Shown here piece after piece: positions 1-64,000 of a stretch of DNA of 64,000 bases (within the stretch, counting starts at the first letter, position 1; each line of letters begins with the position of its first letter). The stretch covers positions 10,451 through 74,450 of IMG/VR virus record IMGVR_UViG_3300007722_000007; one strand, 5' to 3'. The notes beneath the pieces were generated by a model. That model saw nothing but the letters and a program-made list of their open reading frames with translations. It had not been told where the DNA came from and searched no databases. Both the position numbers and the translations under genes were made by a program. This DNA comes from a virus.

Positions 1-1565
1 AATGGACCAAGCCCGGCAAATCTTGTTCCGCTTTTACCAGCACCCCCATCGGGAGCGAACTGGCCGCCAAATGCCTGAAATGTTCCAACAGCGCTAGCGA
101 CGCGCCCAAGCCCACGCAATAGCGCCGATAGCGCGTTAACGATCGCCGTAAGAACAGGCAATGCCTCTGTAAACGCCACCTTTAAGCCGGCGAAAAAATC
201 ACCGAGCGACGCAATTAGATTCTGCAACGCTACTCCCCATGTAAGAAAAGTATCTTTATTATCTTCAGCGAGGTACGCTAGCTTTTCAGCATTTCGGCCA
301 AATACTTTAAAGAACTCTATAATTGCCGGTCCGAATGTTTTCGTAATGATGGTTGACCCGGCTTTAAATTTTTGCAAAGATTCAACAAATTCGGAAAACG
401 ATTTTCTTAAGTCGGTCCATGTTTTTGCAAGGTAACCCGAAGCGCCCTCAACCAATGGCAGGTATTTCCGAGTTAGTGTAACGACAAAGTTTCCAAGTTT
501 TTCTCCGAGTGTTGTCATACCGGGAAGTAACTTCATTTTTGCGAACTCTTGCGTCACCCCTTGAATTCTTCTAAATGTATTTCGCAGCACTTTAAAATAA
601 CTTTCCAGAAGATCCTTAACTGGCTCAAGAAGACCTTCGCCGAAATCCGCAAACTGAATGGCCAATGATGCCGTATAAGCTTTGAATTGCCCAACTAGAG
701 TTTGGGACATAAGCGCATTTTGACCTCCAAGGCCAGCCTTCGTGGAGATACTCCCGCTGGCAAGATTTTGCATTATCCCGGCTGCGGACTTATCCTTTTG
801 AGACCCAATTGCCTTTACGAATTCTGGACTAATTTGCTGAGCGGCGGCGGCTGATTTCGCTCCGTATTTTTTTTCTTTAGCCAAAATACCGATGAATGCG
901 GCGATTTGTTGGGCGCTCTTACTCGGGTCGGCTGTTGTGGCGCTAAAATCAAGAGCCCCTGCGAGCGCTCTTCTTTGGGCCGACGTCACCGCCCCCTGTA
1001 TCGCCATGACCTTGTATGCCTGGGTTAAGCCGACTATACCAAGAGTGGCCAAACCTGTATCTTTCGCAAAGCTTCGCATTGCTGAAGCCGACCGAGCCAT
1101 CCCGTCGCCGATAGCGGCGCTCCCCTTATAATTAAACGCCGTCATAGCGGCGGTATATTCAACAAACGCCGCCAAACCGACAGATATCGCGGCGGTCAAA
1201 GATACTACGGCAGCAGCGACGCCACCGAGAGCTATCCCGTATGCCTTGGAAAGTGCCTGTCCGGTTTTAAGCAGTAAGTTAACCGACGCCAGTGTCGCTG
1301 CTGTTATTACAAACTCGGCGACAAATGCAATTGCCGTCCAGAACAGCATGCGCATTGACTTATTAAGTTTATTCATTAATCTTGAGCTAATAGAAACTTC
1401 CCTGTTAAGTCCTTGGTGCCCCTTCATGGCGCCGGACAGATTATTTCCGTAACTACTTAGCCCTCTATTCTGTTTTGACATTGCCGCGTTGAGGCCATTA
1501 ACGGACGCCAAAACAGCGGAAAGACCCTTGGTGCTGAACTTTACGTCTACATCTACATCTGGCAT
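1..1565 (-). CDS. Tape measure protein, N-terminal part (runs off the window start)
   Basis: Not in the ORF track. My translation from ATG at 1565 gives MPDVDVDVKFSTKGLSAVLASVNGLNAAMSKQ..., with no stop seen before the window edge. Ala/Gly/Leu-rich and helical, with hydrophobic segments; lies directly after the tail chaperone genes. Confidence 0.85.
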   Translation of the reverse strand, partial: MPDVDVDVKFSTKGLSAVLASVNGLNAAMSKQNRGLSSYGNNLSGAMKGHQGLNREVSISSRLMNKLNKSMRMLFWTAIAFVAEFVITAATLASVNLLLKTGQALSKAYGIALGGVAAAVVSLTAAISVGLAAFVEYTAAMTAFNYKGSAAIGDGMARSASAMRSFAKDTGLATLGIVGLTQAYKVMAIQGAVTSAQRRALAGALDFSATTADPSKSAQQIAAFIGILAKEKKYGAKSAAAAQQISPEFVKAIGSQKDKSAAGIMQNLASGSISTKAGLGGQNALMSQTLVGQFKAYTASLAIQFADFGEGLLEPVKDLLESYFKVLRNTFRRIQGVTQEFAKMKLLPGMTTLGEKLGNFVVTLTRKYLPLVEGASGYLAKTWTDLRKSFSEFVESLQKFKAGSTIITKTFGPAIIEFFKVFGRNAEKLAYLAEDNKDTFLTWGVALQNLIASLGDFFAGLKVAFTEALPVLTAIVNALSALLRGLGRVASAVGTFQAFGGQFAPDGGAGKSGTRFAGLGP

Positions 1566-1598
1566 GTGAACCTCTCGCCCCGCTGAATGGCCTTGTTA

Positions 1599-1790
1599 TT
1601 AGCGGTTATCCGCCTCCTGCTTGTGGCGATCAGCCTCTATTACTTTAGCACAGGCGTAACGAATTATCCACTCATCGGTGGTTGAATCAAGGATCCGAAT
1701 TGGGTCGGTACCCCACAATTCTCCGAGCCTGGCCGCCGCAATAACCCGCGGATCTTCGGTCAGCTCTTCAATTGCTACTTCGTAGGGTTT
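1599..1790 (-). CDS. Frameshift extension of the tail assembly chaperone (gpGT-like)
   Basis: The -1 frame from the slippery heptamer A AAC CCT (1790-1784) reads PYEVAIEELTEDPRVIAAARLGELWGTDPIRILDSTTDEWIIRYACAKVIEADRHKQEADNR* with TAA at 1601-1599. It has no ATG of its own. Confidence 0.75.
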   Translation of the reverse strand, partial: KPYEVAIEELTEDPRVIAAARLGELWGTDPIRILDSTTDEWIIRYACAKVIEADRHKQEADNR

Positions 1791-2278
1791 TCTGAACTCT
1801 CGGCCGTGATCGTGTCACCAAAACCGCACGCTTCAATAATCGCCAGCGCCGCGGCCTCAACGTGAGCATCCAGGCCAAAGAATTTTTGAACACAATCGGG
1901 AATTGCCTTGACGGTTCCCGTCATTTCAAGAACGGACGCAGAGGCAAAAGTCAGTGGCCATCCGTCGTCCTGTGCTTCGTTCCCGTTAAAGAAAATTCCC
2001 TTTGTCGTCTGTCCGACTACGGTGCATGCGAACCGCGTTGAATCCATGCCCTTTGGGCTGTCTCCGCCATTTTGTTTTTGCCATGCGCGCAGCTGTTGCT
2101 GCGTGACATTCGGGGACACGAGGAGCTTTACTCCCGAACGCTCCGGAACGTCAATGAAAACATCATGTCGTTCAACTTTTCGCGCAATCACTTGTTTCAA
2201 TTGCTTGAGGATTGAATCCTCTGTCTCGACGGGGGCGGATGTTACTGATGGGGTTTCGTTGTTTTGGGCCATTGGCAT
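1775..2278 (-). CDS. Tail assembly chaperone (gpG-like)
   Basis: 167 aa, between the tube and tape measure genes; ends at a slippery site (ENPTK*). Confidence 0.75.
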   Translation of the reverse strand: MPMAQNNETPSVTSAPVETEDSILKQLKQVIARKVERHDVFIDVPERSGVKLLVSPNVTQQQLRAWQKQNGGDSPKGMDSTRFACTVVGQTTKGIFFNGNEAQDDGWPLTFASASVLEMTGTVKAIPDCVQKFFGLDAHVEAAALAIIEACGFGDTITAESSENPTK

Positions 2279-2351
2279 AACCTAGCATACACATAGCAGG
2301 GACGGCGTAACTCGTCAGCCTACTACAAACCGGCTTTCATGCCGGTTTTAG

Positions 2352-2807
2352 CTAAATACCGAACGCTACTGGTGCGGCCCTGCCATTGATGGCAAATGTC
2401 AACGCAAACGTTGCCGGGGCGCCCGAGGAAGAATCGCCATCTGGCTCGGTTAGGCCGACTAGCAATGCCCCCGAGTAGGAACGATCTGGAACCCCCGACG
2501 CGATATCGCAATTCAGTCTAAAAATCGTGATGTCGTAAAAAGCCCTGCCGACAAGAGTCCGCAAGTTTCCGAGATGTGTCACATCCAAATCCTTGTCATA
2601 GTGACGAGTCATTGTGATATCGCCAGTTTCAGCCGGCGCACACAATAATTCCGGGAATTGTTGACCACCGACATAAAGCTTTTCAACGGCCGCGGTTATT
2701 TCACCGCCAGATACCTGGGCAAAATAGCCAGTTAAATCAGGATGGACACCTTCTAGTACTGGCTTGATTTTTGCCAGTAGTTGTCTTTGCGCGAATTTCA
2801 GTCCCAT
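2352..2807 (-). CDS. Tail tube protein
   Basis: 151 aa directly after the sheath gene; tube-like beta pattern (FAQVSGGEITA...GDITMTR...FALTF). Confidence 0.75.
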   Translation of the reverse strand: MGLKFAQRQLLAKIKPVLEGVHPDLTGYFAQVSGGEITAAVEKLYVGGQQFPELLCAPAETGDITMTRHYDKDLDVTHLGNLRTLVGRAFYDITIFRLNCDIASGVPDRSYSGALLVGLTEPDGDSSSGAPATFALTFAINGRAAPVAFGI

Positions 2808-2823
2808 TGCCTATGTCCTCCGT

Positions 2824-4290
2824 TTAACCGAGTGTTGAAACTAGGTTTGATTTGGTTATTTCAACTTCTATCGTATCTCCGATGGAAGAAACGCGACAGC
2901 TAACCTTTGCCTTAACCACGCCAGTGGCTAACTGTGACAGCGGATTAATTGCATCAGAAACATTGACCTTATAACCGGGATCAATAAATTTGCCATTTAA
3001 ATCGTACGCTGAGAAAAGACCACCAGATGTTGATAGCGGATCGAGTAGGGAGACCAGGACGGCCTGCACTTCGCCGAATAAAGATTGTCTTCCGTCAATG
3101 ACCGAAAAAACCAGCGACTCAAGTTTCAGTTCCGCCTGCGTAACAATGTAATTCAGTGTCTCTCTGGCGTTTATGTATCGGTAATTTGCGTTATCTGAGG
3201 ATGCCGAACGCGCTCCGTATATCCTGACACCACCGGCTATCAATCTAATTGGATTGACGTTTCCGGCGTCAAGAAGATTACCGGCAGCCGAACCAATTGC
3301 ATACTCCACTCCGCTAACAAATTGAGCCTGTGTCTTTATCCCGGCGTATGCGGCCCAAGAGCCGACCTGGTTATGTTGCTTAGCTCTCTTGCCTGCCACA
3401 TAGCCCTCACACGGAACACTAATACTAATCTCGCCGCGTGGTATTTTTACCCATGGATAAAACCAGGCTGCCCCGTCCGCACCAGCTGTTTCCTGATACT
3501 CATCCGCTTTGGCTATAGCGCCGCTTGATGTTTCGTCTTGTCCAAAGCCGAGCAACGCAACTCTATTCATGGACTTTGCGTGTGCAATCAATGCGTCATA
3601 GACGGTGTCGTCATACATACCCGGTGCACAAACGGCGCCCGGCCCTGTTACTGACCCAAAAACCGCGATTGCTTCAACCACGTCGCCTGCGTCCATTGTT
3701 ACAGCTCCATCGTCACCACCGGCGAATACTTGATCCGTTACGGTTGCTGGCAGTAGGGCGGATGCGCCGGGTACGGCAGAAACATAGATTCGTGCCTGCG
3801 CTGAGCTATTTATTTCGGATACGGCCTGGGCAACAGTCGTGAATGCCGGGCTACTGTAAACAATTACTGTATTACTTTTTACTTTAACTTTAAATGACGT
3901 TGTGGAATTTACAACAGATGCGGTCAGCTGGGTGTTTGCCCATGTGCCCTCGCCGGACGCCAGCAACTTAAGTGCCTCTAAGGCGACGCTATCCACCAAC
4001 GAAGACGAAGCGGAAACGGCATCATCCGGGATTGCCCTTGAGATGAAGCAACGTGTTCCGCCCTCTTGGAAAAATGTTTCAACCGTTTCGTATGTGTACG
4101 CCGTTGAGATGGAGTTCCCATAAAGCAGGATGTAGTCGGCAAGGCTTGAAACCAGCAACGCTCCGCCCTGTGGGCCCTTTTCTGTTTGTCCAGCGACGAA
4201 TAGGGCCGATGTTGGATTTGCAGTTGTGCCAGATGGGCCAGTTGCAGTTGCTGTTGTGAGTACGATACCGGGCATTTTAATTTCCTCCAT
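2824..4290 (-). CDS. Contractile tail sheath protein
   Basis: Sheath-type motifs MPGI..., FVAGQTEKGP, FFQEGG, FYPWV, VNPIR, IYGARS, YRYIN. The true start is probably the MPG ATG at 4275. Confidence 0.9.
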   Translation of the reverse strand: MEEIKMPGIVLTTATATGPSGTTANPTSALFVAGQTEKGPQGGALLVSSLADYILLYGNSISTAYTYETVETFFQEGGTRCFISRAIPDDAVSASSSLVDSVALEALKLLASGEGTWANTQLTASVVNSTTSFKVKVKSNTVIVYSSPAFTTVAQAVSEINSSAQARIYVSAVPGASALLPATVTDQVFAGGDDGAVTMDAGDVVEAIAVFGSVTGPGAVCAPGMYDDTVYDALIAHAKSMNRVALLGFGQDETSSGAIAKADEYQETAGADGAAWFYPWVKIPRGEISISVPCEGYVAGKRAKQHNQVGSWAAYAGIKTQAQFVSGVEYAIGSAAGNLLDAGNVNPIRLIAGGVRIYGARSASSDNANYRYINARETLNYIVTQAELKLESLVFSVIDGRQSLFGEVQAVLVSLLDPLSTSGGLFSAYDLNGKFIDPGYKVNVSDAINPLSQLATGVVKAKVSCRVSSIGDTIEVEITKSNLVSTLG

Positions 4291-4402
4291 TTTCCTCGTA
4301 GTTAAGCGAGGAGTTCAGCCAAAACGATAATACCATTATGCAATGGGTTTATTTAGCAACCAATTTTTTTTTTGTTGATTGTGTCCTATTGGCTAAACAA
4401 GT

Positions 4403-4729
4403 TTACACCACCGGACAGCAGCCCGGTGACGAATGCCCTATACCGCTGCCGACAAACGGCACATAGGCGTTCAGTTTCCTTTTAAGCACCGGCCTTATGT
4501 CGGAAAGGTAATCTCCTTCGGAAAATGGGATAATAATCGCCAGACCGCTAGAAACCGCCGCCATTCCGACCCTGTCCGACGGCTCAATGAGACATACAGC
4601 CCCAGGGGCCAGATGTCTACCAATCTCGGAAATCTCCAAAATACGAGAAGAGACATTCTGCACCTGTATCAAATTACTGAATTCAGCCGGCAATTGCAAG
4701 ACAACCCCAGTCAGGGTATAGAAAAGCAT
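4403..4729 (-). CDS. Hypothetical protein
   Basis: 108-aa ORF co-oriented with its neighbours, starting 9 nt after the upstream stop. Confidence 0.5.
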   Translation of the reverse strand: MLFYTLTGVVLQLPAEFSNLIQVQNVSSRILEISEIGRHLAPGAVCLIEPSDRVGMAAVSSGLAIIIPFSEGDYLSDIRPVLKRKLNAYVPFVGSGIGHSSPGCCPVV

Positions 4730-4738
4730 ATGGCCAGA

Positions 4739-5383
4739 TTAGGGAAATGTGACAACGGCCGCCAGGACGTCAGAATCCGCCAGTAACGATTCCTCTAGAT
4801 TTTTTTGGTTTATAAAGAACCTGATTTCCTCAAGTTCGGCGATTGGCTCACGCATTACTGGTTCTTCTATTCTTAAATCATACGAAATATACGCCCCGGC
4901 CAAAAATCGGTCACCCTTGAGTAGGGTCAGTTCTGAATACTCCTCACTTACCGAGGACTCGTCGATAACGGCATCCCGCATCGGATTGGCCCGCTGCAGG
5001 CATGGGTGATCGAGAAGGGCCGATCTGACGACAACGGTGAGACGATCTCTCATAATCGTGGTCGCCTCTGGTCCGTCAGCCCGAGCCCAGACATATGTCC
5101 TCATTCCATAATTCACAAAATATTCGGGATCCCCGGTGGCGCTATGACCGGACCTAGTTAATTTTTTTGTAGATATAGCAACGGTTACTATTGTCGGCCA
5201 CCTATCAAGGACAAGGGGTTCGTAGCCGATAATTTCTTCAAAGTCTGGAAGTTCGGAAGAACTAACCCCCCACGCATTTCTATATCTATTCAGTCGGAGA
5301 GGGATGTCGATCCGTAAAAAATCATTGACAAACTGTTTCGCGAACTGCGGGCCATACATTGCCTCAGTAATTACAACGGGCAT
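4739..5383 (-). CDS. Neck / tail terminator-like protein
   Basis: 214 aa, positioned between the morphogenesis gene and the sheath; translationally coupled to the upstream gene. Confidence 0.5.
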   Translation of the reverse strand: MPVVITEAMYGPQFAKQFVNDFLRIDIPLRLNRYRNAWGVSSSELPDFEEIIGYEPLVLDRWPTIVTVAISTKKLTRSGHSATGDPEYFVNYGMRTYVWARADGPEATTIMRDRLTVVVRSALLDHPCLQRANPMRDAVIDESSVSEEYSELTLLKGDRFLAGAYISYDLRIEEPVMREPIAELEEIRFFINQKNLEESLLADSDVLAAVVTFP

Positions 5384-5994
5384 CAGCCGACCCCAAATTC
5401 ATCTTTTTCAAATCCGACAATCCATTTGCCGATAAGACCCGCAGCAAACTCCCCAAAGCCAGCTGGCTCAAAAACTATTTGGCGAGCGGGCATATGCCTT
5501 GTGCCGTACTGGTGAAATTTTGCATACTTAACAGGCGCCCCCCTAAAAACAATTGACGTTGAGGATCGCGGAATATCTACCAGCCCGACGGTAAGACTGC
5601 TCAATAATTTTCCCGTTATAACCATGGGAACGGGGAATCCGTGGGCCAATTTCCACGCTCCATAAGCAGGGCTTAATGGTCGCCATCCCCCAACCGGAAG
5701 TCCGTTCGTTGCAAAGTTTGCGGCATTTGATGTTCTGATATAAGCGCTGAAAGAAGGAAACAGAGGAGTTATTGTTTCGGCCTTTGCGAGCATTTTGCCC
5801 ATAGCCGTATATATGGCTGCGAAATCTGGATCAAAGTCAACATCGTAGGCCTGTCCGGGCGATTTGCCGAATCCAGACATTCTGATTGATTGTTCTGTTC
5901 CTTTAATTTCCACCATCACCTTTGTCCAACTTGCCTTATTTAAATTGGAACTAAGAGAGACAGTCATATCGTCACCCCTTGTGAATCTATACAT
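5383..5994 (-). CDS. Virion morphogenesis / tail completion protein (P2 gpS / Mu gpG-like)
   Basis: Motifs WRPLSPAY, TGKLLSSL and YAKFHQYGTRHMPAR typical of this family. Confidence 0.75.
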   Translation of the reverse strand: MYRFTRGDDMTVSLSSNLNKASWTKVMVEIKGTEQSIRMSGFGKSPGQAYDVDFDPDFAAIYTAMGKMLAKAETITPLFPSFSAYIRTSNAANFATNGLPVGGWRPLSPAYGAWKLAHGFPVPMVITGKLLSSLTVGLVDIPRSSTSIVFRGAPVKYAKFHQYGTRHMPARQIVFEPAGFGEFAAGLIGKWIVGFEKDEFGVG

Positions 5995-5995
5995 G

Positions 5996-6850
5996 CTACG
6001 AAATCCTTCGTCTGCGGTATTTGCGCATCGCTATTAATTCTTTTTCTAAAAACCCAGTTTCCAGGGGGGCGACATTTCGCGTAGTTAAATCTTTCATTCC
6101 AACAGTATCGTCGTGCATGTTTTGAATTTCCCGCGTGGCAGCCCTAAGTACCATAATTTTAAAAACCTTTATCCCATCTCCATCTAGTCCGCCGGAATAA
6201 TTAACCGTGACAATCTCATTTGGATAGCCGGCAAAAATTTCAACGCCGTAACGATGCACGGTGTAGTCGCTACCGGTGGCAATCGCCGCTCCGCCCGATA
6301 TGTATGCGTCGATAGACGCGGTATAAGCGACGGTGAATGTTGTTGCCGACACTGATGTTATCTGTAGATTTTGGATATTGTATTGCGTTGGAAGGGCACT
6401 AGTAATCCGCACATACTGACCTATGGTAAATGAATTGTCCGCTGTAAAAACAATTGAGTCATCAACCTTGGACGCTTCCGTGACCGTCGCTACCTTGCGA
6501 ATCGATTCTGCGAGAAAGAGATTCTCCCGCACGGAACCGGCAACCGAAACGCTTAAAACGCTGATTACTGGTGAGTTGCGCAAAGAGATCATGTGACTTG
6601 GGGTGATGAAATTTGGCAAATTCCCCGATGTATCCAGGCTGATGTTGTACATAAATGTTGTTCCCGGAATGCCGGCGGAATGACTCGGGATAACATGCTC
6701 TTCGGTGACGGTAGTTGGTTGTACGGGCCGATTTAAAAATGATTCCAATTCACTCTGTAATCCAGCCAGGACCATCTCGGCGGCGTCTTCTTGACGTGCC
6801 GTCAGGGATATATCCATAAACGTTTTTAGCTCAGCGAGTGAGACGAGCAT
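5996..6850 (-). CDS. Head-tail connector/adaptor with an inserted beta-rich domain
   Basis: N-terminal LVSLAELKTFM...ESFLNR, SPVISVLSV and VTVNYSGG adaptor-like motifs; Thr/Ser-rich insert. Confidence 0.7.
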   Translation of the reverse strand: MLVSLAELKTFMDISLTARQEDAAEMVLAGLQSELESFLNRPVQPTTVTEEHVIPSHSAGIPGTTFMYNISLDTSGNLPNFITPSHMISLRNSPVISVLSVSVAGSVRENLFLAESIRKVATVTEASKVDDSIVFTADNSFTIGQYVRITSALPTQYNIQNLQITSVSATTFTVAYTASIDAYISGGAAIATGSDYTVHRYGVEIFAGYPNEIVTVNYSGGLDGDGIKVFKIMVLRAATREIQNMHDDTVGMKDLTTRNVAPLETGFLEKELIAMRKYRRRRIS

Positions 6851-6858
6851 AATTGTGC

Positions 6859-7131
6859 CTAACCTCTGCCGAGTAGTCTTCTTCTTGCCTCCGCCGCCAA
6901 GGTTCGGCCTTCGCCAGGCGCAGTTCTTTCTCTTCTGCCCTGACCGAATTGCAACCGATCAGCGAGCCGCCTAACCGCATAGGCCGTGGCCCTTCTCCAC
7001 CAAGAAGGGCGCCTTTGTGATGCCGGTCTTGGGATAACCGCAAGACCCGTTCCGGTCAGTCGTCTTTCGGGGATGAGATCTACAGCTTCGGCAACAAGCT
7101 CCTCATCTTCTACGTCAGAAGGAAAATTCAT
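6859..7131 (-). CDS. Hypothetical protein with Arg-rich C-terminus
   Basis: 90 aa with a GGAGG Shine-Dalgarno upstream; co-oriented with neighbours. Confidence 0.6.
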   Translation of the reverse strand: MNFPSDVEDEELVAEAVDLIPERRLTGTGLAVIPRPASQRRPSWWRRATAYAVRRLADRLQFGQGRRERTAPGEGRTLAAEARRRLLGRG

Positions 7132-7194
7132 TAAGACCTCCGGGTCAATGGCTACTTGGTATTTTACACCAATAGCACGTTTAAACCCAGCAGG

Positions 7195-7752
7195 TTAGCG
7201 ATCCTTGTTGGGTGGCCGTTCAAGAACCGGTTGACCCGCCGGCGACTCAGCTTCTATTGGCACCCACGCACGAGAATAAACGTGCTCTTTGATTTTTCGC
7301 TCTTTTATGACCGATCCATCGACCAGCACGCCCATTTCCGAATTTGTGATTGTTAATAGGTCTTTAAGCTCATCTTCGGTATATTTCCGTGAAAACATTA
7401 TAGTCCTAATTGCATTGGACATTAGTTTTGTCACAATCTGCCCCCTCCCGCGGTTCAAACGCAGATGCATGACGATTGAGTCTATTTCATCTATGTCAAA
7501 AAATATGACCGGGACCATCCCGTCATCGCGCTCCAGAATTTGCTTATTCGTCTGCGCGCACACCCATCGGTGGAATCCGTCGATAATGTAACCAGTCGAT
7601 AGTTGGACAATCAATGGGGATACCCACCCAATATCGCCCAGGGAACCGGACAGTACCTTTAGATCTGGCTTTAATGTGTGGGTTGAGCGCCACGGCGCGG
7701 GCCTTATTGATTTGTAATTTACGAGTTTACTGGAATCGATGAGATTTATCAT
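7195..7752 (-). CDS. ParB/Srx-like nuclease-domain protein, IbrB-like
   Basis: IGWVSPLIV...IIDGFHR...NRGRG motifs; adjacent to an IbrA-like gene. Confidence 0.75.
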   Translation of the reverse strand: MINLIDSSKLVNYKSIRPAPWRSTHTLKPDLKVLSGSLGDIGWVSPLIVQLSTGYIIDGFHRWVCAQTNKQILERDDGMVPVIFFDIDEIDSIVMHLRLNRGRGQIVTKLMSNAIRTIMFSRKYTEDELKDLLTITNSEMGVLVDGSVIKERKIKEHVYSRAWVPIEAESPAGQPVLERPPNKDR

Positions 7753-7764
7753 TATCCGATCATC

Positions 7765-8928
7765 CTATCGGCGCTCATCAATAATGTCAACGGAGTCCAT
7801 ATCGGCAAGGTCGGATGCTTCCTGTATCTGGATCGTGTAAGCCCTGGTCCCCGGTCCAATTGGGTGGGGGGATGTGCCAATAAATTCGTGAAGAAGTAGA
7901 TTGCGAATTAACCAATGAACCGGATACGATCTCGGCTCCTTAACATTTTTTTTGCGGAAATCTCCCGCGTAAGCAAGGGCCCGCTGTTTGAGCCCTGGAG
8001 TCAATACATTTTCGTCGATACAATCCCTGACGCCGTCCCACCCCGACTGCGCATATCCCATTATGACCGCCTCAATGTCATAGTCCGCCCACAGCCTCCT
8101 CTGGGCATCTATGTGGGGATACACCGCAACCAGGTCATCATAAAATGATGGCTCCGTTGCGATCACATCCCCTATTCGCCTAATTGCGACGGCATGTAAC
8201 GGTATCCCGACGCGGGTATTACTTCCTGTAGCGGCAGCCAAATCGTAGTACTCGCAATATGGGGCATTATGTTCTTCGGTGATATATTTAAAAACATCAT
8301 CAGTCGTCCAATCATAGATCGGCTTAGCAAACCGCAACGGGATATTGCGTTTTGACCTATACGGGATTACGATGTAGTTCTCGTGGAGTTTCTGCACAAG
8401 GGAGCGATACCTAATCATCGACTCGTTCGCGCGCACGCCTAACACGAATGCGACCTTGCCTCGTTTCCCTTGCATCGTATAATAATCAATTGTTTCCTTG
8501 ATCGGCTTATCCGGATCTAGGCCAAAATCTTCGGCCCTTATTGCCCAACTCGGCATTACCCTAGTTAGTCGCCCCTCTTTTGCCCTGGCCGCCGACCACA
8601 ATAGACAATATTGTCGCCGGCCAAGAACCCATACATCCGTTCCCTGGGGAAGGCAATACCACTCCATATCAACCCAATCGTAATTCCTAACCTCTTCAAC
8701 AAATTTCACTATTGTCGGACTTAACATTTCTTCATCTCGGAAAATAACTTTTACTGGCCCAAGGTTTCGTTCTTCGTGAATTTCTTTTGCTAAGTACAAA
8801 ATCGCCGTACTGTCCTTGCCCCCGGAGAACTGAATACATACGGTGTCAAACGTGTCATAAATATGACGCATTCGTTGGCGCGCGGCTTCAAGGCAGGACA
8901 TAGCAAGAAACATACGCTGGCGCGGCAT
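7765..8928 (-). CDS. PAPS-reductase-like PP-loop protein, IbrA-like
   Basis: FSGGKDS PP-loop, FRDEE, GVRANESMIR and PIYDWTTDDVF motifs. Confidence 0.8.
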   Translation of the reverse strand: MPRQRMFLAMSCLEAARQRMRHIYDTFDTVCIQFSGGKDSTAILYLAKEIHEERNLGPVKVIFRDEEMLSPTIVKFVEEVRNYDWVDMEWYCLPQGTDVWVLGRRQYCLLWSAARAKEGRLTRVMPSWAIRAEDFGLDPDKPIKETIDYYTMQGKRGKVAFVLGVRANESMIRYRSLVQKLHENYIVIPYRSKRNIPLRFAKPIYDWTTDDVFKYITEEHNAPYCEYYDLAAATGSNTRVGIPLHAVAIRRIGDVIATEPSFYDDLVAVYPHIDAQRRLWADYDIEAVIMGYAQSGWDGVRDCIDENVLTPGLKQRALAYAGDFRKKNVKEPRSYPVHWLIRNLLLHEFIGTSPHPIGPGTRAYTIQIQEASDLADMDSVDIIDERR

Positions 8929-9713
8929 TAGAAATCCGCGTGCGTTTTTATAAACTCAATGAGCTTTGATGCGGTTGTATCTCCGACATAGGCGACATCA
9001 CCGCGAAGGTACCGTATAAAGTCATACCAATTGCGCTGTTGAGACGAATCGTCAAAAACTAGCGTATATTGAACTACTGCTTTTTCTCCGCCGCGGACAC
9101 CGACAGCAGGGCTTCCAAGCGAGACGGCATCAGATTCATCCACGTCCGGAGATGCGACGTATACATTTTCATTATTTTGACCAATTTCAATATGGGGCGT
9201 TGCATCATCAATGGGTTTAAACGGATTAATTTCCGGAGGCGCCACATACCCGGAACGATTATCATTTTTTGAACTTCGGATTTCGTCAACAGAAAGTGAC
9301 GCAATTTCAAACTCGTCCCAGCCAAGGTTGTCAAATAAACTTTTGTTCGTATCTGCTAGTTCGTTTATTATGCTAATCAATAATGACTGATCCGTTTCGC
9401 CCAGTGCGCTTGTTCTATTATCAGCCAAAGCGAAAGCAACAGCCTTGCTGTCGTCAATATCAACCACCACGGCCGCAATCTGGTCCCAGCCGAGCTTTAT
9501 TGCGGCCTGTAACTGGTGGTTGCCGGCGATAACCGTAAATGTGTCATTCGCATTTTTCGTGACAACGATTGGCTTCAGCTGTCCAAACTCCTCGTACGAC
9601 GCCGCAATCGCAGTGACATTTCCATGCCGTGGATTTTTTTCTAATGGTATTAGTTTGTTAATGTCAATGGCCATTTCCGCCAGCGACGGGTGTATGCCGT
9701 TCACGGTCGTCAT
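8928..9713 (-). CDS. ParB N-terminal domain protein
   Basis: NPRHG...FGQLKPIVV...VIAGNH...ALADNRT motifs. Confidence 0.8.
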   Translation of the reverse strand: MTTVNGIHPSLAEMAIDINKLIPLEKNPRHGNVTAIAASYEEFGQLKPIVVTKNANDTFTVIAGNHQLQAAIKLGWDQIAAVVVDIDDSKAVAFALADNRTSALGETDQSLLISIINELADTNKSLFDNLGWDEFEIASLSVDEIRSSKNDNRSGYVAPPEINPFKPIDDATPHIEIGQNNENVYVASPDVDESDAVSLGSPAVGVRGGEKAVVQYTLVFDDSSQQRNWYDFIRYLRGDVAYVGDTTASKLIEFIKTHADF

Positions 9714-10045
9714 ACCTGATGCCTCACGTTCGCATTGAGAGTCCGAAGGGCGTCTATGCCGGTACGTAGAGATAACAGCTTTTCGCGTTTGGCCCGAACA
9801 AGACCCTCCGATATTTTGTAATCGTAGTTCTCGTCACCCATCTGATAGTCGGCCCATGCCTCTCGCTCTCGGATTGAACCCTTTGCGCTGAGGTATGATT
9901 TGGCCCAATTGGACTTGTATGTTGCTTCTTTTTTTGCCGAATCGACCGCAAGCGTTTCAAACGCTTCCGTTTCGTCTTCAAGCGACTGGAGCAGTCTAAG
10001 AATTTCTTCCTCAACATCGACCTGACTAATCGGGCTATTCCTCAC
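9710..10045 (-). CDS. Hypothetical coiled-coil protein
   Basis: 111 aa, helical; overlaps both neighbouring genes. Confidence 0.65.
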   Translation of the reverse strand: MRNSPISQVDVEEEILRLLQSLEDETEAFETLAVDSAKKEATYKSNWAKSYLSAKGSIREREAWADYQMGDENYDYKISEGLVRAKREKLLSLRTGIDALRTLNANVRHQV

Positions 10046-10583
10046 TGCGTATCCTTTCGTAAACCACGTCTAATTGCTTCCAATCTACAGCCTTAAGTCC
10101 CTCTTTGTTGATGCTGGGCCAGCTGTAATTATTTACACCTAAGTGCGTTTGTGCCATTTCTTCCAGGATCCAGGCATCGCATCGGTCATCTCCACCTTTG
10201 CCACTCCAAATAATTCCCGTTCGCGCCGATACCGATGAAACCACTTCGGTCTTTGAAGCGTTCCCCCGTCCTGTGGCAAATTTCGCACGGCAGGTTGGCG
10301 GTATTTCTACAAATGGTATCCCGGCTCTAAATAGGCTTAATCTCACAACGCCGCCGAGCTCACCAATTGAAAAAGCCTGACCGCTTCGTGAAGCAAAAGA
10401 ATAGCCCTCAATCAGCGCAACGTCAATAGCGTTTAGGGAAATAATTTTAATAATTGATTCGGAGACTTCGTCTAGGCGCTCAACGCCATTCGTGCTGGGC
10501 GTTATAACTCCGGTAACCCCGGCGTGCGAATGACCCGTGGATCGTAATGATAAATCTAGGCCCAGCAACCTTATATTTCGCAT
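10035..10583 (-). CDS. ruvC: RuvC-like Holliday junction resolvase
   Basis: LGLDLSLRSTG, IEGY, GELGGVVR, KFATGRGNASK and DDRCDA motifs of the RuvC family. Confidence 0.85.
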   Translation of the reverse strand: MRNIRLLGLDLSLRSTGHSHAGVTGVITPSTNGVERLDEVSESIIKIISLNAIDVALIEGYSFASRSGQAFSIGELGGVVRLSLFRAGIPFVEIPPTCRAKFATGRGNASKTEVVSSVSARTGIIWSGKGGDDRCDAWILEEMAQTHLGVNNYSWPSINKEGLKAVDWKQLDVVYERIRSEE

Positions 10584-10606
10584 AATGGGATACTAGCCGC
10601 ATTGGC

Positions 10607-10642
10607 AAAAACCCGCCGAACATCTAGCCGGCCCGGCGGGTT
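10607..10642 (-). terminator. Putative intrinsic terminator
   Basis: Minus strand reads AACCCGCCG-N15-CGGCGGGTT followed by TTT. Confidence 0.5.
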
Positions 10643-10811
10643 GCATGTAAATAAATTTACTTATGCGATTTGCCGTAGTTTGCCTACCAGATCTTTGACC
10701 ACCTGCCCCTCGTTTCGGTTCGGATACAATTTGGCTAGATAGGTAAAGCGTAGCATTTGAAAATAGACGATGCCGTAAATAATAATCTAAATATTCACGA
10801 AATAAATAGGA

Positions 10812-10849
10812 CGCAAAAACCGAGTGAGCTCCCCCACCCGGTCTTTGCG
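10812..10849 (-). other. 15-bp RNA stem-loop in an intergenic region (possible small RNA or terminator)
   Basis: Minus strand reads CGCAAAGACCGGGTG-GGGGAGCT-CACTCGGTTTTTGCG. The two mismatches are G-U pairs only on this strand. Confidence 0.5.
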
Positions 10850-10958
10850 CCTATAACGGTCCTAAGGCTCTCTAGTTTACACCCCCAAAAATATGAACCG
10901 ATAAACAAAGTTATTCATTTTAAAAAATATGAGATGTATACTTGTTTATCTGCGCCTA

Positions 10959-11261
10959 TTATTCTTCCCAGCCGTGTTTAGCTAGACCCAAGTCAAAAGC
11001 TAATTGGGGTTGGTCCCCAATTCTGGAATGACACGGTCTACATACGCACATTATATTTTCCTTATCCAAAATCGATCCGCCCTGCGACCGGCGCTTTATC
11101 TCGTGCAGATCAGTAGACGGATTGCGCCTGTACATCTTCTTTTCGTCATGCTGTGCAAAAATCGGGCACGCCTGGCACCATGGGATAGCGGCGAGCATTT
11201 CCACCACCAATTTCCGGCGCTCTATATATTTTTTCTGAGTTTTTTCAGATCTCTGTTTCAA
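10959..11261 (-). CDS. Small HNH-type endonuclease
   Basis: CQAC...DLHEIKRRSQGG...NIMCVCRPCH: zinc-binding HNH pattern. Confidence 0.75.
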   Translation of the reverse strand: MKQRSEKTQKKYIERRKLVVEMLAAIPWCQACPIFAQHDEKKMYRRNPSTDLHEIKRRSQGGSILDKENIMCVCRPCHSRIGDQPQLAFDLGLAKHGWEE

Positions 11262-11791
11262 TTGACCTCCCCATCTAGTATCTCATCAAATAACCACTCT
11301 CCGTCCAGCGACGCCCACAGGGCGGTATCCCATTGCGTCGGTTCAACATCATGTTTATCAAGACATTTTTGATGCTCGATAATGGCCGCACGACAAATTT
11401 CCGTTAACGCATGAGCGTCGGCCTGATCATTCGTCTGAATATAAACTTCTAATAGATTTGTAGCTTCGGTGATACTTCTATCAATATGACGCCTAAAACT
11501 TTGAATCTTTCGCAACTTGGCCTTGTAATATATGTGCGTCTCGGCCAACAACAAAACGCCGTCCACGCTCATTGAACTATAAAGGTCCGTGTCTGCGTCG
11601 TAGTCAGATTGGATGTCGTCAATTTGGTCATTGATGTTATTCAGCAATTCATTTAGGCACAATACCCACCGGTCACAATTATCATGTAACCGCAGCAGGG
11701 CTTTTTGCTCGCCACTGGTTTTGTTTTTGACATCCTGCGCAACAAGATATGCAAACGCATCGTCCGACATTTCGCGTTTAACCGTATTCAT
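11258..11791 (-). CDS. Hypothetical coiled-coil protein
   Basis: The track starts this ORF at 11908; the likely start is ATG 11791 (MNTVKREMS), after GGGGG and past the upstream stop codon. Confidence 0.6.
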   Translation of the reverse strand: MNTVKREMSDDAFAYLVAQDVKNKTSGEQKALLRLHDNCDRWVLCLNELLNNINDQIDDIQSDYDADTDLYSSMSVDGVLLLAETHIYYKAKLRKIQSFRRHIDRSITEATNLLEVYIQTNDQADAHALTEICRAAIIEHQKCLDKHDVEPTQWDTALWASLDGEWLFDEILDGEVN

Positions 11792-11816
11792 ATATCCCCC
11801 ACCATGGGTATTTAAT

Positions 11817-12608
11817 CTATTGCTTGTTCCAATATTCACAGACCGTAGTCTTAAAGTGACACCAGTTGCAAAGTATCGTTGGATTAGCCGGCCACTTATT
11901 CGTGTCAAACGCGGTATGTACGCGTTCGCTCACCGACTCGACCATTGTGGAAACGGAATCTACATCCGTCTGCGTTACCTCTTTAGAAAAACGAGTCGCG
12001 TCTTTTAGGTACAGTAGCTCAACTAAGTCGACCTTGACGTCTTCGGTTTCTGCCAAAACGATTGCATAAATAAGCAACTGAGGAAACTTATCATCCAAAT
12101 AACGAGGCTTTGGGGTTTTCCCGGTTTTATAATCAGATACAGTCAGTTGACCATTAATTGGGCCCCAGCGGTCGATAAATCCCTTGATCCGGATTCCGCG
12201 TATGTGTCCGTTCAGTTCTGTTTCAACACCACTTGGCACTATTGATTCGGGCGATTCAAGCTTAAATACATTCTCGATACACCACCACGAATTCCACAGA
12301 AAGTCATTTAGCTTTGTTTTGCCGAGATACGGACTAACCCTTTCGGCCCAGCCACCCTCTGCCCATATCTGAGATGATACAGCTTTTGCTGAAGCCTGAT
12401 TACGCTCTGGACCCGGGATGGTTAAATAAAAATTCTCAAGCACATCGTGGACAAAGTTGCCCATCAATGTCTGCATCGTCGGTGGCTCACTCATCTTGTT
12501 CACCCGCGAATACTTATACTTCAACGGGCATTGCACAAATGTAGACAGAGACGACGGAGAAAAATATTCCGGCAATTCGTATGGCAGATCGCCGACTACG
12601 CCCGTCAT
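11817..12608 (-). CDS. PD-(D/E)XK RecB/Cas4-like exonuclease
   Basis: SPSSL...CP, GNFVH, GFIDR, DYKTG, QLLIYA and a C-terminal CNWC...C Fe-S-type cysteine set. Confidence 0.85.
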   Translation of the reverse strand: MTGVVGDLPYELPEYFSPSSLSTFVQCPLKYKYSRVNKMSEPPTMQTLMGNFVHDVLENFYLTIPGPERNQASAKAVSSQIWAEGGWAERVSPYLGKTKLNDFLWNSWWCIENVFKLESPESIVPSGVETELNGHIRGIRIKGFIDRWGPINGQLTVSDYKTGKTPKPRYLDDKFPQLLIYAIVLAETEDVKVDLVELLYLKDATRFSKEVTQTDVDSVSTMVESVSERVHTAFDTNKWPANPTILCNWCHFKTTVCEYWNKQ

Positions 12609-13276
12609 GAAACGGCTACCGGAACTCCCCCGAGGGATATTATGGCGGCTTCCTCAATCAAAAACACGAGTTCTGCACTTGTAACCACGGACGGACCAGA
12701 CGGAGCCGGCGCATTATTGCTAAATGTTTCCCATTTCTGACGCAATTTCTTTTTTCCGTCATCCGTGAGTTTCTGGGTCATACCAGTGAAATTGCTCCAC
12801 AGAATTAAATGCTCCGGATCGACGGGTGGTTGTTCTGGGCGAGAGTATTGATCGTCTATCACTTGCTCGATCTCTATCGCGTCATCGGAGCGGGCCAAGT
12901 ATAAACCAACGCCAAGTGTCTGCGCCGCCTTTTTCAAAGCATCCGAAATTGCGCCCTTGAATTCATCACCCAAATCGACAATGATGCCGGCTTTAGTGCG
13001 CTTAATTTTTTGCCCACCAATTCCGTCGCGTATTACCTCCGCGGCCCCGGCGACGTTCCACACGAGACGAACATGAGCAATCACGAAATCGGGATCAATC
13101 GCATCGCGCTCGCACCTCTCCACCGTGAAGGACCATTGCTCGACGCCGAGAACTTTATTCAAACGGGTAATTATTTCGCTTACGGGGATGTAGGTAAAAT
13201 TCGTTCCCCCCTTGTTTAGGGTCCGTTCCATTTCCGGCGGGAACACCTCGGTTAACTGCGAATATGTCAATGTCAT
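12605..13276 (-). CDS. Rad52/Sak-like single-strand annealing protein
   Basis: FTYI...RLNKVLG...W...KGAISDALKKAAQTLGVGLYL motif. Confidence 0.85.
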   Translation of the reverse strand: MTLTYSQLTEVFPPEMERTLNKGGTNFTYIPVSEIITRLNKVLGVEQWSFTVERCERDAIDPDFVIAHVRLVWNVAGAAEVIRDGIGGQKIKRTKAGIIVDLGDEFKGAISDALKKAAQTLGVGLYLARSDDAIEIEQVIDDQYSRPEQPPVDPEHLILWSNFTGMTQKLTDDGKKKLRQKWETFSNNAPAPSGPSVVTSAELVFLIEEAAIISLGGVPVAVS

Positions 13277-13326
13277 AATCTCTCCTACTTACTTGTTGGT
13301 GTTATATGTTAATAAACAGTCTGTAG

Positions 13327-13845
13327 TTACTTTACTCGCCGAACAATAATGCTTGTCTTCGCTTCGCTTACTTCGCAGTATCTATCGGCGTTAATTCCGA
13401 TTTTGGAAAGTTCCTTTACGCGCCAATACGATGGATTGCAGTAATCTAGAAGCTTTACAACCATGTCCTGCGGCGACATTATCACCTCTCCGGTCTGCAT
13501 GTCAATAGCCATGTCGCCCAAGCGACTTGCTACATTTTTTGCAATCCCGATGTGGTCCCACGTTTTTCGGTCGCTACCGGCCCGCTTTTCAATTTTTATT
13601 CCGTTGGGCGTTATGTACTCTGGGATTGTCCCCATTTTTGTGGAAATAAGGAATGTGGCAGTGTCGTAAACTATGGCCATATCGCTCTTTAGGTCGTTCA
13701 TCTCAAGGATGATCGGATAAACATCGTCCATGGTCGCGGTCTTATCATCCGTCATCTGCGCCAGCATTCTAGAAAGAATCAGCAGGTCGTCCGCAACGGA
13801 TTTAATTTTTCTACTGATTGTCTCAACAGTTACATCTGGAATCAT
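13327..13845 (-). CDS. Hypothetical protein
   Basis: 172-aa ORF co-oriented within the recombination module. Confidence 0.65.
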   Translation of the reverse strand: MIPDVTVETISRKIKSVADDLLILSRMLAQMTDDKTATMDDVYPIILEMNDLKSDMAIVYDTATFLISTKMGTIPEYITPNGIKIEKRAGSDRKTWDHIGIAKNVASRLGDMAIDMQTGEVIMSPQDMVVKLLDYCNPSYWRVKELSKIGINADRYCEVSEAKTSIIVRRVK

Positions 13846-13871
13846 GGCGCCCCTAAGGCTTCGTGGTTATA

Positions 13872-16202
13872 TCAGATGATGATAACCGTTGGCCGCCTAA
13901 AAGGCAACCCCAAACCAGCTAAATGTGTAAAAGCTCCAACGGCGGAGTCAACCTGGTCATCATGGCTACAGGCCTCAGGAAAGGACGACGCCTCGTCAAG
14001 CCAATCGCTAAGCCACGGGCCACGGACAAGCCTCACATTGCCGTTGGCGGCAGCCGCGGCAAATGGCCTGGCTCGGGTTAATTTATCCCCAGTCGAGCGA
14101 ATTCCTAAAAAATCATGCCCTGGAAGAATATATCTGGCATATTGGTCGATAAGGGCCTTCCCAGACGATCCGGGCTCCTGCTCCATACGCACCGCCACAC
14201 TCGGTCCATCTTCGGCGGCCGTCTGGGCGACCAGACGTTCAACCTTTTCGCCCTTTACTCTAACTCGCTTAATATCCAATATGTAAAAAATGCCGGATTC
14301 AAATAGGCCGAGCGTGCCAACGGTCCAGTCTGGATCCGTGTTCCCGGGATGGGGTTCGGTGGCGGCTAAATCCCAAAACCTACAAGCCCTAGCACCCATC
14401 CCAGCAGCTGGGACCTCTGAGGGGTCAATAATAACAAAGGATTCTCGGTCAAATAGGGTCCCCAATGTTGTTGCCCACCAGTCGCCCTCTTCTAGGCGGC
14501 GTCGCTCAATTGGATCTAGGGCCGCTAGGGCCATGCGATACGACTCAACGTCAATGCCGGGGTTATCCGTCAAAAGCGATGGTACAAATATCCGATTTGT
14601 AGTGTCGCCCTCAACGATAAATCGCTGCCTGACCCAATTCGGCGCAGGGTTTGATGCAGCGCGCATCCTCAATGGGACCTTTGACAGTTCGCCGCTAGCC
14701 GGTCGACGCAAACGGGAAAATAGATATCTGTAATCCGATTCCCGGATTTCCGTTACTTCGTCCATCCCAATGAATTGAAACTCCGAGTTTCCAGTCCAGA
14801 CAACGCGTCCATTGTGTCTAGTTAAAAAGGTGTGATGAGGGGGAACAGTTAAGCAGTGAACGGTGCCGACGTAATGCTTGGCAACTATTGGTTGTCCATC
14901 GCCAAAAGAAATCATTCTATCTTGGTCGGCTGTTTCAAGTAAAAACACATGGAACGCCAAAACATCGTGTTCTTTTCCATCGGGCGTAGTGGTGTGGTCC
15001 TGGCGCTCATTAAGGGTGGCCCTAAAGCCACAATGCTGTGCAAGCCTCATCACGCCATCGGCCAACTCGCGCGAAACAGTTACATAGTGACCACTTTTTT
15101 CGGTGCGCCATGTTCCGTCCCCTTCAACCAAGGATTGCAAAAGAAGCCGAGCGTATTTTGTTTTCCAGGTAAAGACCTCGTCGGGAATCCGTTTGTGATA
15201 AGCGCCCTTGCCGGTATGTTCATCCAGCCAGTCGGCGAGTTTTGTATTTGTGAATACAAGATTCCTGGGGCTATCCCTGACATAAGCACCGGAATGTTCA
15301 AGCAGACTCACCAGGACATCCTTGTATGTCCTGCTGTGTCCGTCGTGGAGCGAAATTTGTATGGTTCCTTTATTAGTACACCCCTCCGCAATATGCCAAC
15401 CAAGGAAAGTTGCCCAATTCTCTGCGCCGAAAATGATGTCAGAACTATGCTGTCTGCCTCGCGCCGAACTCGGGAACACGGATGCCCCCGTGTCAATACC
15501 GCCAATAAAATGACCCGCCTGTGGGAATCTTGCCGCTATTGGCAATTCATCCGTTCTGTATTTGCGAAGTTTCTTTACCCTCTGCGTTGAAACCCACCAT
15601 GTGTGGTCTGCGGTCACGGCGAACGAAACATCCGAGCCCTCTCTCGGACTATAGATTAGTCCGTCGTGGTCATAGACCCACGTATGGGTTACCGATTGAT
15701 AATCCCATTCTCGTGTTTCCGGATTCATTGAAGCGACCAATTCGCCAACCTGAATATCTTCTATTTTCCTCCATCCGGAAGTAGTTAAAACCTCTGTTCC
15801 CTTAATGCACGGGCCCTTATACCGCTGAAAGTCGTCCTTGTTATTAAGGTAACCAAAGGTTATTCGCGCCCCCGATGGGAAGGTGGCGATAAAGCTATTG
15901 TTGTTCCAGTGTATTTGGTCATTTTCGGCGACCCAGAATTTGAATCTGTCCATAAGTGCGCCGGGGAGAGATAGGTCCGAGAATGTCCGCCGGAACAAAA
16001 TGGCCGAATAATTCGGCACGTCCACGTACTGTAGAGCACTCATGAGCAGTGCGGAACTTTTCCCGCCACCAGCTGCTCCACCAAATAGGGCTTCAAGCGC
16101 ATAGGTCCGAAGAAAAACCTTCTGCGTGAGCGACGGTTCCTCTAGGCAAAACAGCGACGGGCGCGGCTGTAGGTACTCGTAAACTTTCTCCCAATCAGTC
16201 AT
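13872..16202 (-). CDS. terL: Terminase large subunit with intein
   Basis: Walker A GGAAGGGKS, Walker B FIGMDE, ASNP motif, nuclease motifs WDLA and HDDQVD. Confidence 0.93.
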   Translation of the reverse strand: MTDWEKVYEYLQPRPSLFCLEEPSLTQKVFLRTYALEALFGGAAGGGKSSALLMSALQYVDVPNYSAILFRRTFSDLSLPGALMDRFKFWVAENDQIHWNNNSFIATFPSGARITFGYLNNKDDFQRYKGPCIKGTEVLTTSGWRKIEDIQVGELVASMNPETREWDYQSVTHTWVYDHDGLIYSPREGSDVSFAVTADHTWWVSTQRVKKLRKYRTDELPIAARFPQAGHFIGGIDTGASVFPSSARGRQHSSDIIFGAENWATFLGWHIAEGCTNKGTIQISLHDGHSRTYKDVLVSLLEHSGAYVRDSPRNLVFTNTKLADWLDEHTGKGAYHKRIPDEVFTWKTKYARLLLQSLVEGDGTWRTEKSGHYVTVSRELADGVMRLAQHCGFRATLNERQDHTTTPDGKEHDVLAFHVFLLETADQDRMISFGDGQPIVAKHYVGTVHCLTVPPHHTFLTRHNGRVVWTGNSEFQFIGMDEVTEIRESDYRYLFSRLRRPASGELSKVPLRMRAASNPAPNWVRQRFIVEGDTTNRIFVPSLLTDNPGIDVESYRMALAALDPIERRRLEEGDWWATTLGTLFDRESFVIIDPSEVPAAGMGARACRFWDLAATEPHPGNTDPDWTVGTLGLFESGIFYILDIKRVRVKGEKVERLVAQTAAEDGPSVAVRMEQEPGSSGKALIDQYARYILPGHDFLGIRSTGDKLTRARPFAAAAANGNVRLVRGPWLSDWLDEASSFPEACSHDDQVDSAVGAFTHLAGLGLPFRRPTVIII
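14787..15812 (-). mobile_element. Intein (342 aa) with LAGLIDADG homing endonuclease and class-3 signature
   Basis: RYKG|PCIKGTEVLTTSGW...VTADHTWW...VHCLTV...VVWTGN|SEFQFIGMDE. LAGLIDADG-like helices FLGWHIAEG and LQSLVEGDG. Confidence 0.9.
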
Positions 16203-16274
16203 TTGTCTCCGCGTCCATCTTTAGTGATAGATTTAGACTACCGTGCCAAAAGGTCGCGGAAGTGAAAGAGGATA

Positions 16275-16463
16275 ATGAATATCCCCAATTGGGTTAGAAC
16301 AGCACAGGCAAAGATACTGAATCGTGCAATGGTTGCCAATATTCTGATATTTTGCTTTATACTGTTAGGTGGTATAGGTGCATTTTTAATTAACGTCCCC
16401 GCAGGATTTATCTCCCTTGGTGTTGCTTGTGGCGTAGTCGGCTTTTTGCTTGGGATGGAGTAG
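16275..16463 (+). CDS. Small two-transmembrane-segment protein
   Basis: 62 aa with two hydrophobic stretches; GAGG SD; immediately before the portal gene. Confidence 0.65.
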   Translation: MNIPNWVRTAQAKILNRAMVANILIFCFILLGGIGAFLINVPAGFISLGVACGVVGFLLGME

Positions 16464-16472
16464 GCGTAAACA

Positions 16473-18692
16473 ATGGCGTGGAATTCATCACAGAACAAGG
16501 GTTTGCGTTCATCGCAATCCAAAAATGCCCATGTCGGGCTGGGCGCACCGGTTTCATATAACCCAGCCAATGTGGGTAGGCCGTACCGCGACTCTTGGGA
16601 TATTGAAAGAGCCTATAAAGAGGGGTTCCAGAAAGTCACCTGGGTAAGTAGATGCATAGACGCAATTGCGGGAAATCAATCTCGCTTGCCGGCGATATTA
16701 AGAGCGGACAATAGCCCTCAGGGGCGCATTCTGCGCGATAAGGACGAATCAATCTTAAGTCTGTTAAATACAAAAGCGAACGTAGGGGAAAATTCCTTTG
16801 TTTTTAGATATCGTCTATCGTCACAATTGCTTATGTCTTCTCGTGGGGCTTTTATTGAAAAGGTCCGCGGTCGTAATGGCGAACTAATCGCCTTACAATT
16901 ACTGCCACCGCAACATACTGCGCCCATCCCCGATCCGAGAACATTTGTTTCCGGCTTTGAGGTTGACATGCGTAACGGCACAAAGATAATCCTTAATCCA
17001 GACGATGTCGTTTGGATAAGAAAGCCGCACCCGCTCGATCCCTATCTATCGTTAACTCCAATGGAGGCCGCGGGAATAGCTATTGAAATAGAGAATTTAG
17101 CAAAAATCTACAATAGGAACTTTTTGTTGAATGATGGTCGACCTGGTGGCCTCTTGGTCGTGCGTGGAGAAATTGATGACGACGACAAAGATGAGCTAAG
17201 AAACCGGTTTAGGGGCAATATAAATAGAGCCGGGGCGGTTACGGTCGTCTCGTCGGATGAAGGGGTGGATTTTGTCGATACCGGACAGAGCCCGCGCGAT
17301 GCTAACTATGTACAAATGCGCCAGTTGCAAAAAGAGGAGATTCTGGCGGCATTCGGGGTCCCTGAATCGGTAATCGGAAACGCCGCTGGGCGAACATTCT
17401 CAAACGCCGCAGAAGAGCACAAGGTTTTCTGGAATGAAACAATGCTCCCACACCTAGAGTTGCTTGCGCGTGGCCTGGACGAACTACACCCAAAGTACTA
17501 TGTCGATTTTGACGTGACCGACGTGCCGGTGCTTGTTCTTTACAAACAAGAACGAGACAGATATCTGCTTAACGAATTCCAACAGGGGCTAATCAGTGGC
17601 AACGAATACAGGGAGGGAGCCGGCAGGAAGAATATTGATTCAGAATTAATGGATGCGATGCTGGCGAATCCCAACCTAACGCCGATTGGCTATACCAATA
17701 AAAAGTTTGATCCGACCGTTCAGCAACAGGTGGACGCGCCCCTCCAGGGTGCGCCGGGCGCGCCACAAGCTCCCGGGGTTCCACCAATGTTGCCGCCCGC
17801 AACGGGATTCGGACCGGAAGTCGTACCACAACCGGCGGAGGGAATGACGGCAACACTAAATGCCGAAGCCATCGCCGCCCAACAGGCAGCGTCAATGGGC
17901 GGAATATCGGGAAAATCAGACGATGACATTACAACAAAAGACACGCCCATGGATGAGTGGGCAACAAAAGCGGAAGAGTCATCCGACCGATGGACGGAAA
18001 TTCTGGACAGCAGCTTAGAAAGATATTTTGAAAGACAGCAACGTGTGATTCTAGAGAAAGCGTCGGGTAATAAATCCAAAAAGGGACTTGAGGCAAAATC
18101 CTTAGATCCAGAGGCTATTTTTGATATTGCAGTCTGGAATAAACAAATGAATCAAGATATGCGTCCGATTCTTTCGGGAATAATGAATGATGCGGCCGTA
18201 ATCGTTTCCCAAGAGGCAAACATGCAAGGCGAAATAGATGAGCAAGACGCCAAGGAACATCTTGACTCCCAAATGGAGCGGTTTGAAAAAGTTAACTCAA
18301 CAACAGCGGCCGAAATAGCCGCAGCCGTTCTTATCGCAACATCGCTGGACGACGACGAGGACAGAGCGGGGATGCTGCAGGCCGCAGTGGCGGCGATTTT
18401 TGTAAACCTGCTGACAAAACGCCGTCGCACAATAGCTGAACATGAGTCCCAAACGGCATTTAACGCTGGCACCTATTACACTGGCAGGTCCATCGGCGCA
18501 ATAAATAAAACTTGGATTTCGGAGAGAGACCCATTGGTGCGACCAGAACACGTAGCGCTCAGTGGCAAATCGGTTGGGATGCTTGAGCCATTTAGGGTCG
18601 GTGATGATCTAATCAGATTCCCGGGCGATCCATTTGCACCGCCACATTTAACAATTAATTGCAGATGCCGCTTGCGATTTGACATTGGATAG
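16473..18692 (+). CDS. HK97-type portal protein fused to a MuF (SPP1 gp7-like) minor head domain
   Basis: Portal motifs (RCIDAIA, NDGRPGGLL, ILAAFGVP, FSNA, ISGNEYR), a Pro-rich linker, then TIAEHES...KTWISERDPLVRPEH...INCRCRL. Confidence 0.9.
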   Translation: MAWNSSQNKGLRSSQSKNAHVGLGAPVSYNPANVGRPYRDSWDIERAYKEGFQKVTWVSRCIDAIAGNQSRLPAILRADNSPQGRILRDKDESILSLLNTKANVGENSFVFRYRLSSQLLMSSRGAFIEKVRGRNGELIALQLLPPQHTAPIPDPRTFVSGFEVDMRNGTKIILNPDDVVWIRKPHPLDPYLSLTPMEAAGIAIEIENLAKIYNRNFLLNDGRPGGLLVVRGEIDDDDKDELRNRFRGNINRAGAVTVVSSDEGVDFVDTGQSPRDANYVQMRQLQKEEILAAFGVPESVIGNAAGRTFSNAAEEHKVFWNETMLPHLELLARGLDELHPKYYVDFDVTDVPVLVLYKQERDRYLLNEFQQGLISGNEYREGAGRKNIDSELMDAMLANPNLTPIGYTNKKFDPTVQQQVDAPLQGAPGAPQAPGVPPMLPPATGFGPEVVPQPAEGMTATLNAEAIAAQQAASMGGISGKSDDDITTKDTPMDEWATKAEESSDRWTEILDSSLERYFERQQRVILEKASGNKSKKGLEAKSLDPEAIFDIAVWNKQMNQDMRPILSGIMNDAAVIVSQEANMQGEIDEQDAKEHLDSQMERFEKVNSTTAAEIAAAVLIATSLDDDEDRAGMLQAAVAAIFVNLLTKRRRTIAEHESQTAFNAGTYYTGRSIGAINKTWISERDPLVRPEHVALSGKSVGMLEPFRVGDDLIRFPGDPFAPPHLTINCRCRLRFDIG

Positions 18693-18757
18693 AGCGTTCC
18701 ACAAATTCCGTAGTTTATTAAAACCGTTCCCGTCAAAAGCGGTTTATTAGTTTAATA

Positions 18758-21700
18758 TTGTCTATTAAGGACCCCATGACTGACACGCTCTCCCCCATTC
18801 GCGATTACGAGTACAAGTCGTTAACCGGTCAATTCAATATAGATGAAGCGCTTGGGATCATTGAATGCTTCGTGGCGGGCATTGGCAATAAGGATTCCGT
18901 CGGGGATGTATGCCTTCCGGGCTGTTTTACGAACTCGCTAAAAAGAAGAAAGCCACGGGTTGTTTGGGGCCACAATTGGAACGAGCCCATTGGGAAGGTC
19001 CTTGAAATATACGAGGTCGGCCCAAACGATCCGCGGCTACCGACAAAAATGAAAAAGGCCGGCATTGGCGGACTTTATGCAAAGGTCCAATTTAATCTAA
19101 AAGCAGAAAAGGGACGCGAGGCATTTGCTAACGTCGGGTTTTTTGGGTTTGACCAAGAGTGGTCAATCGGCTACAAAACGTTAGATGCGGTATTTGATAG
19201 CACCCAGCAGGCCAACCTATTAAAAGAAGTAGAGCTGTACGAAGTCAGCCCTGTTCTCCATGGGGCGAATCAGTTGACAGGGACGATATCCATCAAGTCT
19301 GATGAGCCCGCCGCGGATCCTGCTAATAATTCAGCACTCGCCGGCCCCAATGGTGCTGAGATGAAAAACCAAGTAACTGCGATTTACGAAGCGGTTACCA
19401 ACCCTATTAATACCGTGGTTGGAAGAGCGGCGGATTTAACGCGGGCGCTGTCTGCGCACTTTGGCGGCCCCGTTCGCCTGGTTAGTGCCGACCACGATAT
19501 TGCCATCTTTGAAATGGGAGCCGGACAATCTACGGAAACGATGCGGGCCACATACCATTACGACGGTGATGAATTCATGTTTGGAACAGCGCAACAGGTG
19601 CGACCAGAAACAATTTATATTCCTATTCATTCTTCGCTGGGTAGCAGGGAAAATGGGGAAACAATCGCGCCCGGCATCACATTGGCGATGCTACCGGCAA
19701 TCGGCCAAAATATTCTGGATGTGCTGACATTCTCGGCCGATAAAAAGGATAGTTGCTGTGATGAGTGCGCTATCCACGGCGGCTCTTGCGGGGATTCAAA
19801 ATCGGCGATGACCCTGTCCGAGTTCAAATTAGCGAACCCTGGCACCCATGTAATTATTAGTCCAACCGATCCGGTGGAATCGGCGGATATTTTTGACACA
19901 GTTAGAACGGTTAGCGAATATCACGGCTTCTCAATAAAAATTTTGACCGAGGGGATTGTTGTTCAAAACTACGACACCCTGCAACCAGATGCCATAACCG
20001 CAATCACGACCGTACTCAGCGGCATTGAGGCAAAGGGGCTACGACCAAGTCTCAATAGACGGCGTACAAACATGAACCCGATGACGGCCCGCAACGCCGA
20101 CAATGATGAATTTGTCTTAGAGGGAATCCCGACAATTAATAGGGGTCGCGGGGTTATCGATCCAACGCCGGGGAGCGATGCAAATGTCCCCAATTTGAAC
20201 CGAAATCGTCGCGGGGCCGAAATGATGCCATCGGTGCCACAGCCGCGCGAGGTCCCCGAAGAAATTCCTGAAGTTGCGCCAGCGATACCGCGTAGGAAGC
20301 CAGACGAAGAACCCGAAAAAGTTCCAGAAAAAGTTCCAGAAAAAGAACCTCAAAAGGAACCAGGGCGTCCACCACCGATAACCGTTCCACCAGAACGCGA
20401 ACCATGGAAGACCCCGCCGCGCCCCGTGCCAAAACCGGAACCAGCGCCGACGCCGCCACCAAGACCAGTAACGCCTCCGATTCCAGAGCGACCAAGGGTC
20501 CCAGATGCACCACCAGTGCCAGTACGGCCACTAGTCCCTGTCGGCCGGGCAAGCACGGCTAATCCGAGCGGGAGCATGAGCTCTTCTCTTGAGAGCATAG
20601 ACACCGAGATGGATGCCATTAACCGACGATTAGCTACCGCCTCGCTAACTAACACCTTTGAAAATACGAACCGTTCAGCTCCGGAATTGATCCGGGACAG
20701 ACGAAGACTACAGCAGCTGATCCAGCAGCGGTACGCAATTGAGCGGAGTAGAGGAAACGATGCAAGCTCATTCACTGGGGAAAAACTGCCGGACGCTGTT
20801 TCCGCGCGCGGAAACATTGGCGGCTCTAGGCAGGCCCAAGCGGAATTGGCGAGAAATATATACCTAGCTCGCCAGCACGGTGGGATGTCTCTCGATCAAG
20901 CATCACACGAATTTGGAAAAACCAGAGAAGAAATTAGACAGTTGGAAGTACGCCACATAAGCTCGCTGCGGAATCTCGGCGAAACTCATCCAAATAGATT
21001 GTCGCGCAGAGCGCTGGACAATCCGTCCATCCCGCTTTCTAGCGATTCTATCGATTTGTTGAAGCGCAGACTTGATGGGGAGACACTCGACGAAGCAGCA
21101 CAGAGACTTGGGACTGACAGATATTCCGTTCGTAGATCAGAACAACTAGCCTTATCAAAATTGCGAAATTTTTTAGAATTAAATGACGATATAGATCTGC
21201 CAGTCGGAATGCAATTAGCAATTGACGCGCTGGCAATGGCGGAGGACGTCAGCGATTTAAAAGACGATAACGCCAATCAGGATTTAACGGATGCGGTACC
21301 CGATGTTGTATCGGGGAATTTTGGTACCGATGCCCCAACTGGGTCGATGGCGTCAATCTTGCGGATGTCATCAGATAATGACAATGAGCGGAGCGGGCCA
21401 GACGAAAAATTAAATAGACGCCTTTACGACAAATACGGCGATGACTCGATTGATAAACTTGCAAAAGATAACGATCTTTCCAAGAATGAAACTATTGCGC
21501 GAATTCGTGGCCATGCAATAAATCTCTCAGCATCCGAGAGCCCGCGACGCGCCGAGATGCGCTCCCTTGTAAATAGACACCGGGATTCTGTAACGGAATC
21601 CGATAGAAGAATATTAAAATTACGCCTCAACGGCGCATCCCTGGTCGACACAGCCGACGAAACCGGTTTATCGCGGGAGGAAGTACGGCAACGAGAACAA

Positions 21701-24700
21701 AAGGCTATTTCTAAGCTTAGGAAACTATCTGGGTTGGCGGATGATCAGCCAACGGTGATCCGGTCGACATTCGGAGCCGACGAAAATGGACCTTATATTG
21801 TTCAAGCACTGTCGGACGGAACGGAATCAACCCGCACAATCGGGCCAACGGAATTTGACAAACAGTTTAATTATGCATCCGCAACATCTTCCTTTGATGA
21901 ATTCGCACGAATATTAGAGGATGATAATTTCAACAGCAGTCCAAGCGGATCAATGAAATTCGGCACCAAAAAACACAGGGCCGGCGACTCGGTGGCAACT
22001 CTTAATAAAGACGGAGAATACGAGAACTACGACATACAAATTGATAGAACGAATCCGGATAAACCGTTTATTCGCGCTCGGCGCGCGTCGTATCCGGAAA
22101 TTGGACAAAAACCAATTCATGAATTAATTGGCGAGCGTATGCCAAACGGTCCAGAATTTGATGACGGTCAGAACACTTACTGGACACGCCACCAGGATCA
22201 TCACGCATTTGTTTCGTCGGCAGAAGCTGATATTCTGGAAATCGCATCAAAAACAGGACCAATAAAATTTAAGGACGGCATAATCTCCGGTCATTATGTC
22301 GACGGTAATGGAAAGGAAATTAATTTCTCGATTACGCCGTCTCTTACTACAGGTCGGGATAGCGGCCGGAATCTTGTTTTATTTAATTCCAGCGAAAGCG
22401 AATTCGGTATTCAGTTCCACAACGCCGGGAAGGTTGAAAACGTCGTCCCCAATGTCATTGAAGTGGCGATGTCCGATAAGGAAAAATTGGACGCACTTCT
22501 CCAGACCGGTACTGGAAAAAGGCTGGCTACGGCCGGGCGCGGATTAACTCATCAATGGTGGAAGCAATCAACATGGCAATTCCGTTATGGAGGTAAAGAC
22601 AGTGCCTCAAAGACCATCACAAAAGATCCACAGACGGATATTATTGCCCCAGACGCCGATGACCTAATAGCCAAAGCCGACAGGCTCGGTGTTTTTAACC
22701 CAGCCGTGGACATGGGCATTGATCCAAAATCGGATCAGGGCAAAAAACTTACCGTTGTCACAAGCATCGCGAACCGATACAGCATGAGTGGGACATTATC
22801 AGAAAAACAGTGGGCCTATTTACGAAGCCTACTTAAAGGTTTTGATGACAGCGGTGTTGCGCCAAGTCGGCAGGGCGCAACAGATATCCCAATCCTCAGG
22901 GTTGACGGACCGGAAAACCTACCAGGGCCATCGGACGTGTCGCCAGAAGCCCCCGAGGACGACACATGGGCGGAGAAACTGGCAAAAGTGGATTCCGTTG
23001 ATCTTTCCGATATGACGCGTAGTCATGTAGATATGGACACCGGCGAAATAACGCGTTATGCAACGGTAAATATCGGTGATACCAGTCGCCAGTCAAACCG
23101 GTATGTTGTCGCGGACGAAAACGGCGTTCTTCGTAAATGGAATCATCCACGCGGCGCAGATCAGCAGGGCTGGGAAAGAGGCGGAGGATTACATTGGCCG
23201 GCAAATGAGGTCGGTGATGAATACGATGAACTGGTAGAGCGTGTTAACTTCCAGCGCGGTCGGGTTCCAAACGAAGAAGCCGTGATGATAAGTAGTAAGC
23301 CGTGGGTAGAGGAAGCAAGATTGCGCAGGGCGTCCGGTGAAGATATAGATGCCGAAGATGTTGAAGCTGAATATCGGGAGCTTGGACTTTACGGGATGGA
23401 CATGACGCGACCGGACGGATGGGATGAAAGCGATACCCATATTACGATAGGCAGAAATAATACCACCGAGAGCATTGTTGATGCCGTGAGCGCCCATATT
23501 AAAACCGGAAAACCGTTGCAATTTGGCTACAATAAAAACGACGGCACACCAACGACGACGAGAGTTCTGCGTTCGGCGCGGATGGGGAAAAATCCGCATA
23601 CCGGAGTCCACTATGTCATTGGCGGAGACGGCATAGACGAAAAAAATTACCGAGTAGATCGGATAGTCGGCTACGATAAAAATTTAGATAAGAACGCAAG
23701 TAAGCCTAAAACTGATCCGCCGAATACGCGATTTAGTGGAGAACGGCAGACCGGTGGCGGAAGCGGCGAACGTCGCCCGCGCGATAAGCCAGCCGATTCA
23801 GGCGAAGAAGCACGGCGAATACGGGAAGATGAGGCAGACCCCGGCGCCTGGGGCGACAATGTGGATAATGAAAACGACAGACGATCCAGGGAAAGGGCGC
23901 CTCGCGAAGAGAGAGCGCCTCGTGAAGAGAGAGAAGCGCCCAAAAAGGAGCGCTCCGGAAATACTGCGCCCCGCGAACGGGAAATGATAAGAGTCGGAAC
24001 ACGCGGGGTGATTGGAAAAACTATTGCCATTAGTGGCTCGGTTAATAATAAGGAAAAAATTGGTCAGTTATTGGATGCGGCTCGTTCTAATAATAGAGTC
24101 TCGTTTATGTACGGCAACAAACCGTATACCGTTTCGTTTCTTGATGTCGAGGCGGGCGCCTCATTATCGGAGTTCTCGGATCTGTGGTTTCTCCACGCTA
24201 CTGATAGCGACGACAATATACGGAAAAAATTTGATGTCTCTGAGATAAATATGGATAGACCCAATGATCCGGTGGCGTCGGGTAGGGCGATCGGATCAAT
24301 ACTCACCGGCGCAGAGCGAACACCGGGTAGGCGGAATTTTGTCAATATTCCGCTGGGGGTTATGGTCGCCGACCATAACAGACAGAGGGAACAAGCGCGG
24401 ATATCGCACAAAAAATCTACCGATTCCACCGACAATTCAATAAGCGGCTCCATGGACCTCACTCCGACACGAGTCAATAATTATTTTCCTCCGTCATACT
24501 GGACACCGAATAAGCATGATGCGAGATACGCAGCAATGCCCCGCGAAGAACAAGACCAAGAATTGCAAACGATTATATCCAGACTCCATTCGGATGCCCC
24601 CATTGACGCGGCGCAGACCAATGACCTCCTGGATAGATTCGCGGCTATCGATCGAGTTATGCGCACGGATGGCAAATCTTACGTCGATGAATTCGGCATA

Positions 24701-27034
24701 GAAATTGAGAGAGCCCCAAATGGGGAGTATTTGCTTACCGGCAACGTGGATATAAGCGTCTTTGAAATGGCAAATCCGTCGGGTTCAATGGGGCGTTACG
24801 CAAGGCCAACTAATTCGTCAGATCGCGCAATGGATGATTCCTATAATGCGCAAATATACAATGAGCTGAATGATTTAATGTCGTCAACTTCCGATGCGGA
24901 CGCAATAAGGCAACTTGCTCGTCGCCATGGAACGAGTGAGCATAATATACGCAGGCGACTCAATGTGGTCGACAGGGAACGCGCACGTGAAATTTCCGCC
25001 CTTGACAGGGTCGGCGATATTCAGGATGATATCGATCGTGGGGATATATTATTTGACGACCTAGAAATGACCCTTGATTTAAGCTCATCGGATTTTGACA
25101 CAGTTAGGAATATCGACTACGTATTAGGCGAGCTCGATCTCAGATACAGCAGTAATAGCCCCAGCGGGAGCATGGCATTGCGACGCGGCGAGGACCTGTC
25201 AAGCAAAACAACGGACGAACTGCGAGAGTTATTTAATGAATCAATTGAACAACTCTTTGGATCCGAGAGGCCTCATCCCAAGGATAACGCAACAAGATCA
25301 AGGTTTTTGCGGGACATTGAAAATATCGGGTCAGAAATTCAATCTAGATTCTTGGCCAGTCCAGAAGCCGTAGCAATTAGAAATAATATTAACGGGGATG
25401 ACCCAAGCGGGAGCATGTCCCTGCATCCAAGTGGAGGTCAACCCAAAATACCATTAAGCGGTAGCCGCCTAATCGATAGACGGCTTCAAAATGTGTACGG
25501 TCCAGATGATTGGGAATCTGTCGCTTTGCAAATAGGCGCAAGATTCACCAACATGGAAAATAGGGACTGGGAAAACCCATCCATGGATGACCTGATGGAT
25601 CTTCACCACCTACTAGACATGAGGGCCAGTGAAACAATCATAGTCGACGGCCTCCCGGAGGTTTTTGATGGATTTACCTATGATGTCCTTTCTATCGCCG
25701 GCGACCTAGATATAACGCCAGAGAATGTTGTTGGTTATGCGTCGCGGGGTCGCGATTTGGCCGAAATCAAGCAGATGGCCGGGATGTCCCCATTTGAGCG
25801 AGCAGAAAAAATGATCCTGATTGATAGGCGTAAGAAATTTGAAAACATGCTTGATTTGAAAAAACAAGAGCTCGGCGATGGCTACGACAGCTGGCTCGAT
25901 AGCGCGGTAGAAATAAATAACGGAATTTCATTTGATGAGAACGGCAATCCGAGAGACCGGGATTACATAGAATCACGCGGTGGGCCGTATGGCGGGTTTT
26001 TCGTATCGCCCGAAACCGGCGAGCCGGCCGATTCTAAATTAAAAGACACGCTCGGAACTTTCCTTGAAGATCTGTATAACGCCCCGTCATATCAGCCCCC
26101 CGGCGGTCCTAGCGGGTCAATGGCCTATATCGAGCAACGTTACGACATTAGGCCGAATCCAGATGGTTCGTGGTCCATAATTGATACGCATAATAATAAT
26201 TCGCCGACCGGAGAGGCATACGGAAGACGCGAGGATGCGCTAAGTGCGGCCAGACGCATGGATAGGGGGCCGAGTACGCAACGGGGCAGTTTGCGTGCGA
26301 GAAATTCTCCAAACCCACAAGCCACGCCCGATCAGGGGCCGTCACAAAGCCCGCCGGCGCAGACTCAAGATTTGACCCAAGAACAGCTGTCGTTTGATGA
26401 CGGCCCATCTGGGTCAATGATGGGGAGATTGCCTGGAAGTAAATGGATTTCAAATGACCCTCTCCGCCGCCACGGAGAAGAAGTTACGAAGCGCCATGCC
26501 GAAATAGCGATACAGAATTATCATCGTGGCCCAGCTTCAATGCCATTCGGGGGTGCCGAGGATGCGAGTAATGAAATGCTATTCAAGGGGTGGGTGGTGG
26601 CGGACTCGTCCCTAGACACCCTTTTAGGAAGACTTGAATATTTGGATAAAGTCCATACGGGAGGTTTGGATAGGGGCCGCACGGGGGGCCTAGACAGAAC
26701 CCGTATGGGTATTCCCGGGGAGCCATTTAGCACGCCGGAAATCAGGGAAAGTTACCCCGATACACCACTGGTGGATATGACTTCCGCCATCGTAACCGAA
26801 ATTGGGCATGTTCTGGCATATCTTCTCAAACTACAACGAAGGCGTAATTGGTTCCATATGAACCTAAAACGGAGAATGGAAAAGACCAATAACTACCTTA
26901 TGGCCGACCAATTTGATTCAATGAATGACAGCCGAAGCGGGATAGGCCGAGAGGAGAAAGACTCTTTGGTATCGGGTAAATTCCCACGGTATATATTGCC
27001 GTCTATCGTCAGCATGGTTGCGCAAAAATCATGA
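18758..27034 (+). CDS. HK97-family prohead protease fused to a ~2550-aa multi-module extension
   Basis: The N-terminal ~180 aa carry DSVGD, VVWGHN, PIGKV, WSIGY and LYEVSPV (His/Ser catalytic motifs). Then come a tag repeat, a Pro-rich linker and 9 GSM-delimited modules. The start may be ATG 18776. Confidence 0.88.
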   Translation: MSIKDPMTDTLSPIRDYEYKSLTGQFNIDEALGIIECFVAGIGNKDSVGDVCLPGCFTNSLKRRKPRVVWGHNWNEPIGKVLEIYEVGPNDPRLPTKMKKAGIGGLYAKVQFNLKAEKGREAFANVGFFGFDQEWSIGYKTLDAVFDSTQQANLLKEVELYEVSPVLHGANQLTGTISIKSDEPAADPANNSALAGPNGAEMKNQVTAIYEAVTNPINTVVGRAADLTRALSAHFGGPVRLVSADHDIAIFEMGAGQSTETMRATYHYDGDEFMFGTAQQVRPETIYIPIHSSLGSRENGETIAPGITLAMLPAIGQNILDVLTFSADKKDSCCDECAIHGGSCGDSKSAMTLSEFKLANPGTHVIISPTDPVESADIFDTVRTVSEYHGFSIKILTEGIVVQNYDTLQPDAITAITTVLSGIEAKGLRPSLNRRRTNMNPMTARNADNDEFVLEGIPTINRGRGVIDPTPGSDANVPNLNRNRRGAEMMPSVPQPREVPEEIPEVAPAIPRRKPDEEPEKVPEKVPEKEPQKEPGRPPPITVPPEREPWKTPPRPVPKPEPAPTPPPRPVTPPIPERPRVPDAPPVPVRPLVPVGRASTANPSGSMSSSLESIDTEMDAINRRLATASLTNTFENTNRSAPELIRDRRRLQQLIQQRYAIERSRGNDASSFTGEKLPDAVSARGNIGGSRQAQAELARNIYLARQHGGMSLDQASHEFGKTREEIRQLEVRHISSLRNLGETHPNRLSRRALDNPSIPLSSDSIDLLKRRLDGETLDEAAQRLGTDRYSVRRSEQLALSKLRNFLELNDDIDLPVGMQLAIDALAMAEDVSDLKDDNANQDLTDAVPDVVSGNFGTDAPTGSMASILRMSSDNDNERSGPDEKLNRRLYDKYGDDSIDKLAKDNDLSKNETIARIRGHAINLSASESPRRAEMRSLVNRHRDSVTESDRRILKLRLNGASLVDTADETGLSREEVRQREQKAISKLRKLSGLADDQPTVIRSTFGADENGPYIVQALSDGTESTRTIGPTEFDKQFNYASATSSFDEFARILEDDNFNSSPSGSMKFGTKKHRAGDSVATLNKDGEYENYDIQIDRTNPDKPFIRARRASYPEIGQKPIHELIGERMPNGPEFDDGQNTYWTRHQDHHAFVSSAEADILEIASKTGPIKFKDGIISGHYVDGNGKEINFSITPSLTTGRDSGRNLVLFNSSESEFGIQFHNAGKVENVVPNVIEVAMSDKEKLDALLQTGTGKRLATAGRGLTHQWWKQSTWQFRYGGKDSASKTITKDPQTDIIAPDADDLIAKADRLGVFNPAVDMGIDPKSDQGKKLTVVTSIANRYSMSGTLSEKQWAYLRSLLKGFDDSGVAPSRQGATDIPILRVDGPENLPGPSDVSPEAPEDDTWAEKLAKVDSVDLSDMTRSHVDMDTGEITRYATVNIGDTSRQSNRYVVADENGVLRKWNHPRGADQQGWERGGGLHWPANEVGDEYDELVERVNFQRGRVPNEEAVMISSKPWVEEARLRRASGEDIDAEDVEAEYRELGLYGMDMTRPDGWDESDTHITIGRNNTTESIVDAVSAHIKTGKPLQFGYNKNDGTPTTTRVLRSARMGKNPHTGVHYVIGGDGIDEKNYRVDRIVGYDKNLDKNASKPKTDPPNTRFSGERQTGGGSGERRPRDKPADSGEEARRIREDEADPGAWGDNVDNENDRRSRERAPREERAPREEREAPKKERSGNTAPREREMIRVGTRGVIGKTIAISGSVNNKEKIGQLLDAARSNNRVSFMYGNKPYTVSFLDVEAGASLSEFSDLWFLHATDSDDNIRKKFDVSEINMDRPNDPVASGRAIGSILTGAERTPGRRNFVNIPLGVMVADHNRQREQARISHKKSTDSTDNSISGSMDLTPTRVNNYFPPSYWTPNKHDARYAAMPREEQDQELQTIISRLHSDAPIDAAQTNDLLDRFAAIDRVMRTDGKSYVDEFGIEIERAPNGEYLLTGNVDISVFEMANPSGSMGRYARPTNSSDRAMDDSYNAQIYNELNDLMSSTSDADAIRQLARRHGTSEHNIRRRLNVVDRERAREISALDRVGDIQDDIDRGDILFDDLEMTLDLSSSDFDTVRNIDYVLGELDLRYSSNSPSGSMALRRGEDLSSKTTDELRELFNESIEQLFGSERPHPKDNATRSRFLRDIENIGSEIQSRFLASPEAVAIRNNINGDDPSGSMSLHPSGGQPKIPLSGSRLIDRRLQNVYGPDDWESVALQIGARFTNMENRDWENPSMDDLMDLHHLLDMRASETIIVDGLPEVFDGFTYDVLSIAGDLDITPENVVGYASRGRDLAEIKQMAGMSPFERAEKMILIDRRKKFENMLDLKKQELGDGYDSWLDSAVEINNGISFDENGNPRDRDYIESRGGPYGGFFVSPETGEPADSKLKDTLGTFLEDLYNAPSYQPPGGPSGSMAYIEQRYDIRPNPDGSWSIIDTHNNNSPTGEAYGRREDALSAARRMDRGPSTQRGSLRARNSPNPQATPDQGPSQSPPAQTQDLTQEQLSFDDGPSGSMMGRLPGSKWISNDPLRRHGEEVTKRHAEIAIQNYHRGPASMPFGGAEDASNEMLFKGWVVADSSLDTLLGRLEYLDKVHTGGLDRGRTGGLDRTRMGIPGEPFSTPEIRESYPDTPLVDMTSAIVTEIGHVLAYLLKLQRRRNWFHMNLKRRMEKTNNYLMADQFDSMNDSRSGIGREEKDSLVSGKFPRYILPSIVSMVAQKS
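20072..20170 (+). repeat. 33-aa shared tag, copy 1 (MNPMTARNADNDEFVLEGIPTINRGRGVIDPTP)
   Basis: Near-identical to 29134-29232 and 47100-47198; shares 46 identical nt with copy 2. Confidence 0.95.
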
Positions 27035-27169
27035 CAGCCCTATCCCGTGGTCCAATAATGCCATCCGCTGCCGCGGCAGTGAGAAAAGAGATAAACTTGA
27101 TTGATAAATGCATAAAATTTTCACAACAATTACAGAGTTCAAGTAATAGCAGTAAATAGATACACAAAA

Positions 27170-28993
27170 ATGACCAGCGATAGCGATCACACCCCAAAAG
27201 GCGCTGTTATGGGTTATGCTAAACCTGCACAACAAAACGGAGGTAAAGCGAAATACAACTGCATGGTAACTGGAGAGAAAAAACAGTTTCCCTGCGGCGG
27301 TTGCTCCAATCCGAAAGGTTGTCTTTCAACAACCATGCAGTTCAAGGAGCAAACAATGGCAACGGACGAAAAGTCAGTCGTAAAAATCGGTGCAGACGGT
27401 GACTTAATTGAATGTGCAAAAGGATTAGACGTAAGTGAGTGTGGTTACGTTAAGGGTCAGTTAGCTTGTGGAAAATGTGGTGCTGTTGCGGTGTCAGTGA
27501 AAGTAGACGTAGTTGAGGAAGATGAAGCGCTTGAAATAGCCGAGGATGATGAAATTATGAAAAATACGCCAGATAACGCAACACAAACTCCTACGCGTAA
27601 GCGCGGCTCACGCATTGCCCTTGAGGAAAAGGCGGCAGTGCGCGCATACGGAGATACTCTTACCGAAGAGGACGAAGCTCTTCTTGCCGAAGAAGAGAAG
27701 AAGAAGCAAAAGCTAAGAGATCTGGCCACCGAAGCCGAAGATGCGGCCGAAGCCGAAGATGCGGCCGAAGCCGAAGGTGTTGCTGAGACCGAAGGTGTTG
27801 CTGAAATCGCCGATGTGGCGTTGCCGGATCCGGCAACAGACACCGCCGACATAACTGGCGACGTGGCAGACGAGGCCTACGAGACCAGCCGCATACCGGC
27901 TGAAGAGGAACCGCAAATGGATGAAATTCTTGCGATGCGTTCGGCGCCAAGAAGAAAGAAGCCGGCCGCTCCAGTTGCGCCGGAAGCAGAAGATGACGCA
28001 CTGGTTGACGAAACCGACGACGAAGTCCCTGGCAGACAAATAATGGAGCAAAGAAGACTCCGATCAATGGGATACAAATCGGGAGAGTTTGGTGCCGATG
28101 CCTTCGTGTGTTCACTGGAGCGCAAGGTCTACTCAAGCGGCGCTGGTGTTTGTGAAGGTTGCCCAGGCGGTTGCGTAAAAGAAGGATCAATGCCTGCGCT
28201 TTTGGAGATTGAAGGTCGCGCCGAAGACATGTTCAGCGGCAAGGTTCTTGATTCCGGATACTCGGACATCGCGGATATCTTTGTTGTTGATGTTGAGCGC
28301 AAGGACGGGAAACCAATTGAGGCCTTCTTTGACGGCTCAACGGGCGAGGTTCTTGGTTGGCATATGCTAAATCAGGAAGTTCTTGAAGTCAAATCCGGAT
28401 TCCAGCCAACCGAATTGATTAGTTTTTCGGAAGCGGCGTCTATTGCAACCAAGAGCATTCAGGGTGATGTCATGGCGGTTGAGGCCGATATCTTTGAGGG
28501 CTTTGATGCGTACGCCGTTGAGATAGAGGGCATTGATGGAAAATCATACGATGTGTTCGTGTCTCTTGACGGCGATGTGCTTGGCTATGATGAGTACACC
28601 CAAGAAGAGGCTTCGTCTATTGAGGCCGAAGCCGCAGAGATAGCCCTTAAGCGTGCCTATTCAGACGAGCAACGCGCAGGACACGCATCCAAGGGGAATG
28701 CACTTCCGGATGGCTCTTTCCCAATTGTTGATGAAACCGATCTCCGTAATGCAATTACGGCCCATGGTCGCGCCAAGAACGCAGACGTTGCGAAACTGCA
28801 CATCATGGAGCGCGCCATGTCCCTCAAGCTCGAGAATTTAATTCCCGAGAACTGGATTGACGAAGAAACAAAAAAGAAGTTTGCCTCTTCGGGGAAATCA
28901 GGAGAAGACAACTTCCTATCAACGCTTCTTGAATTTGAAATGCTCGCCCAGGAAGCCGATAATTCTTCAAGTATTTACAACGAGTCAGAATAG
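27170..28993 (+). CDS. Acidic head-associated protein with Cys clusters, two PepSY-like domains and a C-terminal conserved-looking domain
   Basis: CxxC clusters; ISFSEAASIATKSIQGDVMAVEAD...YAVEIEG...YDVFVSLDGDVL is PepSY-like; C-terminal ALPDGSFPI...DLRNAI...IPENW. Confidence 0.6.
   Translation: MTSDSDHTPKGAVMGYAKPAQQNGGKAKYNCMVTGEKKQFPCGGCSNPKGCLSTTMQFKEQTMATDEKSVVKIGADGDLIECAKGLDVSECGYVKGQLACGKCGAVAVSVKVDVVEEDEALEIAEDDEIMKNTPDNATQTPTRKRGSRIALEEKAAVRAYGDTLTEEDEALLAEEEKKKQKLRDLATEAEDAAEAEDAAEAEGVAETEGVAEIADVALPDPATDTADITGDVADEAYETSRIPAEEEPQMDEILAMRSAPRRKKPAAPVAPEAEDDALVDETDDEVPGRQIMEQRRLRSMGYKSGEFGADAFVCSLERKVYSSGAGVCEGCPGGCVKEGSMPALLEIEGRAEDMFSGKVLDSGYSDIADIFVVDVERKDGKPIEAFFDGSTGEVLGWHMLNQEVLEVKSGFQPTELISFSEAASIATKSIQGDVMAVEADIFEGFDAYAVEIEGIDGKSYDVFVSLDGDVLGYDEYTQEEASSIEAEAAEIALKRAYSDEQRAGHASKGNALPDGSFPIVDETDLRNAITAHGRAKNADVAKLHIMERAMSLKLENLIPENWIDEETKKKFASSGKSGEDNFLSTLLEFEMLAQEADNSSSIYNESE
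27731..27805 (+). repeat. 18-nt coding tandem repeat (EAEDAA x2, EAEGVA, ETEGVA)
   Basis: GAAGCCGAAGATGCGGCC occurs twice, followed by degenerate copies. Confidence 0.85.
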
Positions 28994-29007
28994 ATCGGCG
29001 GTGCGGC

Positions 29008-32000
29008 ATGGCCGACGCCGAAAACACAAAATCCCATAACGACGTTCGTCAAAACCGACGAACACACCGTAAATCAAATTTTCTGACTTCGCAAAAGGGC
29101 ATCGGTTCGCCAATCGGCGGCCCCCAGAGGGACATGAACCCCGCCACGGCGCGGAATGCAGATAATGATCTATTCGTCCTAGAGGGAATCCCGACAATTA
29201 ATAGGGGTCGCGGGGTTATCGATCCGACCCCGACTGGCTCAATGGCTGGTAGCAAGCGCTCTAAGCGCCGCAAGGCTCGCAAGTTTGTCAACGATCTAAT
29301 CGGCGACAGCGATGTTACTGATCCAGAATTTGACTCTGCGGATATTGACGAGGATACCCCGCTATCGCTATTGGATTACGAACAGGATAGTTTGTTCCCA
29401 GAAGACGATTTCATCGTACGGCGTTCTGGGGTGCCAGAGATTTTTGAGGATGAACCTTGGGATGATTCCGTTGATTACGCTAGCGCCTGGCGGGAATATT
29501 TAAGAAATTCCGGCCTGGATGACACGATCGATCCGAATGATTTTGACATAGACGAATCAGACCTAGCGGCACTGCCATTTTATAAGCCCCAAAGTGACAT
29601 ACTCGGCAGAACGTATCCGGGAACGAGCGTAGCGAAGCCCTCATCGGGTCCCAAGAAATTTGACGATTACCATAATAAAACGAAATACGCTGGGGATAGA
29701 TATGTAATCACGCAACAGGCCTTAACGCTGGCTAGACACCGGGATTTAGTCGCCAAATCACGATGGGACACAATCCACAATGCACACTACGACTGGTGGG
29801 CATTTCCGATTGACAGGGGCAGTGGAGGGTATGGAAATAAATATAATATCGCCGGCAAACCGCTTTCTAGGCTGAAAAGAAATAAACGATTTCTGAACAA
29901 TGTGGCTGAGGCAATTCATATCCAAGCACTAGCCCTTGGTTGGGATATTGACACAGATGACTACATCGCCGATATTGATTGGGATACAGGACAGGACCCA
30001 TGGCTCGCATACCCAACACGATTTTGGAAAATGACTCGCTCTGCTCAAATACTAGGTCTAGATAAGGAATTTAACTCGCTCTTGTTATTGCAGGCTTCGT
30101 TAAGCGAGGGCGGAATCAGATTTGGTAGACGCGAGTACTGGGATAACCCGGGGCCCCCAGGGGATAGCACGCCGCTCAAAAAACGGAAATATGAATATGG
30201 CGACGGAACGGTTTCTGGGTCGATGGCCGGCAATAAAAAAAACACCGACAGCAATTGGAGAGGCGATTTTTCCGAGCAGTTGGCATCCGGATTTGTTGGC
30301 GGTATGGCCGGACTGCGCAAACGCATGAAAAGCGACTCATTAATTGCCAATCCACTCCATGAGTATTTTTTACAACGGACCACATCCATGGGTGACAACC
30401 CGACCACCGGTCGGCGACCCAGCGACCTAGTGATAAATCCCTATGCTGGGGAAAACATAATCGGCGCCGCCGAAGCGCGCGATTGGTTTGATTTTGCGAT
30501 CATGCTAAATGACACGCAATCGTGGGTGCTGGAAAACGCCAACAATGGGGAGCAAATAAATGATGGTTTATTTTTCCAGAATTCTTTCCCGCGGATGGCT
30601 TTGGCAAAACTATTGATGGGCCAGATGGGACGCGACGATTCCGAAATGAATACAGTTGCAAATCTGCGACGCGCAGGAAGAAAGATGATGGCGGAAAATA
30701 ATATAGACGGAGCCGATTTCCCTATTCTTGCTGGAGATATTGCAAACCCGTTTATTAAGAAAGTTGAATCTACCCCGAACGGCTGGTTAGTTACACGCCA
30801 TGATGACGCCAGGAAGCTGTGGTTTTGGTTTAGGGACGAAAGGGAACAGGCGCTGGCGGACCTCGGCCGCGCAATAACTAAAGATAGACAGAAAAACAAA
30901 TTAGCCGATCCAGCGCAATGGCTAGACGGATCAGGCGTTAAGGCATTTTTCAAAAATCGAGCGAGCAAGCAATCGCCGATAATCGGCCCGCTAGGCGGCT
31001 CGACTCCGAAACGAATGGAACTAAGTAAAATTACTTTACCGCCTGGGCGATTTGCTAATAGGGACAAAATTGCAGCTCTGCGGAATAACGGCAATTTCAA
31101 CAATCATGCCAATCCGGTTGATACTTGGTTAGATAATGTTTCCCGCGGGGACGCACTGCTGAGTGGCCGCAGGCCTATCCCGTCGACCCGATGGCCGATG
31201 GACGAATTAGAGACCCGCGATTGGTTTGACTATTGGCTGATGCTGTCTGACTCATTGCCGGAAATAACCGCACGAGATTTTGAGGTGCTAAGAGAAGCTG
31301 GGCCGCATATTAGAACTAGCCCGAATGAATGGCTACCCCAGGATGACGAACAGTGGAATGAAAACAAACTGATTAACGAAACCCAACGGCGCCATGACAA
31401 GGTTAAATTTGTAATGGCCGAAGCACTCAAATATCTCTCTGCGCTTGCGCGGCCTGACGAAAATGATAATAACGATGTGGTTTGGGAAGACATGCGCAAC
31501 GCCGGCCAGTCGATTAATCAACGATGGGGGATTGACGCACAAATAAATGCCGAAATAAATCTTGCGGAAATGCAAGGCAGGGATTGGCCATTTAGGGAAT
31601 ATGTCGCTCCGGAAAAATTGAACAAAGATGTAATTAAATTTGGGCAACTGGGTAATTTTGCCACTGCGACACCAGACGGATGGATTGTAAATACAAAACA
31701 CGCAGATGGAGAAATGAAACCCCGTGCTTGGCGCATTTCTGATTCCGAAAGAGATTCCCTATACGACATGATCGGGGCCATATTAAATACGGGCGAAGAG
31801 AATTCTCCGCTTGGTGTCGATAATGCCACCGGAGACTCCGAATTAGATCTGGGCATGTTTCTGGAAAACCGAGCACAATTTTTCAAATCCGACGAACCGA
31901 CTTTTAAATACTCAAATCGATTCGGCGACGATGACGATGCCCCCAGCGCACGTTCTAGAATGTTGTCATATACAGACTCCGACCAGGCAGGCGACTATGT

Positions 32001-32781
32001 CGATGTTCGCTTACCGCATACAACAAGGCCCACCAGGCCCCACTCCAGGGAATGGGACACTAGCGACCTAAATGACTATGAGACAATTTTGGCCGATGGC
32101 AGGGTAACCCTATATGGTGACGATCAGCCTGACTTCCCAGATCAATATAATGCAGGGGCCAACCCAATAACGCTTAGCCAAATCGGGATTAAAAACGGCC
32201 GATTGGCTGAAAATCTCAATCAAATTATCGGCCCGATGGATAAAGATGAGCGTAACGGAAATTTTGATTTTTTGATAATGCTCAATGACACCCTGACGCC
32301 AACCGCAGCCAATGCATTGGGCCGTTCGCCAAGCATTTTGATGCAGACCGTCTATGAAATGATTGGGGCAATGGCCCGCAACTCCGACCAAGTTGCTGGG
32401 GATGCGGATTCGCCAGCTGCGATAAATCTTGTCAGAAACACCAATATCGCACTCGCGCAAATGATTGGGCTCAATAAGGACGGCGGGATGCGCAGTACCC
32501 GCCGCGGCTTCTTGATTCCTAAAAACTATGGGGGAATTAGGGAGTCCAGGAATTGGCGGATTGACGAAAATGAGCGGACCGCATTGATGGACGAAATAGG
32601 AAAGATGCTAAGATCTGATGGGACACTTGATCTGGAAGCTCTGGCCAAATTTCTAACATCTCGGAGAAAGCGGTTTTCCCCAAAATCGCGCAGATTTATT
32701 AGCCCTGAGGCAATAAAGGAACGCCGCCGACGCTACTTTGACGAACGGTATCAGAGGGACAAGAAAAACAATGAACAATAA
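29008..32781 (+). CDS. Multi-module putative virion cargo protein (OGFr/DUF1810-like domain plus triple internal repeat)
   Basis: Tag copy 2, two GSM linkers, HYDWWAFP motif, and three DF/DYxxML[NS]D repeats. Confidence 0.7.
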   Translation: MADAENTKSHNDVRQNRRTHRKSNFLTSQKGIGSPIGGPQRDMNPATARNADNDLFVLEGIPTINRGRGVIDPTPTGSMAGSKRSKRRKARKFVNDLIGDSDVTDPEFDSADIDEDTPLSLLDYEQDSLFPEDDFIVRRSGVPEIFEDEPWDDSVDYASAWREYLRNSGLDDTIDPNDFDIDESDLAALPFYKPQSDILGRTYPGTSVAKPSSGPKKFDDYHNKTKYAGDRYVITQQALTLARHRDLVAKSRWDTIHNAHYDWWAFPIDRGSGGYGNKYNIAGKPLSRLKRNKRFLNNVAEAIHIQALALGWDIDTDDYIADIDWDTGQDPWLAYPTRFWKMTRSAQILGLDKEFNSLLLLQASLSEGGIRFGRREYWDNPGPPGDSTPLKKRKYEYGDGTVSGSMAGNKKNTDSNWRGDFSEQLASGFVGGMAGLRKRMKSDSLIANPLHEYFLQRTTSMGDNPTTGRRPSDLVINPYAGENIIGAAEARDWFDFAIMLNDTQSWVLENANNGEQINDGLFFQNSFPRMALAKLLMGQMGRDDSEMNTVANLRRAGRKMMAENNIDGADFPILAGDIANPFIKKVESTPNGWLVTRHDDARKLWFWFRDEREQALADLGRAITKDRQKNKLADPAQWLDGSGVKAFFKNRASKQSPIIGPLGGSTPKRMELSKITLPPGRFANRDKIAALRNNGNFNNHANPVDTWLDNVSRGDALLSGRRPIPSTRWPMDELETRDWFDYWLMLSDSLPEITARDFEVLREAGPHIRTSPNEWLPQDDEQWNENKLINETQRRHDKVKFVMAEALKYLSALARPDENDNNDVVWEDMRNAGQSINQRWGIDAQINAEINLAEMQGRDWPFREYVAPEKLNKDVIKFGQLGNFATATPDGWIVNTKHADGEMKPRAWRISDSERDSLYDMIGAILNTGEENSPLGVDNATGDSELDLGMFLENRAQFFKSDEPTFKYSNRFGDDDDAPSARSRMLSYTDSDQAGDYVDVRLPHTTRPTRPHSREWDTSDLNDYETILADGRVTLYGDDQPDFPDQYNAGANPITLSQIGIKNGRLAENLNQIIGPMDKDERNGNFDFLIMLNDTLTPTAANALGRSPSILMQTVYEMIGAMARNSDQVAGDADSPAAINLVRNTNIALAQMIGLNKDGGMRSTRRGFLIPKNYGGIRESRNWRIDENERTALMDEIGKMLRSDGTLDLEALAKFLTSRRKRFSPKSRRFISPEAIKERRRRYFDERYQRDKKNNEQ
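29134..29232 (+). repeat. 33-aa shared tag, copy 2
   Basis: MNPATARNADNDLFVLEGIPTINRGRGVIDPTP. Confidence 0.95.
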
Positions 32782-32876
32782 CCGAATAATACCCATCGGC
32801 ACCCTGTTCCAATTGTCATACGGTATTCCTATGCTAATTTGTTATCGGGTCTATAATTGGATCACGCAGAGATGCA

Positions 32877-35800
32877 GTGATGCCATTAACCAGAAAGCTG
32901 CTATATAAAATGGGCTTCCCACGATCCTCAATTCCCCTAAACGCCAAGATTATTGCATCTAGCGACTCTAAAACCATCTACCAAATGCCGGATGGGTCAA
33001 GATTTTTACAAAACGGAATAACTGGCGAATTGAGTGATTTAACCGCATTTGATACCGACATATTACGCACATCAACAGCGAGTATCGTTGATAATTCAAA
33101 TATGGACTGGGCCAATAAAAGAATTGTGGATATGGCCGGGAAAAGTCTAGATGATTGGTGGAAAACCAAATCCGTCTCCCAGTCTCCCAAGCGACAAAAG
33201 CCAAAAACAAAGCCGGAAGAGGAGTATAAATATATCCCAACAACCACCTTTGAGGCATGGGCTTCAAAATGGAAACCAGGGGACTCGCTTCCGCTGTCCC
33301 CGCCAGGCATGTCGCTCAATTTGTGTCAACACTCGGGCGGGGGTTCGCCATTAGAGAGTTTCCGTAATCCAACCGTTGACGAAGTACTCAACCGAATGTG
33401 GCTTCCCGATGAGAGGTACGTTCGCGTCGCCGAACCGAGACAGGGGTTATCGGAAAAAGGGATTTTAGGGGCGGGATTAGGTATGGGCAGAAGAAACCTT
33501 CTCGACTTTGATCTGGCTAGGCGAAATTTGCAGACCGGTTTTGGAATTTGGCGCGATGGTTTGAATAAACTCCGTTGCGGCCCAGGAAGCCCGGCCGCGA
33601 ATAGGTTTACAAATATTTTTGGTCTCGGATGCGATATCCCCGGCGGCGGCGACGGCCCCCTAGATAATATTGCTGCGGCCATTCCAAATTTGAATGCGCC
33701 GAAACCCAATGCGCCGGGTCCGAAATCACCCAAAACACCCAAGCAAGCCGTAGAAACAATGCGCGAAATATTAGGGAGAACGGGTAACAGAGTTAGACCA
33801 TTACGCGTTAGCCGCACGGGAGAAGAGGTATCTGGGTCAATGGGCGCCGATGACGGCGACGCGCGGGCAGTCCGAATATTACCCCGTGCGACCATGAGAC
33901 AACGTATGTTTGACTACGCCGCCCGTCTCGTGCGGCCCGTAAGCCGCGTTACGGACCGAAAGAAGGAATGGTTGAAATCGAACCCAGACGGAAGACCGTT
34001 TGATGCGAGTATCGCCTTATATCATGAGACTCTAGGAAGACACGGCGGAAATCCAAATTTAATGCATGCACCGGTATCAATTTTAAATACGAAAACGGAC
34101 GTATACGGAGAGGTTGAGCTTTTTGATCCGCGCACCGGAACGTACCGGTTCATGAATCAACAGGACTTGATTGAGGGATGGGACCCGGATATAGCAAAAT
34201 GGAGTACGAATAATGCCTCTGACCCAAAAATTGCAAAACAGCTTCGTGAAAAATTAAGAAATTCAATGTCGCTACAATCTGGCGATCACCCTTTTTCGTT
34301 AAGGGAATACGATCAAATTATATCTAATATCGGCACCATTCTCGATGGCTTTTCTGTCGCAATAGAAAGGACAGCGGGAGAAAATGGCTCCATCCCAGCA
34401 ATGATGCTCACGGGCGTTTCTATTGGCGACGTACTCGGAGGAGGATGGTCCGATACGGAGATGCTAAGAGCGCAAGTGCGCGGGATGAAGCCCGTAGAGC
34501 GACGGGGCAACGCCGAAAATATGCTCAACCAATTGGGGATACAGACACGATGGTCCCAGCGCGACGCAAGCCCATTCCTAACCGCCGATGACCTTGCCGC
34601 GATTTGGCCGGCCTTTCAGGCCGATGCGAGAGGCCGACTTGGGGCGGGCGCCACCGACGACGAAGTGGATATTGGGGCAAGCAAACTTTGGCAAGATCCC
34701 GATCAGCGTAAGAAGATTATGGCACGTGCTGACGCGCCAATGGCCGGTCAGATTGTTATTAACCCAAACGCGCTTACGGACGCTGCCCTTAATCGCTGGC
34801 GACTAACCGCGGGCGAACATTATTTGGCGAGCGGACGGCCAAATAACAATTCGGATCTTTTGCACTATACGGCCGCCCACGAAATGGAACATCTCGCTGA
34901 TTTCGCTCGCAAAGTGCAAACTCTGATGGGCATTGACGACACGAAGTGGTCGGATTGGGTCAGGGGACAACGGCCGATTAATCTAGACGATGCCGCTGAT
35001 GGCTCAATAATGCGACAGGCGATAGACAGATTGAAAACGCAATGGCGCAGTATGGCGCCAGCGACAGAGAGAATAAGCGCATTACTTGAATTTTATATGA
35101 TTTTCATTAGCACCAGTGGTAATAGCCCAAGAAGCGCAGAACAAATAATGAGGGATAGCGGTGCAACCAAAAAACAAATCGCCGAAATGTTTGAGAGAGT
35201 CAATGACGCAATGGAGCGAATCGGCATTATTGGCGAACACGATTGGTGGAAAAAAATCTATGCCGACGCAATGCCTGGGGATATAAACTCTCCAAATAAA
35301 TCCACGGGGACACAAAATGCCTCGGGCCACCTCGTGAGCGAAGACGATATTGGTATTATGATGGACTTTCTTGGTTCCATCTACGGTCAAAGTAATACTA
35401 CCGAGATGGTAGCGGAGTTGGGCGCACTGTTATTTCAGGGCGGAAATGGAATGAAATTAATTAGGGATTTCGTAAACGGGCCGGAAAATACGGACGGCAT
35501 ATCGATGGCTGAATTTCTTGATGTCATAGAGGCAATTTTTGGTAAAGCTAGGATGCCGAGTTTGGATGAGGGATTGTCAACGGGCGGATTGACATATAAA
35601 TCAGCGCTCCCGACTACAAGGCAGACCAAAATACAAACAGCCGGCGGATCAACTCCATATAATTACACAAATGCGAAAGTATTATATTTTACAAAAGTTA
35701 CAGATATTGTCTCTAGTAAGGTTCTTGGTCGTGGCCTAACCGGGAATAGAATGCGTTCGGGAATCGTCTATGACCCGAACGCCCGAGACGGCGACGGGGA

Positions 35801-38123
35801 CGGCATCCGACAGGATCGCACGCGATGGGAACGTCCGGTTGGCCCTCGTGCGCCAGAATTGGTGCATATTGGCGCGTTGAACGAGAACCGAAAAAATAGG
35901 CGCAGGCGTGGTGCATCTAAAATCCGAGGAAGACGCGTGAACACTACGCCAAGTTTCGCATCAGTCGCCTCTCGGCGGAATTATGACAGTGCGCCCACCG
36001 GAAGTATGGCACTCGGCCCCGGCAATCCGCTTGCCAGAAGCACCGACAATGATTGGCTTGTAGATCTTGACGCATATAAAAGTTTAATGCTTAGAATTGA
36101 AGACAATATTGATCAAAAATTCAACGGCAGGCCGCGAACTATCGGCGACGTACTCGACAAACTTGCCACCGCCAAAGACGGTCTCGGCAAGCGAAATATT
36201 AATTTAGATCTCGTCCCGGCGTATTGGTTAATACCCGCAATGAGCGCCATGAAATCGGCCCTCGGAGGTCGCTATAGCGGAAACGACACCGTGGTTTCCC
36301 CAACCGAGCTCGGAGCGTATTATTCATTGATGCATCACCTAGATCAATACCCTGAAGCCTTTCAGGATATTAGTCTAATATTCTCTCCGTCAAGCATGCC
36401 CGACGCTCCGTCATTTGACGGACCAGTCGGCGCAACATCGGTTCGCCCGACATACGAAACGGCAGCAATGTCCGATGGGTCAAATTTCCGACCAGAATTT
36501 CACAGGATGCTGCCGGGCCTGAGGGAGGGGTTACCGTATCCGGATATGGAAAATTCCCCTGTCGTCTCCGAGTCCGGGGCGGGCGATTTAACCAAATGGG
36601 AGTCCACAATTCAGCCGCGACTGAGGCGTGGCGTGAAAACCGTCATTGTTCAAATACCAAGCACCACATCTGGCCACGGCAAATACCCATCGTTCCAGAA
36701 CATGAAAGATGGTAACTCGTTTGAAATACAGCTTGATCAAATCGGAGACCGAAACATCGGCGTTTTCATAGACGAAATGTACAGATTGCTAGAAAATAAT
36801 AGCGAGGGAGGCCAACTAATAGACAATGTCGGCTCCGTTGTTCTAACGCAACTTATCAAAGATGCTGCGGATAAATTTGACAATGCTATGCGTTCCGCAG
36901 AATCAAATCCGTCAATGAGGGGACAGATCGTTTCCGCCGCAACCGCACGGGCGGATGCCGACCTAGATGAAATAGCCCAGGCGGCTTCATTTTTAATTGC
37001 GACCCACGAGTTCGGACACGTTCTTGATTCGGTCGGAAACTGGAGACGCTCCCCGCTGGCAGCAAATCAACACAGTTCTCGTGGGCTAAATACCGTAGGG
37101 GAGTTCAGAAGAACAATCACTGAACTTTCGGCGATTGAGGACGGTCTTGATTCACCGCTCGCCAAACCATTGTATAATTCCCTAGCGTCGACATTTGTTT
37201 TTGAGCATGTCAATGACGCGCTAGCGTCACACTCCGCATTCAAGGAGATGACGGGAATCCTCCAACAAATGAGACAGCAATTGGATGAGTTTGGATCCGT
37301 GTTGTCCCTCTTTGATTCAATGGCCACGGACGCCAGAAATAACGGCGCTGACACCAGTGCCATGTTTGAGAATAGCGGACTTGCTTCTATTATGGGGCAA
37401 ACGCCGATGGACCTATTGGCAATTTTCAATTTATCCGTGTCATCTCAGGAGTCGGCGCTAGACCAAATGCGCCTCATGGACAGGGTCATGAGAAGCCAAT
37501 ATGATGTGGCCGCTGAAAGACTGCGTGAACTATATGAAAAAGTTACAGCACTAGTGCCGGTATATCATTGGATAAATAAACAGTCATTTGATGTGAATAA
37601 CATAGGGCGACAAATGACCGACATACGGACCACTAATCCAAATGCGATTGCTGAATTTATGCAAAATTTTGGTAATGACGTTTACGGAAAATCAGCGTGG
37701 TTTGATGATGACGGTCAGTTCAATGAGCGGAAATATATTATATCCGCGTTAAATAAAATGGCAGATCCTGATAATTATCACCGGATGCTCAGCCGTGTCA
37801 ATGACGGACTGATCATGCAGGGCAACAACGGTTGGAAAAACCTTGGCGATGACGACATAGAGGCACTCGTAAAATTGATCCCGTATCTGTCTACGTATGC
37901 AGGGCCCGCATTTTATCCAGACCAAATCGCAAACCCGGAAAATTATCCAGGATCCAACTCTGAGGCCTATGCTGAAATGCATCTCGCGCAAGTGCTAGCG
38001 GCAACTGGCACGCTTGACCATTTTGACGAAATAGAGCGAGCGCGTATTGAGAAAATATATAAACGCATGATTGATTGGGCGCGGAATTTAATAGAAGACG
38101 GGATGGTAGATAGTGGAAATTAA
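32877..38123 (+). CDS. Multi-module putative cargo protein with two HEXXH zincin metallopeptidase-like domains
   Basis: AAHEMEH (~34878) with later SNTTEMVAE; ATHEFGH (~37005) with later SEAYAE; each follows a GSM linker. Confidence 0.7.
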   Translation: MMPLTRKLLYKMGFPRSSIPLNAKIIASSDSKTIYQMPDGSRFLQNGITGELSDLTAFDTDILRTSTASIVDNSNMDWANKRIVDMAGKSLDDWWKTKSVSQSPKRQKPKTKPEEEYKYIPTTTFEAWASKWKPGDSLPLSPPGMSLNLCQHSGGGSPLESFRNPTVDEVLNRMWLPDERYVRVAEPRQGLSEKGILGAGLGMGRRNLLDFDLARRNLQTGFGIWRDGLNKLRCGPGSPAANRFTNIFGLGCDIPGGGDGPLDNIAAAIPNLNAPKPNAPGPKSPKTPKQAVETMREILGRTGNRVRPLRVSRTGEEVSGSMGADDGDARAVRILPRATMRQRMFDYAARLVRPVSRVTDRKKEWLKSNPDGRPFDASIALYHETLGRHGGNPNLMHAPVSILNTKTDVYGEVELFDPRTGTYRFMNQQDLIEGWDPDIAKWSTNNASDPKIAKQLREKLRNSMSLQSGDHPFSLREYDQIISNIGTILDGFSVAIERTAGENGSIPAMMLTGVSIGDVLGGGWSDTEMLRAQVRGMKPVERRGNAENMLNQLGIQTRWSQRDASPFLTADDLAAIWPAFQADARGRLGAGATDDEVDIGASKLWQDPDQRKKIMARADAPMAGQIVINPNALTDAALNRWRLTAGEHYLASGRPNNNSDLLHYTAAHEMEHLADFARKVQTLMGIDDTKWSDWVRGQRPINLDDAADGSIMRQAIDRLKTQWRSMAPATERISALLEFYMIFISTSGNSPRSAEQIMRDSGATKKQIAEMFERVNDAMERIGIIGEHDWWKKIYADAMPGDINSPNKSTGTQNASGHLVSEDDIGIMMDFLGSIYGQSNTTEMVAELGALLFQGGNGMKLIRDFVNGPENTDGISMAEFLDVIEAIFGKARMPSLDEGLSTGGLTYKSALPTTRQTKIQTAGGSTPYNYTNAKVLYFTKVTDIVSSKVLGRGLTGNRMRSGIVYDPNARDGDGDGIRQDRTRWERPVGPRAPELVHIGALNENRKNRRRRGASKIRGRRVNTTPSFASVASRRNYDSAPTGSMALGPGNPLARSTDNDWLVDLDAYKSLMLRIEDNIDQKFNGRPRTIGDVLDKLATAKDGLGKRNINLDLVPAYWLIPAMSAMKSALGGRYSGNDTVVSPTELGAYYSLMHHLDQYPEAFQDISLIFSPSSMPDAPSFDGPVGATSVRPTYETAAMSDGSNFRPEFHRMLPGLREGLPYPDMENSPVVSESGAGDLTKWESTIQPRLRRGVKTVIVQIPSTTSGHGKYPSFQNMKDGNSFEIQLDQIGDRNIGVFIDEMYRLLENNSEGGQLIDNVGSVVLTQLIKDAADKFDNAMRSAESNPSMRGQIVSAATARADADLDEIAQAASFLIATHEFGHVLDSVGNWRRSPLAANQHSSRGLNTVGEFRRTITELSAIEDGLDSPLAKPLYNSLASTFVFEHVNDALASHSAFKEMTGILQQMRQQLDEFGSVLSLFDSMATDARNNGADTSAMFENSGLASIMGQTPMDLLAIFNLSVSSQESALDQMRLMDRVMRSQYDVAAERLRELYEKVTALVPVYHWINKQSFDVNNIGRQMTDIRTTNPNAIAEFMQNFGNDVYGKSAWFDDDGQFNERKYIISALNKMADPDNYHRMLSRVNDGLIMQGNNGWKNLGDDDIEALVKLIPYLSTYAGPAFYPDQIANPENYPGSNSEAYAEMHLAQVLAATGTLDHFDEIERARIEKIYKRMIDWARNLIEDGMVDSGN

Positions 38124-38511
38124 TACAAATAAGACCGAGAAGCAATTTATTGAATTGCTGGAACGGATTGCCAAAACGCCCGTTTCGGAATTGGCCGATA
38201 TGGCCCAACCGGGCGGACCAGTGTCATATAGCCCCACCGGCAATATGGCCGGGATTGTCGACAACTTTTCGCCAAGTCCACCAAAAATGCAGTGGGCGGG
38301 CGATCTGTTTAAGCGGATGATCGGTGACCAGAATTTCCAAAAAATGACTCCCGCCGTAAAGGCGTGGACTGTGCGAGACTTAATGGAGAAAGTTAACGGA
38401 TTGGAAGCGAAGACCCGTACGGCACTCGGGTCCCCAATAGACATATCTGAATCACTAAAAAATGGCGATTTAGCCCTTGGTGCCGACAAGGCAGCGAAGG
38501 ATCTGAAATGA
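38113..38511 (+). CDS. Hypothetical protein
   Basis: 132 aa, GTG start, overlaps both neighbours. Confidence 0.55.
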   Translation: MEINTNKTEKQFIELLERIAKTPVSELADMAQPGGPVSYSPTGNMAGIVDNFSPSPPKMQWAGDLFKRMIGDQNFQKMTPAVKAWTVRDLMEKVNGLEAKTRTALGSPIDISESLKNGDLALGADKAAKDLK

Positions 38512-39161
38512 CAAGCGAACAAGGGCCATTGGGCGGATTTATGGCCATTAACATACATGAACAGCCGAACGCCGAAGCCAGCAACGGAGTTCTAGATATC
38601 CTTGATGCGATGGGGGACTATGTCTCAACCGAGAGCAAGGTCGCTATTGACGCCATTCCCCAGGAACGCGTTACCGGTGATGTTCTCCGCGGATACGGAC
38701 CACGACGAGGGAATTTAGAGAGATTGCTCAGGTACTGGCGACCAATAATGAAGAAGCCGGGTGGTTTCCGTAGATGCCGGGTGATACTGGCCGACCATCC
38801 AGAACTATATCCACTGGATAACATCTGTGCCTGGCTACACCACGAAACAACCGGATTATGGCCAAACGAGGGATGCCATCACCCAGGGATGAAAAATTGT
38901 CGCAAGAAACTGAAGGGAGCGGTGCGGGGTTCAATTTGGAACGATAGCGAATTTGACGACAGGATAAAAAAGATTACATCCCGTTCCGGGCGAAAAAGTG
39001 CTCAGGCGGGATTTGCAGGGACGGATGATCCATTTGTCCCGGTTTTGACCGAAGCCGACTGGGGCCACGCCATTAAGGTCCTTCAAGATTTTTCTGAAAT
39101 GGAACCAGATTTTGTAAATTACGTTTGTGATGACAATAATTGGGAGCTCGAGTTTGAGTAA
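38508..39161 (+). CDS. Head-associated protein with a small Cys/His domain
   Basis: LLRYW...PGGFRRC...ICAWLHHETTGLWP, recalled as a motif type from actinophage head-region proteins; ATGA-coupled to the upstream gene. Confidence 0.55.
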   Translation: MTSEQGPLGGFMAINIHEQPNAEASNGVLDILDAMGDYVSTESKVAIDAIPQERVTGDVLRGYGPRRGNLERLLRYWRPIMKKPGGFRRCRVILADHPELYPLDNICAWLHHETTGLWPNEGCHHPGMKNCRKKLKGAVRGSIWNDSEFDDRIKKITSRSGRKSAQAGFAGTDDPFVPVLTEADWGHAIKVLQDFSEMEPDFVNYVCDDNNWELEFE

Positions 39162-41238
39162 ACGACATGAAGCAGCGGAGTGCGTTGGCTGTATCAAGTC
39201 CGGGGAATCCCGGACTCGCAAGCTCATGCCGGCGATGGCAATTTCTCGACCAAACATTTATTTATTGCCCCTTCTGATTCTTAACGATAAACAAAAGGCA
39301 ATTGAATTTAAATGCGCCCAAATGACGGCAGCAGGGAAAAACATATCGGCCTACGATCAGAGCGTGCGTTTTAAGGCCGACATAATCAATATAAACCTTC
39401 CCTCAACTCAGGAACTAAAGTCAGTTGTTGCTCCGATCGTTCCTGGTGGGAGGGCAAATCCAATACGCTCAACGGCATGGTCTCTTGCCATCCCGGGTGG
39501 CCGCGGTGGAGCCCCAAACGTACTTGCACGCACGCTTCCCGGACAGGTTAAGCCGACACGCGGCTTTCGGTGCCCGGAAGGATTTCAATTTGGGGGCAGG
39601 TTTACGGACAAATATTACAGCACATGCGGCAAACAGCTTTTCCAGTTAGCGCTATCTATCGCCAATCAATTACTGAATGTAGGCACCATCGCGGCGGATA
39701 ATTCACCACGGGAAATTTCAATAAATGGCAGACCGGTGCAAGCCTTAAAGCCCAATGGTCAAACGTCATCAATACGGCGCCCGAATATTTTAATACCAAA
39801 AGTGGGGCGAATGAATTTCGCTCTTTACAAACAAGCAATCGGTAATGTCGTTGCCGAAATGTCTACCGTTAATCGTCGACTGGCACGAATGGTAAGGCGG
39901 GATGGCGTTGTTTTGACACCGGTTGTTTCCGCAAGTGTGTTACGCACCGTTCCGGACTCGCGGGATATGGAGGGGGCCTCATATATTATCAATGCCGTCA
40001 CCCCGTCAGACATCGGTCGTTCCGAACTTGGAATGCTGTCGAATACCGGAGTTACCCAGCTTCTCTACGTCCTGCCAGACGGATCATCTATTTCATTGCG
40101 CAAAAAACGAAACCTATCCCCTGGGGAAAGTCGCAAACTCGGGAAAACCATCGCAAGCGCAGAATCAATGCGAGCTAGTTCAAACCCGGCAGGTCGTCTT
40201 GAAATGATTGCCGCAGAAATGAATGGGGCCATGGCGTATGAACAGCAATTCGTGAATGCATCTGGCGCGAATGACATAATTGAAGTTAATGTACCTGGAT
40301 CAAAAACGCCAAAGCAAATGCGTCGCTGGTATGCGGAGGCCTTCAAAAAAACAAATGTCGCTAAAATTAAAAAGGTGAGAAAAACGCAAATTGAAGACGA
40401 GGCGGGGTTTGTTGAAAGTCTTGACGAAGCGCTTAATCTAATTTCAAATGGTGGGCAAATAGGGAATATCCGGCCACATATCCGCGCAACGGCTTTGGCA
40501 AAAAGCTCAATTGTCGACTCCAAAAAAATAAATTCTAAAATTACCGAGCACAGTCTCGATCGCCAAAAAATTCTTGAAGTTTCGCCGACCACGGAATTTG
40601 AACATCTCGGGGCAATGTTTTCATCCGAGGTCCAGGCACATTTAGGACTAGCATCAACAGACATTTGGTTCGCCGGGACCGGAACCCGAAGGCCGTATTT
40701 GGTTTCTCTTCCGGAAGATGCGATTTCCGGTGGCCGTTCGGCAAGGGGATCTGGTTTGAAATCGGCAAATCCATCGGATATTGCGACCCTGTTTATTGCG
40801 GACCTTTTAACCGACACCAGAATGCGTAATCCGTCATCCATATTCACGATCGACACGGGGGCGGCCGTACGAAGCTTCGGTTCTCCGGTCATATCCGCAG
40901 GACTCGCCGGACTATCGATAAAAGAAAAAACCGCACGTATCGGCATGCCGATAAATAAATTACTTTTAGAAAATGATAAATTAACATATCGTTATTACTT
41001 CGCCGAAATCAACGCAAGACAGAAGAAGATAGTGCTTGAAATGCTGGAGCGCCTACTGAGCAAAGCCAACAATTTCAATTTCGCAGATTTCGCCCAAAGA
41101 CTCACAATTGACGGAGAACTTACAGACGCCGAACGGAACCACCTCACGATACTTAAACAACTATACGAAACGCGTGTTCGCCGGCTGTTAGGGTCCGTCG
41201 GCGCAATTAAGAATTTTATCGGTGGCGCAAATGAATAA
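39127..41238 (+). CDS. Putative cargo protein with an RC-x-GRFT tag and a degenerate HipA/PI3K-like C-terminal domain
   Basis: RCPEGFQFGGRFTDKYYSTC; C-terminal EHLGAMFSSEVQAHLGL...DLLTDTRMRNPSSI. The real start is probably downstream of 39127. Confidence 0.55.
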   Translation: MMTIIGSSSLSKRHEAAECVGCIKSGESRTRKLMPAMAISRPNIYLLPLLILNDKQKAIEFKCAQMTAAGKNISAYDQSVRFKADIININLPSTQELKSVVAPIVPGGRANPIRSTAWSLAIPGGRGGAPNVLARTLPGQVKPTRGFRCPEGFQFGGRFTDKYYSTCGKQLFQLALSIANQLLNVGTIAADNSPREISINGRPVQALKPNGQTSSIRRPNILIPKVGRMNFALYKQAIGNVVAEMSTVNRRLARMVRRDGVVLTPVVSASVLRTVPDSRDMEGASYIINAVTPSDIGRSELGMLSNTGVTQLLYVLPDGSSISLRKKRNLSPGESRKLGKTIASAESMRASSNPAGRLEMIAAEMNGAMAYEQQFVNASGANDIIEVNVPGSKTPKQMRRWYAEAFKKTNVAKIKKVRKTQIEDEAGFVESLDEALNLISNGGQIGNIRPHIRATALAKSSIVDSKKINSKITEHSLDRQKILEVSPTTEFEHLGAMFSSEVQAHLGLASTDIWFAGTGTRRPYLVSLPEDAISGGRSARGSGLKSANPSDIATLFIADLLTDTRMRNPSSIFTIDTGAAVRSFGSPVISAGLAGLSIKEKTARIGMPINKLLLENDKLTYRYYFAEINARQKKIVLEMLERLLSKANNFNFADFAQRLTIDGELTDAERNHLTILKQLYETRVRRLLGSVGAIKNFIGGANE

Positions 41239-44200
41239 GTTCCAGCTCGTAATAGATGGGTCAAATAATTCCGCGTATGGGGTGATTGCCACGATCGCCA
41301 ACGCAGATAAATACATCGGCAATATGTCACACGGTGCAGATTGGGCTAAGTGGGCTGGAAAATCGGGTTTTAGGAAGCTGGAGATAATCGAATCACTTGA
41401 CATGCACTTGTCCCTTGGCGATGTCATCCCGTTATCTAGTGATGAAGTTTTGAAATTAAAAAGCCTGCTTAGCGATAGCGCGTTTGGGGCACTGAGTAAC
41501 TTTGTCGAACAGAATCTATTATTAACCAAAAATAATCCAGAGCCAGAAAATCTGATTGAGGACGACGAGCCAGAATACGAACTTGTTGCCGATTGGCCAA
41601 TTACCGATATCGCCCTAAGTCTGATCGAGGTTCAGTTTAAGATGAACGCCGTTCACTACAAGGCGAAGTCGTTCATTTCGGACTCATCGGCATCTTCTTT
41701 TTCACTTAGCACAAAGGGCGTGCGAGCAATGTGGGACCCTAATTTTCCTGGTGGTGGCAGATGGCGCTGCCCTCCAGAAAGTGGATACACCGCCGGCCAA
41801 TTTACCAATAGATTTGGGCGGGGGTGTTTGCCCGGCGCAGCTCGCAGAATAGGCCGAAGAATGCTGTCCCTTGCTGATGCCGGCGTACTAAAGCGGACCC
41901 TAGGAGACCGTGGCGGGATACTTGAGGCCAGGGGATTTTTAAGGGACGAGCGTGGACTGGCCGCCGCTGGGAGACGTTCGGCCAACCGGATTGAAAGACA
42001 GGGGCGTCGCACCGAAAGGCGCATTGCGGGATTGGCCAAAGATACCGATGATTTAAATAATCCAAATCCTCAGCGCCCAGCCGCAAATCGGTCAGAACGA
42101 CGCAAAAAACGAGGCAACAGACTCGCCGCGTTTGCTGATCGGCTGACAGGAGAGCGGGTAACCCCAAGAAACAATCAAGCGAACCAACCAGATAATCTCG
42201 CAGATGAATCCCCTGTAACTGTTTCCACGGCGCGCATGAATCGGAGAATTAACAATAGCGCCAAGCCATTAGAGCTTGAACCGGGCACGGTATTAACCGA
42301 TGAAAGAAACACCACCGATCAACTATTACTCGACCAGGGTTTCGCCGAGATTGAGCGAAGTTTAGATGAGATTGAACAAAGTTTAGATGATAATAAACTC
42401 CGTAGAAAAAGGCGAAGCAAAACTCCAGTACGCCCACACATAATTGACAGAATCAGTAAGCGTCGCCAAGACGGCAGATTGCGGATTTCCGATGTGCGCC
42501 CCAGGGTCAGGGAAACCCGCGGCCCAGATAATATCGGGCCGCGAGAGACAATGCGCGAACGAGCCGCCTTACGGCTTGAAAGACTGGCCCAAAGATTAAC
42601 GGCCAGAAATAACCGTACGGTTACGCCGAACACAACTATCCAAAGTCCGGAACCGGCGGTCAATAGCCAATTAGGGCAACGGGCGCGGATGAGGCAGGTA
42701 GTGCTAAGTAAGGATAGTCCACGGCGGGTACTGTACGGCAATATCATTCCGTCGCAACGCACAGCGCGGAATCTAAAGGGGTGGGAAGCATATACCGCTA
42801 TCGAGCAACAATCATTGGAGGCGTCAGCTACGAAAGCGCAAAAGCGCCTCACTGACGGCTGGAGGACGCGGTTGGGGCTGTCTCCGGCCGACAATTTGGA
42901 CGAAGACGCAATTGACACATGGATGAAGGCATTAACGGTACGCCAGCCCCGAAAAGCCGCCGTACTCCAGAACCAGGCTCACAACGCCGTTATCCTTGAT
43001 GATTTCCTTGACCCAATAACATCTAATACATCCAAATTAAAAACTGAAAATTGGGCCGCAATCAAGCCGGCCATGAGAGAGTGGATCATCGCTGATGCCG
43101 GTTTAACGGCCCCAGCGCGTGTATCCCCAAAATCACGTAAAACGCCCGTACCGAATAAGCCTCCGCAGCGACCTCGGCTAGTACGGTCTGGCGGTCAGCT
43201 TGCATTGCCGCCAGGGCCAGCGCCGACACAGGGCAATCTTGTTCCGGACGCCGACGTGGTGGATGACGAATTGGTATTTGATACTCAGCCGGAGCCAAAC
43301 AACGAACTTGCACCAGTCGGGGTCGATGTAGTTACAAGCACAAATGAACACGGGACAATTGACGCTGCAGAAAACGCCTTGTTCATATATGAAGAAAATA
43401 CGAAACTATACAGAGACCCGATTTCCGGCATGTATAAAGAAGACTATAAAGACTTGCCGATAACAATAGATACGGAAGTGAACACAATGCAGCCGTTGCC
43501 CCTGATGCAGCGGAAAAAGAAAAATGGGGCCATCGTCTCGTATCCGAAAATTCGTAATCACCAAGGGTTTGTTGGTGGCAAGGCCGTCATAGTGCAGCTG
43601 TCACTCGCTCCAAACACAACAAGGCCCGGAGAGGGTCACAGCGTTTCAACATGGGCCGAAGCAAGAGGGGCTATCTGGAATGATTTGCCGGAAAGCGTTA
43701 AACGCGAAAATCCAGGAATAGAAATCGTAGAAATACCCAGAATAAACGGAGTACAGCAAACAGCCGACACCGTTAGTTCATTTAATAGCTCTCGGCGCTC
43801 AAGCTACCGCAATAGCACGGAAATGGCGGGAACCGATATTTCAACCCAAGATGTATTTCTTAGAACGCGAACAAGCTCGTGGAATTTTGGCCACACCGAT
43901 GTCGCTATGGTGATCTCTTCCGTAAACACGGCCCTTGTCAGCAATCAACCACAAGACTGGATGAAGGCCTGGGCGAAACTTAAAAGCGTGCACGCCGATG
44001 CGACTAGAAAGCTGGAAGCTTCCCTCACCGAGTGGAGAAGGCCGGACAATAAAAATAATTCCCGCCAGCGTCGCGAGTTCGTGCTTGCCGGAGACCTAGC
44101 GGAGACCGTTGAGGCAATTATAGAACGAGTTATGCCTTCGGTTTTTCCGATAATCATTAGTGGCGCACGGAGCGAAATGGAAGAGAGCGCAAAGCTCAGA

Positions 44201-45667
44201 AATAAACTTGCCGTTCGCCGGACTAGGGCGCAATCCGAAGGGCTGAGAATCGTCGGCGGAGTCGATCCGGCTATATTATTCCCGCCAAAATCTGCCGATG
44301 GAGTTTACATAAATCGTACCCCAGCCGAAATTGATGCGTTATATGAAAAAAATAGAGCTTTTGGGTATTTTGAGCAACTGCCCCTTGTCCTAAACCCCGG
44401 CGAATCCTATGTGGCGACGGAACTAAACGATTCCCAAATAGATTTTATGGATACCGTACAAAAAGCCCGTGACGCCTCACACGATTACCGTACCGGACTC
44501 GCACTGGAAGACGCCCATCAACAACGAGCTCAGCATCTGGCGACTCTCGGCCAAAGTGGATTTAATGATTTACCAGTACAGGTCACCCTTGAAGAAATGG
44601 AATTATTGCTTAAAACACTGGACAGTGAAGGGCAGCCGATGTACATACCTATTGTCCGCGGAATCAGCAGAAGGGGCAACGACGATAGGTCGCCACGCGA
44701 AATGGCGCAAGAATATATTTCCGGGGATAGATTTATTACTGCCGGCCAAGGGGGATCCGCCGGCGGAGAAGGGGACAATTTTTCCACCGCATCAAACCCA
44801 ATTGGCGGATACGACCCAGGCGACGAAGCGCGCGGTTCAATCCTGGCATTGATACCGCGTTCATCGCGTCTGAGCACCACGCAAGAAGTAGAAAAGATTG
44901 CCACGCATGTTCGGGATATCCATAAATTCATTAATAGATCCATCAACCACCCAAGCGAACATGTTCAACCTTCTGGTGTAAGTGAGCGCTATGAGACGGA
45001 TCCATCTGCGGGAAGGCGGACCGCCTGGGAGAACCTGTATCCGAATGAAACCGCACGACCGAATATGCCGGCGATCGTTGAGTGGGATGATTTTGATGGT
45101 TTGCACGCCCTTCAAAAAGCAGTCATGGTCGCCATTCTGTCCGACGGCATGCACTTAGCTGACTCTTCGGAATTTTCATTCTCAGTCTACGACAACCCAC
45201 GCGATGATTTCCCTAGCGCCTCCGAGCCGATCGGTGGTCTAGAGTGGTTTAAGAACACTCGGGCAGAAATTGTCGGATGGTATATACAGCTCGAAATTAA
45301 AAGGAATGCGCTGTTGGCTTCCGGCGCAGAGACATCAGAACAGCAGCAGGCAATAAGTCGCCTCGTTAACGCGCAGACATATCTCAATTTCCTTACCGAC
45401 GAAGTGACAATGAGCCCAATTCTCGGATACGACGCATATCTGTCGGGCGGAGGTAATAGTTTCTCCATAGACAAAGATCCACGACGGCTATTCCTTTCAA
45501 TGTTCCCAGGCAAATACGGAATGTACAACCACGTCATGGTGGTCAATAGGTCGGCCTTAATCGTGCTGGATTCGCCCATTTCCTTGGCGTCTGCCATGGA
45601 ATTTATGGACTCCTTCGGGGTTATTATGCCAAACGGCGAGACAATGCATATCTACAAGAGCAGGTAG
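41222..45667 (+). CDS. Large putative cargo protein with an RC-x-GQFT tag and a possible ADP-ribosyltransferase-like C-terminal domain
   Basis: RCPPESGYTAGQFTNRFGRGC, an Arg-rich linker, and C-terminal IVRG...GQGGSAGGEGDNFS...GYDAY...VVNRSAL. Likely start is ATG 41231. Confidence 0.55.
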   Translation: MAQMNKFQLVIDGSNNSAYGVIATIANADKYIGNMSHGADWAKWAGKSGFRKLEIIESLDMHLSLGDVIPLSSDEVLKLKSLLSDSAFGALSNFVEQNLLLTKNNPEPENLIEDDEPEYELVADWPITDIALSLIEVQFKMNAVHYKAKSFISDSSASSFSLSTKGVRAMWDPNFPGGGRWRCPPESGYTAGQFTNRFGRGCLPGAARRIGRRMLSLADAGVLKRTLGDRGGILEARGFLRDERGLAAAGRRSANRIERQGRRTERRIAGLAKDTDDLNNPNPQRPAANRSERRKKRGNRLAAFADRLTGERVTPRNNQANQPDNLADESPVTVSTARMNRRINNSAKPLELEPGTVLTDERNTTDQLLLDQGFAEIERSLDEIEQSLDDNKLRRKRRSKTPVRPHIIDRISKRRQDGRLRISDVRPRVRETRGPDNIGPRETMRERAALRLERLAQRLTARNNRTVTPNTTIQSPEPAVNSQLGQRARMRQVVLSKDSPRRVLYGNIIPSQRTARNLKGWEAYTAIEQQSLEASATKAQKRLTDGWRTRLGLSPADNLDEDAIDTWMKALTVRQPRKAAVLQNQAHNAVILDDFLDPITSNTSKLKTENWAAIKPAMREWIIADAGLTAPARVSPKSRKTPVPNKPPQRPRLVRSGGQLALPPGPAPTQGNLVPDADVVDDELVFDTQPEPNNELAPVGVDVVTSTNEHGTIDAAENALFIYEENTKLYRDPISGMYKEDYKDLPITIDTEVNTMQPLPLMQRKKKNGAIVSYPKIRNHQGFVGGKAVIVQLSLAPNTTRPGEGHSVSTWAEARGAIWNDLPESVKRENPGIEIVEIPRINGVQQTADTVSSFNSSRRSSYRNSTEMAGTDISTQDVFLRTRTSSWNFGHTDVAMVISSVNTALVSNQPQDWMKAWAKLKSVHADATRKLEASLTEWRRPDNKNNSRQRREFVLAGDLAETVEAIIERVMPSVFPIIISGARSEMEESAKLRNKLAVRRTRAQSEGLRIVGGVDPAILFPPKSADGVYINRTPAEIDALYEKNRAFGYFEQLPLVLNPGESYVATELNDSQIDFMDTVQKARDASHDYRTGLALEDAHQQRAQHLATLGQSGFNDLPVQVTLEEMELLLKTLDSEGQPMYIPIVRGISRRGNDDRSPREMAQEYISGDRFITAGQGGSAGGEGDNFSTASNPIGGYDPGDEARGSILALIPRSSRLSTTQEVEKIATHVRDIHKFINRSINHPSEHVQPSGVSERYETDPSAGRRTAWENLYPNETARPNMPAIVEWDDFDGLHALQKAVMVAILSDGMHLADSSEFSFSVYDNPRDDFPSASEPIGGLEWFKNTRAEIVGWYIQLEIKRNALLASGAETSEQQQAISRLVNAQTYLNFLTDEVTMSPILGYDAYLSGGGNSFSIDKDPRRLFLSMFPGKYGMYNHVMVVNRSALIVLDSPISLASAMEFMDSFGVIMPNGETMHIYKSR

Positions 45668-45676
45668 ACTTAGATT

Positions 45677-46102
45677 ATGGATACGCAATCAATTGCTGAA
45701 CTTTTCAAAAAAGCAACGCTCCGCGCAGAGGCTTTATCAGACGACGATACGGCCGTACTCGACAATGCCACAAATGAAATTAAGGAAGATTATTACGCCT
45801 ATGACAATCTGGCCAAATATCCGCCATTCTCCTATAGAGCGCTGGGTGTAGGGCGACGCTACAGGGAGTTGCTCTTAGGCGAATTGGCTGCTTTCACACG
45901 CGGGATAAAGGAATATGATTCATTTGCCGCCATAGACGCCGAATACGAAATAGATATAGAGGAAGCCAATTCGTACCGTAAATTATACGACACCCCAGAG
46001 GCGGCGGCGATGAGCTATATGCGCCATATCGGCATTAAGCCATCAAAACAGGAACTTCAAGGATTCACAATTTGGGTCGGCGACGCAGAGATACCGCGAT
46101 GA
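45677..46102 (+). CDS. Small acidic hypothetical protein (candidate immunity partner)
   Basis: 141 aa, starting 9 nt after the putative toxin-ended gene. Confidence 0.55.
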   Translation: MDTQSIAELFKKATLRAEALSDDDTAVLDNATNEIKEDYYAYDNLAKYPPFSYRALGVGRRYRELLLGELAAFTRGIKEYDSFAAIDAEYEIDIEEANSYRKLYDTPEAAAMSYMRHIGIKPSKQELQGFTIWVGDAEIPR

Positions 46103-46641
46103 ATGACGGGAATCAAAAAAGACAGGCGTTAAAAATCGCCAGGTATATGGGGTGCTCCGGCGTCCACAAGGGCAACAAGGGTGAGTGGATGCCGTGCGCC
46201 GATCATGATACCCTACAGAGACTTTCGCAAGCCGCGGAGAGCGACTCATGGCTGAAAAAACAATCGGCAAAATCTGGGCAGTACGGTACCGCCGGAACCG
46301 TCCAAAAACGTAGTGCGAAAGGGGGAGGACGTAGCCCAACATCCGAAAATCAAATTGGCAAAATAGGGGGAACCAGGAAATATTTGGCCATAAAAAGAAA
46401 TAAGCCAATTGTGCTCCCCCGATCGGCGATAATTCAACGTCTTGGCAGTTTGGACAACGGTTCCCCACGAAGATCAAAACGCAAGGCGCGGGGTGCCAAA
46501 TGGGAGCGTTTAACCGAACGCGGGGTAATTGGCTTGTCGTCCCTGGACGGCGGCGGAATAGTTTCCGCGAGTGCACTTTCAAAAATGTTTAGCGTTTCTG
46601 ACGGCAAAAGAAAATACTTAAATCAATTCCCCACAGCGTAA
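46099..46641 (+). CDS. Basic protein with a DUF3721-like GCxGxH...WMPC motif
   Basis: ARYMGCSGVHKGNKGEWMPCADH; the ATGA overlap at 46099 fixes the likely start. Confidence 0.6.
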   Translation: MNDGNQKRQALKIARYMGCSGVHKGNKGEWMPCADHDTLQRLSQAAESDSWLKKQSAKSGQYGTAGTVQKRSAKGGGRSPTSENQIGKIGGTRKYLAIKRNKPIVLPRSAIIQRLGSLDNGSPRRSKRKARGAKWERLTERGVIGLSSLDGGGIVSASALSKMFSVSDGKRKYLNQFPTA

Positions 46642-46718
46642 TCTCACGCTACCTTCCCGCGTTCACCAATATTATTGGTACGATAAACGCACACGAAGTA
46701 TTCTGACGCAGGGATAAT

Positions 46719-49700
46719 ATGGCCGAAAATACAGACACTGGTGACTGCTGTCCCATCGCCCCAGATGATGGCGCCGACCAGATAAATCAAAAATCAGTAG
46801 GATTCGGGCCTCGCCGAGTTCGGTCCGACGGCCACGATGTCTTTGTCGATAAAGAGTCCGCCCGGGAAAGATCTCGCCAGCTCGGCTGCATCGGGATTCG
46901 TCAGTATAATTCTGTTTCTGGGGGATTTGTTTGGATGCCGTGCTCTAATGAATCAGATTACCGACGGGTAACCGGAGTGGGAGTTTTAGCCGGACGAAGA
47001 TCAGAGCGGGATTTGTCTAGACGTATTGCCAGAATACTAAAGAAAAAAACCGACGAAGTTAAGGCACTTGGTCCACCGATCGGCGGACCTCAACGGGATA
47101 TGAATCCAGCTACGGCGCGAAATGCCGATAATGACCCATTTGTCCTAGAGGGAATTCCAACGATAAATAGGGGTCGCGGCGTTATCGACCCGACCCCCGG
47201 CTCGGACGTCGCCATCCCCGCTCCGTCAACGCCTGACGCGCCAGAATTAAGCGATACCGCTAATCGAGCAAGCGATATTGATGGCCCCGATCTACCGACA
47301 CGCCCAGATCCGGGCGCTGCCCCTAGTGATAAACCGTCCATAGCGCGTTCTCCTAAAAAGCCATCAACGCGCCGAGCGTCAATCGCTCCGACAGACTCCC
47401 TGGCTCCCAAAATTGACACCGAACCCAGAAGGAACACAGCTAGAGATACTGTACCTGCCGCTACGGGAGCAATGCGTGGCGACAAGGTCACTCCGGCTAG
47501 ATTCATATTACCGGAGAATGACGAACTTGTTCGTCGCGTAAAAGGCGCAATTGCCAAATGGCTTGATGGAACCCCGGAGCGCGAACGCAGTAATTTGCTT
47601 CAGCGGAATGACAGAAGTGGGCGCAACAATTTCTTCGCCCAGATGTACCAAGACGACGCCGCGCGGTCGACGCTGCGGAGTTTCATATGGGGTGATATAG
47701 AAACCGCAGATGCGGCGGTTGCCTATTGGGGTGGCCAATTTGCGGATTCGGCAGACCGCGTCATCACCAAAATCGATACCGGGACGCTTAACGAGGCCGA
47801 CTACGTGGATGCTTTTAGGTTATACCAAAAAGCCGTCTCTCAGGCGCCTGATTTTTCACGGGGGATCATGGACACGTACGCAGTGGCTGATCCCGGAATT
47901 GACGAAGAAGTTTTATTTTCCAACCTGTCCGGATGGACGCTGCCAACAACGATTGAAAGCATGACCCCGAATACCACTCCACTTCAGTCATTTGGGGCTC
48001 AGGGGATTATAGCGATAACGGATATTTTTAGGGCGGCGGTTAGCCAATTAAAGTTTCCCGTGCAACGCGAAAATGCGCAAACCTTTCCGGAGGGGAATAA
48101 ACTTCGTGCCGGTTTTACCGCAAACCGCGCCGTCTACCCGCATGACTATGGAAATGTCTTATTGCGACGCCTGCTCGATGTATCAAATTCCGTCCGTAAC
48201 GCTAATAGCGAGCCAATACGCGAAACCATCCTTGGGTCGGCCCTGAATTCATTCGCAATGTATGTCGCGGCGCATGGCGTTCTGGTCCATGATTCAGATT
48301 TAATGGATAGCTCATTTGGAATAATGAACAATCTTCTTGAACAGTTACTAGCTGACAAAGAATCAACTGCCGTACTAGCAAAAATGGGACAATTATTTGA
48401 TTTGCTAGATACGCATCTTGTTGATTATACCGAAGCTAGAAGAAGAGCGCGCTTAGAAATAATTGCCGCTGCGAAAGAAAATGGATTATTGAGGAAAAGT
48501 GAGGACTTATTTGATAACGATGTGCCGCTTGCTGTCGCAGAGCATCTTGACAACTCAAAACAAGCATTTTCTACAAGAAATGAGCATGTCGCCGCGGTTA
48601 TAGCGCCGATTGGCGAAGATAAGTTGCGAAGAGTAATGCGGGACATTTTCGCGCGCAACAATTATTTAGACGGGAGCACGATAGAGAAATATTCCCCAGC
48701 TTCTCCCGGTGACGCCATAGCTCTCGCTTCCGAATTAAATCCCCCGCAAAGGGACAGGAATATTACCAGGCTCAGCACGGAAAACGCAAAAGCATTTGAA
48801 TCTATTACCTCATATCTCTATTCTGATAATCCAATATTTTTGGTCGACAACAACGACCAAATCCAACTATGGGCAAATTTATTGCAATACGGCAAACGCC
48901 GAATGTTACACCGCACCCTGAAACAAATGAGCCCCAAAAAACGCGCTGAGTTTATGGCCGTAGACCCTGAGACGGCCGATGTCCTTCTTGACTCGGCCAA
49001 GGAATCATGGCTATCCCACAGACAGATCAACGAGGGGTTCGGCCCCGACAATTATCCGCTTGATGACAATATCAACGCCACGCTGACAAACTATCCGATC
49101 GAGGATGTTCATTACAGAATCCCGCAGCGCATTACGGATAGCTCCTCTAATCCGCTTGTCCTGATAGCTAACGCCCTGCGCCTTCGCCAGTATCAGCTGG
49201 ACCGAGTCAACAATAACGATTATACAAATTCCATACGAGCCTTAATCGACGGCCTTCTCGGTGGCAATCCAAAACAATCAAACAAAATTTTTGATTTAAT
49301 GATTCTGCCATCGCCCGCCGCGCTTTTAATTGACCGCTACGCGAATAGCATCCCCAACTTTTTACACACGCTGGGAGAATATGATAACGACATTCAGGGC
49401 AACAATCGTGGTCAATTTAGAAATAATGATTCGGTATACCCCAATACAATGACGGCCCTTGGGGTTTTGGGGGACGCAAAACACGCACTTGCCGGGCTTG
49501 CCGGGAACATGGATGAATATGCCAATATGGCGTCACGGCGAATGGTGCTTATTACGGACGATTTAATTGATCGAGAAAATTACGACATTGATCCACTGGT
49601 TGAAAACTACCTAAACGCCGCCCCTTTTGGGTACGGTCCGAGTGGATCCATGGTCGGGCATATCGGCCAAAACTATCCCCGTGACAAAAGGGAATCTGGA

Positions 49701-52700
49701 TCCTGGAGCCCTGTGGCCGACAATATTAGGACGGAGATCGCGCGGGGGTATCAATTCCCGAAAAAAAGAAATGGATCCATGCGGATATCCCTGGGCTCGC
49801 GATACCGACAGGCGGAGCTTGTCCGGGAGGCGGCAGAACTACTAGACACGATGTACGAACGGGCGAGAAACGGAACGCTTAGATTGGAAGATTATGCGAC
49901 ATCGTATGATCAAAAAACCGAAAAATTAAAACTGGATGCCTTTAATCCCAAGACGCCAGCGTCCGTACTCAAAGGAGAAATGAGCCTATTCAGGGCCATC
50001 ACCCTGGTGATGACCGCCGCATCAGTTGGTGCCCGCACGCCAAAAGATAGAGATTTAATCGACGGCTTGACGCAGGAAGTTTATCAATGGGCCGACCACT
50101 TCCTCCCGTTCTATTCATCAAAACGGCCCTTTGTTGGGAGTCTTCCACGGAAAATTTCGTCAACGGACCCGACCGGCTCAATGGGCGGCATACGAAGTCC
50201 CAGAGAAAGATTTGCTAAGTTAAAAAATAGCAAATACGCCAGTCTTGAATTGCGCTGGGCCGCATTTGATGCCGCGGCAAGTGATCTAATTTACGAATCC
50301 GCCGCATCGGTACCGATATCCAATAAGCTACTGCAACTTGAAACCCTTCTTGACGACCTAATTAACGAGCAGTGGGCGCAGGCCAGCGGGCTCAAAACCG
50401 CACTTGAAATAATTTCAAGCCATGTCGACGACATGATCCAGGGCGGTCTTCCATTGCGCTTAACTGCGGAACTTACTAGATCATTTGATACCTTCGCCGG
50501 CCGCATGCGAAAAAAATACCAAGACGACCCGCTCCTAGCTTCTGCGTTTTCCAGTGTGAATCTATACTCGGTACGGAGCCGTAGTAAGCGTCGCAGGGGA
50601 CTTAAGCCGATAGAGCTACTTAATGAGCGCCTAACAATGCAGAATAGCCTATTGGATGATGCAATTACAAATAACCAGACCGCACGGGCCGAAAACTTGC
50701 GGGTGGCGATTAGCGTAACCGTCCGTAACATCAACGAAGTAACGCCTCCTCCCCGGGGGGCGCCGAAGAAGTTTGAATGGGAGGGCGACGATGAAACCCC
50801 CGTTTCTGGCTCCATGGCCGGTCGTTATTCACCACATCAGCTAACACTGTCCAATTTGGTCACGGGGTTACATGATTCGCCAGAGTTTGCCAAACATTGG
50901 CAAAGCATGGATGACAATAATGAATTATTTTGGAAGTATCGGTTGGAGTCGCAGCAGGAACCGGCAGGGCTTTCTAGTATTACGTTCAACTGGACCGACG
51001 AAGTGTCCAGAAACGCATATTTACGATTACTCACATCGGGCAAACAGTTTCCGCCGATATATCGCACTCCCGGCGGAAGAGATGGGGCTATTTTCCCGAA
51101 ATCATCGTTACATAAAAATTCAGAGATGGCAAAAAATATAAGTGAGTATATTGCCGATGAACTCGGAGTCGGAATGTACATACGGGGGAGGTATCCATAT
51201 TATGCTGACATGTTTAGCACCCTGGCTACATTTTCGCTTACTCCGTCTAGCGGTGTTGCTGGATCAAAGGCCGTAAGCGATATTCTGTCGTATCACTCCG
51301 AGGAACTGAATCCAACCCAGTTTGCATACAGGTTTGAAACCTGGATTCGGGATCCAGATATGGTTATGGAGAATGCAAAAACCGGCAAGGAAACCGGCGT
51401 GCGGAAATTTTTCAATAACGACCGCATCAAAATGATGATGGAATTCAACAAACGAATTGATGGGCTTTACGACATCATAGAAGAAAAGGCTCCGCAACAA
51501 ACGTTTGATAATTTCAGACCGCGAAGAATCCCCGGGCGGTACGACGGGGATATTTCGTCGTCATTAAAAACAACGGCATTGCAAACAATACTTTCAGCGA
51601 ATTTAGAAACTGACTCCGAAACGGTACATTCATTAACAAAACGAGTGAACGCGCAATTGAACCGATGGAATAATTTTGATTTCGCAACAGCCGAAGATAT
51701 TGTTAATATTTTGGCGGCAACCGAACCGAGCCTCTGGAATAAAATCAAAATCGACCTAGACGCACCGGTTAATCCGCTGAGCGGAATACCCATAGAAGAA
51801 CTCGATGCGAATAAAGATATTTTGTCGATCATTATGGACGACTATAAGAATTTGTCATTTTATGAAATAAAAGAACTATTAGCACAGGGATCCCACGCTG
51901 ATCTCTATGATGATGAAGCCATTCGCGCGTTGCTTTCGGAAATGGGCGTAACGGACCTTCAGGTTAGAGATACCGCAAACCCGTCTGGGTCAATGACACA
52001 GGGTGCGGGAAACGACGAGAGTTCAAATATTGACTGGTGGAAGATCCCCGATCCGGAAAAAATGGCGCTACTACGGCAAGACTTTGATCGGCTACATATT
52101 CTTAGGGCCAATAAGAAGGCACTTGAAATGTCGCCCGATGAAGAGCGCCAATTCAGGGTAACGCAATGGAAAAAATCTCAATTAGAGAAAATAATTGACG
52201 CCGACTGGGTCGCGCTCGGCCCATTCCCGAAAACAAATGCCCTAAGGGATTTACATAACCTTGCGCTGGAGGCCACCGATTCAGATGTAACCTTTTCGGG
52301 TAAAATTTATGGTTTTACCGATAGTCAAATATCCACAATATTTGATGAAATATCGTCTGGGCTCCCAAACTCGACCGATATTAAGCGACGTGGGGAATTT
52401 GTCGACCATATCAATGGTCGGCTATCCGTTCGTGGAGATGACGCACCAGCCATAGTGCCGGACATTTGGGCCCCGGAACCAACGCGGAATGAATTACTTG
52501 AGTTTACAACCCCCAAAGAGGCAGCCGAAATTCTCGGTGAAAATTTTGACTTTGACCGTGCGTTTTTGGCACAACTTTTGAACGGCCCATCATCGGAAAT
52601 GTCGCCCGAAATTAGGACGGAATTACTTCGGATAACCAATGATCGTGCCGACGGCGACGCTGATCCGGCCGCTGTCCAGTACGCTCCAACTCCGCAACAG

Positions 52701-55700
52701 CAAATGCAAAATTTCCTGATTAATAGTATAGACGAATCCGTTAATTCAGCCGAGGATTTTGTCGACAGTTTGTCACGGGAACAATTGTCTGTTATTTCCG
52801 ATCACGTAAGCTCTGGGCAGGGGCAACCTCGGACATTAAGTAGAGAGGATAACGAAGCCGAACGGACAGAGCAATTCAGACAGCAGTCCGCTTTGGGTAT
52901 TTCGCATTATTCCGCTACCCAAACTGGTAGAAACCAATTACGCACGATCGCATCTTTGATGAAGGAAAATACAAAAGTTCAGCTCGCCGATGATGTAATT
53001 GATAAAATCATTTTAAGTGCAAGCCAAGATGAGATCTCCTTTGACGCCGCGCTTCGGGCGTTATTCCCAATTGATAACTATAACGATATGGGTGCAATAT
53101 GGTTCCATGTAGTCAAACCGCTAACGGGTGTAGATAGCGACATCGCACGCGAACTGCAAGATGTTGCAAATGAGTCGACAGCACGAATGCGACGACACGC
53201 GTTCGTTTTGGCAATTCACGGGAATAAAGCCAAAAATGAACTTCGGCACACGCTCTATAATTTTGTCAAGAAGTACCCCGTTGACGGCGTCGGATCGGTT
53301 CGTATTGCTGGGTCAAACGAGACCACCAATGACATTGCCGATCTTTCGGCGGATGACCAAAATATAATTCGCTCGATTCAATTTGACACAATCAGTTCAT
53401 ACGATGGTACGACAGAATCCGCAAATCGGATAATAGGCGCGTTGACGTCTCAACAAATTGAACGACTATTTGAGAAATTCATTCTGCCGGCGCTTCATAA
53501 AAGTAATCCCGGCCTGGCCAATAAAAGGTCCATCAACCAAGCCAGAATAAAAATGCAAAAACAGCTCGCCAGGATCAATGCCGAGTTTTCCAAGTCACCC
53601 CACGGGGTGTCCACGTATACCAATGCCGATGGATATGGACCGGATGACATAACGGATCTAATTACGACTGCCGCCAATAGCGCCTTCGGAGATTTATTGC
53701 CAGATGGGACAAATGCCGACGACTTCGGAAACTATGTATCGCTCGTTGACTATTTTTTCAGTGGCGGTAGGGAAATTCTTCCAATCGGCGAGTATGCGGA
53801 GGCGGCGCGCAAATTGCAATACGCACAAACCCGGCTCGGCAAGAAACAAAGTGCAATCGCTGCTGATCGAGTGGAAATGACACAACTGGCAAACGATGCC
53901 GGGGCACAGCTGGATAGCGATGTCGCCAGCCTGCTAAAACAATTCATTAATCGTGATGACGATGACGCCGTATCACGGGCCTTGGATGAAGAAGAGTTTG
54001 CACGCCTCCAAGAACAAAAGCGCCGCCACAGATCAGAAATAAAAAAATACAATGTCCAACCGGCGGACAGTGAGTGGGAGGAAGCCGATGACGTATTTGA
54101 AATCGATAACGAAAATCCAAGCGGATCTATGTTGTCCGCACTGCCGAATGTTAGTCCGCGGTATATCGCTCTTCTTGATGCAAAGCGGACACCGCGTAAA
54201 AAGCATGACGATGAAGCGCGTTCCCAGTTTAGTATAGCCGAAAAACGCGCAATAGAAATTGTGCGCAATAACGGAATTGATATCCCAAATGACTATACGG
54301 GAATTGACAGCCAGACTTTTGATGGAACTGCAATGAATTTATTTTCAAATGCGGGCGCTGTCACCGCGTCAGATATAGAAAAACGTCTAATTTCTATACA
54401 GAAAGCTATCAATATAGAACTTGAAAAAATAATCGTGTCGGAGTTTCCGCACTCCGAGTTTAGGGCTGACTCAAGAGGATTAATGCTCTATGTCCCGGCG
54501 CGTCTTCTTGCGGACGGCCCCGAGGCGCCTGATGCCATCGCCGAATTTGAACCATACGACGCTAATACCGATGATGATTTATCGCTGCGCCCACAAAATT
54601 TTGATATCCGCACCCACCCAACAGCCGTCGCTCTGCGCGACCGTCACGATAATTTTACTGGGGCGAAGCATTCTTTTGGCTCGGAGTGGCTACACGAAAA
54701 TACCCGATACGGGACAGAAACGAATAAGCTCTTACAGCTACTTGAATCAGACCCGTCATCATTGGATATGGACAAGATCCTGGCGTATGTTGAATCACAG
54801 GGCGACTGGATGGACATAGAAACCCTGCCGTTGTCATCTGGATTAGTAACCGAATCGCCGATAGGACGCACTACCGGTTTCGGGGCGGAACGTAGAAGTC
54901 GTCTTATCGATACGGCCCGCTTAGAAAAAGAGAAGAAAATTGTTCGCTCAAAAGCCCTATCCAGTAAGGCCCTTCGGGATTCCTGGTGGCCTCTGTTCAC
55001 CGGACCAGACACGCTTGATGAAATAGAAATTGCGCAGACCTCTGGCTACCTGGAAGAAGCGGTCATTGCCGGCCTGAAAACCGTCGCTCGTGAAAATGGT
55101 CAAATTGATAATTTTGACAGAATGCTTTCTCGCGCACGCCAAGCCGGCAGGGACAGGGCACAAGAACTCGCTCGCTCATTTGCGCTCGCAAAAATTGTTG
55201 AAATAATAGACTCAAACGAGTCTATAGCGGGTCAGCTTTTTCATATCGACTCGCTTATACAGGATGCCGAATTATCCAAAGACGTCACATCAAAACAGTA
55301 TCAGGCGCGAATACGGGCAGAAATACTAAAACGTGTGAGCTCTCAACGGACGCTACTTAATACACGTAAACAACTTGAGCGCTACGATGCGATCACAACC
55401 ACTCCGCGTGATTATTTGTATAATCTACAAAAGTGGGATGCAAATTACGGCCCGATACTTTTGCAACTTGAAGCCGGGATCCAAGATCTCAGCATCCAGG
55501 CAGAGGCGAGTCTTCGGGCTCTCCGTGGCTATGATGAAACAGTTTCGGAACTTCAGGAACGAGTTAAGGAAATACGGGAATTAGCAGATAACGCAGCCGA
55601 ATTTATTCGGATTAGGGCTCTTCAGAGAGCGACCGATGATGCGCTACAGGCACTAAGCGATGACCCTAACAACATTATGGGCGATGGATCGTCGCCATCT

Positions 55701-58700
55701 GGGTCGATGAAGCGGGTCGGGAGACATCCGACCACTGGAGTCGCAATTTACGCTCAGGGCGTTCAGGCACAAGAAGCCGAGCGACGGGATGCACGCGTGC
55801 TGATGACGCCTGCCGAAAAAGAGTTTTCGCAGCATGTGCTCCGCCAGCTGAATGCATTAAAGGGCCTTGATCTGACGGACATAAATGCCAGCTCCAAGAT
55901 TGCGCGACAGTCGGCGCTTGGCGCTTTGGTATCAGGGAATATACAAGTTTCAAGAATTGCACAATCCGTCCTTGGGCTACAACGGACAGCCCGCTCCATA
56001 AGAAGTAGGTTTTCTAGAAATTTAGTATCTAATCTGCGATCGGGGCCAGATGCAACAATTTCAGACGCTGTAAGAAATTCAATTCTTTTAGAGCGAAGCC
56101 GCCTCCACGCAAATGAATTAACGCCCGACTACGCCGTATTCTCTGAATTGGCGGAATCCATTCTTCCGGCGGTGTCCGCAACAATTCTTTCCGACCTACG
56201 AAATATTGGCCGAGATAAAACAATTTTAAAACATGGGATATTTGATAGAGGCGTATCCCTGATAGAGCACGAGCGATCAGAAATTATGAACTCAATCCGT
56301 GACGAATCAAAAACCTCACCGATGTCCACTATCGCCGAGCGCTTAAACTTGGACCTGAATTTACTACGGCGGGCGCTAGACGCAGATTTGCAGTCACGGA
56401 AACTTGCAATTTTAATTACCGGGGCGCAAGAAATGGCCTACATCCTAAAAGATGGCTATACAAAAAATGCAGCCGCGGGAATAATATCTGAAAAAATACC
56501 AGAGCTTGGGGAACTTGGCATTACGATTGAGGCAATACTGGATACGCCAGAACATATTGCACTAGCATCCCTGGATAATATAGAACTGGCATTAAGACAC
56601 ATCGCAAAATCCAACGCCAATACGCTTTATGTATCCGATCAGATAGAACGGGCTGCCCGTAGTGCCGGCATTCCAACTTCGTCAATAAATTCACTACGTA
56701 AATTTTCTGCCGAAATTGAACAGACGAAGCGGTATGGCGGCCTAAGATTTGATGCACTAACTCCAGATGATTGGAGATTTATGACCTATGGGGAGCAACT
56801 TGATTGGCTCGATTCGGATATGGGCAAAACCGCCATACCGGAAGAAATGCGTCAATTCCAGAAACTCCAATTAAATGAAATGGCAGAGGCTTACGGCTCC
56901 CTTGATGGGCCCTATGGCGCAACGGCTTCGGCTCTCCGTCGCTCAAATATATCCGAAGCTATTTTTGGGATGAATTCGGTTACCCCGACCGGAGAAAGTC
57001 CGATATTCTCATGGGTCGGCTTGAAGGATTCAGACCTCGTACGAAGCGGTAAATTTCCCACAAAATCGATCTTTGAAAAATATGGGTCTTTGGGGATTCT
57101 GAATGATGTTGCGCTCGCGGCATTTTTTAATACACAACCAGGTGTAATCAAGAAACTTCGGTCTGGTAAATTCGGATTATCAACCGCGGCGGCCTCGCGT
57201 GTGGCCAATGCGCTTGGCGTTCAATTAAACGACATCTGGTCCAAAAATAAAAAGATTGACAAGATAAAAGCCCCAAATGGGCATTTTTTGTGGATCGCCG
57301 GTAACTGGTCGGTTATCCAAAAACTTCTTGAAATGAGTGATGCGCACCGAAGCGATGCCGCAATTGAAAAAACACTTGGGAAACGTGCCGTGCTACAGCT
57401 AGCACAACTTAAAAAATTACAAAAAAATAAAACAATGGACGCCTTTGGTAGGGCCGTGGGCAAAACGAATCCATCAGATAGCGAAGTTCGCAAATACTTG
57501 CTGTCCGTAATGCCAACTTCCAAAAAAGATGCCGTGCTGGCCTTGGCCCAATCAGGCTACGGAGAACAGGACATTATCGGCGTAACCGGGTTTAATGCAA
57601 ATACGGTAAGGAACATATTGCACGACCTTAGGCGGGCCGGAATCGCCCCCGACGCCGTAGGAAAGAAAATTTGGATAATGGCCAACGCCGACAAGGTTAT
57701 TGCCGACATGGCCGGCGGTATGTCAAAACGACAGGCGATGAGAAAGTATGGAGTCGGAGCAGAAACAATACGCTCGATATTAACGGAATCCAATGCGCCA
57801 ATAGACTATCAGAATGCCTCAGATTTGATTTCGGGAGATAGTCCGAGTGGTTCAATGGCAAATAGAAGAGTGGGTGAAGATGTTGAACAGGTAGCCGGCC
57901 CGACCCCGGCTTGGGACTCGGACGATCCGAGCGTTCGCGTATTTCTTCCAGAATTTCCCCCGACCGTTGTCGCGGAACCGTATAGCCCAGAAACCGGCCC
58001 GGCATCCGCTCGTCTCCGCGCAAACGGCGCCGCAAAAGACCAGGATGCATTAAATCGCTGGAGGCCGTCTATGGCCAAAATGTTGAATTGGGTCATGAAC
58101 GGTGGGGTTTTAGAAAACCATGATGATGCGCAGAATCTCATCGACGATGACGAGTTTGATCTAGACGCCACCTCCGCGGTGGACGAGCCAAACTTTTCAA
58201 TTACGATGCCGGATGAAGTTGCTATCGGCGAAGCAATTGACGGAATGAAGCTTAGCGTCGACCAAATGGATGAGTATGGCGCTTTCCCCGGCATCGGGCG
58301 TGCCATGAATAATCTTTTTGAACAAGCCATTTTGTCACTATGGCGGTTGGAAAATCAACCTCGGGGCGCATATGACGGAGCCGACATGGATGGCGATTTT
58401 AGGGACATGCTTGAGCCGGACGAAGATATTGATGATACCGATGGGCCGGGGATGTCATTTAGCGACTTTGTAAGTATGGTTGTTAATTCCCTGGATCCGC
58501 GCCCAGTTTTGATAACCGGATCGGACGCAGACTGGTTGAACGAATTCGCGCGATCGTATGCGGCGTCAAGAAACACACTTGATGAATCAACAGCCGAAAA
58601 CGCAGACAGACTATATAACTTATTTATCCGCAAGTTAAACTCATCCAAAGATTCTAAGCAGTGGATGCAAAAAGCGAGATTTATGGTTTCCATTCAGAGC

Positions 58701-61700
58701 ATGGCGAACCATGTAATTGATAAATTCGCCCTGGCGAGTTTCAATGCGTCTATGAATTTTGATAATCCAGGCGTTGTCGACGACCAGGTAGCTGCGCATT
58801 TCTTTGACAGGGTACTCAAGTCCATATACGATTTGCCTGGGGCTGATTTGGACTTCGTTGACAGGGTGATAGGAAAAGCAAACGATGAGAGAAACGCGAC
58901 CATGATAGATAGACCCTGGGCGGACGAAGATGATGATATAGACGATCACGCCCCGATTACGCTGTCCGCGTCAGCCCGCGAACAATTTAATGACGCCGCA
59001 AACGGCATAGCGTCGACGGTTGCACAATTATTTTCAGACCAACTGGCGTATCATATTGGTACTAATTCCAGTTCCGATCCAATGGTTGGAATCTTTCCGC
59101 GAAAAGACTGGACTGGTCAATGGACAATTTATGGACCAGATATTGTGTACGCCGGTTATGGCGCCAAAAAACCTTATAACAGGTCGGTTAGGTGGAGCGC
59201 CGATCCTAGCCTAAATGCCGGAATTGTAAACTTTGACGAAGACTTAAGTGGTTCGCCGGATAAGTATCTGTGGGAGGTGCGTTTTGACGCGGACGGTGAG
59301 TATGGTGTTTCGGCCCTTGAATTGATGCAAATGGACGCATCGGATGAATTCGGTGCATTTATTTCGCATATTGCAAGAAACAGGGATGCCAATGAAATCG
59401 GTTCAATTGCAAAAATCATTAATGACCTGATTCAGCCGACCAAAATGCTCCATATCCCAGAAGGCATGACGGCAGCGCTACGTGACCTTTCGGAAATGAT
59501 GCAATACGAGATTGAAACCCGAGATGACTTCCCCGGAATATCATCCGGGAATACGGCAAACAGAATGTTCCCGTGGATCGACTGGAATAAAACCCACGAT
59601 CTGTATCCGGTACTTAACATGGATGACATTATTACGGGCGAGCAACGAAGTTGGCCATGGGTTGCCAAAAGAGCGGTTATAAATCAGAATTTGCGCCGGG
59701 TGCGCGAATATAACAAAATGCAATACGGCATCGTTATGGAGATGACGCAAGATCTACATCAGGCTGAGGACTTAATTGAAATGTATAGTGGTTTAATTGC
59801 CGCACTGAAATCCAATGCGGAATTTGCCGAAGATGAGGAAATGCTCGGCCGAATTGCGGATGCCGAAAGACAGCTCGCTAGACAGCAGGATTTCAAGGAG
59901 GCACTAGAGCCGGTCATCGGTCCTACGATTGAGCAATTGGTGAAATTTACCGCCGGACGGCTGGAATCGCTTGATTCGGTTATTTCCGTCGGCGAGATGT
60001 TGAGAAAAATTGCGATATTCGACCGCGAGCATGACGCCAGGGTGGAACGTAAAAATTTACTTGGGAAATATAAGCGAACAGTCCTTGATGTCGCCCAACT
60101 CGACCGAGTGACAAACGACGGCGCCACATCAAATAAGGATGACGTTTATATTCCGACATTTAATGAATGGCTCGGAAGCAATGGTTACGAATACCTAACT
60201 TACGAATACAAACATGATGAGATACCGCCAAGCGATGCCGTCAGCGGATCAATGGCCCTCCATAGGTATACAAAGCCGGGCCTATTGGCCATTGTTCATG
60301 GTCACGAAGAGGCGAAGAAATCTGATCACAACGAAGTAAGTGTCCCGCACCTCCTATTGGGCCTCGCACGAGAAAATATCGGCAAGCGGGCGTACAACCA
60401 GACCATAGCTGGGCGCGTTCTAAAGAGGCTGAATGTAGACATTAATAAATTGCGCACCGCAATTAATGAGATCATTGCACCGGGGGCCCCCGACGGTAAC
60501 AAGGAGAACAGAATTGTTCCAATTAGCGCAAACGCTCGGACCGTAATGGTTAGGGCAGTAAAACAGGCGATGAATAAGGGGCAGAATTTTGTTGGTACCG
60601 ATCACTTACTGTTGGCGATAGCAAGTGCCAATGATAAATATGACGACTCATTGTCCGGGGTGTTAAGCGAGTTGGGCATTACAAAAGAGCAGCTTATCGC
60701 TGAAACGATCGCGGCGACTGAGGCATTCAATATGGGTTCCTTCCCTAACGAAGCCGGTCCGTCAGGCTCAATGCAGTTTTACCCCAGGCAGACAGATGAT
60801 CAAAGGGAACGTGCGCGTGCATTTATGATAAAGGCGGCGGGAGATGAGTGGTTTACTGTCGACAGGGTTATTGAAATTGTTCTTAATATAGCGACAGACA
60901 AACAACAGGTTGACGAATTTGAAAGACTGCTTGACGAATACGTAGTTAAGATTTCCAGTAAGCAAATTAGCGCCAACGATTATAGGAATGGGATGTCTCC
61001 TTTCTCGGTAAACGCAATTCTCCAAACGAACTCCGCATTGATATTCGGAGATATTGGGCAAGAACCAACTGACTTAGTCGGCGCAATCGCTTACCGCATG
61101 AATGTTATTGACGTACTCACCGGGATTGATGCGACACAGGCCGCGCGCTATGCCACAATAAGACAACAGGCCAAACTATTTTTTGATACCGATTCCCACG
61201 CCCAAATATTTGATGGCGAAAAGGATGCTCCGAGTGGCTCAATGGACGGCGCCGGCAGTTTTGGCCTAGTCTACGAACCGATTGGTAAAATGTTCGTTTC
61301 TCGGCCGCAGATGCCGCAGGACGAATATTACCAGTCGATTTATGGGCCCGCGCTGGAATCCGAGTCAGAGCTTAGAAAAGCCGCGGCTGCCGTCAACCTA
61401 TCAAGTCCACTTAATCTAGATTTGAACTTAACATATGGCGATGATGACGATGTTACCTGGTCTTCAAACGCCTGGTCAATTGCGAAAACAAGTTTCATAG
61501 AAGGATCAGACGCAGTCATCATGCGTATGCAGGGAAATGACATCACCACCGCCCAATTGCTGATGATTGACAGAAAATCCGGTCCGTTTACAAACGCCAA
61601 GGCATTAGTGGGCGGACTTCGTGACGGGGACGAAGACTACATGACCACGGCAACACGAGAGGGCCTAGAGGAAGTCGGTATCGATCTAAATAACTCGATA

Positions 61701-64000: not shown

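Follow-up and report, generated by a model that had tools for sequence, protein, structure and literature searches.

A recurrent short peptide at the module borders of four giant phage head-region proteins: candidate processing sites of a proposed polyprotein cargo system

Giant proteins between the portal and capsid genes

The window (the whole stretch of DNA analysed, 64,000 nucleotides of a 74,450-b contig from an uncultured freshwater phage) carries an island of ~44.6 kb with a protease gene at its start and the capsid gene at its close; the portal gene lies immediately upstream. Four very large open reading frames, named here after their first nucleotide, share a recurrent short motif (ORFs 18758, 29008, 32877 and 46719; 11,200 aa). 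The genes and domains are listed below.

16473..18692, +: portal with C-terminal MuF-like head-morphogenesis domain (phrog_2662, E 2.7e-95; phrog_2468, aa 492-736); no motif
18758..27034, +: ORF 18758, 2758-aa polyprotein with S78 protease (aa ~16-210), conserved domain, tag, Pro-rich spacer and nine motif-bounded modules
18758..19400, +: HK97-type (MEROPS S78) prohead serine protease domain (PF04586, E 2.7e-10; phrog_80, E 3.9e-28)
20066..20173, +: tag copy 1, aa 437-472 of ORF 18758 (BLASTP, alignment)
21587..21724, +: sigma-70 region 4 (PF04545, E 3.9e-13), aa 944-989, inside module 865-1066
29008..32781, +: ORF 29008, 1257-aa protein with N-terminal tag, motif, 327-aa widely shared module, second motif and 851-aa module
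29131..29232, +: tag copy 2, aa 42-75 of ORF 29008; PTGSM immediately after
32877..38123, +: ORF 32877, 1748-aa double-zincin protein with two HExxH, each in its own motif-bounded module
34878..34892, +: HExxH 1 (HEMEH)
37005..37019, +: HExxH 2 (HEFGH)
46719..63032, +: ORF 46719, 5437-aa polyvalent protein with tag in the N-terminal region and 12 motif-bounded modules including Clp_N, NUDIX and Zeta toxin
47097..47198, +: tag copy 3, aa 127-160 of ORF 46719
60255..60773, +: Clp N-terminal domain module, aa 4513-4685 (PF02861, E 2.3e-14; PDB ClpC1/ClpC2 N-domains, E 1e-10)
61548..61907, +: NUDIX domain, aa 4944-5063 (PF00293, E 1.2e-6)
62412..62846, +: Zeta-toxin domain, aa 5232-5376 (PF06414, E 7.3e-19)
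63372..63998, +: major capsid protein, 5' part, running off the contig; 70% identical to a 440-aa ortholog in G001; no motif

ORF 18758 probably starts at the ATG at 18776. Its PF04586 match (aa 34-177) scores 41.1 bits against a cut-off of 21, and the gene lies between those of portal and capsid, the order expected of an S78 protease. The domain is 70-78% identical among 16 relatives, in all of which H72 (VWGHNW) and S136 (EWSIGY) are invariant; by sequence alone these form a putative catalytic pair. A PDB sequence search with ORF 18758 gave no match. The portal has a tblastn match named 'portal and MuF-like fusion protein' in Streptomyces phage Gilgamesh, and the capsid ortholog of G001 (a complete 174-kb relative) matches the major head protein family phrog_10 (E 1.5e-63). 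Orthologs of ORF 18758 (2929-3222 aa) retain the motif sites, and orthologs of ORF 46719 (5244-6466 aa) are found in five other lineages.

The Clp N-terminal module comes without an AAA+ domain. A word-based homolog search with residues 1-5000 of ORF 46719 returned only the protein itself, and the C-terminal 931 aa gave 10 matches (one Nudix and nine Clp_N proteins), which served only for deepening an alignment. For ORF 32877 no Pfam, PHROG or PDB match was found, including to any curated zincin model. An Atlas search with its second zincin module gave uninformative scores (at most 0.88), and Pfam searches with ten single modules at E values up to 0.5 yielded none above threshold. Both HExxH (aa 668 and 1377) are retained in the G001 ortholog.

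Three of the four motif carriers (ORFs 18758, 29008 and 46719) have a tag of ~45 aa in common, with the consensus MNPxTARNADNDxFVLEGIPTINRGRGVIDPTP and 72-84% identity between the copies by BLASTP. A profile search of 1.84e9 proteins gave 37 clusters only, nearly all of 850-6466 aa. The first motif follows directly after the tag in ORF 29008, the 852-aa protein of G001, P0025 and P0030. The zincin protein ORF 32877 has motifs and no detected tag, an observation that counts against the processing model set out below; in other lineages its second zincin module is the cargo part of tag-bearing proteins of ~900 aa.

The inter-module peptide in the window and in relatives

An earlier note on this DNA had listed 24 exact copies of [PVI]-[ST]-G-S-M plus one ATGAM variant in the four ORFs. 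This set is recovered in full: every listed Met codon is an ATG in frame after [PVI]-[ST]-G-S, with nine copies in ORF 18758, two each in ORFs 29008 and 32877, and eleven plus the variant in ORF 46719.

ORF 18758
20564..20578, +: PSGSM, Met 607 (codon 20576); PVGRM in G001
21335..21349, +: PTGSM, Met 864 (codon 21347); relatives PSGA[IV]
21941..21955, +: PSGSM, Met 1066 (codon 21953); relatives P[VI]G[SAE]M
24440..24454, +: ISGSM, Met 1899 (codon 24452); relatives P[FV]G[AS][LI]; AlphaFold2 pLDDT<50 coil
24776..24790, +: PSGSM, Met 2011 (codon 24788); relatives PFGKM; pLDDT<50 coil
25160..25174, +: PSGSM, Met 2139 (codon 25172); relatives P[VI]GAM; pLDDT<50 coil
25403..25417, +: PSGSM, Met 2220 (codon 25415); relatives P[VT]G[SL]M 3 aa away; pLDDT<50 coil
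26108..26122, +: PSGSM, Met 2455 (codon 26120); relatives P[AV]G[SA]M; pLDDT<50 coil
26405..26419, +: PSGSM, Met 2554 (codon 26417); relatives P[AS]G[GEA]M; pLDDT<50 coil

ORF 29008
29230..29244, +: PTGSM, Met 79 (codon 29242); G001 ortholog has tag, then GPVGQM
30211..30225, +: VSGSM, Met 406 (codon 30223); no G001 counterpart, indel region

ORF 32877
33828..33842, +: VSGSM, Met 322 (codon 33840); no G001 counterpart
35994..36008, +: PTGSM, Met 1044 (codon 36006), separating the zincin modules; PLGKI in G001

ORF 46719
47460..47474, +: ATGAM variant, Met 252 (codon 47472), first site after the tag; PIGAV in G001
49638..49652, +: PSGSM, Met 978 (codon 49650); PSGAM in G001
50169..50183, +: PTGSM, Met 1155 (codon 50181); PIGKI in G001
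50802..50816, +: VSGSM, Met 1366 (codon 50814); PVGRM in G001
51981..51995, +: PSGSM, Met 1759 (codon 51993); AVGSM in G001
54117..54131, +: PSGSM, Met 2471 (codon 54129); PVGSM in G001
55695..55709, +: PSGSM, Met 2997 (codon 55707); PVGNM in G001
57843..57857, +: PSGSM, Met 3713 (codon 57855); PAGAM in G001
60240..60254, +: VSGSM, Met 4512 (codon 60252); retained in six lineages; pLDDT<50
60759..60773, +: PSGSM, Met 4685 (codon 60771); retained in six lineages; pLDDT<50 coil
61230..61244, +: PSGSM, Met 4842 (codon 61242); retained in six lineages; pLDDT<50 coil
62166..62180, +: PSGSM, Met 5154 (codon 62178); six lineages (M or V); pLDDT<50 coil

The note had expected well under one copy by chance, and the calculations agree: composition predicts 0.035 copies in the 11,200 aa, 2,000 shuffles give a mean of 0.034 (maximum 1), and the Poisson probability of 24 copies against 0.035 expected is ~2e-59. 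It had also seen none in portal, terminase or tail proteins; the remaining 41 ORFs of the whole contig (13,080 aa, including portal, terminase, sheath and capsid protein) indeed have no copy. As it had described, the peptide rather than the DNA is conserved (all 4 Pro, 6 Ser and 4 Gly codons are used, together with 2 Thr codons). The linkers flank Clp_N, NUDIX, Zeta and each HExxH but never split them, again as in the note, and the same is true of sigma70_r4. Segment sizes are 79-851 aa (~80-830 aa in the note). Two further GSM tripeptides (KEGSM at 28190 and RNGSM at 49779) lack the upstream P/V-S/T and are outside the set. A relaxed pattern, [PVIA][STVA]G.[MILV][small], occurs at the background rate in all window proteins, so that in the window the strict motif alone is meaningful.

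In G001, whose proteins are 30-45% identical, 22/24 sites align to [PAV]-x-G-x-[MIVL]. Column identity over the 24 sites is 79% for P, 4% for the following residue, 92% for G, 17% for the residue before Met and 62% for M (~85% when M, I, V and L are taken together), against ~25% in the flanks; gaps are commoner upstream than downstream of the sites. P-x-G-x-M occurs 24 times in G001, always in head proteins (5345, 3190 and 852 aa), and its remaining 43,325 aa contain 0 copies against 3.5 expected (P=0.03), which weakly indicates that the motif is avoided outside the cargo. A third genome, G005, has 32 copies of [DE]-[ST]-G-x-M, all in five head-island giants and 0 elsewhere. Counted over the whole contig and in relatives, as the earlier note had suggested, the motif, in its respective flavours, is confined to head-region giants in this contig, G001 and G005.

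Four sites in the C-terminal 1000 aa of ORF 46719 are retained in six lineages at 35-40% identity, and the constants there are the Met, a small residue (G/A) at -2 or -1 and a small residue (S/A/G) at +1. The flavour of the motif differs among closely syntenic phages (PSGSM, PVGxM, DSGxM) and is uniform within each genome; further flavours are ISGxM, PTAxM, EAGM and the [DE]SGxM of P0014. Judged from these alignments, the motif of the window belongs to a wider G/A-x-M-small signal, of which it represents the flavour of one lineage. Three other studies (freshwater 2017, estuary 2022) provide independent assemblies that cover the ORF of 5437 aa at a level of at least 99%, with no insertions or deletions in this ORF and no SNP within any motif. 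No description of the motif or of linker-bearing phage polyproteins was found in the literature.

The same data bear on the role of the Met and the Ser. An internal translation start at the motif Met, or an ancestral start-codon scar of a gene fusion, would fit the resemblance of Met followed by A/S/G to natural N-termini as well as the occurrence of modules as parts of other genes. However, a Shine-Dalgarno-like sequence is present at 1/24 motif ATGs (7% for other in-frame ATGs, about half for real starts), some orthologous sites have I, L or V in place of the Met, and the conserved upstream P-x-G, encoded by all synonymous codons, would be left without a role. We consider this origin of the motif highly improbable, and internal starts at the motif Met are rejected. 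Self-cleavage between Gly and Ser through a Ser nucleophile (N-to-O acyl shift) had been offered as one mechanism in the earlier note, and Gly-Ser is present at 24/24 window sites. Nonetheless, in aligned relatives the place of the Ser is taken by A, R, K, N, Q, L, E, T or G, the core reads A-S-M or A-G-M in some lineages, and the linkers that hold the sites are unstructured, with no fold that could strain the bond. Such autoproteolysis is contradicted by the Ser replacements and is hardly credible; we reject it.

Structure prediction at the module borders, also proposed earlier, places 10/10 modelled sites in pLDDT<50 coil between confident domains. The Clp-N fold has its natural N-terminus one residue after Met 4512 (aa 4515 pairs with residue 3 of ClpC1). 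The modules behave as cassettes: zincin, Zeta and 29008-type modules are found behind a motif elsewhere too, in different proteins and differently ordered. Module 80-406 of ORF 29008 recurs behind a motif in 12 other tag-bearing proteins, and in P0008 the homologous Zeta module likewise begins 3 aa from a motif. These comparisons support a selected inter-module peptide signal that is confined to head-region giant proteins.

Such a signal might serve uncut, as a conserved hinge or as a short peptide that docks on the capsid interior, on DNA, on a chaperone or on a host factor, in proteins that stay full length. The position in disordered linkers and the conservation suit any short linear motif, and the N4 virion RNA polymerase is packaged unprocessed (PMC5512222). 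Against this, 9-12 repeats occur per chain, exactly at every module border, directly after a targeting-like tag and in a protease-headed chain. We know of no docking motif in such an arrangement. Zeta, Nudix, Clp-N and sigma region 4, whose cytoplasmic targets are unrelated, would moreover stay tethered together, and a chain of 5437 aa (~600 kDa) would presumably be harder to inject through the tail than pieces. We therefore regard an uncut motif as distinctly unlikely.

Candidate processing of a proposed capsid-targeted cargo

On balance we find it probable that the motifs are proteolytic processing sites, which would split capsid-targeted polyvalent cargo into ~29 pieces; a cleavage signal is the most economical reading of the motif. 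The tag on the protease polyprotein and two other giants would bring the precursors into the prohead, where the S78 prohead protease, the first domain of one polyprotein, would cut each linker. The scissile bond would most probably follow the invariant Met (P5 Pro, P4 Ser/Thr, P3 Gly, P2 Ser, P1 Met, then A/S/G). Freed in this way would be the tag pieces, a Clp-N decoy, Nudix, Zeta toxin, sigma region 4, the zincins and ~20 other modules, which would be carried in the head and pass into the host along with the DNA. That they would reach the host with the virion is suggested by where the genes lie, by the tag and by the fusion of a prohead protease to one of the chains.

The shape of the motif (an invariant residue with a variable one before it, a small residue two before and another after, in linkers of head proteins) matches what is known of cleavage by homologous prohead proteases, where the rule is P3-x-P1| and P1' is small. 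The variable residue at the P2-like place and the small residue after Met would favour cutting after Met, in which case the products would begin with A, S or G. The earlier note's cleavage signal is kept as a selected inter-module peptide in linker position; its G|S autoproteolysis and its Met-initiated effectors find no support. To our knowledge, no cleavage rule with Met at P1 has been given for an S78 protease. Against cut sites, the capsid protein has no motif in the window and in G001, and a conserved G/A-x-M-small site was looked for and not found in the ordinary protease proteins of ~700 aa from 11 relatives. Given that the S78 domain is so similar between relatives and yet flavours differ by genome, the catalytic domain may not set the flavour.

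This last point touches on the zincins of the locus, the two HExxH modules of ORF 32877, which might cut N-terminal of Met, in the head or after injection, and release Met-initiated modules. The last motif position (M, or I/L/V in relatives) would then be a hydrophobic P1'. Thermolysin-type zincins commonly select a hydrophobic P1', and a variable residue before Met is what a P1'-driven enzyme would leave. The fast divergence of the zincin orthologs (31% identity) could explain the flavours better than the very conserved S78 domain, and zincin module 2 is tag-bearing in other lineages. HExxH proteins are encoded in the island of every genome examined, so that their co-occurrence cannot assign the enzyme. 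Zincin MPTase domains have been proposed as processors of polyvalent proteins by Iyer et al. 2017 (PMC5512222). On the other hand, the peptidase activity of these modules is putative and unproven because no family match is found, and the small residue after Met together with G/A two before mirrors prohead-protease rules (PMC10052503). The cited experimental cases of processing of phage internal proteins all concern the prohead protease (PMC7411985, PMC10052503). Cutting by the zincins is, in our view, rather unlikely.

A host protease that recognises the motif after injection or late in infection seems very unlikely: the flavour differs even between closely syntenic phages yet is uniform within each genome, which indicates a phage-encoded reader, and only tag or head-island proteins carry the motif.

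A broader picture could well apply, though we would stop short of calling it probable. A freshwater/estuarine myovirus family would possess a true polyprotein cargo strategy, in which chains as long as ~6,500 aa, delivered by the tag, are cut by an S78 protease of novel Met-P1 specificity and yield dozens of effectors for injection. Every lineage would have its private flavour, and cassettes could be swapped but would be processed only by the cognate phage.

Relation to known systems

The proposed working resembles that of T4 IPI-III and Alt (gp21) and the ejection proteins of phiKZ and SPN3US (gp175 and gp245), head-internal cargo in which a targeting peptide is followed by a protease site. 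The T4 rule for gp21 is I/L-x-E| (PMC12991175) and the SPN3US rule is [A/G/S]-x-E| with Val at P4 and Ser at P1' (PMC10052503); the capsid-targeting sequence on T4 internal proteins is removed by gp21 (PMC7411985). The common form P3-x-P1| with a small P1' has the same shape as G-x-M|small. In these phages protease and substrates are packaged together (PMC7411985, PMC10052503, PMC12991175), as would be the case here. The differences are considerable: the protease is S78 (HK97 type) rather than S77, the invariant residue is Met rather than Glu, and the tag (~45 aa) is unrelated in sequence and lies off the extreme N-terminus in two carriers. The sites delimit 3-13 modules per chain whereas one propeptide is removed in T4, phiKZ and SPN3US, and here the protease is fused to a substrate chain. 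The window phage would therefore work similarly to the T4-type CTS plus gp21 system but is not a member of it: an S77 protease with an (I/L)-x-E site is not found, while a shared peptide on the cargo followed by a protease site has its counterpart in the tag, of putative function, and the first motif.

Giant polyvalent proteins, in which many unrelated conflict domains are joined and encoded among late or structural genes, were described by Iyer, Burroughs, Anand, de Souza and Aravind in 2017, who predicted their processing (PMC5512222). Zeta, Nudix, zincin-like HExxH and DNA-binding HTH domains occur there in giant polypeptides as they do here, in a late/structural context: Clp_N, NUDIX and Zeta toxin are combined in ORF 46719, the protease and sigma70_r4 in ORF 18758, and two HExxH in ORF 32877. 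That work proposes autoprocessing by the zincin MPTase, with no linker or cleavage motif (PMC5512222); here a recurrent peptide stands at every border, three carriers have a tag in common and an S78 protease is fused to one chain. No curated zincin model matches the HExxH modules.

The window protease belongs to the same family (PF04586) as gp4 of HK97. The capsid-targeting segment C-terminal to the catalytic domain of this maturation protease reportedly tethers it in the prohead and can carry foreign proteins in (Duda, Oh and Hendrix 2013, J Mol Biol 425:2765). HK97 gp4 is ~25 kDa, digests the scaffold domain of the capsid protein and leaves the head, whereas the protease here heads a chain of 2758 aa and the capsid protein has no delta-type extension or motif. 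Polyproteins of eukaryotic RNA viruses (picornavirus 3C, Q|G) likewise have one frame, many products, an embedded protease and a repeated border site, as is proposed here. Nevertheless, the present case concerns accessory virion cargo of a dsDNA tailed phage, not a replication or structural core, and there is no homology.

The motif divides ~11,000 aa, mostly unannotated, into ~29 testable units, among which are the putative Clp-N decoy, Nudix, Zeta toxin and sigma region-4 modules and two unknown zincins. Should the linkers be cut, an HK97-type prohead protease that acts on cargo would have its recognition rule defined for the first time. The borders between modules could then be read from sequence in polyvalent proteins, for which processing has hitherto only been postulated, and foreign proteins might be loaded into capsids and released with tag plus linker as a portable system. 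In that case the differences in flavour between lineages would represent a natural experiment on the co-evolution of a protease and its substrates.

Recurrence and setting of the linker peptide

An earlier note had described a short peptide, [PVI]-[ST]-G-S-M, that recurs as a linker in four giant proteins of the head region. This observation is confirmed: all its coordinates hold and the peptide occurs 24 times, with one ATGAM variant in addition. Nine copies lie in ORF 18758 (ORFs are named by their start in the window), two each in ORFs 29008 and 32877, and 11 plus the variant in ORF 46719, with segments of 79-851 aa between sites. The number is far above chance (composition predicts 0.035 copies; shuffled sequences gave one at most), and no copy occurs in the contig's 41 remaining ORFs, which total 13,080 aa. 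Pro, Ser/Thr and Gly employ all their codons, indicating that selection acts on the peptide rather than on the DNA, as had been proposed.

The window forms the final 64 kb of a 74,450-b IMG/VR virus contig, which is estimated to be about half complete. Its main features are:

Contig, -: tail sheath, large terminase, recombination genes and ParB/PAPS-reductase-like genes
16473-18692, +: portal-MuF fusion
After the portal, +: 2758-aa ORF (18758) with an N-terminal HK97-type S78 prohead protease (PF04586, phrog_80)
Between the protease ORF and the capsid gene, +: ORFs of 607, 1257 (29008), 1748 (32877), 217, 703, 1481, 141, 189, 5437 (46719) and 65 aa, in this order
From 63372, +: major capsid gene (the 440-aa ortholog in a relative matches phrog_10, 1.5e-63)

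Near-identical DNA was also recovered in metagenomes from three other studies, which sampled freshwater and estuary sites. Since these independent contigs cover the 5437-aa ORF with zero insertions or deletions, the giant reading frames are real. The listed start of ORF 18758 is a TTG codon; its orthologs start at a Met matching the ATG at 18776, and on this alignment that ATG is more likely to be where the protein begins.

Conservation among related genomes

A scan with the protease region yielded 228 related loci in IMG/VR. In most of them the protease protein is ~700 aa long, and a subset encodes fusions of 2400-3750 aa. The confinement to head-region giants claimed in the earlier note recurs when whole proteomes are counted. 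G001 is a complete genome of 173,962 b that has terminal repeats and is syntenic with the window; it contains 24 copies of P-x-G-x-M, all within its 3190-aa protease fusion and two proteins of 852 and 5345 aa (0 observed against 3.5 expected in the remaining 43,325 aa). In the relative G005 (109 kb, 55% GC) the form is [DE]-[ST]-G-x-M: all 32 copies belong to five proteins of the head island (2040-6466 aa), at a genome-wide expectation of 1.3.

In ortholog alignments (30-45% identity) [PAV]-x-G-x-[MIVL] stands opposite all but two of the 24 motif sites, that is at 22 of them. Column identity at the aligned sites is 79% for P, 4% for the first x, 92% for G, 17% for the second x and 62% for M, against ~25% in the flanks, and alignment gaps are concentrated upstream of the motif. 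Within the last 1000 aa of ORF 46719 all four sites are retained column-for-column in six lineages (35-40% identity), as PSGSM, PVGKM, P-x-A-S-M, E-A-G-M, D-T-G-x-M and [DE]-S-G-x-M. The constant core therefore consists of G or A as a small residue, a free position, Met and a second small residue (S/A/G/T). Residues further upstream define a flavour, which is constant inside each genome but changes from one genome to another; in the window the free position before Met is Ser at 24/24 sites. In a more distant lineage (IMGVR_UViG_3300042889_001436; protease region 44% identical over the best segment) the flavour is V-[ST]-G-x-M: one copy follows closely on the protease domain, another sits at aa 74 of the 501-aa ORF that comes next, and a putative zincin (HExxH) protein of >2486 aa holds five.

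Flavours differ sharply even though family members share 70-78% identity in the protease domain. Next to the conserved His of this domain (protease residues 72-78; window 18971-18991, +) the lineages with Pro at P5 (window, G001) read GHNWNEP and the acidic-flavour lineages (G005 and the proteins P0027 and P0032) GHDWN[S/H]P. This difference may reflect covariation of enzyme and substrate, in a comparison of two clades only that is confounded by phylogeny. P0032 is a 5106-aa chain headed by the protease, with [D/E]-A-G-M linkers.

Modules and the shared tag

The earlier note had placed the linkers between domains, and predicted structures agree. We obtained AlphaFold2 models for aa 4480-5437 of ORF 46719 (17-row alignment, mean pLDDT 64) and aa 1880-2758 of ORF 18758 (8 rows, mean pLDDT 54). 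All 10 motifs in these stretches fall at pLDDT <50, lack regular structure and lie between more confident domains. Stretches of such low confidence account for 26% and 46% of the respective models. The Clp-N fold begins one residue past Met 4512 (aa 4515 is aligned to ClpC1 residue 3). The distance from a motif to the start of the Zeta module is 3 aa in this genome and also in an unrelated 3688-aa protein. Elsewhere, in tag-bearing proteins of ~900 aa, everything that follows the motif corresponds to the second zincin module of ORF 32877. The first module of ORF 29008 is preceded by a motif in a dozen further proteins, where its position varies. By these comparisons, modules bounded by the motif travel between proteins as units. 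A small conserved module at the N-terminus of ORF 46719 (window 46851-46952, +) contains RDPxGGLTAAGRAHF and matches DUF3721 weakly (E 2.7e-4, below threshold); in relatives (the protease fusions of G001 and locus L016) it sits directly behind the protease domain, a place where the protease protein of the window lacks it.

ORFs 18758, 29008 and 46719 share a ~45-aa segment, the tag, at 72-84% identity. Searched with a profile of it, 1.84 billion representative proteins give only 37 clusters, 35 of them of 850-6391 aa. The three tag-bearing proteins of G001 are exactly its motif-bearing set; in the window genome the zincin protein (ORF 32877) carries motifs with no detectable tag. The first motif stands immediately behind the tag in ORF 29008, the G001 852-aa protein and the related proteins P0025 and P0030, an order also seen with the capsid-targeting sequence of T4, a peptide taken off by gp21 (PMC7411985). 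In estuary contigs the match with ORF 46719 ends where its tag does (window 47197, +), and the sequence beyond encodes TGSMAGSKRS, the continuation of ORF 29008. Either the two genes exchanged tags in that population or the assembly branched at the repeated tag; the longest identical run between the two tag DNAs in the window is 14 bases.

Predicted cleavage and candidate enzymes

The earlier note had read the linker as a cleavage signal. The part of this claim that stands on comparison is a recurrent, conserved linker confined to head-island giants, and the most economical reading, well supported by that comparison, is that the linkers are predicted cleavage sites in putatively capsid-targeted cargo. 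Self-cleavage between Gly and Ser, one of the mechanisms put forward, is excluded because Ser is replaced in relatives. Internal translation initiation at the motif Met is excluded on three grounds: a ribosome-binding sequence precedes just 1/24 of the motif ATGs, Met changes to I/L/V in relatives, and selection covers the upstream peptide.

For cutting at the linkers the S78 protease would be the first candidate, since it heads one of the chains, works inside proheads and has homologs that process internal proteins; the known processors of phage internal proteins are proteases homologous to the prohead protease (PMC7411985, PMC10052503). The second candidate is that the putative zincins of the locus cut the linkers, a role proposed for zincins of polyvalent proteins in general (PMC5512222). 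Putative zincins are encoded in every genome examined, so co-occurrence cannot decide between the two enzymes.

The scissile bond favoured by analogy is the one after Met. Cleavage follows I/L-x-E in T4 (PMC12991175) and [A/G/S]-x-E in SPN3US, where P4 is Val and P1' is Ser (PMC10052503). The free residue ahead of Met would correspond to P2 of these sites, and V-G-x-M followed by S/A/G in G001 has the same shape, with Met replacing Glu. A cut before Met would come more naturally to a zincin.

As far as its sequence indicates, the window system would work like the cargo processing of T4, phiKZ and SPN3US; it does not belong to the T4 system, as protease family and site are both different. The window giants are polyvalent proteins, for which published work names no linker motif (PMC5512222). 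Our literature search found no publication in which the motif, the tag or a chain of several thousand residues led by an S78 protease is described.

Further genes of the contig

Directly after the protease polyprotein, the 607-aa ORF (window 27170-28993, +) has a Cys-rich stretch, GCPGGCV.EG.MP, that is kept in G005. It shows no family match, tag or linker motif; scaffold or decoration might be its role. The 703- and 1481-aa island ORFs (window 39127-45667, +) likewise lack a tag, the motif and matches to known families, and the latter is 43% identical to its G001 ortholog. The large terminase (window 13872-16202, -) measures 776 aa, against 436 aa in syntenic G001, and its PHROG matches are split (aa 26-124 and 538-762), so that the protein is interrupted by a ~340-400-aa insertion, possibly an intein or homing endonuclease. 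A PAPS-reductase-like gene (phrog_2302, E 1e-72) adjoins a ParB-like nuclease gene (phrog_723, E 4e-39; window 7765-9713, -), a pairing often tied to DNA modification; they are 84% and 65% identical to their G001 orthologs, respectively.

Follow-up and report, generated by a model that had tools for sequence, protein, structure and literature searches.

A portable peptide on giant polyvalent proteins of uncultured HK97-like freshwater phages, proposed as a cargo-loading tag

Why should giant phage proteins that otherwise have nothing in common carry the same short peptide? The question arises in a window of 64,000 nt, the whole stretch of DNA analysed here (IMG/VR record IMGVR_UViG_3300007722_000007, positions 10,451-74,450, one strand), from an uncultured freshwater phage whose genome amounts to 74 kb as searched in six frames. 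A sequence-only reading of the window had drawn attention to 33-aa copies of this peptide at 20072, 29134 and 47100 in three unrelated giant proteins. These positions proved exact, and the three carriers share no similarity outside the peptide (BLASTP, E<1e-3). The genes concerned form a block that runs from a portal gene to a capsid gene:

16473..18692, + strand: fusion of portal protein and MuF domain; opens the head module, candidate receptor
18758..27034, + strand: 2758-aa polyprotein with S78 prohead protease, domain X, tag A, Pro-rich spacer and cargo modules
27170..28993, + strand: 607-aa acidic, Cys-rich protein kept in all relatives; candidate hub or receptor
29008..32781, + strand: 1257-aa cargo protein with tag A close to its N-terminus
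32877..38123, + strand: 1748-aa protein, in the order tag B, module 1, tag A', module 2
41222..45667, + strand: 1481-aa cargo protein with tag B where most orthologues have tag A
46719..63032, + strand: 5437-aa polyvalent protein with N-terminal DUF3721 segment, tag A and 10 xSGSM linkers
63372..63998, + strand: first 209 aa of the major capsid protein, truncated by the window end; end of the cargo island

The capsid gene is of the HK97 type, a full-length orthologue of its product matching HK97 gp5 structures with an E-value of 6e-50, while no family match was found for the 607-aa protein. Between the protease and capsid genes lie ~44 kb of effector genes. The 2758-aa polyprotein opens with an S78 (HK97 gp4-type) prohead protease (aa 16-195), the source of its sole match among GenBank phages, to actinophage proteases; a conserved domain X follows (aa 200-425), and 9 xSGSM linkers divide the cargo modules, one of which contains sigma-70 region 4. 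Clp_N, NUDIX and Zeta-toxin domains lie close to the C-end of the 5437-aa protein. The effector domains of the carriers thus comprise Sigma70_r4, Clp_N, NUDIX and Zeta_toxin, together with HTH arrays in relatives and with zincin motifs that were identified by eye only.

The peptide, here called tag A, has the following copies in the window:

20033..20170, + strand: copy 1, aa 426-471 of the 2758-aa polyprotein; K[AGS][LI]G box from 20033, core 20072-20170
29095..29232, + strand: copy 2, aa 30-75 of the 1257-aa protein; core 29134-29232, PTGSM linker directly after (29230-29244)
47061..47198, + strand: copy 3, aa 115-160 of the 5437-aa protein; core 47100-47198, Pro-rich spacer next

A profile built from the three copies recovers exactly those three in six frames of the 74-kb genome, and no further tag-A copy appeared there even at E<=100 or with a 37-sequence profile. 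The 33-aa peptide first recognized is a genuine core, but the full unit spans ~48 aa and begins at a K[AGS][LI]G box that is kept in relatives. The upstream Lys, also pointed out earlier, is likewise real; it lies 13 residues before the core and belongs to the motif itself. After the box come a short basic/Gly spacer and an acidic D-x-D core with G-R-G..DPTP at its end. As had been noted, every copy precedes the first xSGSM linker in its protein. Over the 33 core codons, the three pairs of copies differ at 10, 17 and 14 codons synonymously and at only 2, 2 and 1 non-synonymously, in agreement with the earlier remark that copy 3 departs mainly at synonymous sites; the tag peptide is therefore under selection.

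Two further elements accompany tag A, a sister variant, A', and a Cys-containing second tag, B (RC..FT..C):

33573..33632, + strand: tag B in the 1748-aa protein
35718..35846, + strand: tag A' (DGDGDG core) in the 1748-aa protein, after zincin module 1 and before the PTGSM linker (35994-36008) with which module 2 starts
39568-39627: tag B in a 703-aa protein
41765-41827: tag B in the 1481-aa protein

The window thus holds three A copies and one A' copy. The sequence near 35769, earlier described as a distant relative of the tag, does not score with the tag-A profile, but it aligns with A' and is a true sister variant; when compared as profiles, A' and A match with an hhalign probability of 92.5% (E 4.7e-7). 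A' occupies the same positions as A in related phages, is the main form in sister phages, and is carried by at least 145 clusters of proteins, some of them protease fusions and others with a Zeta-toxin. The tags are also exchanged: the 1481-aa family has tag A in most phages and tag B at the same position in the window. Several tag-B-only proteins of relatives have neither A nor A'. Module 2 of the 1748-aa protein stands in relatives as a gene by itself and there bears a tag A. Gene fusions fall exactly at tags.

A search of 1.84 billion representative proteins with the tag profile returned 39 matches, 36 of them true, with the motif in diverged form. Complete tag-A carriers range from 850 to 6391 aa and are all giant proteins of one uncultured phage group, in which the tag starts at aa 15-576, N-proximal rather than at the extreme N-terminus. 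They group into five orthologous families, namely that of the protease polyprotein and those of the 1257-, 1748-module-2-, 1481- and 5437-aa types, whose genes form one syntenic block from portal-MuF to the HK97-type capsid gene in 27 metagenome loci and a complete 174-kb relative. Neither A nor A' occurs in 50,697 GenBank phage records, the tag has no significant Pfam, PHROG or PDB profile match (none at E<=10 for Pfam and PDB), and it is undescribed in the literature searched. The expectation that it would be restricted to head modules holds for the tag-A families, but not for A' throughout, since one sister phage has an N-terminal A' on a protein combining Zeta-toxin with an Alt-like ADP-ribosyltransferase, encoded among replication genes. 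This placement indicates that the tag follows cargo type, not gene position.

Of the readings considered, capsid targeting agrees best with these comparative data. We consider it somewhat more probable than the contrary that the tag is an excisable, portable and disordered cargo-loading peptide of ~48 aa, akin to the capsid-targeting sequences of T4 and P1 and to the cargo peptides of encapsulins. The steps that we infer are as follows. The tag would draw giant polyvalent polyproteins into the HK97-type procapsid during its assembly, by attaching to a single internal receptor shared by all of them. Candidates for this receptor are the capsid protein (its delta domain or inner surface), the portal-MuF fusion and the 607-aa acidic protein, and a single tag would load a whole string of modules. 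Once the shell had closed, proteases would cut at the upstream Lys box and at the downstream small-small-Met (xSGSM) linkers, excising the tag and freeing the modules, which would leave with the DNA at infection. In favor of loading, only giant multi-effector proteins of a single phage group carry the tag, the protease polyprotein among them. A prohead protease, which must be encapsidated, has it directly after its conserved part, exactly the point at which the protease gene of a sister phage ends. The tag is also predicted to be disordered, followed by flexible linkers, flanked by likely processing sites and, at one position, exchangeable with a second tag. Among these putative sites, the K[AGS][LI]G box matches the HK97 gp5 maturation site K103/SLG (position read from the HK97 record), and 36% of A tags, vs 10% of background windows, are followed within 30 aa by a small-small-Met site.

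Other observations fit loading less well. In one sister phage the protease has no tag, which shows that this enzyme can do without one. A linker directly after the tag is frequent rather than universal, at 36% of A tags and 11% of A' tags. In the giants K[AGST][LIV]G is neither enriched nor recurrent outside the tags, and it was rejected as a general linker. The position of the window group's capsid protein equivalent to the HK97 site aligns to ..N-V-K/D-V-Y.., and a small-small-Met cut at the capsid delta junction was rejected because it is not conserved in 30 capsid orthologues. Nor is the tag related in sequence to elements of the HK97 head: mimicry of the capsid N-arm (the K-A-L-G-G likeness gives an hhalign probability of 0.03% and <1 bit in hmmsearch) and homology to the gp4 tail (hhalign probability 0.2%) or to the gp5 delta domain (none found) were all rejected.

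Known systems offer both parallels and differences. In T4, internal or ejected proteins bear a capsid-targeting sequence that guides them into the prohead and that the prohead protease afterward cleaves off, while the ejection proteins of the SPN3US/phiKZ type have longer N-terminal propeptides (PMC7411985). Like the tag, the T4 sequence (IPI-III, Alt) is a short peptide common to unrelated internal or ejected proteins, and the Alt-like cargo of the sister phage extends the likeness; however, the two are unrelated in sequence, the T4 element has 10-20 aa and is strictly N-terminal where the tag has ~48 aa and is N-proximal, T4 relies on a scaffold core and an S77 protease where the window group uses the HK97 type with an S78 protease and a delta-domain capsid protein, and the cargo here is a MDa-scale polyprotein. 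In P1, a signal of ~30 aa at the N-terminus of DarB loads this 250-kDa anti-restriction protein into a capsid whose shell protein includes the scaffold as one of its domains (PMC9024508). That signal is known from a single protein and has no sequence similarity to the tag, whereas the tag is found on five families in variants A, A' and B. The HK97 gp4 protease reportedly has an encapsidation tail, described by Duda et al. in 2013, that acts as a targeting element C-terminal to the protease domain. Tag A shares this placement and the same protease and capsid families, but it is no homologue of that tail and also occurs on non-protease proteins.

Encapsulin cargo-loading peptides offer a further comparison: they are short, disordered and joined by a flexible linker to unrelated cargo in varied positions, adjoining an HK97-fold shell gene. 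The tag shares these traits, being a short conserved peptide on unrelated cargo proteins beside an HK97-fold shell gene, predicted to be disordered (AlphaFold2 pLDDT 52.6 on the tag alone, no secondary structure) and followed by Pro-rich spacers. To our knowledge, its motif differs from the encapsulin consensus motifs. An encapsulin, moreover, is a bacterial compartment that keeps its cargo, while here a virus would deliver it to the host and the tag is apparently, as predicted, excised. The cargo itself resembles the polyvalent proteins of phages, described by Iyer et al. (2017, PMC5512222) as packaged multi-domain effectors encoded in late operons. The carriers similarly combine many effector domains, including zincin peptidase, Zeta-toxin, NUDIX and HTH modules, with a late-operon setting and a processing peptidase; a term search of that paper found no mention of a shared address peptide, xSGSM-type linkers or fusion to a prohead protease. 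Whether the window group has a full encapsulin-like loading system, with interchangeable tags A, A' and B each loading a polyprotein of up to 5-6 thousand residues, the protease heading one of them, and with excision at an HK97-type Lys site and small-small-Met linkers, is a more demanding proposal for these HK97-like freshwater myoviruses; it is plausible, at somewhat less than even chances.

Ejection, the other half of the role first proposed, is weaker, since the tag would be cut from most modules. On this reading, packaging of the polyproteins would not depend on the tag, and the chains would exit the capsid uncut; the N-proximal tag would engage the portal or tail channel for ordered exit, with the linkers cut only in the host, for example by zincin modules. 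The position of the tag in tag-A carriers and the portal-MuF gene that directly adjoins the cargo island agree with this reading, as does the proposal of Iyer et al. (PMC5512222) that the metallopeptidase domains of polyvalent proteins process them once they have been delivered. The A' group, however, includes a few proteins with two or three internal copies and one with a C-terminal copy; the tag looks excisable because an HK97-type Lys site adjoins it on one side and, in many cases, a linker on the other; and the prohead protease, which is active inside the capsid, is also tagged. We regard such a leader as unlikely.

A role as protease-docking site appears slightly less likely again. The tag would then recruit the prohead protease or zincin peptidases for efficient linker cutting, in keeping with putative cleavage sites on both sides of it and with one tag per polyprotein in the window. 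Yet in the 1748-aa protein the first linker (aa 318-322) precedes the A' tag by a wide margin, most of the 23 xSGSM linkers stand thousands of residues away from the nearest tag, the tag-B-only proteins of relatives manage without A and A', and the protease polyprotein needs no self-recruitment.

Self-association of the tags, possibly via metal in the acidic loop, such that the cargo is bundled into one internal mass that the shell encloses, is improbable. The D-x-D core is invariant, A' reads DxDxDG (DGDxDG) where A reads [DN]-A-D-x-D without the Gly, and the copies are nearly identical to one another inside the window genome, all of which would suit mutual binding; the resemblance to a calcium-binding loop pointed out earlier holds at the level of pattern. 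It fits poorly, however, with the cytoplasm where phage assembly occurs, in which free calcium is low. Tags also differ considerably within single genomes of the complete relative and of lake phages, and AlphaFold2 gives no sign of folding propensity, with pLDDT 42.6 for domain X plus tag and about 30-35 for the tag in larger context. What these low-confidence models show is only that the tag, as predicted, neither folds alone nor docks on domain X.

The DNA identity between copies had also been taken as a recombination handle, an idea that gains support in part, from the tag swaps, the fusions at tags and a conversion tract. Copies 1 and 2 do share exactly 46 identical nt (20118-20163 = 29180-29225), a run reached in 0.05% of codon-column shuffles (p about 5e-4), which marks this short tract. 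An exonuclease and an Erf-like annealing protein are among the products of the phage genome. That the tag is mainly such a hotspot, with a functionless peptide, is nevertheless largely refuted, swaps and fusions at tags notwithstanding, by the excess of synonymous over non-synonymous changes, by a peptide 40-70% identical across many phages with diverged DNA, and by the other copy pairs, whose longest shared run is 14 nt and which therefore point to maintenance by selection on the peptide, not the DNA.

Cargo loading, as the preferred reading, bears on a matter understood for few model phages only, namely how the proteins that ride inside a capsid are chosen. In this widespread uncultured group, one conserved peptide marks every large cargo family, and the shuffling of cargo repertoires can be followed in the exchange of A, A' and B and in fusions located at tags. 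Loading by a tag could explain how ~44 kb of effector genes came to settle in the interval that separates the protease gene from the capsid gene, and the tag could then serve for protein delivery. Both shell protein and protease are closely related to their counterparts in HK97, the best-understood assembly system and one that can be assembled in E. coli, so the proposal is directly testable. If the encapsulin-like system is real, these phages would possess a natural, programmable means of packing and delivering more than 1 megadalton of protein per set.

The sequence-only reading had described a 33-aa peptide, here termed tag A, at 20072, 29134, and 47100 in three giant proteins of the head block (2758, 1257, and 5437 aa, respectively), and the peptide was confirmed at all three positions. 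A three-copy profile compared with all six frames of the genome recovered these copies only, and BLASTP found no similarity among the giants beyond the tag. Pairwise comparison of the 33 core codons gave 10, 17, and 14 synonymous codon differences but only 2, 2, and 1 non-synonymous differences, so the peptide is under strong purifying selection. The 46-nt identical run reported for copies 1 and 2 proved exact, and a run of this length was reached in only 0.05% of codon-column shuffles; these copies have a short, recent conversion tract in common. Similarity between copies 2 and 3 extends upstream to a Lys located 13 residues before the core, and since K[AGS][LI]G at this Lys is conserved in relatives, the tag unit is taken as ~48 aa, made up of the Lys box, a basic/Gly spacer, and the core, in which A-D-x-D, E-G, G-R-G, and D-P-T-P are invariant in 31 diverse copies.

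When 1.84 billion representative proteins were searched with the tag profile, 39 matches were obtained, 36 of which were judged by eye to be true. Complete carriers are 850–6391 aa in length, with the tag starting between aa 15 and about aa 576, and are covered by five families of the window, with orthology assigned by BLAST: the protease polyprotein, 1257-aa, 1748-aa module 2, 1481-aa, and 5437-aa types. The scans yielded 6 viral loci, 27 metagenome loci, and 1 contig binned as Actinomycetota; going by their sample numbers, the series resemble lake metagenomes. All metagenome loci have the same gene order between portal-MuF and capsid, and the tag always resides in the same genes. No tag A copies were found in GenBank phages, and cultured relatives (Gordonia, Arthrobacter, and Mycobacterium phages) were matched by the protease domain only. 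Two tag A subtypes occur within single lake-phage genomes (L025, L029, L031, L032, L035, and L036), the P-P-P-H..I-Y-E-G subtype on module-2-like and 1481-like proteins and the standard subtype on the others, which hints at two docking-site classes or two loading steps.

The window represents 64 kb of a 74.45-kb virus record that is itself a fragment. The following features mark its head module:

16473-18692, plus strand: portal-MuF fusion, start of the head module
head of the 2758-aa open frame, plus strand: S78 (HK97 gp4-type) prohead protease, next after portal-MuF
27170-28993, plus strand: 607-aa protein with N-terminal Cys clusters and an acidic A-E-A-E-D-A repeat tract
46072-46641, plus strand: 189-aa gene with a DUF3721 (PF12518) match
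46719-47000, plus strand: N-terminus of the adjacent 5437-aa protein, with a DUF3721 (PF12518) match
window end, plus strand: first 209 aa of the major capsid protein

The 2758-aa frame is followed, in order, by proteins of 607, 1257, 1748, 132, 217, 703, 1481, 141, 189, and 5437 aa. The full-length capsid orthologue comes from G001, a complete relative of 173,962 bp that has direct terminal repeats; it matches phrog_10 and HK97 gp5 structures (E 6e-50). The protease and capsid genes of this HK97-like head module are thus separated by ~44 kb of giant genes. Domains recognized in the giants are sigma-70 region 4, Clp_N, NUDIX, and Zeta-toxin; together with the linkers, this content is of the "polyvalent protein" kind (PMC5512222). 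The 607-aa protein, for which no family match was found, directly follows the protease polyprotein in all relatives examined and could be a scaffold or cargo hub. Many relatives encode a shorter DUF3721-tag-Zeta-toxin protein immediately upstream of the capsid gene.

The minus strand of the window carries tail sheath, neck, and ParB/PAPS-reductase genes, a recombination set, and the large terminase. The terminase frame (13872-16202, minus strand) encodes 776 aa; beside the portal gene in relatives, only 436-439-aa ORFs were seen, matching the terminase C-terminal half (aa 459-776). Because the middle of the window protein (about aa 210-537) matched no terminase profile, an insertion or split-gene arrangement is suggested. 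At 7195-9713 (minus strand), a PAPS-reductase-family gene lies between two ParB-like genes, a pairing also seen in phage and prophage modules for DNA modification or regulation.

A segment at ~35769 in the 1748-aa protein, earlier proposed as a more distant relative of the tag, did not score with the tag A profile, but it corresponds in position to the N-terminal tag carried by module-2 orthologues that stand alone. Tag A is absent from sister phages, whose proteases are 73–78% identical and capsid N-termini about 60% identical. Two of these (G003 and G004) and several other contigs bear a related peptide, A', at the very same positions as A: after domain X, the conserved part of the protease polyprotein preceding the tag; at ~aa 267 of a 1481-like protein; and in the protein whose gene directly precedes the capsid gene. 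The A' pattern consists of a Lys box, a longer spacer, [FY]-D-P, D-G-D-x-D-G, Q-[ED]-G, and R-P. The window segment shares nine of nine invariant columns with the A' alignment and is 47% identical to its first row, and the A and A' profiles align with an hhalign probability of 92.5% (E 4.7e-7); by position and alignment, the segment is a genuine sister variant. A' is commoner than A (at least 145 clusters, 108–2000 aa), and its clusters include HK97-family protease fusions, DUF3721-tag-Zeta-toxin proteins, HTH arrays, and a DUF3626 protein. A few A' polyproteins have two or three tags, each followed within a few residues by a [ST]-G-x-M site and then a new module, and one A' protein has its tag at the extreme C-terminus (P0043, P0049, and P0081 among proteins of relatives).

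A separate peptide, tag B, follows the pattern RC, 8–10 residues, [RQ]FT, 6 residues, C:

33573-33632, plus strand: tag B in the 1748-aa protein
39568-39627, plus strand: tag B in the 703-aa protein
41765-41827, plus strand: tag B in the 1481-aa protein

Throughout the group, tag B is found on the 703-aa protein and on module 1 of the 1748-aa protein. The 1481-aa family carries tag A at about aa 220–270 in most phages, and tag B replaces it at the alignment-equivalent position in the window and one close relative. The tags are interchangeable, and they mark cassette boundaries. The protease gene of a sister phage, G002, ends precisely at the expected tag start; elsewhere, module 2 of the 1748-aa protein forms a tagged gene of its own; and the 5437-aa protein N-terminus resembles the neighbouring 189-aa gene, both matching DUF3721. 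The simplest history makes the tag the N-terminus of a cargo cassette, with repeated fusion of other genes in front of it. G002 also encodes a 1344-aa protein (L094:8824-12858) that has Zeta-toxin and ADP-ribosyltransferase domains as well as an N-terminal A' tag, and whose PHROGs matches are labelled "minor head protein" and Alt-like. Its gene has primase, ThyX, and ribonucleotide reductase genes as neighbours and lies about 45 kb away from the head module; the tag therefore tracks protein type, not gene position.

AlphaFold2, supplied with a 31-sequence alignment, gave the tag a mean pLDDT of 52.6 and no secondary structure, and in a 282-aa model that joined domain X to the tag, the tag region scored about 30–35. 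Two of the three proteins have Pro-rich spacers after the tag, no Pfam match was found even at E<=10, and PDB sequences gave no meaningful match. The tag behaves like a linear docking motif.

At the Lys box, K-[AGS]-[LI]-G, the sequence context is that of the capsid maturation site of HK97, to which the protease and capsid here are kin. The HK97 record reads ..F-N-K|S-L-G-S.. at the start of the mature capsid protein, and cleavage there is established to fall between residues 103 and 104. By analogy, the tag may be cleaved at its Lys box. A small-small-Met site lies <=30 aa downstream of 36% of A tags (10% of background windows) and 11% of A' tags (6% of background), and PTGSM immediately follows the tag in the 1257-aa protein. 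If both flanking sites were cut, the tag would be released as a small peptide; T4 targeting sequences and the HK97 delta domain are likewise released by proteolysis. The xSGSM linker, mostly P-S-G-S-M, occurs in 23 copies in four giants (window 18758-63032), with 9, 2, 2, and 10 in the 2758-, 1257-, 1748-, and 5437-aa proteins, respectively, for example:

20564-20578, plus strand: xSGSM linker
29230-29244, plus strand: xSGSM linker
35994-36008, plus strand: xSGSM linker

Relatives contain looser small-small-Met linkers (A-A-M, A-S-M, and G-A-M), and [GA][SAG]M occurs in tagged giants at roughly double the expected frequency (191 observed vs. 101 expected). The linker is probably a polyprotein processing site.

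The sequence-only reading had suggested a capsid-targeting or ejection signal. Capsid targeting, in which the tag is a putative cargo-loading peptide, is the best-supported reading, its binding, packaging, and cleavage steps being inferential. Its four rivals are an ejection leader, a protease exosite, self-association of tags, and a pure recombination hotspot. Calcium-dependent docking is doubtful because phage assembly occurs in low-calcium cytoplasm. Of the proposed recombination handle, only a secondary role remains, visible as one conversion tract and as the fusions and swaps that occur at tags; a pure recombination hotspot is contradicted by the preponderance of synonymous substitutions.

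This kind of element is already known: encapsulin cargo peptides are a conceptual precedent, and capsid-targeting precedents include the T4 targeting sequence and SPN3US propeptides (PMC7411985) and the N-terminal signal of P1 DarB (PMC9024508). Pfam, PHROGs, PDB, and the literature searched contain no description of the tag sequence family. Nor do they describe its occurrence on five cargo families and the protease, the existence of alternative tags A, A', and B, or the coupling of the tag to linker-separated polyproteins in an HK97-type phage. In the proposed capsid-targeting mechanism, a single tag would load a whole chain of modules, the protease would ride at the head of one chain, and the modules would be freed by proteolysis inside the closed shell.

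Follow-up and report, generated by a model that had tools for sequence, protein, structure and literature searches.

The window analysed here is a stretch of 64,000 nucleotides from a viral record (IMGVR_UViG_3300007722_000007 of IMG/VR) that is approximately 50% complete. The genes of its head region are arranged in the order portal, S78-protease polyprotein, cargo open reading frames (ORFs), giant ORF, and major head protein. The giant ORF, which belongs to a late operon, comprises 13 modules joined by short linkers, of which the tenth is a Clp_N domain. The following features are relevant here.

18857..19288 (+): Peptidase_S78 prohead serine protease domain (Pfam PF04586, 41.1 bits; phrog_80), N-terminal in a 2,758-aa polyprotein
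46719..63032 (+): giant polyprotein ORF, 5,437 aa, 13 modules, with 11 [PV][ST]GSM linkers and one RNGSM variant
47061..47213 (+): shared tag of ~50 aa (…DMNPATARNADNDPFVLEGIPTINRGRGVIDPTP…), candidate capsid-targeting signal, detected by BLASTP
60237..60254 (+): upstream linker A-V-S-G-S-M, whose Met is residue 1 of the Clp_N module; the same joint in relatives bears their own linker type
60252..60770 (+): Clp_N double-repeat module of 173 aa (giant-ORF residues 4512-4684), running from the linker Met up to the residue that precedes the next linker Met
60303..60476 (+): Clp_N repeat 1 (six-frame Pfam match G000:C1:70753-70926, 44.6 bits), containing HLLLGL, with Pro32 in place of the glutamate of the first phosphoarginine pocket (pArg1)
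60555..60710 (+): Clp_N repeat 2 (six-frame Pfam match G000:C1:71005-71160, 24.8 bits), containing GTDHLLLAI
60732..60773 (+): disordered C-terminal tail and downstream linker (…SFPNEAGPSGS-M), with AF2 pLDDT <50 at residues 165-171
60771..61241 (+): module 11, 157 aa, strongly conserved, with 25 invariant positions in 9 relatives
61242..62177 (+): module 12, NUDIX hydrolase with ADP-ribose-type relatives (Pfam NUDIX, E = 6.5e-8; 63.6% identical to P0003)
62178..63032 (+): module 13, Zeta-toxin-like P-loop kinase (GGSSGTGKT), followed by the stop codon (Pfam Zeta_toxin, E = 6.9e-20; 57.1% identical to P0003)
63372..63998 (+): start of the major head protein gene, which runs off the window (70% identical to L005:13105-14427)

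The giant ORF is colinear with 20 homologues of 4,036-5,551 aa, and the relative of the major head protein, L005:13105-14427, matches the major head protein family phrog_10 (E = 1.5e-63). Module 11 has no match in Pfam, NCBIfam, or PADLOC; it was folded as a possible Clp adaptor, and the AF2 model was poor, with a pLDDT of only 60. Module 12 additionally gives weak NCBIfam matches to NtrR and NadM-Nudix.

The portal and sheath proteins are closest to those of Gordonia, Arthrobacter, Brevibacterium, and Streptomyces phages; furthermore, the relatives carry two to four whiB genes, and among the control genomes only Corynebacterium has whiB. This kinship and the multiple whiB genes indicate an actinobacterial host, so that the phage is indicated to be an uncultured myovirus of Actinomycetota and its host is very probably an actinobacterium, hence ClpC1-bearing. 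A cyanobacterial host, considered because of a DUF3721 match, was rejected in favour of Actinomycetota on the portal, sheath, and whiB evidence. The phylogeny of the Clp_N module, which had been proposed as a further hint at the host, does not point to a donor or host, the N-terminal domains (NTDs) of ClpC from Mtb, Bacillus, and plants scoring about equally. A Clp partner encoded by the phage itself (ClpP or a Clp AAA+ protein) was sought and none was found; five phage records gave no AAA_2 match.

Structure and conservation of the Clp_N module

The preliminary description had read the segment at 60252-60770 (+) as a double Clp_N repeat of 173 aa with no AAA+ domain. Its coordinates and quoted residues agree exactly with the translation, and profile searches bear out the assignment, the Pfam Clp_N model (PF02861) matching the module in two stretches with E = 8.2e-20 and 71.2 bits against a cutoff of 20.7 bits, which both six-frame repeat matches exceed as well. 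Pfam profiles detect no AAA+ domain anywhere in the 5,437-aa ORF, and the place of the AAA+ modules and the M-domain is taken by the unassigned 157-aa module, NUDIX, and Zeta_toxin. The NCBIfam models of ClpA, ClpB, and ClpV match far below their cutoffs and only within their N-terminal 130 positions; PADLOC and NCBIfam searches gave nothing further on the module. The term "stand-alone" used for it is apt in the sense of a delimited module and not in the sense of a separate gene, because the module sits inside a polyprotein.

The AF2 model of the module (pLDDT 90.5, pTM 0.86) consists of eight helices, and its final two 10-residue blocks average pLDDT 57 and 49. Foldseek aligned this model with the NTDs of ClpC1 and ClpC at a probability of 1.00, TM 0.84-0.91, and rmsd 2.1-2.4 A, ranking them above ClpC2, ClpT2 (4y0c), and the N-domains of ClpB and Hsp104; likewise, a PDB sequence search gave only ClpC/ClpC1 NTDs as its top matches (E about 1e-12). 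The segment is a genuine NTD of the ClpC type, with two four-helix repeats and no ATPase. It shares with the NTDs of ClpC1 (Mtb, 3wdc/8b9u) and ClpC (B. subtilis, 2y1r/5hbn) the fold, the double repeat, the start residue, the N-terminal R-[FY]-T motif, HLLLG, the hydrophobic groove, and a basic K85 equivalent. By contrast, the identity is only 22-27%, a 7-residue insertion is present in the loop of repeat 1, no AAA+ domain follows, Pro stands at the positions of E32 and R9 and Gly at that of R122, a DD(G/S) loop is specific to the family, and the domain is encoded in a phage polyprotein.

Actinobacterial ClpC2 (8ad9, 8b9o, 9p2p) is likewise a Clp_N double repeat without ATPase in which, as in the phage module to judge by its residues, only one pArg pocket is kept, and it belongs to an actinobacterial Clp system of the kind that the phage module would act on; it is, however, a cellular gene with an additional N-terminal DNA-binding part, a C-terminal dimerisation helix, and regulation of its own promoter, and the phage module is a bare domain. 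The module superposes on the ClpC1 NTD with a TM of 0.88 versus 0.72 on ClpC2. It is not a ClpC2 orthologue.

The functional residues of ClpC were mapped across the 21 homologues by sequence. R5 and T7 are invariant, and the groove at the positions of Mtb F2 and F80 is predicted to be hydrophobic in all 21, with L, M, or I at position 3 and F, L, Y, W, or I at position 91. The pArg1 pocket (T7 and E32) has lost its glutamate in every homologue, position 32 being P, G, A, or S. R9, K85, and R122 are the anchors of the resting state of the ClpC NTD (PMC12583610); the R9 equivalent is Pro in the clade of this phage or Asp/Glu elsewhere, the R122 equivalent is Gly here and E, D, Q, N, or S elsewhere (acidic in 14 of 21), neither is ever basic, and a basic residue occupies the K85 position in 13 of the 21. 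The pArg2 pocket (T81, T105, and E106) corresponds to S92, T116, and D117 here and to S, T, and E in clade B, the Thr-Glu/Asp pair being retained in seven of the 21 homologues, including this phage. By alignment, the Thr116-Asp117 pair lies in repeat 2, as does the D131-D132 loop that is specific to the phage family.

These substitutions bear on what the family as a whole may do. The loss of E32 in 21 of 21 homologues and of pArg2 in 14 of 21, together with R9 and R122 equivalents that are never basic, argues that the family-wide function is not classical pArg capture, and the state of R9 and R122 argues further that the conserved function is not an NTD-like docking on the M-domain. In this phage, the retained second pocket might still bind pArg-marked proteins or free pArg and blunt a pArg-based stress or degradation signal, as suggested by its S, T, and D residues and by mycobacterial ClpC2, which keeps one of two pockets and binds pArg with a Kd of ~5 uM (PMC13345244). 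The presence of Gly at the glutamate position in 14 of the 21 homologues speaks against a conserved function of this kind, and it is very improbable as an account of the module.

The Clp_N module occupies an identical place in each of the 21 giant homologues and is among the three best-conserved modules (51.5% conservation versus 33.6% overall); its dN/dS of 0.09-0.26 indicates purifying selection, and the phage Clp_N modules form one clade in a quick tree. A word-based protein search, which does not prove absence, found no free-standing close relative of near length. Viral-contig searches with the Clp_N module alone or with the NUDIX and Zeta modules alone returned nothing, the relatives being found by an alignment-based query only.

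Linkers, shared tag, and candidate protease

The module had been described as bounded exactly by two linkers, with the linker Met lying about where ClpC begins. Both statements hold: AVSGS-M precedes the module and GPSGS-M stands at its end, and alignment places the linker end within one residue of the start of ClpC itself, residue 4 of the module corresponding to residue 3 in Mtb ClpC1 and residue 4 in B. subtilis ClpC. No other module offers as clean a test of the linker-cleavage model for these giant polyproteins, since here the fold is well defined and its known ends match those of the module on both sides.

The tripeptide GSM occurs 12 times in the giant ORF against 0.67 expected, and in-frame [PVI][ST]GSM occurs 24 times in four co-oriented ORFs of the head module versus three times elsewhere in all six frames. 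The first of these four ORFs (18758-27034, 2,758 aa) is headed by the S78 prohead protease and contains nine copies of the same linker. The Ser and Gly codons differ among the linker copies, which indicates that it is the peptide that is under selection. An internal translation start at the linker Met was considered and rejected, since the Ser-Gly-Ser codons vary freely and no Shine-Dalgarno-like spacing is present. Furthermore, the linker type is uniform across the polyproteins of one phage and differs between phages at equivalent joints, being PSGSM here, GP[VI]GxM in the complete 174-kb relative G001, and DSGAM in G004. These observations are what would be expected of recognition sites that co-evolve with a phage protease.

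The tag near the N-terminus of the giant ORF is 84% identical to aa 30-80 of ORF 29008-32781, and a 46-aa segment of the latter is 72% identical to aa 426-471 of the S78-headed ORF 18758-27034, with which the giant ORF shares 41% identity over 138 aa (all by BLASTP). The tag is nearly invariant across the 21-member giant family. Packaging into the virion and delivery into the host are predicted from the shared tag, the protease fusion, and the covariation of the linkers.

Giant proteins of this kind have been described as polyvalent proteins (Iyer, Burroughs, Anand, de Souza, and Aravind, 2017; PMC5512222), which are also multidomain, have virion genes as neighbours, and are predicted to enter the virion and be injected. 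The present ORF resembles them in its 5,437 aa with Clp_N, NUDIX, Zeta_toxin, and other effector-type domains, its location between the portal/protease genes and the major head protein gene, and the peptidase modules in the same locus. By contrast, phage-specific, co-evolving linkers that end in Met and the fusion of one polyprotein to an S78 protease form an architecture that term searches did not find in that paper, which mentions neither Clp nor "zeta toxin". Some polyvalent proteins, e.g., the virion RNA polymerase of N4, enter the virion uncut (PMC5512222), and the giant protein might accordingly be uncut or not injected, its linkers serving as flexible spacers or non-protease recognition sites and Clp_N acting within the huge protein, either in the cytoplasm or as part of a structural internal head protein without a host target. 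This alternative is improbable: it sits poorly with a linker that is phage-specific and yet uniform across the polyproteins of a phage, one of which is headed by a protease; cut sites would account for the invariant Met and the disordered tails; and mere filler would hardly keep a ClpC-type fold under purifying selection.

A parallel to the predicted processing is provided by the internal proteins and Alt of T4 and by the ejection proteins of phiKZ and SPN3US, in which a targeting sequence and motif-specific cleavage by the prohead protease precede delivery with the DNA (PMC10052503). These proteins are encoded by separate genes, each losing a propeptide at the motif x-x-Glu, whereas here one reading frame would yield about a dozen predicted products through a small-Gly-x-Met motif.

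Possible roles of the module in the host cell

Actinobacteria cannot live without ClpC1, which in mycobacteria is a validated drug target; adaptors, marked substrates, and natural antibiotics all act at its N-domain, which serves as their hub. We propose that the module is an ATPase-less mimic of the ClpC1 head that is cut from the polyprotein, packaged, and ejected, and that keeps ligands off ClpC1P1P2; this proposal has a real chance of being correct, somewhat short of even. The polyprotein would enter the procapsid through the shared N-terminal tag, and a phage protease would then cut the P-[ST]-G-S-M linkers, the first candidate being the S78 prohead protease and the second the zincin modules of ORF 32877-38123. 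The freed 19-kDa domain would be ejected along with the DNA and, once in the cell, would bind ligands of the NTD hydrophobic groove (adaptors and substrates that are unfolded or bear degrons) and perhaps, in this clade, phosphoarginine at the retained second pocket. Ligands thus withheld from ClpC1P1P2 could include the co-ejected, transiently unfolded cargo, which would be protected; alternatively, the Clp-dependent destruction of labile host proteins, e.g., antitoxins, could be stopped.

The individual steps have precedents. The prohead proteases of SPN3US cut head and ejection proteins at defined motifs (PMC10052503), and ClpC2, an ATPase-less homologue of the ClpC1 NTD, acts as a cyclomarin sponge and a pArg-responsive repressor (PMC10030653; PMC13345244), so that the logic of a competitor or sponge is documented; an excess of ClpC2 slows the degradation of casein by ClpC1P (PMC10030653). 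Because the M-domain-docking residues are not kept in the module, competition for ligands would be more likely than plugging into the ClpC ring. The decoy reading is plausible, and the sequence evidence on it is mixed. A few to some tens of copies per virion would make a poor stoichiometric sponge unless the host cell is tiny or the target rare. In very small planktonic actinobacterial cells, an injected module could reach roughly micromolar concentration, as estimated from cell volumes. Since the gene is in a late operon, the producing cell would also contain much uncleaved polyprotein, and the domain might act there instead.

The same domain may serve its own polypeptide. In this account, which is unlikely, the module binds exposed hydrophobic segments or unfolded regions of the polyprotein or of modules ejected with it and averts their degradation by ClpC1P, either ahead of packaging, in the cell that makes them, or during refolding of the ejected proteins in the new host. 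The stoichiometry would be matched to the cargo by virtue of the common polypeptide, the groove positions are always hydrophobic, and the Clp_N module is always co-encoded with the same partner modules in a late-operon gene. There are precedents in ClpB and Hsp104, whose NTD grooves hold unfolded proteins (PMC12583610), and in ClpC2, which shields casein from ClpC1P (PMC10030653). However, the cargo polyproteins P0171-P0177 of other phages manage without a Clp_N module, and the account overlaps with the decoy reading and is inseparable from it by sequence.

A third role would be that of a recruiter or activator, in which the module docks on host ClpC1, ClpP1P2, or ClpS and redirects or deregulates proteolysis. 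Plant ClpT1 and ClpT2 are free Clp_N proteins that bind the ClpP core. Foldseek recovers ClpT2 (4y0c) and ClpC2 with the module, although the ClpT-type matches score below the ClpC NTDs. The invariant D131-D132 loop and the acidic replacements of R9 and R122 yield a new acidic surface with which a new partner could engage; by contrast, the residues through which the ClpC NTD touches AAA1 and the M-domains are mostly not kept. NTD ligands can activate ClpC by breaking its resting state (PMC12583610), and a likeness exists to Gp53 of phage SPO1, a phage protein aimed at the ClpC NTD interface that reshapes host proteolysis, so that phage modulation of ClpCP directed at the NTD is documented and phages do target this domain (PMC6873191). 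On balance, recruitment or activation appears quite unlikely. Gp53 is an adaptor mimic and an early-gene product, whereas the module would be an NTD mimic and candidate late virion cargo, and the two share no homology.

Returning to the ClpC1-head mimic, its confirmation would reveal which NTD surfaces matter for competition, because the phage keeps the groove and R5/T7 and discards the M-domain anchors, and would offer a new means of examining ClpC1 ligands. Host proteolysis would join the processes attacked by pre-made, virion-carried phage proteins. In a broader form, which we rate as rather unlikely, aquatic actinophages would use the tag and the small-Gly-x-Met site to turn giant ORFs into free injected effectors, a previously undescribed system of "one gene, a dozen injected proteins". 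Among these effectors, the ClpC1-head mimic would blind ClpC1P1P2 to adaptors and substrates, thereby shielding unfolded cargo or blocking protease-triggered defences such as toxin-antitoxin activation. It would then be the first inhibitor of a host AAA+ protease to be delivered by a virion and to imitate the domain on which the protease itself docks its substrates.

Free-standing Clp_N proteins without an ATPase also occur in actinobacteriophages, e.g., gp251 of Mycobacterium phage Myrna and the protein of Phabba, with 31% identity to the module over ~120 residues. Myrna gp251 differs from the linker-bounded module of a head polyprotein in being a separate 235-aa gene among small non-structural genes.

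Identity and fold of the Clp_N module

The 173 residues quoted in the preliminary description are reproduced exactly by translation of window positions 60252-60770 (+). The segment was described there as stand-alone; it is indeed delimited by two linkers but has no gene of its own, being module 10 of 13 in a giant open reading frame (ORF). The presence of two Pfam Clp_N repeats is confirmed (E = 8.2e-20, 71.2 bits, cutoff 20.7), and a six-frame search of the record provides their positions.

46719-63032: giant ORF, 5,437 aa, containing the Clp_N module as residues 4512-4684
60303-60476: Clp_N repeat 1
60555-60710: Clp_N repeat 2
Start of ORF 18758-27034: Peptidase_S78 prohead protease domain

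In a phmmer search of all PDB chains, the top matches of the module are all ClpC-type N-domains (M. tuberculosis ClpC1, B. subtilis ClpC, S. aureus ClpC, and plant ClpC1; E about 1e-12), followed by ClpC2 (E about 3e-10). Module residue 4 falls opposite residue 3 of ClpC1 and residue 4 of the B. subtilis protein, in agreement with the earlier placement of the linker methionine at the start of ClpC. An AlphaFold2 model based on 9 phage modules and 15 cellular Clp_N proteins is confident (pLDDT 90.5, pTM 0.86) and comprises eight helices in two groups of four. Foldseek aligns it with the N-terminal domains (NTDs) of ClpC1/ClpC (TM 0.84-0.91, rmsd 2.1-2.4 Å), with ClpC2 C-domains (about 0.72), plant ClpT2, and ClpB/Hsp104 N-domains at lower ranks. 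The C-terminal end is predicted to be disordered, with pLDDT <50 at residues 165-171 and averages of 57 and 49 in the last two 10-residue blocks, and in the model this tail represents the next linker. Neither the giant ORF nor any of the five related phage records that were searched contains an AAA+ domain, as expected from the preliminary description.

Linkers, candidate proteases, and virion context

The tripeptide GSM occurs 12 times in the giant ORF versus 0.67 expected, 11 times as [PV][ST]GSM and once as RNGSM. Across the window, in-frame [PVI][ST]GSM is present in 24 copies, all in four co-oriented head-module ORFs (nine in 18758-27034, two in 29008-32781, two in 32877-38123, and 11 in the giant ORF); only three further matches lie outside these ORFs in the six frames. 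Serine and glycine codons vary among the linker copies, and the conserved entity is therefore the peptide, not the DNA. The RNGSM joint has no counterpart in P0003, a full-length colinear homologue of the giant protein (33.6% identity over 5,343 aa), and thus may not be a real site; together with a PSGSM linker it flanks a 43-aa mini-module (49650-49778).

The decisive test of the protease-site idea is the covariation of linkers within versus between phages. The joints of P0003 coincide with those of the giant ORF but are spelled GP[VI]G[KNR]M, and two more clades have GP[VT]ASMSSxTR and EAGMSxxTR. In the complete relative genome G001, nine P-x-G-x-M sites lie in the protease-headed polyprotein (3,190 aa); seven are GP[VI]GxM, the type also used in the giant protein of the same genome. 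In the more distant relative G004, the protease polyprotein contains 11 G[SA]M sites (exactly DSGAM in nine) and the giant protein seven of matching type (DSGAM in five). Because the linkers are uniform within a phage, differ between phages, always end in methionine, and are predicted to be disordered, they behave like sites for a co-evolving phage protease, and cleavage is predicted. Besides the S78 protease, a candidate for the cutting enzyme is ORF 32877-38123 (1,748 aa), in which two zincin motifs of the HExxH type occur (HEMEH at aa 668 and HEFGH at aa 1377); each falls in its own linker-delimited part. If the cut is made just before the invariant methionine, all freed modules would start with methionine like ordinary proteins, avoiding N-degron recognition.

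From the portal, which has a MuF-like C-terminus, the genes run through the protease polyprotein, several large ORFs, and the giant ORF to the major head protein, and this context suggests that the giant protein is virion cargo. A segment of about 50 aa (giant ORF aa 115-165) recurs with 84% identity at aa 30-80 of ORF 29008-32781; 46 aa of the latter ORF match the protease polyprotein (aa 426-471) at 72% identity, and the giant ORF and that polyprotein region share 41% over 138 aa. Outside the shared segment the three proteins are unrelated. The segment is nearly invariant throughout the giant-protein family and fits a putative capsid-targeting signal. In T4 and SPN3US, ejection proteins are known to carry targeting propeptides and to be processed by the prohead protease at specific motifs (PMC10052503). 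Packaging and injection have been predicted for "polyvalent" proteins, giant multidomain products of genes adjacent to virion genes (PMC5512222). A rival reading is that the giant protein is uncleaved or non-injected; the covarying linkers speak against it.

Several other features were observed in this region. The portal (16473-18692) has a C-terminal MuF-like head-morphogenesis domain (phrog_2468, aa 492-736), resembling a Streptomyces phage Gilgamesh product annotated as "portal and MuF-like fusion protein". The protease-headed polyprotein also contains, as a module, a bare Sigma70 region-4 domain (21587-21724; aa 944-989 of ORF 18758-27034; Pfam 49.1 bits), a further host-machine fragment and candidate cargo. 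DUF3721 is found just before the giant ORF, in an ORF of 189 aa (46072-46641; 32.9 bits, above cutoff), with a second match at the very N-terminal end of the giant ORF (46851-46952; 22.6 bits, below cutoff), whose Cys-rich N-terminal region is kept in the family consensus.

Giant-protein family and host

A search with the C-terminal four modules identified 20 additional giants of 4,036-5,551 aa, the longest of their contigs reaching 155 kb. Precomputed Clp_N, NUDIX, and Zeta_toxin matches exist for most of them; by BLAST, all 20 carry Clp_N at the equivalent position. Seven more distant giant proteins (P0171-P0177; 3,280-6,091 aa) share NUDIX and/or Zeta with the family; no Clp_N was found in them, and DnaJ, ADP-ribosyltransferase (PF03496), UvrD-type helicase, and exonuclease domains are present instead, indicating that the cargo set is swappable between phage lineages. 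The modules most similar to those of P0003 are NUDIX (63.6%), Zeta (57.1%), and Clp_N (51.5%), with the others at 29-43%. The dN/dS of the Clp_N module is 0.09 in one pair from clade B and about 0.24 in pairs from clade D, rough values owing to high dS.

All 21 phage modules cluster together (SH-aLRT 100), separate from the 70 most similar cellular Clp_N domains, in an unrooted maximum-likelihood tree from a quick search; this fits a single acquisition followed by descent inside the giant gene. An exhaustive search of representatives yielded no non-family sequence closer than 37% identity, and a word-based search yielded no free-standing close relative. The preliminary description looked to phylogeny for a clue to the host; M. 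tuberculosis, Bacillus, and plant ClpC NTDs score about equally against the module and thus point to no particular donor.

Module 11 (60771-61241, 157 aa), between Clp_N and NUDIX, is more conserved than Clp_N among its equivalents in related loci, with 25 invariant positions and motifs including WFN.DR, D[FY]R.G.SPF, TNS, and GQEP.DLVGAI. It always accompanies Clp_N-NUDIX-Zeta, has no match in Pfam, NCBIfam, or PADLOC, and is modelled by AlphaFold2 with a pLDDT of only 60. G001 (173,962 bp, complete, direct terminal repeats, estimated completeness 100%), with four whiB copies, the 3,190-aa protease polyprotein, and a 5,347-aa giant ORF, is the best reference genome for this phage group.

The portal and tail sheath of this uncultured phage are nearest (33-44% identity) to those of Gordonia, Brevibacterium, Arthrobacter, and Streptomyces phages. 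Furthermore, whiB, an accepted actinophage marker (PMC6802176), is present in 2-4 genes in each of four related records, and only in Corynebacterium among 14 control genomes; none was seen in the available part of the window's own record (about 50% complete). This kinship and the whiB genes of the relatives make a host in Actinomycetota very probable. ClpC1 is known to be universal in this phylum. No phage ClpP or Clp ATPase was found in the phages examined, and the complete genome has no Clp_N copy other than the module; therefore, any Clp partner must be the host's. At 7765-9713 (-), a PAPS-reductase-like gene (phrog_2302, E = 1e-72) is immediately followed by a ParB-like nuclease or partition gene (phrog_723), a pairing that recurs in phages.

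Functional residues and possible role

ClpC sites defined previously (PMC12583610, PMC13345244) were mapped via PDB sequence alignment onto the 21 phage modules.

Table. ClpC functional residues in the 21 phage modules
R5, T7: invariant
Hydrophobic groove (Mtb F2, F80): hydrophobic in all 21
K85: basic in 13/21
Phosphoarginine (pArg) pocket 1 glutamate (E32): absent in 21/21; P, G, A, or S instead
pArg pocket 2 Thr-Glu pair: kept only in 7 members of clades A/B (window's phage: T116-D117); Gly in the other 14
R9 (M-domain anchor): P, D, or E
R122 (M-domain anchor): Gly in the window's phage; E, D, Q, N, or S elsewhere; acidic in 14/21, basic in 0/21

Judging from these residue states, the phage domain appears to retain the ligand groove and N-terminal motif and to have dropped classical double-pArg recognition and the contacts tying the ClpC NTD to its own ring. 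The D131-D132 loop is an invariant specific to the phage family.

The most likely reading, held tentatively and at somewhat less than even odds, is that the domain would be released from the polyprotein at its two linkers, travel in the phage head, enter the host by ejection, and vie with the NTD of ClpC1 for groove ligands, i.e., adaptors and unfolded or degron-bearing proteins. In the clade of the window's phage, the surviving pocket might additionally bind pArg; a rival reading makes the module a pArg binder limited to this clade, the other 14 modules having glycine there. There are precedents: ClpC2 acts as a sponge, and its surplus slows casein degradation by ClpC1P (PMC10030653); the ClpC NTD is a phage target, as shown by SPO1 Gp53 (PMC6873191). 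The main objection to the competitor reading is copy number, because a virion can deliver only a few to tens of molecules. If the hosts are very small planktonic actinobacteria, as few as ten molecules would come close to micromolar, by an estimate from general cell volumes. Alternatively, the groove-bearing domain may be a recruiter or activator, or a holdase protecting the cargo itself. For the competitor, an anti-defence pay-off is speculation.

Clp_N-only proteins such as ClpC2 and plant ClpT are already known. A free-standing phage Clp_N gene is annotated in Mycobacterium phage Myrna (gp251, 235 aa), and phage members also occur in an atlas cluster whose Clp_N-only proteins are about 167 aa long. 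Polyvalent proteins are also a known class, but Clp is nowhere mentioned in the defining paper (PMC5512222), and the known phage modulator of ClpC, SPO1 Gp53, mimics an adaptor (PMC6873191), whereas the present module mimics the NTD. As each of these kinds is known, a linker-bounded ClpC-head mimic within a putatively protease-processed head polyprotein is a new combination of known components.
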